20,000 nucleotides of DNA from an uncultured virus (IMG/VR IMGVR_UViG_3300031994_000077) (IMGVR_UViG_3300031994_000077); one strand, 5' to 3'. Counted from the first letter of the stretch, positions 1 through 20,000 are shown. Numbers and translations: made by a program. The notes: a model not told the origin generated them from the sequence alone.

Positions 1-768
1 AAGATTAAAGGCAATTTTAGGACGTGGAATTCACTAATTACACCACAACCTAATAAATATGCTGAAATCCTTATGCCACGCTATCCAATTAATAGAGCTA
101 CCAATTTTATTGTAGAAGAAGAATCTTGGACTGTGGTTGAATATGACCACACGAGCGTGCCAGGAGTTATTTATCTTTCACTAACTGAGGGCAAGATAAA
201 TAGCATTTATGATGACTTAAAGAACAATATTGCTGATACAGATAAATTAGCTAATTATAAAATTATAGTTCCAGCGGAAAAATAGAATTTTGCAATAGGG
301 CAGACTATTATTCCTTCTTTTACATTAACTAAAAATGGAATTCCAATAGATGCTGAAATAGAACTACTACCAACGGATAAGAAGGTTGCACGCATTATAG
401 ACGGCGCGCTTACCGCGGTAGGTAATGGAGAAACAAAGATAATGGTAAGATTAAAAGATTATCCATCTATCTTTGATTACATAGATGTTGTTATTGATAC
501 AGAACCCGAAGTCTTTTCTGCGTATATTGAAGGAAAAGATAGTATACGATTAGACCGCGAATCAGCGTATAAATTAATAGGTACTAATGATTTAGATGAT
601 GAAGTAGAATTTTCAATTGATACTACATTAGCTACAATTAAGAAAATAGACTCTACATCATGTTTAATTCATACGAATAATAAGAACTTATTAGGAAGTT
701 TTACATTAACAGCGACTTATAAAGGAACTTCATATACAAAAGAAATAAATGTAATACCATTATGGTGA
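1..768 (+). CDS. Virion neck / head-tail joining-type protein with C-terminal Ig-like domain(s); 5'-truncated; TAG read as Gln
   Basis: Frame 1 is open from base 1 (KIKGNFRTWNSLITPQPNKYAEILMPRY...) to TGA 766-768 with a single in-frame TAG (283-285). This joins track ORFs 73..285 and 442..768. The segment ELLPTDKKVARIIDGALTAVGNGETKIMVRL...IDVVI resembles a bacterial Ig-like (Big_2-type) repeat. The neck role is inferred from its position upstream of the tail genes. Confidence 0.7.
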
Positions 769-778
769 GGTGGGAAAA

Positions 779-1282
779 ATGGATTTAGAAATGACACAGC
801 GACGCTTCTCTGTAATGGGAATGAATACTTTTAGAATTGCGAATAAGTTAATGTAGAATTAGAGAATTTGCAGGCTATTAAAGTATCAGGTGCGCGACCC
901 CTTTAACAAAGAGAAATATCCTGATGTTGATGGGGCAGAATTAATTAATAAGTAGATATTAATTATTCCTAAAATTTATGATGACAGTACAGAAAAGATG
1001 TCATATATAACAGCTATTTTTGATGACTTTGTGGTAAATCAATTAAATCCAGAATTTAAAACATCAACAGTACGATTTGATATAGCATGTCCTTATGATG
1101 AATGGCTATTAGATGATCGTTCTTTACGGCCTTATTTAATAATGTAGGAAATAGATACAATGTTTAATGAGGGTAAATTAGCAGGAATAGGTACATTACA
1201 ATTTCATAGAGCAGATAATCTGACATTATCCCCTTGGATTGGTGGATATTCTATGAGGTATAAAATTAATGAATTTAACTGA
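779..1282 (+). CDS. Putative tail completion/terminator-type structural protein, 167 aa (TAG=Gln); absent from the ORF track
   Basis: RBS GAGGTG at 767-772, ATG 779, TGA 1280-1282. In-frame TAGs at 854, 860, 953 and 1145. Translation: MDLEMTQRRFSVMGMNTFRIANKLMQNQRICRLLKYQVRDPF...RFDIACPYDEWLLDDRSLRPYLIMQEIDTMFNEGKLAGIGTLQF...KINEFN. It fills the gap between neighbours exactly. Function is inferred from size and position only. Confidence 0.7.
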
Positions 1283-2042
1283 TGATGAGGTTCTGAAATT
1301 TTAGAAAGGAACTCCCATATTATTAGGAGATATATGTGCTATATATTCTGCTACTATTGGTGAAATAGTTGAAATAGGATATTCTAAGTTTCAAGCGTAT
1401 CTTGGAATTTTAACAGCTATGAAGCCTGATCCAAAAGATTGTAAGGACGCATAGCTGAAATAGGTTCTTGAAGAAATAACAGATTTTTAGTATATGTTAA
1501 TGATGACCGGTATTGATGATTCTGTTAATAAAATGACAAGAGAAGCTTTTAATTTTTTCATTCATGATGATGTGATTTTTTCATTAGACCCTGCGTAGAT
1601 TGTAGTTGGTCGGATAGAAGAAAAACACATAATGGATGAAGAGAAATTTTATGAATTTCAGAGAATTCTTCGTAGAATGTATTTCTTAGAGCAAGAAGGC
1701 GAAGAGATCGTAATTCATGAAAATGACCCTCCTGCTACTAAACGGTTGAAAATGCAAATGCGGCGAAACCGTGAAAGAGTGAGGAAAGCGAAAGCTAAGC
1801 AGGCCGCGCGAGAAAAAACTGATTTAAATTTTTCTGATTTGATCGGTAGCATTTGTATTAATAATTGCGGCCTAAATATGGAAAATATTTGGAATATTAC
1901 TTATTATGCTTTACAAGACTAGTTAAAACGCATGGGATGGAGAGATTAGTTTGATATAAACAACCGTGCGGCTTTGGCTGGTGCTAAACTAAATAAAAAA
2001 CAGTTGAAACATTGGATGCGTTCAATTGGCAATTTTGAATAA
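1269..2042 (+). CDS. Phage protein, 257 aa (TAG=Gln); possible tail assembly chaperone
   Basis: GAGG at 1255-1258, ATG 1269 (14-nt overlap with the upstream gene), TAA 2040-2042. Seven in-frame TAGs (1302, 1452, 1461, 1488, 1596, 1920, 1947). It contains track ORF 1632..1922. Helical C-terminus NIWNITYYALQDQLKRMGWRDQFDINNRAALAGAKLNKKQLKHWMRS. The chaperone role is inference. Confidence 0.7.
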
Positions 2043-2054
2043 TCATGATTTTAT

Positions 2055-2061
2055 AGGAGGT
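2055..2061 (+). promoter_or_regulatory. Strong Shine-Dalgarno (AGGAGGT) for the major tail protein
   Basis: AGGAGGT lies 7 nt upstream of ATG 2069. Confidence 0.85.
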
Positions 2062-2068
2062 AACTCAT

Positions 2069-3097
2069 ATGGGTGTTAATATTTTTGACAAATATGGCAT
2101 TAAAGAGGTTGCTAACGTATATTTTGAGGCCCTAGATGATGATCCAGCGGCTGGTGTATACAAGGGCGACATCGTGCTATTCCTAGATTCTTTAAAGACT
2201 TCTACCATTGAAACAACTGCTGAGAATACTGCTGCGCAGGGCGGCTGGGGCAATCCTAAGCTAGTTCAGTGGGACTATGGTAAGGAGATTAACATTACTC
2301 TAACAGATGCTCTAATGTCCTTAGAGTCTCTACGTTTCATGCTTGGTGGCGCTATTAAGAAGTCCACTGATGCCGGCAAGACTGTTTATGTCCATCATAC
2401 CGAAGAGGTTGTTGTTGACAGTGATGGTGACGTTCCAGCGCCTAAAGACCATTTAACTGGTGTGACTCTTTATCCCAAGGCTATTAAAGACCATCCAATT
2501 AAGCTAATTAATCTTGGCGGTGGCGTTGATGCACAAGGTAATGCTAGTTCAACTGCTGGTACTCGCACGCAGATTGTTGTAACTGATGAAGCGAATGCTA
2601 TGGTAGCTAAGAATACGATTAAGTTTAAGAATCCTAAAGCTGGTGTTACAACTCCAACCGCGCCTCTCCCTGGCGATCATATTCGTATTTTCTGGGACGA
2701 AGCTGTTAATGCGGAACATGCTACGGAATCCGCTGTTGAAGTAACTATTTCTCCTGATACCTTCCCTGGCACTTATAAGGTTGTTGGCGATACCTTTATG
2801 CGGTCTGAGAAGACTGGTAAGGATGAGCCATTCCAGTTTGTTATTAATAAAGCTAAAGTTCAGAGCAATGTTACAATCACTCTAGAGGCCGAAGGTGATC
2901 CTTCTACTTTTGAGATGACTCTAAACGTTCTCCGTTCTACTAATGATGAAGGTCAGAATGAAATGATGAAGCTAGTTCGTTATAATATCGCTGATTCCAG
3001 TTCTGCGGATGCTGGTAACGATCATGGCTCTTTAGCGGCCAGTTCTACCACCACCGTCGTAACTGAACAAGGCGAAGATACCGGCACTGGTAACTAA
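2069..3097 (+). CDS. Major tail (tube) protein, 342 aa
   Basis: Intact ORF under either code, ending in TAA. It has a consensus RBS, high-expression-type codon bias (GCT, GGT, AAG, ACT) and a terminator directly downstream. Beta-rich tube-like motifs: FLDSLKTSTIETTAENTAAQGGWGNPKLVQWDYGKEINITLTDAL and FPGTYKVVGDTFMRSEKTGKDEPFQFVINKAKVQSNVTITLEAEGDPSTFEMTL. It lies upstream of the tape measure gene. Confidence 0.85.
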   Translation: MGVNIFDKYGIKEVANVYFEALDDDPAAGVYKGDIVLFLDSLKTSTIETTAENTAAQGGWGNPKLVQWDYGKEINITLTDALMSLESLRFMLGGAIKKSTDAGKTVYVHHTEEVVVDSDGDVPAPKDHLTGVTLYPKAIKDHPIKLINLGGGVDAQGNASSTAGTRTQIVVTDEANAMVAKNTIKFKNPKAGVTTPTAPLPGDHIRIFWDEAVNAEHATESAVEVTISPDTFPGTYKVVGDTFMRSEKTGKDEPFQFVINKAKVQSNVTITLEAEGDPSTFEMTLNVLRSTNDEGQNEMMKLVRYNIADSSSADAGNDHGSLAASSTTTVVTEQGEDTGTGN

Positions 3098-3109
3098 TTT
3101 AATATAAAT

Positions 3110-3142
3110 AACAGGCTAGGATTTATTCCTAGCCTGTTTTTA
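3110..3142 (+). terminator. Rho-independent terminator after the major tail gene
   Basis: Inverted repeat AACAGGCTAGGA (3110-3121) / TCCTAGCCTGTT (3127-3138) with a 5-nt loop, running into a T-tract to 3142. Confidence 0.85.
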
Positions 3143-3159
3143 TTATTGAGGAATAACAT

Positions 3160-4038
3160 ATGATAGATCAATATTTTGGAGTGAAAGAACTCTATGAAGT
3201 TATTCTGCGCGCAAAGGTTCCAATGCGATTTGGGAGCCGTATGTTAGAAGCTGATGAACCTGTTCTGTATTTTGAACACGTAATGATGTCTTTGCTGAAA
3301 GAATCTAGTCAGCCAGTTATGGCGCGCGGCGGTTGGTCTAATCTTCCTAGGGTTATTTGGGAAGATCGTTCTGAAGTTGCTTTCTCTTTATCAGAAGGTG
3401 TTTTATCTTCTATTAGTTTAGGAATATTATTAAGTGCTAGTATGAGTACACCAGAAAAAGGTGAAAAATTATTAGTACCAAAAAGGGAAGGCCCTTTTGA
3501 ATTAAATGATTAGCATAGGTTATACTTAGAGCATTGGCCTGTGTCACATGAAAAAAAGAAAACTTTTATTTTTGAATATGATAGAGATGTGGCTCAAAAG
3601 AAAATATATGGAAAAAGAATATTAGGGTAGAAAGACCCGTTTGAGCCAGATAAAGATAGACCTTGTTTGGAATTGTATAAAGACAAGGCATTGAGTGAAT
3701 ACGCGGATATTGATAAGAAATATATAGTAGATTATTACTATGAGTATGGAGAAGACGCGCTAATATATACTATATAGAAAGAGCGTTTTAATGGATTATT
3801 CACCCTTGAAGGTAAGTTTTACTCCAAGGATGAAAACGAAGGCTTTAATTATACTAATTTAATTTATATGCCAAAAGTTAGAGTTGTGAGTAATATAAAC
3901 TTACGCTTGGGAGAAAGGGCTGATCCAACAATGTCCGTTTTTAATATAATTGGACTACCAGAGAATATGGGAGATAATCGTAAGGGTATGATTTTAGAAA
4001 TGACCCGCTTAAGTAGCGATATAGATGAAGAAATATAA
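3160..4038 (+). CDS. Second, diverged tail-tube-family protein (paralog of 2069-3097), 292 aa (TAG=Gln)
   Basis: GAGGA RBS, ATG 3160, TAA 4036-4038, in-frame TAGs at 3511, 3628 and 3775. It aligns by eye with the major tail protein at both ends: FGVKELYEVIL~YGIKEVANVYF; ARGGWSNLPRVIWEDRSEVAFSLSEGVLS~AQGGWGNPKLVQWDYGKEINITLTDALMS; FNGLFTLEGKFYSKDENEG...PKVRVVSNINLRLGERADPT~FPGTYKVVGDTFMRSEKTG...NKAKVQSNVTITLEAEGDPS. Confidence 0.85.
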
Positions 4039-4075
4039 GCCACTTCCTAAGTGTTAGGAAGTGGCGTCTTTTTTT
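4039..4075 (+). terminator. Rho-independent terminator between the tube paralog and the tape measure gene
   Basis: Perfect 12-bp stem GCCACTTCCTAA (4039-4050) / TTAGGAAGTGGC (4054-4065) with loop GTG, followed by GTC and T7. Confidence 0.8.
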
Positions 4076-4104
4076 GTTTATGGAGAAAAGGAGTGTGAAA
4101 ATAA

Positions 4105-7100
4105 GTGGCAAGTGAGATTGGTAGTTTTGTTGTAAGCTTAAAAGCTAAAATTGAAGGGTATCAGACAGAGCTAAAAAAAATGTAGGACGTAATGAATTAG
4201 ATTGGCGCTGATACCAAAATAGGCAAGAATCTTGCTAAGCAATTTAAAAGTGTTAGTAGCGACGTTGAAAAGCTAGAACAAAAAATCAATTAGAGGATTT
4301 CTTCTGAAAGTTAGATTGTTAGATTAAAAGACTAGTTAGACGGCGTAGATAATAAAATTAAGGATATTGGCGGAACATTATAGCAAGTACAATTTAAAGA
4401 TTTGGATACTACAAAATTTACCGCCAGCATCCAAGAAATGAGCACCAAATTGAAGGAATTAGAAGCTTAGCTTTCTAATAACATGGGAGGCAGTTTTAAT
4501 AAAATTATTCAAGGGTGGCTCGGAAAAAGTGATAATAAATTTGGTAATTTATTAGATAGATTAAAAATTGATCCAAAAGAATTAAATTATGAGAATTTTT
4601 CTCAAGTATTTACAAAAGCTATGGAAGATGCTCGCGCGCGAGCATAGGATTTAAAAAAAGAGATTGAAGGTCTAACAAAACAAAAAGAACAATATGATAG
4701 ATTAGCTTCAGAAGCAGAAAATCGTGCGAATTTTAATCCAACAGATGCGGTAAATCAATCTTTAGGTAAATTTGCTAATGTAAATGTAAAAGAATTATCT
4801 TAGGATAAAATCAAAGATTTTTAGGATAATTTAACAAAATTCTTTCAGGATATAAATTTAGAGCCAGATATTTTAGAAAAGAAAGTTTAGCCGTTAATTG
4901 ATAATTTAGTTAATTCTACAAGTAGCGGAGAATTTCAAAGAAAACTAGCACAATTTGAAGGAAATCTAGCAAAAAGTCTCGGTATGAATAAAACTAATAT
5001 TGATTAGCTTTTATAGAATACCTTAAATATAGATCCAAAATAGTTCTTTAATTTTGATAATTTTTTAGATACTAGTAAAATAAATGATTTTTCAACGGAA
5101 GTGTCTAATTTACTTAATAATTTAATGCCAGACAAAAGTTCTGATGAAATTAGTGCAACATATGAAACTGTTTTTAAAGCTTTTACTAATGGGAGTCCAG
5201 CAGAAGCTATTAAAGCAGTAACTACAGCATTATAGGAATATTAGAAGGAGCAACAAGCAGTAGCAACTTCAAATAGAAGTTCAAGCGAAGCAATTGGACA
5301 AACTATAAAGGATTTAACTTCAGAATAGAAACAAATTCCTAAAGATATTCAAAGCGGGAACGGCTATTTATCTGTTTTACAATCAAATTATAATTCATTG
5401 TTACAAAAATATGATGAATTAAAACAATAGGTTGAGGAACTACGTTCTTAGCTGAGAGATGCTGGAAAAAATGCAGAAGGTAATATTCATACCGCAGGAA
5501 CAAATATTTAGCAAAGTGGATAGAGTGGCCTTGCTGAAAATATTCGTTTAGCAAAGCAATATTCTCAAGAACTTGAATCTGTCAAAAATGCTGAATAGAT
5601 GGTTGGAAAAATTGAGGGCATTACTCAGCGCTGGTTTAGTGTATATGCAGCAGTAAGGATGGTTACTAATGCAATTAATTCAATGAAACAAACTATTGCT
5701 GAATTAGATAAAACCATTACTGAAATTGCTATTGTTACTGATATGTCTCAATCTGACTTGTGGGGTTAGATGGATACTTACACAAGTATGGCAAGAGAAT
5801 ATGCAGCATCTATTTCTGGCGTTTATAAAGTTTCACAATTATACTATCAGCAAGGTTTACAGACTGCCGATGTAATGGCATTAACTGAATCAACCTTAAA
5901 GATGGCGCGCATTTCTGGTTTGGATTATGCAGATGCGACTAACTATATGACAAACGCTGTCCGCTCTTTCAAGATGGAAATGTCGGAAGCAGATAAGGTT
6001 GTAGATGTATATTCCGCTATCGCGGCAAAGTCTGCTACTGATGTTAGCGAATTAGCAGTAGCTATGAGTAAGACAGCATCTTCTGCAGAAGCTGTTGGTT
6101 CTAGTTTCGAGAATACAACAGCTATGATGGCTGTTATGATTGAAGCTACTCGTGAATCTTCTCAGAATATTGGTAGTGCAATGAAATCCATAATTTCACG
6201 TTATGGTGAATTGAAAGAAAATCCCAGTAAGCTGGTAGATTCAGAAGGCGAGGAACTTAGTTTAAACAAAGTTGATACTGCCTTACAAAGCGTTGGTATT
6301 AGTATCCATAATGCACAAGGTCAATTCCGTGAATTTGATGATGTTATTATGGAGTTAGCAGAAGCATGGGATACTATTGATGTCAATACGTAGAGATATA
6401 TTGCAACTGTAATGGCTGGTAATAGACAGCAATCTCGATTCTTAGCACTAGTTGGTAGTGGAGAAAGATTAAAACAATTGGCGACTGAGGCTGCGGATGC
6501 GGAGAATGCTTCTCAATTACAGTTCTTAAAAACATTAGATAGTATTGGAGCTAAGTAGCAACAACTAGAAACAAGTTTATAGAGTTTATATACGAGTAGC
6601 GGATTAGAGCAGTTTTATAAGTGGATATTGGATGTTGGTAATGCAATAGTTACGCAGTTTAACAACATACCAAGATTATTTAATTTGCCGATTCCTGCTA
6701 TATTAAGTTTTGCGACTACTTTCTATTCATTAGCTGACGTTGTGACTAATGTATTCGGTATTATAATGAATAGAATGGCAGTACATAGATAGCAACTTGA
6801 AGCAAGTTTGTCTAATAGTGCGAATACTTAGGTATAGATTGAAGTAGATAAAAATAATTAGGTATTACGTGCTCAAGAAAACGCTCATGCAAAAGAAGAG
6901 CAAGAGCAAGAACGCCATGAAGAAACTATGGCAAAGATACGTGCTACCGGCGGGCGTATAAATGCATATGCCAATGGAAGACCTGCTGATTTTGTTCCAG
7001 GTGGAGAGAACAAATAGTATGGTAATGTAAAAACAGTTAATACTGCTTCATTAGGATTGAACTTGGCTAGTTTGGGGCTTGGAGCTATAGCGACTGGTTT

Positions 7101-10100
7101 AAAGGGTTCTAGTAATGAAGGAATGTAGAAGGTTGGTGGTATTACTGGAGCGTTTTCTCGTGCGGCGAGTGGCGCAGCATTAGGTTTTACTTTAGGCGGG
7201 GGCCCTCATGGAGCTGTTGTCGGCGCGGCAATTGGCGGTATAGTAGGCGCGTTTGAAAATCTTAATGCTATATTACCTTCTACTAAAGTTTAGATTGAGA
7301 ATTTAACTAAAGCGGCAACTGACGCTAATAATAAAGCATTACAAGAATAGGCAGAATCTAAGTCATTATAGTCTTCTATTGATAAAATAAAAGAATTAGA
7401 AAAAGCTAGATATAGTAGCGTTGAAGCAGAAGAGAAATATTTAGAGGCTAATGACGCGCTTGCAGCATCACATTCTGAATTAATTGCTCGTTATGATGAA
7501 ACAGGTAGAGCAATTATTGATTTATCTTCAGCTAATAATTTACTGCAAGAATCTTTATAGAATACCGCAGATGCTACTAGAGATGCAGCAATTGCTAATT
7601 ATCGAAAAACAGAAAAAGAAAAAGAAAGTAATACGGGTCCAGTTTTTACTTCTACGGCGGGAAAAACTTCAAATTTATTTACTGCTTTATAGGCACAAAG
7701 TAATCAAAAAGTACGCACAAAAGCCGCGACAATTGACTAGGACTCTGATAGTCTTTTATAGACTATTAAAAATGATACTATAAAAAATATTGCAAGAACT
7801 TTCTTAAAGGAAGACATTTCGACTAAAGAAGTTTGGGAAGGATTAAATAGCGCGCGAACATCAGCAAAAGAGATTGAAGGATTAACTGAATTTGATCAAG
7901 CTGTTTTAGATTATATTAATAATACTATGGATGCTTATGAAGTTCAAGTTACGAAATTTATTGCAAGTGATAATAAATTATCTAAAACGGGAAAAGCTGG
8001 TGCTCAAAATTATATTAATTCTCTTCTTAAAATAGAAACGTATTAGGATAAATTTTTTGAGGATGTTACAGACAGTAATGATATAATTGCAGCGATGTTA
8101 CTAAATCTTTTTAATGATTATAATGGTGATTATACTAAGTATATGAATGATATGCCAAGTAATTTAGAAAAGGTTTAGGAATAGTTAAAAAATGCAATTA
8201 ATACGATTGGTATAGATGAGTTTAATAAATTAATAGATTTAAGAAAAACTACAAGTGCGGAAGGCATAACTAGTTATATTAATGAAAAATTTTCTGGATT
8301 TGATGAAGCAGTTCGATAGGCTCTTTTAGATTATTTTACCAGCGTTTATAATATTAGTGATTTTACGAATAATATTGCTAGCTTTAATTCTAAAGGCATT
8401 CAAGATATTTTAAATGCGTTCTCAAAGTCTTTTTCTGATTTATCTGATACAGAATTATTAGCAATAAATGCTTAGGCGGAGTAGATTGACAAAAAGATTG
8501 CTACATCCGGATTAACAGAAAAATAGGGACAGGCCGCTTTAAATACTTATTTGAGTCTTTGGGCAAGTTTAGAGTCAAAGACAAATGGACTAGATTAGTC
8601 ATAGAGAGATGCCGCAGAAGGACTATTATAGGCTTGGGATGGAACTGCGCAAGGGTTAGAAGCTATAATAGATACAATTCCAGAAACTGAAAAGACAAGG
8701 GTGTTGTTAAACCAATTTAGAATATTAATTAATTAGCTTTCTAACAATTTAAATACAACCTTTAGTACCCTAGCTTCTTCTATCGCAGAAGGAATTAAAG
8801 ATTTTGATACGGCTATTGCTGATATGGCAAAAGGCGTATCTATGGATAAGGCAGTTGAGTATGCAGATAAATTTGGAGCAGATATAAGTAAATTTGAATT
8901 AGATTACTCAACTGGGTTGTTTAAATATGATGATTTAAATGTTTTACAATAGAAATATTTTGATAATTTAAATGAACAAATTACTAATGCGAATAGTTAT
9001 TTAGAAAAATATACTGATTCAAAAAATGCGGATGCTATAAATGACGCTTTAACAGCTTTAAAAAATTCTAAGGATGGCAAAATTGATAACTCTTTATTTG
9101 ATGCGATTAAAGGATTAAATAAGGAGGAGATTGAACCAGAATTAAAAGCTTATATAGAATACACCAAGACAGCAGGCGATAACGCATTAGAATTTTTTGA
9201 TTGGATTACTAATAAATATAAAGGTATTGCAGAAATATCTGGGCAAGCATTATAGAATGCTCAAGCACGCGGCGCCTTATAGTTGGGGGATTTAAATGGA
9301 TTCCTAAAATAGATGAACGTCGATGAGAGTAAATATAATGAAGTAATTTAGTCATTATTGTCTAATAATGGATTCAATTATGAAGATATTAAGAAGATCG
9401 CGGGTCAAACCGCCGCGGATGAGATGCAAAAATATGCTACTGCAATTAGTGAAGCTTTAGGAGATATTACTAAAAATTCAGTAGACGCTGCAATTTCGTC
9501 AATAACAAATGGTAAGGTTGAAAATATTCAAGTTAATCAAGCTAATGAGGATATATTAAGGAAACTCGGCGCGACCGGCGTAGACAGCGGGTCCGCTACT
9601 CTAGATTGGTCTGATACTGATATTAATAGTTATCAGGCTAGAGTTAACTAGATTCTCACTACTGGCTTATCTCCAAAAGATATGGATTCTGCGCTCAGTA
9701 GTCTTGAATCAGCAGTATATAATATAGATGTATCTGAAGCAATTAATTCTGTTATTAGCTCTTATGAAGGATTTGGTATTGAAGTCGCAAATACTTTTGC
9801 ATAGGCAACTGGCAAGTCATTATCCATGTTATAGTCGGCAGGAATTTTATCATTTAATAAATTAACTGGAAAATATAGTGCTAATATTGAAAAATTACGC
9901 ATATTTATTGCTAGGCAAGAGAATTTATCAAATAAAGATTAGAATGCAATGTTGGCTAATATAGATAAGCAAATACGTGAAACTAGCGGAATTTCTGTCT
10001 TTAATAATATAGCAAAAGATTATAATAATTTAACAGAAGAATCTATTCAATAGTTAGCAGATAAATTAGAACTTAGTTATGATACAATAAAAGATTCTCT

Positions 10101-13100
10101 AACACCAAATAATGATGGAACTTATAAAGTTGATTTAGCCAGATTACAACAATTATAGCAAAATTTAGGCGCGGCCGCGGATAATAATGCGAAAGAAACC
10201 ATTGCTTCTATAATAGATGACTATATTGCATAGCTTTCTAATATTAGTTCAATTTAGAATTCTGGATATACTAATTTAGGCGATATGCAAAAAATTGCTA
10301 ATGAAATTAATAATGGTAATTTAGACATTTTTGAATGGGATAATCAGTTAAAATCATATGTTTTAAATAGGCAAGGTATAATTTAGCAAGTTTTACATGC
10401 CACCAGTGAATTAAATTCATTGGATTCGGGAAGTCAAGAATATCAAAAAGCTGCACAGCTAATTAAAGTTAATGGGCAGTTATTAGCTGAAAATATTAAT
10501 TTTACTGATTTATTAAATAGTGTAGGTACTAGTGAATATGTAAAGAACGCTTTACAATTTATTGATGCAGTAGAAGATTATAACGCTTATCTTTTAGCTA
10601 CTGGTGAAACCACTTTATTAGATGCTGAAAATTTATTAAAGGCTGTTTCGGAAGGTGGAAAATCCGCCGTAGCAGCGGCGAAAGTAATTGCTTAGGCCAG
10701 CGGTAAATAGCTTACTGGTAAAGATATTGAAGATGCTTATAGATCAAGTGCAGTACAACTTAATACTGCTGTAGATCAACTTGAAACATCAGTCGGCGGA
10801 ATAATTGATAAAATTACTTATAATATTTTAACAGTTAATGGTCAAATAAATACTTAGAATTTTGAAGATCTTGGTGGCGGTAAATATCTTGTAAAAACAG
10901 CAATTGATCTTGTGGATGGATATGAACGTTTACTTTATAAAATGGCAGAAAATGGTACTTCTACATTAGAAGAAATTAATGCTTTAGAAGTAAAAATCCT
11001 CACTCAGGGAAAAAATAAAAGTATGGCCGCTGCAGATTCTTTAAGTGGAATAGCAGATATTAGTTATGATGCTCTTGGGAAAATTGCTCAAGAACTTGGC
11101 AAAGATGTATTTACATTAATTAATGAATTAGGACCTTCTATTGAAGACCTTGGCAATGGTAAAGCTAGAATAACTAATTTTGCTCATTTTGCCAATCTTA
11201 CTGGAATTGAAAAAGGCACAGAAGCATATACAGAGGCTTATATTTCTTATAATGATGCAATTATTAGCAGTTAGAATAAAACTAAAGAAGAATTACTTAA
11301 TACCGTTAAAAATATAAGTAGTGCAAAAGCGGGCGATCAAATTAATGTTGCAACTTTGACTGCTAATTTAGATAATGATATTGTTTATAGTTTAAACGAT
11401 GCATTAAGTAAATATGGGGCCAGAATAAAAAATGGTATATTACAATTAGGCGATAATGCTAATATTGTAGCCGTAACAAAAATTATTTAGGATGCTGCCG
11501 CTGCAACTGGAGAATTAGCTGAGCATGATATAGCAGAGATTTAGGATGCTATTGAGACCTTTCTAAATAATATAACTAATATAATTAAATAGGGTATTGC
11601 TGGTACATTAAATAATACTGGGAAATTAGATTTATAGCAATCTTTGAAATCTGCTTATGGCGTTGAATTAGGTGATTCAGATTTTACAAAAGGCGCAGAA
11701 GGATTTAAGTTAACTGAATAGGCAGCAATTAGAGTTTATAATACAATAAAATAGATTGATACATTATAGGGATAGTTAGTTTTAACTGAATTAAATAATT
11801 CTCTAAAAGAAAGCAATGAGAATTATAAAGGAATGGGCGATATAATGAATCGTATCGCTCAATTGAAGGAAAAAATTGATAATCCAAACGGTGTAAGTTC
11901 AGAAAGATTACAAGAATATAAAGAAGAACTAGCTGTCGCGCAAGAAATAGCTTAGGTAAGGGCAACAACTGATAGCTCAGATTCTTTTGCCTTTATGGAT
12001 AATAAATTACCTGGCGCAATGGAGAATCCACTAACCTATGCAGAAAACTGGGGTAAAGCTATTAACATTCTATAGAAATAGTCTTCTGGTACTAAGAAGG
12101 GCTTTATCGACGCTCGTGACTGGTATAATATTGCTAATGAGATGAATAATATTGCAAAAGTTAGCGGGCAATCAATAGATTTATTTGGTCATACATTAAG
12201 TGGAAAAATGAAAGATGCATCTGAACTTATATAGGCTGGTTTTAGCCATTTAAAGTCTATAGATGGCGGGAAGATGCAAGTAGATTTATCAGCAATGCTG
12301 AGCGGTATTGGTAGTGCTTTTGAAAAAGGAGCGATGGACTCTGAAGGTAGCATTACAAAAGGCATCCATGCTATGGCTAAGTCTTAGATGGACATGCTGG
12401 ATGGTCTTATTGCTGTTCTTGAAACCGTTGTTGCAATGCAAGATGCATTTTCTGGACTCGATGCGGGAAAAGACTAGAAGCTTGATTTTGATGAGCTGTT
12501 TGAAAATTTAATACCAACAGGTGATTTAAAAACTGCTGCAGAAAGATTATTAGACAAATTTCCTGACCTTAAAGACCCAAACAATCCATTAACACAAATT
12601 AAAATTAATGGTGAAACGTTGGCTAAATTGTTAGAAGACGCTAAAAATCAAGTTAAATTTTCAGAAGAAAATGCTAGGGGACTAGCAGCAGCGATAAGCG
12701 CTTTATATCAGGCTATGCTTTCTGGTAATTATGATTTAGACAATATTTATGATAGTGTAAAATAGGTATTATAGCAATCTGGCTTAATTAATGGAAAATT
12801 ATCAATTGATGTTGGTACAACAACCTTATATCTTACTGGTAATGTTATTACTTAGATAGACTGGGGTTCAGATAAAGTTAAAGAAGCCATTAAAAAAGCT
12901 TTTGGAGAAGAGAATAATGCAGATGGTAAGACACCAGAAGAGCAAGCTAGAGAAGTTATGGATGACTTTTCTAAAAATCCGTAGTAGCTGCTAAAAGAGG
13001 CCGATGCCAATAAGTTAAAATTTATTTTATCTGTTAGTTCAGAAGTCACCATTGATGAAAAAACTGGGGAATATATTGTTGATGGACATCGTTTTACAGA

Positions 13101-16100
13101 CGAAAAAGAAGCTTATTAGGCATTATTATTAAAGAAAGCTTCTAAAAATGCGGAACTTACTTTTACTAAAGATGAAAATGGCAAAGAAAAATTAACTGGC
13201 GCTGTAATTAAAGGTACGGAAAATGCTCAGGTTGAAATGACCATTGATTCAGATGGTAATATTTGGTATGTATATAAAGGTGAAAATGGAGTAGGCAAAG
13301 CTAAAACACCTCAAGAAGCTATTAGAAATTATTTTAGAAATCATCAAGATGAATGGGGAGACAGTTTAACTTTAGATGACGTAGTTCATAAGAAATCAGT
13401 TGAATTCAATATAGATGCTTCTACGGGCATTACTTTTGGTGGAAAAGATAAAGAAGGTAATAAGACAGATAAGCCTACTTTAGCATAGTCTAAAATGGCG
13501 TAGGAATTACTTAATAACCCCAATATATAGACATATGAATAGTTAAGAAAATATTCCGAAGAAAATCCAGAATTAGGACTTGAAGTAGATACTACATTAA
13601 AAGGACCGTTATCTGTTGCTGACATGCAAAAAATTGCTGAAATATATGGTGTTGACTATAAAATGGAATCTAAATAGTTATCTCTTTCGGTTTCATTAGC
13701 AGAAGGCACCTCAGCAACGTTATAGAATCTTTTAACTGGTGAAAATGCTACCGCCACTCTTGAAATTACCCCCACTATTGTTGGTTCCACTACTTCCGGA
13801 GAAGGCACTGAAAACGGTCTTCAGCTAGGAGAGTAGCTAATAAATGCGCCAATAAGAATCAATCCAACCGATGTTCAGTTAAATGGCAATACTTTCTTAT
13901 ATGATAAAGCCTTGACTGTATATGCAGCAATATCTAACTTAAAGCTATTACCAGGAGAAGGTGGAACTACTGCGGTTGAAGGCGGAACTGGGAATCCATT
14001 ATCTGAGCAGGCAAAAGCGTAGTTACAATAGATAGTAGATACTATTTGGAGCGATGAGAGTATAAATACCGTAAAAGCACTTCAAGCAACAGCTTATCTT
14101 GGAGAAATTCTCTTTGCAACAAATGAGGCAACTGTAAATACTCCACCGAAAATAGTTGTACCACAAGACTGGATTGGAGAAAAAAGTCTTTTAAAGGTAG
14201 ACAAGATTTTAACATTCTTATATGATCTAGAATATAAACCCACAGAAGCGGCAAAAGCTGAAACTATATAGGTAGATACACCTGGCCCATTAGAAACGAT
14301 AGACATAGAACAGCCATATCGTATTGTGTTCGTTCCAGAAGGTGAAGGTGGTGAGAACGAGCCTCAACAACCCGCTGGGCTTTCAATGGGTGCTGAATAG
14401 ATTCAAGGTGGAATTATCGCTGGTAATTCTGATTATTCCGACTATTTAACTTCTATGTCGCAATACTTATAGAAAGGCGGCACGCTTAGCCAAGCAGGAG
14501 CTAATAGCATAAGTTAGATTGCTAACGCGACAAGAGATAATGCAGGAACCCAAGAATTCTATGAGCAATTCTTTGGAGAAAATGGGTTATTTAATATTGA
14601 TGATAATGGTAATATCTCGGCTATGACTACTTAGTTATAGGACATGGGTGAAGCGCTGAGTGATGGTGAACTTATTAGTAACATGTAGAATTTAAGTACA
14701 TTAGTACTTGAAGTTAATTCTACGGATTCAAATGGGCTAGCTGCACTTTGGACAGTACTAACAGAGTTAAAAGACGCTGCAAGTGTCTTTATGGAAGGGC
14801 CTTGGAAAGATGTTACTAGTGTATTAAATGATTTAAGCTCATTAAATATTGAAGCCAAGACCTTAACTATTGATACGGTTCTAACTGGTGAAACTTGGGC
14901 GTTAGAGTTACTTAAAGATTTATCTAATTCTACAATGAATTTTAATTTAAATCTTGGTGGTACTACAACTACGACAACGCCAACACCAGGGCTTCCAGGG
15001 CAAAATCCCGATATGACGCAATTCCCACAAACTGGCGGTATGCAAGGTACATATGCTGCGGCTTATGCTGGAGTAGGAGTAGGAGTAGGAGTAGGAGGCC
15101 AATATGGTGCTACACCATATGGTAATATGGCAAGTGCTACTCCTGCAACGCCACCCACTCAAGAGCAGCCAGAACTTGATACTGATAAAATGGAAGAAGG
15201 CATCGAAGAGACTAATGAACAAATAAACGCAATGGCCGAAGCAAGTGCTAAGGTGGCAGAAGGAGCAGGTGAGTTTGCGTCACAAACCGAAGCCGTAGCA
15301 GGAGCTATGGAAGAAGCAGATAGTACTATAATAACTCTTCAAGCGGGTGTTTCTACTTTCGCTACTAATGCTGGGACTGGTGCTGCGAATGCAGAAGCTG
15401 CTGCACAAGCTTTAATAAAAATACCAAAGAAAATTCCTATTAAAGCAGAAGTTGATTTATCTGTTAAGGCGGATATGACCGGTGGTGTTGCTCCGGCAAA
15501 AGGTGGGGCGTTAAGCGTAGAAGTTCGTGATGTAAGATTGGAGCAGTCAGAATTTGTCTTATCAGAAGCCAAAGGCACCAATCTTGCCTTACCAAAAGGC
15601 AATGCTCAAACTCTTATGGGCGAACTTGGCCCTGAACTTTATGTCACTAACGGTAGATATTATGTTGCTGGACAAAATGGCCCTGAGTTTGTTGATTTAC
15701 CAAAAGATGCTATCGTATTTAATCATGTAAAAACAAGATAGCTCTTAAAGAACGGAAAAACTAGCGGGCATGGTAAGCCAGTTACAAATGAAAAGAATGC
15801 CATCTCATTCGCTACTGGTACTCCTGGTGGCCCCGCTATGGCGAGTGCAAGTGCGGCCCTCGCCGCATTAAAGCAACTGCGTGCGATGTGGGCTTCACTA
15901 CTTAAATCCAGCGCCAAAGACTTAGGCTCTTAGGCCGGTCGTGGTGGCGGAGGCGGAGGCGATGATGCCGGTAAGTACGTACAGCCAACCACTACTACCG
16001 CGGATATTCAACGTTGGTATAACTGGCTACGCTAGATTGATAAGATTGAAAAAGATATTACTTATCAAGAGAAGCTACAAAAGAAGTATGAAACCGATAG

Positions 16101-18858
16101 AGTAGCAAATGGTTAGAAAATCTTTGATACTTAGAAAGAGCGCTTAAAATTATTAGACCAAGAAATATTAAGGAATGAGCGTTTAGCTGATTTACAAAAG
16201 AGTTGGTATGATAATAAGAGAAAAGAGCTAGAAGAATCTTCCTATGGTAAAATTTTCACTTATGATGAAAATGGTTTACAACAATATGTTGGTTCTGGTA
16301 AACCTGGCTCTGGGCTTGGTCTTGATATATTAGAGCATCTTACTAAGAGAGACGTGCGCGGCGAAGCCATTGGAGATGCCGCGACTTCCAAGGCGCAGTT
16401 AAAATATTTAGCAAGCGTTGGCTTTAACTTAAATGACTTAATTTACAACGACGATGGCACAAAAGTTGTAAAGAAAATTAACTAGAAAACATTAGGCTTA
16501 ACTCGTATGCCTGATGATGAAGATACTGATGCTAGTGAGCTTTACACTAAGTTAATGGAAAACTTCTGGTCTAGGGTCGATGGCTGGCGCGATGAATTAG
16601 ATAGCCTATATGACAGTTATCAGCAACAGTTAGCTAAAATTGAAGATAATCAGACTAAACAGAATTAGATTATAGAAGGATTTGTAAAGAATGAGTTAAG
16701 TGTTGAAAAAGAATTGCTGAAAGCTGTTGAAGCGCGCGAGCAGGCTGTTATTGACAAACTACAAGAGCAGAAGGATGCGCTAGAAAAAGCTAATGCGAAC
16801 TATATCAAAGGCATATAGAAAGCGCTAGAAAAAGAGCGTCAGATTGAGCAGAAGAATGACGAGCAAGAAAATTTAACTAAGTTACAACGTCAACTTAGCA
16901 TTCTACAACGCTCAGGTGGCGGCGCCGCGCAGATAAAGCAACTTCAAGACCAAATTGCTCAGTCTTAGAAAGATATGTATTTTAATGACAGATAGGAAGA
17001 GATAAATGCTGTACAAGAAGCCTCTGATAAGTAGCTTGAAAAACTTGACCAGCAAATTCAGATTCTTACTGAAACATTAGAATATCAGAAAAAGAATGGG
17101 CTACTTTGGAATCAGGTGCGCGAGATTATGGAAGGTGGCGATGAATTCGCTACTGCTTTCTATGATAAATGGGTTACTTCTAAATCTGGTGAGTCTGCCT
17201 TAAATATGGAAGAAGATTTACGAAGCTTCAAAGAATTATTCCAAGAGTGGGTTGGTTTCAGAGAAAGTAAAGAAGAAGATAGACTTGCTAAGGAAGATAT
17301 GGAGTCTATTGCTAATTCTGAAAAATATGGAGAATCTAATGCTAATTATTTAGAAGGATTCGCAGATGATAAAGAACGAAGTGCCGCGCAAAAAGCTGCG
17401 GAAGACGCTGCTAATGCTGCGCGTGATAATTACTTAAAGAGCCATGAAGATGAGGATGAAGCAAGCCGTGAAGCTAATGCACGGGCGGCCGCGGAAAAAG
17501 CTTATCATGAATCTTTACAAAGTAGTTATATGAGTACTACTGGTAATAAAGAAGCGAATCAATAGTTCGCTGAAAATTATGGAAGCTGGTTAGAGAATAG
17601 GCGTATTTCCGATGCTAATGATTTTACTAATACCGAAACATTTAAATAGAATGAAAGTGTATTTAAAAATGCTATGCAGGCTTACTACTTGGAGCATAGA
17701 AATGATGAAGGAGTAAGTGAACAAGAGCTTTGGCAAAACGCTATTAATGCTGGCTAGTAGGCTCTTAAAGAAGATATTGAAGAGAATTATTAGGAAGCCT
17801 CGGAAAATAGCGCATAGGTTATTGGCGGAAAAGCCGTCAGCTATACTTATGATTCCGTAAAAGGAAAAATGAAAAAGAATAGCAAGATTACTTATGGTGA
17901 AGGAACATCATTAAGCTTTGAAGAAGCAAAAGAAGTCCCCGAAGGAAAGAAACTTAAACATTATTTACGTGTTGCAGGCACTGGTAATTGGGTACTTGCT
18001 AATGGCATTTATACAGGTGAAAGAATTTATAGTCAGTTAGCTGGAAATCAGGCTTGGTAGAGTTGGAATGGAAATCTTGCTGGCGCGATAAATGGCATGA
18101 ATGGTTATTATGGAGCTAATGGATTAACTAATACTGTTGACATATCGGATTTAAAGAGTGGCAATTTAAAGTTCCCTGGAACTTAGATTCCATTAGAGAA
18201 TGGCGGCTTTGCTACTCTTGGTAAGAATGGCAATACGGTTAGAATTTCTGATTTTAGCAGTATAACATTTGATAAAAAGAATCCTGACAAGAAGATTAGT
18301 AAGCTTGGAAAAAATATGACTATTACGGCTATTTAGACCCCTGACATGAGTAAGATGGAAAATCTTTAGAATCCAATAACTATAAAAACTAATGGTACTA
18401 TAAAGAAAAAATTAAATGATTTATTAGCTGCTGACAGTGGTAGCTTAAAGAATCTATTACAATACTTGGGCAATTATGATATTAATGAAATCAGACGCTA
18501 TGCGGCTGGTGGCATGAATTATTACACTGGTCCCGCGTGGTTGGATGGTTCTAAGACAAGGCCAGAAGCTGTACTTAATTCTTCCCAGACTTCTTTCTTA
18601 CGTAATGACTTATTAGGTAATTCTAAGGATTCATTAAAATCCATAGTTTATTCCTTACAAGATAGTATTCGTGGCGCGGCCATAGGCAGCAGTTCTACAA
18701 CTAATAATGATGGTATGGTAATTGAAAATATAGATGTTACCTTCTCTCCTGGCGTAATTAGTAATGATTACGATATGCGGCAAGCGAGTGAGGTATTCAA
18801 GAACGAAATTGTTAAGATAGCTAGAAAATCTGGCAGTAGAAGTGTTTCAAGGAGGTAA
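4105..18858 (+). CDS. Giant tail tape measure protein, ~4,917 aa (TAG=Gln)
   Basis: AAGGAG at 4088-4093 and GTG 4105, directly after an in-frame TAA. Reading frame 1 codon by codon I found no TAA/TGA until 18856-18858, but about 125 TAGs. All frame-1 track ORFs from 5770 to 18858 are pieces of this gene. TP901-type TMP core at ~5650-6560 (ELDKTITEIAIVTDMSQSDLWGQM...VDVYSAIAAKSATDVSELAVAMSKTASSA...TQRYIATVMAGNRQQSRFLAL). Hydrophobic/Gly-rich segments at ~6670-6770 and ~7045-7260, long coiled coils, and a TMP-type C-terminal motif YAAGGMNYYTGPAWLDGSKTRPEAVLN. Confidence 0.93.
15070..15097 (+). repeat. Hexamer tandem repeat (GGAGTA)x4 + GGAG encoding (Gly-Val)4 within the tape measure gene
   Basis: Read directly: ggagtaggagtaggagtaggagtaggag. 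The unit length preserves the reading frame. Confidence 0.9.
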
Positions 18859-18859
18859 A

Positions 18860-20000
18860 ATGATTATGGCAACTTTAACAGGCCAAGAAGAACTTAGTAA
18901 CACTCCTAAAAGAACACAAACTTTTCAAGCAACGCATGATGGGGCAGGCAACAGCCTGCCCCTCTACCTGCGTTCTTTTTTAAGTTTTTCTTATGGAGGA
19001 AAAGCAATAGAGGAATTTTCATTAATAGTTACTTATGATGAAAGAATTGAAAAAGGAATTTATTCAGAATTTGAAGATGCGACTAGTGATTATACGACTG
19101 TTGACGGGCAGTATTATTGGGGCACTAGGATGGAACCGTTAGAATTAGAATTTACATTATCTACTGATTATATGGATTAGAAGACGATGGAAGATTTTAA
19201 AGCTTGGTTCAGACCTGGTGTCGAACGCGCGCTGATTTTATCAGAGCATCCTAATAGGTATATAATGGCTCGTGTTTCAGAACCGCCAGAAATGGATATG
19301 ACTCCTTTTGGAGAAGAAGTTGATGTAGAGATAAATGGGAAAACTTATAAGACAATGACTACTATATATAGGGGAGACATAACATTAAATTTTGTTATGG
19401 ATTATCCATATTGGACTGGAATATTAAATTATATGCCGTATTTAATTACTGGAAATAATGAAACAAATAATGAATAGGCTTCTACTTTATTAGAATAGTT
19501 AAAATCTGCTGAAAGTATAAATACTTTGTCTAGTAAAGACGCATTAAAAATATGCTTAGAAGATAATATCCCTCATGGTTTAGGATTGTATAGTAAAGAT
19601 AGTGCTTTTATATTAGGTAATAAAGATTTATATACAGGTAAAATAACGTTATCACGGGTACCAGGAGTAGTAAAAGCCGGCGTATCAGAAGAGACCGCAA
19701 AAGATACCGACTATATACGAACTGATGCGAATGCGCCGGAAAGTGCGTGGCCCTATGTCAATAGTTCTTATATACAATATATTCCAACTGATGGTACTGC
19801 GATAACAGATATTTCTTCAACGCCAAGTGCAGGCGACAACAATCCTACTGCTCCATTTGTAGTTAATTATAACGTTAATTCAATTCCAATGGACTTATCA
19901 CAAGGCGAGACGAAATATTTATTTTATAGCGGCACCGCGCCCTCAAAGCCCTTTATATCTTTTAAATTACAATTTACTTTTGATGATAATGGGTACATAA
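18860..20000 (+). CDS. Distal tail (Dit-like / baseplate hub) protein; 3'-truncated (TAG=Gln)
   Basis: AGGAGG at 18850-18855 overlaps the end of the TMP gene; start is ATG 18860 or 18866. Frame 2 is open to the window end with TAGs at 19178, 19475 and 19496, joining track ORFs 18842..19180 and 19187..19477. SFSYGGKAIEEFSLIV...VDGQYYWGTRMEPLELEFTLSTDYMDQKTMEDFKAWFRPGVERALILSEHPNRYIMARV resembles siphophage Dit N-terminal domains, and the gene is in the canonical position after the TMP. Confidence 0.8.

Follow-up and report, generated by a model that had tools for sequence, protein, structure and literature searches.

The reading of TAG as glutamine rather than stop is already established in the literature for phages, the same phenomenon having been described in a preprint by Borges et al. 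(10.1101/2021.08.26.457843) and in the report on Phass-1 (PMC10607447). In the code 15 phages of Borges et al., as presented in the available text of the preprint, TAG aligns with Gln and is concentrated in structural or late genes, the genomes are low in G+C and have close standard-code relatives, the hosts are of Firmicutes type, and suppressor tRNAs occur, with no phage tRNA synthetase. The same text describes the Agate phages, in which recoded and standard-code genomes occur inside one clade, the reassigned codon being TGA and some pairs exceeding 90% nucleotide identity (10.1101/2021.08.26.457843). Phass-1 (OQ749652) is reported as a TAG-to-Gln phage with a large siphovirus-type genome, a predicted Bacillota host, a tRNA array, Pol III alpha, NrdG and dUTPase (PMC10607447).

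The window analysed here, a stretch of 20,000 nucleotides within an 80,180-bp contig (IMGVR_UViG_3300031994_000077), represents the tail module of a siphovirus-like, so far uncultivated gut phage that joins the known code 15 gut phages. It resembles the phages of Borges et al. in each of the above respects (35% G+C; suppressor tRNA here in relatives) and differs in that several replication and recombination genes contain TAG, the suppressor is absent from this contig, and the phage could not be assigned to any of the clades named in the text of that preprint. Recoded and standard-code genomes occur together as in the Agate phages, whereas the codon here is TAG and the genomes share ~70% protein identity. 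The likeness to Phass-1 extends to the features listed above (the tRNA array here predicted from relatives), but Phass-1 is distant; membership of Phassvirus, the genus proposed for it, was considered and rejected, since a megablast search of 50,697 phage records gave no match and TerL identity is only 32%. Our explanation as a whole, with a probability of roughly 0.87, is that a siphovirus-like phage, probably of ~170-180 kb and with a probable Bacillota host, translates UAG as glutamine, as judged from sequence comparisons.

Gene content and reading frames of the tail module

With TAG treated as sense, the window contains seven genes on the + strand, carrying 1, 4, 7, 0, 3, 125 and 3 in-frame TAG codons (143 in total), and a recount thus reproduced exactly the approximate hand count of an earlier, sequence-only reading. 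The 3' part of a 405-aa virion-module gene (1..768; start upstream at contig position 42622; TAG at 283), which matches only PHROG families without an assigned function, is followed by a 170-aa virion structural protein gene (770..1282; phrog_6123, E 5.8e-22; TAG at 854, 860, 953 and 1145) and a conserved 257-aa gene of unknown function (1269..2042; phrog_4051, E 3.7e-40; 7 TAG) with 28 relatives in IMG/VR. Next come a TAG-free 342-aa gene (2069..3097; phrog_2729 'virion structural protein', E 9.9e-51) and a paralogue-like gene of 292 aa (3160..4038; phrog_2729, E 1.8e-16; 3 TAG), then the 4917-codon tape measure protein gene (4105..18858; 125 TAG and no internal TAA or TGA) and the 5' part of a Dit-like gene (18860..20000; phrog_202 Dit, E 2.2e-7; 3 TAG in the window), which extends to contig position 63643 and scores 21.8 bits against PF05709, under the cut-off of 24.2. 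The six visible gene ends are, in order, TGA, TGA, TAA, TAA, TAA and TAA, and none is TAG, as had been claimed. The ribosome-binding sites and terminators proposed near these ends were also recovered: AGGAGG or GAGG-type motifs lie upstream of the starts at 1269, 2069, 3160, 4105 and 18860 (AGGAGG ahead of the ATG of the Dit-like gene), and the window's two strongest intrinsic-terminator-like hairpins, each with a 12-bp stem and a T run on the + strand, follow the genes ending at 3097 (3110..3138) and 4038 (4039..4065). The tandem in-frame TAG-TAG pairs at 12982..12987 and 17755..17760, both on the + strand, are the only two in the window, and the TAGs pointed out at 6391 and 6556 are likewise present.

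The frame at 4105..18858 contains no TAA or TGA, while 200 mononucleotide shuffles of this 14.7-kb frame gave on average 186 TAA and 109 TGA and never fewer than 253 of the two together, bearing out the claim that such a frame is beyond chance. Its 4917 codons compare with longest TAA/TGA-free runs of 110-414 codons in the other five window frames. Coding density, calculated from greedy non-overlapping ORFs over the whole contig, rises from 0.635 with the standard code (code 11; 134 ORFs averaging 127 aa) to 0.904 with TAG as sense (90 ORFs averaging 271 aa), compared with 0.674 for a TGA-sense and 0.815 for a TAA-sense control. This was the comparison that the sequence-only reading had proposed, and its prediction that standard annotation would shred the genes holds, the 4917-aa product being cut at 125 places. 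In the 20-kb tail regions of three recoded relatives, coverage rises from 0.36-0.51 to 0.90-0.93 when TAG is sense, whereas in those of four standard-code relatives it is already 0.83-0.92 under code 11. The pattern of in-frame TAG is common to 12 relatives. TAG thus sits inside conserved, selected frames, and genes end in TAA or TGA only.

The amino acid encoded by TAG

TAG occupies positions at which standard-code relatives have CAA or CAG. For the five small genes of the window, 13 of 28 relatives contain no TAG, and against these the 15 small-gene TAG sites show a Gln share of 0.65 and a Ser share of 0.02; where conservation reaches at least 80% (10 sites), the residue is Gln at nine and Glu at one. 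Opposite the TAG at 953, the codon in relatives is CAA in 20, TAG in five and CAG in two. In the tape measure gene, a standard-code relative could be aligned at 110 of the 125 TAG sites, with Gln at 21%, Lys at 11%, Glu at 9% and Ser at 5%, and at sites where at least three relatives agree the residue is always Gln (6/6). The Gln share at TAG sites of this gene (0.21) is lower than at CAA (0.32) or CAG (0.41), indicating weaker conservation at TAG than at genuine Gln codons, and some TAG sites align with Glu, Lys or other residues. A BLOSUM-based decoding test over the 125 sites gave per-site scores of 1.05 for Gln, 0.48 for Glu, 0.19 for Lys and 0.02 for Ser, and in the control all 52 of 52 sense codons were decoded correctly; TAG also decodes as Gln in 12 of 12 recoded relatives. 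Gln is therefore the best-supported reading of TAG, as proposed from the sequence alone, with four independent lines in agreement: coding density, the codons of standard-code relatives, the controlled decoding test, and CAG>TAG swaps between strains. The expected enrichment of Gln in homologue columns opposite TAG was likewise found, Gln being the commonest residue in the alignments.

Distribution of TAG along the contig

The earlier reading had placed the recoding across the tail module, where it is indeed found, but it is not confined there. TAG occurs in 16 of 20 late-block ORFs, making up 37% of their Gln-type codons, and in 23 of the 69 other ORFs of the contig, making up 19%; late or structural enrichment is thus present, not exclusive. 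TAG is dense in a sigma-factor-like gene and in the terminase, portal and tail genes, and absent from the coding strand of a block of small early-type genes, a distribution which, following the published model for recoded phages, would tie late expression to the suppressor, the TAG-rich sigma-factor-like, terminase, portal and tail proteins being made only once it is present. However, TAG also occurs in a helicase gene (6), a RuvC-like gene (13) and a GIY-YIG gene (8), and the late-gene model is not clean. In a few small, doubtful ORFs, TAG lies 3-23 codons ahead of TAA or TGA, and the real end could be TAG.

Structural genes for the most abundant products may avoid TAG. In 12 recoded genomes, the gene corresponding to 2069..3097 has TAG at just one of 81 Gln-type codons, the others being CAG (73) and CAA (7). 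By its position and codon use, its product is probably the major tail (tube) protein; the AlphaFold model was of poor quality and its fold not readable.

The tape measure protein

The 4917-aa product is a tape measure protein. It contains a PF10145 domain (phage minor tail/tape measure core; residues 562-768, encoded at 5788..6408 on the + strand; E 5.4e-29; 101.9 bits, the cut-off being 33.2), within which the TAG at 6391 falls, and matches five PHROG tape measure families. The gene lies between what we infer to be tail tube/chaperone genes upstream and the Dit-like gene, which begins 2 bases past its stop. In standard-code relatives the tape measure is encoded by single ORFs of 3870-5160 aa with 0-1 TAG, and metagenomes contain over 1000 relatives, 2.7-6.9 thousand residues in length. 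No sequence match to PDB chains was found, nor any additional Pfam domain; the P23-45 protein, by comparison, includes an RNA polymerase part. The gene is among the longest tail-measuring genes known from any virus. Tail length per tape measure residue is ~0.15 nm, which for 4917 residues would predict a tail of roughly 0.7 micrometre. In giant size the protein resembles the tape measures of Thermus phages P23-45 (5002 residues) and P74-26, the latter with a tail reported at nearly 1 micrometre (PMC10770324, PMC10034513), but the phage described here probably infects an anaerobe of the gut rather than a thermophile.

The phage, its host and its relatives

The PF10145 tape measure protein, the Dit-like gene downstream and the lack of any sheath family among the 66 proteins scanned agree with the siphovirus-like assignment suggested earlier, and a full genome size of about 170-180 kb is likely. 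A Bacillota bacterium is the probable host, in line with the Firmicutes-type host suggested by the sequence-only reading: the terminase matches 129 phage records, all with Bacillota-type hosts where a host is named, and for the capsid-like protein a single match, at 76%, lies in a MAG labelled Acutalibacteraceae. Relatives at ~70% protein identity use the standard code, with TAG as the stop codon of 9 of their 74 ORFs; the relative most similar to the window, at 72% identity, is itself a standard-code phage. A tree of 23 genomes requires at least two changes of coding state.

The candidate suppressor tRNA

A search of this contig, ~46% complete by CheckV estimate, returned no tRNA of any kind (none by Aragorn; 0 matches to RF00005 at E<=10), no release factor, no Glu/Gln-tRNA synthetase and no other aminoacyl-tRNA synthetase, so that the tRNA-Gln(CUA), Gln-tRNA synthetase and release factor that the earlier reading had proposed to look for in the rest of the genome were not recovered, and the decoding device is therefore approached through relatives. 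All four near-complete recoded relatives (4/4) carry a tRNA(CUA), relatives also carry tRNA-Gln(UUG), and an RF-1 domain or Glu/Gln-tRNA synthetase domain was found in 0 of 5. Judging from these genomes, a phage-encoded tRNA with anticodon CUA would decode UAG, charged with Gln by a host enzyme and competing with host release factor 1; its gene would belong to a tRNA array in the half of the genome that this contig lacks.

The body of the tRNA(CUA) is nearest to phage tRNA-Trp(CCA), with 47/72 to 56/74 identity outside one insertion of 16-25 nt. Among 45 aligned, all have a class-II-like variable region of 19-25 nt and 33 have G73; the 1:72 pair is weak. Elsewhere, a long variable arm characterizes Ser, Leu and Tyr tRNAs, and the putative Gln charging is therefore deduced from protein conservation. 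The E. coli amber suppressor su+7 is a tRNA-Trp mutated to anticodon CUA, and is glutaminylated. The relatives' tRNA(CUA) is like su+7 in its Trp-like body, weak 1:72 pair and G73, with TAG behaving as Gln, but differs in that the variable region measures 19-25 nt instead of forming a short loop; its presumed Gln charging is read from the TAG sites. At least 44 distinct versions of the long-arm tRNA(CUA) occur in IMG/VR phages, and a search of 401 bacterial genomes from the candidate host order found none; a description of such a Trp-like, long-arm molecule was not found in the literature. Phass-1 encodes a long-arm tRNA(CUA) of the same design (L085, complement of 442-532, 91 nt). It also has two further tRNA(CUA), one of them 75 nt long and with a variable region of ordinary short length, neither found in the relatives of this clade. 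A more tentative proposal, with the odds somewhat against it, is that this clade and Phass-1 decode UAG as Gln by an undescribed tRNA-Trp-derived tRNA(CUA) whose acquired 19-25-nt arm is functional, with one such tRNA on the missing half of the window phage's genome. The arm might prevent recognition by TrpRS, promote charging with Gln (through GlnRS, or through Glu plus GatCAB), or protect the tRNA against tRNA-cutting defences.

Alternative explanations

That the TAGs reflect pseudogene decay, or sequencing or assembly artefacts, is refuted by a 4917-codon frame free of TAA and TGA, when none of the 200 shuffles had fewer than 253, and by the same pattern in 12 relatives. The window is covered at 90-99% identity by contigs from four runs in three other studies. 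Of the first 40 of 987 listed strain differences, 32 lie at third codon positions, and 33 are synonymous if TAG is Gln, among them two CAG>TAG swaps, at 797 (all four runs) and 1800 (one run). Because these independent assemblies keep the frames intact, assembly errors are unlikely. A host that itself reads TAG as Gln, with the phage following its code, is very improbable: relatives ~70% identical use the standard code and end 9 of 74 ORFs with TAG, TAG is avoided on the coding strand in one part of the contig, and we know of no bacterium in which TAG is Gln. Code-matching phages are known, namely the code 25 phages of Absconditabacteria, but TAG-to-Gln phages are reported on standard-code hosts (10.1101/2021.08.26.457843).

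The form of the tRNA(CUA) would fit decoding of TAG as a different residue, with the 19-25-nt variable region in 45/45 suggesting Ser, Leu or Tyr, the Trp-like body suggesting Trp, and G73 (33/45) being the discriminator of Ser and Trp tRNAs as well. Protein alignments make this improbable: the decoding test gives Gln 1.05 against 0.02 for Ser per site with a fully correct control, the Ser share at small-gene sites is 0.02, and whereas real Ser, Leu and Tyr codons recover their residues at 23-45% in the tape measure alignment, TAG recovers Ser at only 5% and Leu at 6%. Trp appears at just one conserved site each in two of 13 genomes, and near-identical strains swap CAG>TAG. Equally improbable is that Gln is inserted with no dedicated suppressor, by a host or phage near-cognate tRNA-Gln(CUG/UUG) aided by a phage factor that blocks or outcompetes release factor 1. 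The contig without tRNA, the tRNA-Gln(UUG) of relatives and the detection of TAG suppressors in only 40% of TAG-recoded genomes (10.1101/2021.08.26.457843) are compatible with it, but the tRNA(CUA) in all four near-complete recoded relatives, the lack of release-factor-related genes in the five searched, and the very efficient readthrough demanded by 125 TAGs in one gene, two tandems included, favour a phage-encoded suppressor.

Implications

Because code 11 fragments such genomes, failure to read TAG as Gln leaves these phages mis-annotated or overlooked. The size of the tape measure family suggests that phages with tails of record-holder length may be widespread in anaerobic communities of the gut. 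With its recoded and standard-code genomes matched at ~70% protein identity, the clade offers a natural system for how and why phages switch code, and the Trp-like, long-arm suppressor provides a concrete molecule for the question of which host enzyme charges phage suppressors.

Reading frames of the window

Under the standard bacterial code the ORFs of the window are short, the longest reaching 342 aa, whereas with TAG as a sense codon seven plus-strand genes stand in a row. The genes at 1..768 (one in-frame TAG) and 770..1282 (four) end in TGA, and the next four end in TAA: 1269..2042, encoding 257 aa (seven TAGs), 2069..3097 (none), 3160..4038 (three) and the tape measure gene 4105..18858 (125). 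The last gene, from 18860 onward, has three TAGs, and its end lies outside the window. These counts, and the use of TGA or TAA alone at the six visible gene ends, agree with the sequence-only reading of this DNA, and its further details were recovered as well: in-frame TAGTAG at 12982 and 17755, TAG sites at 6391 and 6556, Shine-Dalgarno-like motifs preceding the gene starts, and strong hairpin terminators 3' of 3097 and 4038.

The in-frame TAGs could in principle have arisen by chance, by gene decay, or as errors of one assembly. Chance and gene decay are excluded because the 4917-codon frame of the tape measure gene contains no TAA and no TGA, while 200 shuffles of this frame always gave at least 253 of the two together; in the other five frames the longest run free of TAA and TGA is 414 codons. 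Assembly error is ruled out by independent assemblies in which the frames are kept: contigs 90-99% identical to the window come from public runs of three further studies, which the search tool labels animal gut metagenomes. Among the first 40 of 987 strain differences, 32 fall at third codon positions and 33 are synonymous if TAG encodes Gln, so the frames are under purifying selection across their TAGs. The same 40 include two CAG>TAG swaps, one at 797 that all four runs share and one at 1800 seen in a single run; CAG and TAG are thus interchanged between strains. The stop-codon observation is therefore real and fully confirmed. In the contig comparison, a low-complexity stretch at 15060-15104 (a Thr run and Gly-Val repeats) was passed over as a repeat, and strains in other samples share the middle of the tape measure gene (about 9.3-15.3 kb) less than any other part. 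None of the 24 runs listed was an RNA dataset.

The amino acid encoded by TAG

A search with the 257-aa product of 1269..2042 found 28 relatives in IMG/VR at 53-82% identity, several of which are complete, at 167-184 kb, and have terminal repeats. In 13 relatives the homologues of the window's five small genes, upstream of the tape measure gene, lack any TAG, and in 12 they are as TAG-rich as in the window. The standard-code relatives provide a reference independent of any assumed code, and at the window's 15 small-gene TAG sites they show a Gln share of 0.65 and a Ser share of 0.02; of the ten sites conserved at 80% or more, nine have Gln and one has Glu. The tape measure is a single ORF of 3870-5160 aa with 0-1 TAG in four standard-code relatives, and an ORF of 4347-5516 aa with 124-160 TAGs in three recoded ones. 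A standard-code relative could be aligned at 110 of the 125 TAG sites in the window's tape measure gene, where Gln is the commonest residue (21%), followed by Lys (11%), Glu (9%), Leu (6%) and Ser (5%); wherever three or more relatives agree, the residue is Gln (6/6).

In a BLOSUM62 decoding test of the 125 sites, Gln scored best (1.05 per site, against 0.48 for Glu, 0.19 for Lys and 0.02 for Ser), and the same test was correct for all 52 sense codons represented by at least 15 sites. All 12 recoded relatives likewise decode as Gln. The Gln share is lower at TAG sites (0.21) than at CAA (0.32) or CAG (0.41), and several TAG sites align with Glu, Lys or other residues. Taken together, the enrichment of Gln opposite TAG in homologous columns supports the earlier proposal that TAG is read as Gln in this phage. 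Recoding of TAG to Gln is already known in phages, and the present phage adds one case.

The record and its probable host

The IMG/VR record is a single contig of 80,180 bp, classed as linear, with a CheckV completeness of 46%; the window corresponds to its bases 43072-63071. Greedy ORFs cover 0.635 of the contig under code 11 and 0.904 with TAG as sense, against 0.674 and 0.815 in the TGA-sense and TAA-sense controls. Besides the PF10145 tape measure and a Dit-like protein in the window, the contig encodes a sigma-factor-like protein, terminase large subunit, portal, RuvC-like resolvase, DEAD helicase, dUTPase, an anaerobic NrdD with an NrdG-like partner, a Pol III alpha fragment and a PRPP-synthetase-like protein. 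This gene content suggests a tailed phage of virulent type, large in genome, that infects an anaerobe. Integrase families are absent among the Pfam matches of its proteins, and the contig yielded neither a sheath protein nor a release factor or aminoacyl-tRNA synthetase. NrdD (74623-77490 of the contig, outside the window) is interrupted: a GIY-YIG endonuclease ORF separates its two ORFs, suggesting an intron or a homing-endonuclease insertion.

The window had no megablast match among 50,697 phage records. With the terminase as tblastn query, 129 matches were obtained in phages that are cultured or annotated, including Geobacillus virus E3 (37%), the recoded Phage Phass-1 (32%), and phages of Alicyclobacillus, Brevibacillus, Enterococcus, Bacillus and Lactococcus. 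Wherever these matched phages name a host it belongs to Bacillota, in line with the Firmicutes-type host that had been suggested. The capsid-like protein, compared with 185,579 species genomes, matched once, at 76% identity, within a MAG titled Acutalibacteraceae; the hint is weak, as the 47-kb contig concerned may be of phage origin and have entered the MAG by binning. Though indirect, this evidence is consistent, and the host probably belongs to Bacillota.

Genes that use and genes that avoid TAG

In the late block (contig 32.6-69.8 kb plus 0.2-6 kb), 16 of 20 ORFs contain TAG, which makes up 37% of Gln-type codons, compared with 23 of 69 other ORFs, some small and doubtful, and 19% of Gln-type codons elsewhere. 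A contig block at about 14.7-32.5 kb, outside the window, consists mostly of small minus-strand genes and is almost free of TAG, with 28-41 TAGs per 4 kb on its coding strand vs 48-79 elsewhere; several of its ORF calls seem spurious. First in the late block is the sigma-factor-like gene (contig 32632-34200, outside the window), which carries 11 in-frame TAGs, so that late transcription itself may depend on TAG suppression. Recoding had been described as running across the tail module; this is too narrow, as TAG also occurs in the helicase gene (6), the GIY-YIG gene (8) and the RuvC-like resolvase gene (contig 70185-70928, outside the window), whose 13 TAGs in 247 codons, with no CAG, are the highest TAG density on the contig. 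Because replication and recombination genes also carry TAG, a strictly late-only picture is too simple.

TAG is avoided within the late block by four genes at contig 39.7-42.4 kb and by window gene 2069..3097. One of the four is the probable capsid gene, judged by position and size; its PHROG has no assigned function. In homologues of 2069..3097 from 12 recoded genomes (loci L007-L032), TAG accounts for one of 81 Gln-type codons, with 73 CAG and seven CAA, while neighbouring genes have TAG shares of 0.40-0.62. Gene 2069..3097 has a higher G+C content and a strong terminator 3' of it, and we infer that it encodes the major tail protein; high expression of such a gene would select against a codon that competes with termination. 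An AlphaFold model of its product, from a 15-sequence alignment, had a mean pLDDT of 46 and left the conserved core unmodelled.

Probable suppressor tRNAs of the relatives

A search of the contig, about 46% complete, for a suppressor tRNA, release factor or tRNA synthetase found none, and the contig carries no tRNA gene at all. In the relatives, arrays of 10-30 tRNA genes lie at least 80 kb from the tail module, so an array is expected on the missing half of this genome. A tRNA with anticodon CUA is present in all four near-complete recoded relatives (L064:8569-8658, L066:2469-2558, L068:503-588 and L063:7710-7978, the last with a 177-nt intron after the anticodon). Neither an RF-1 domain nor the core of a Glu/Gln-tRNA synthetase is encoded by any of five relatives examined; the tRNA(CUA) must therefore be charged by a host enzyme, as also supposed for phage suppressors in 10.1101/2021.08.26.457843 and PMC10607447.

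These tRNAs have normal acceptor (7 bp), T (5 bp) and D (4 bp) stems together with a variable-region stem-loop of 19-25 nt, an extra arm that rests on aragorn and single-sequence folds. Phass-1 has the same long-arm design (91 nt; L085:442-532, minus strand), plus a further tRNA(CUA) of 75 nt whose variable region is short, as in ordinary tRNAs. A strict pattern of anticodon arm and extra-arm loop matched 70 IMG/VR stretches (L086-L155), in 68 of which aragorn called a tRNA(CUA), giving 44 distinct sequences of 85-95 nt; the pattern had no match in 401 bacterial genomes of the candidate host order. The coding density of the 2.5-kb flanks of these 70 loci did not discriminate a recoded source, since TGA-sense also raised cover and flanks of control arrays from standard-code relatives behave alike. 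In an alignment of 45 sequences, the acceptor, anticodon and T stems covary, with double changes at 15 of 16 pairs; RNAalifold recovered these three stems and missed the D and variable arms, where the alignment is poor. Base pair 1:72 is never G-C: it is C-G in seven of the 45 and U-A, A-U, G-U or mismatched in the other 38. The discriminator base is G in 33 of the 45.

Full-length comparison with other tRNAs is ambiguous; once the variable region is excluded, tRNA-Trp(CCA) is the closest match among phage tRNAs (identity 47/72 to 56/74 outside a single insertion of 16-25 nt). A blastn search of phages with a relative's tRNA(CUA) gave two partial matches only, both to Aeromonas phage tRNA-Trp. 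The classical suppressor su+7 is a tRNA-Trp with anticodon CUA that is charged with Gln. The relatives' tRNA(CUA) resembles su+7 in its Trp-like body and anticodon, and Gln charging of the su+7 kind would make TAG a Gln codon. In the part of the literature that was searched, no paper links a long variable arm or loop to recoded-phage suppressors.

The relatives show further tRNA features. A tRNA with anticodon UAU (reading AUA) and a long variable arm (88-90 nt) occurs in one recoded and one standard-code relative (L066:11121-11208 and L074:4014-4103). Many array tRNAs bear introns (L063:6477-7288, L063:7710-7978, L064:5759-6034 and others), including an 812-nt tRNA-Leu(UAA) gene with a 726-nt intron; another tRNA-Leu(UAA) has a group I intron match (RF00028). 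A full-length ROOL RNA (RF03087, 323 bits) lies within the array of a recoded relative (L064:7062-7636).

The tape measure family

The tape measure gene occupies 74% of the window, and PF10145 at residues 562-768 is its sole Pfam domain above threshold. Four slices of the protein searched against Pfam at E up to 0.5 gave only sub-threshold matches of glycine-zipper type, and the whole protein had no match among PDB sequences. A tape measure corresponds to about 0.15 nm of tail length per residue, at which the tail of this phage would be roughly 0.7 micrometre long. A search with residues 520-900, restricted to targets of 2704-8605 aa, scored 1544 proteins, 1182 of which reached E<=1e-5; the 120 of these that are listed (P0001-P0120) span 2957-6942 aa, and none of them carries a name. 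One of them, P0001, is a tape measure of 4865 aa with 99% identity to that of the window, encoded on a longer contig of 123 kb. The Thermus phages that hold the reported record have a tape measure of 5002 residues (P23-45) and a tail of nearly 1 micrometre (P74-26) (PMC10770324, PMC10034513), and the longest listed relative, at 6942 aa, exceeds the P23-45 protein. Given so large a family of giant tape measures, very long-tailed siphoviruses seem to be common in these communities.

Evolution of the coding state

When 23 genomes are placed on a tree built from four concatenated genes, coding state requires at least two changes and shows strong clustering, matched by no more than 1 of 500 shuffles. 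The most similar relative of the window (72% identity) uses the standard code, and in standard-code relatives TAG terminates nine of 74 ORFs. Repeated, recent code changes within phage clades are described in 10.1101/2021.08.26.457843, and the mixed coding states around this phage match the pattern reported there. One relative with unrecoded genes (no TAG in the five small genes, one in the tape measure frame) carries a 77-nt AT-rich tRNA(CUA) (L073:18793-18869, minus strand), which may be a suppressor gained before recoding, an order of events put forward in a published model. What this phage and its relatives add to the known recoding is a clade of mixed code, a family of giant tape measures and an unusual suppressor tRNA.
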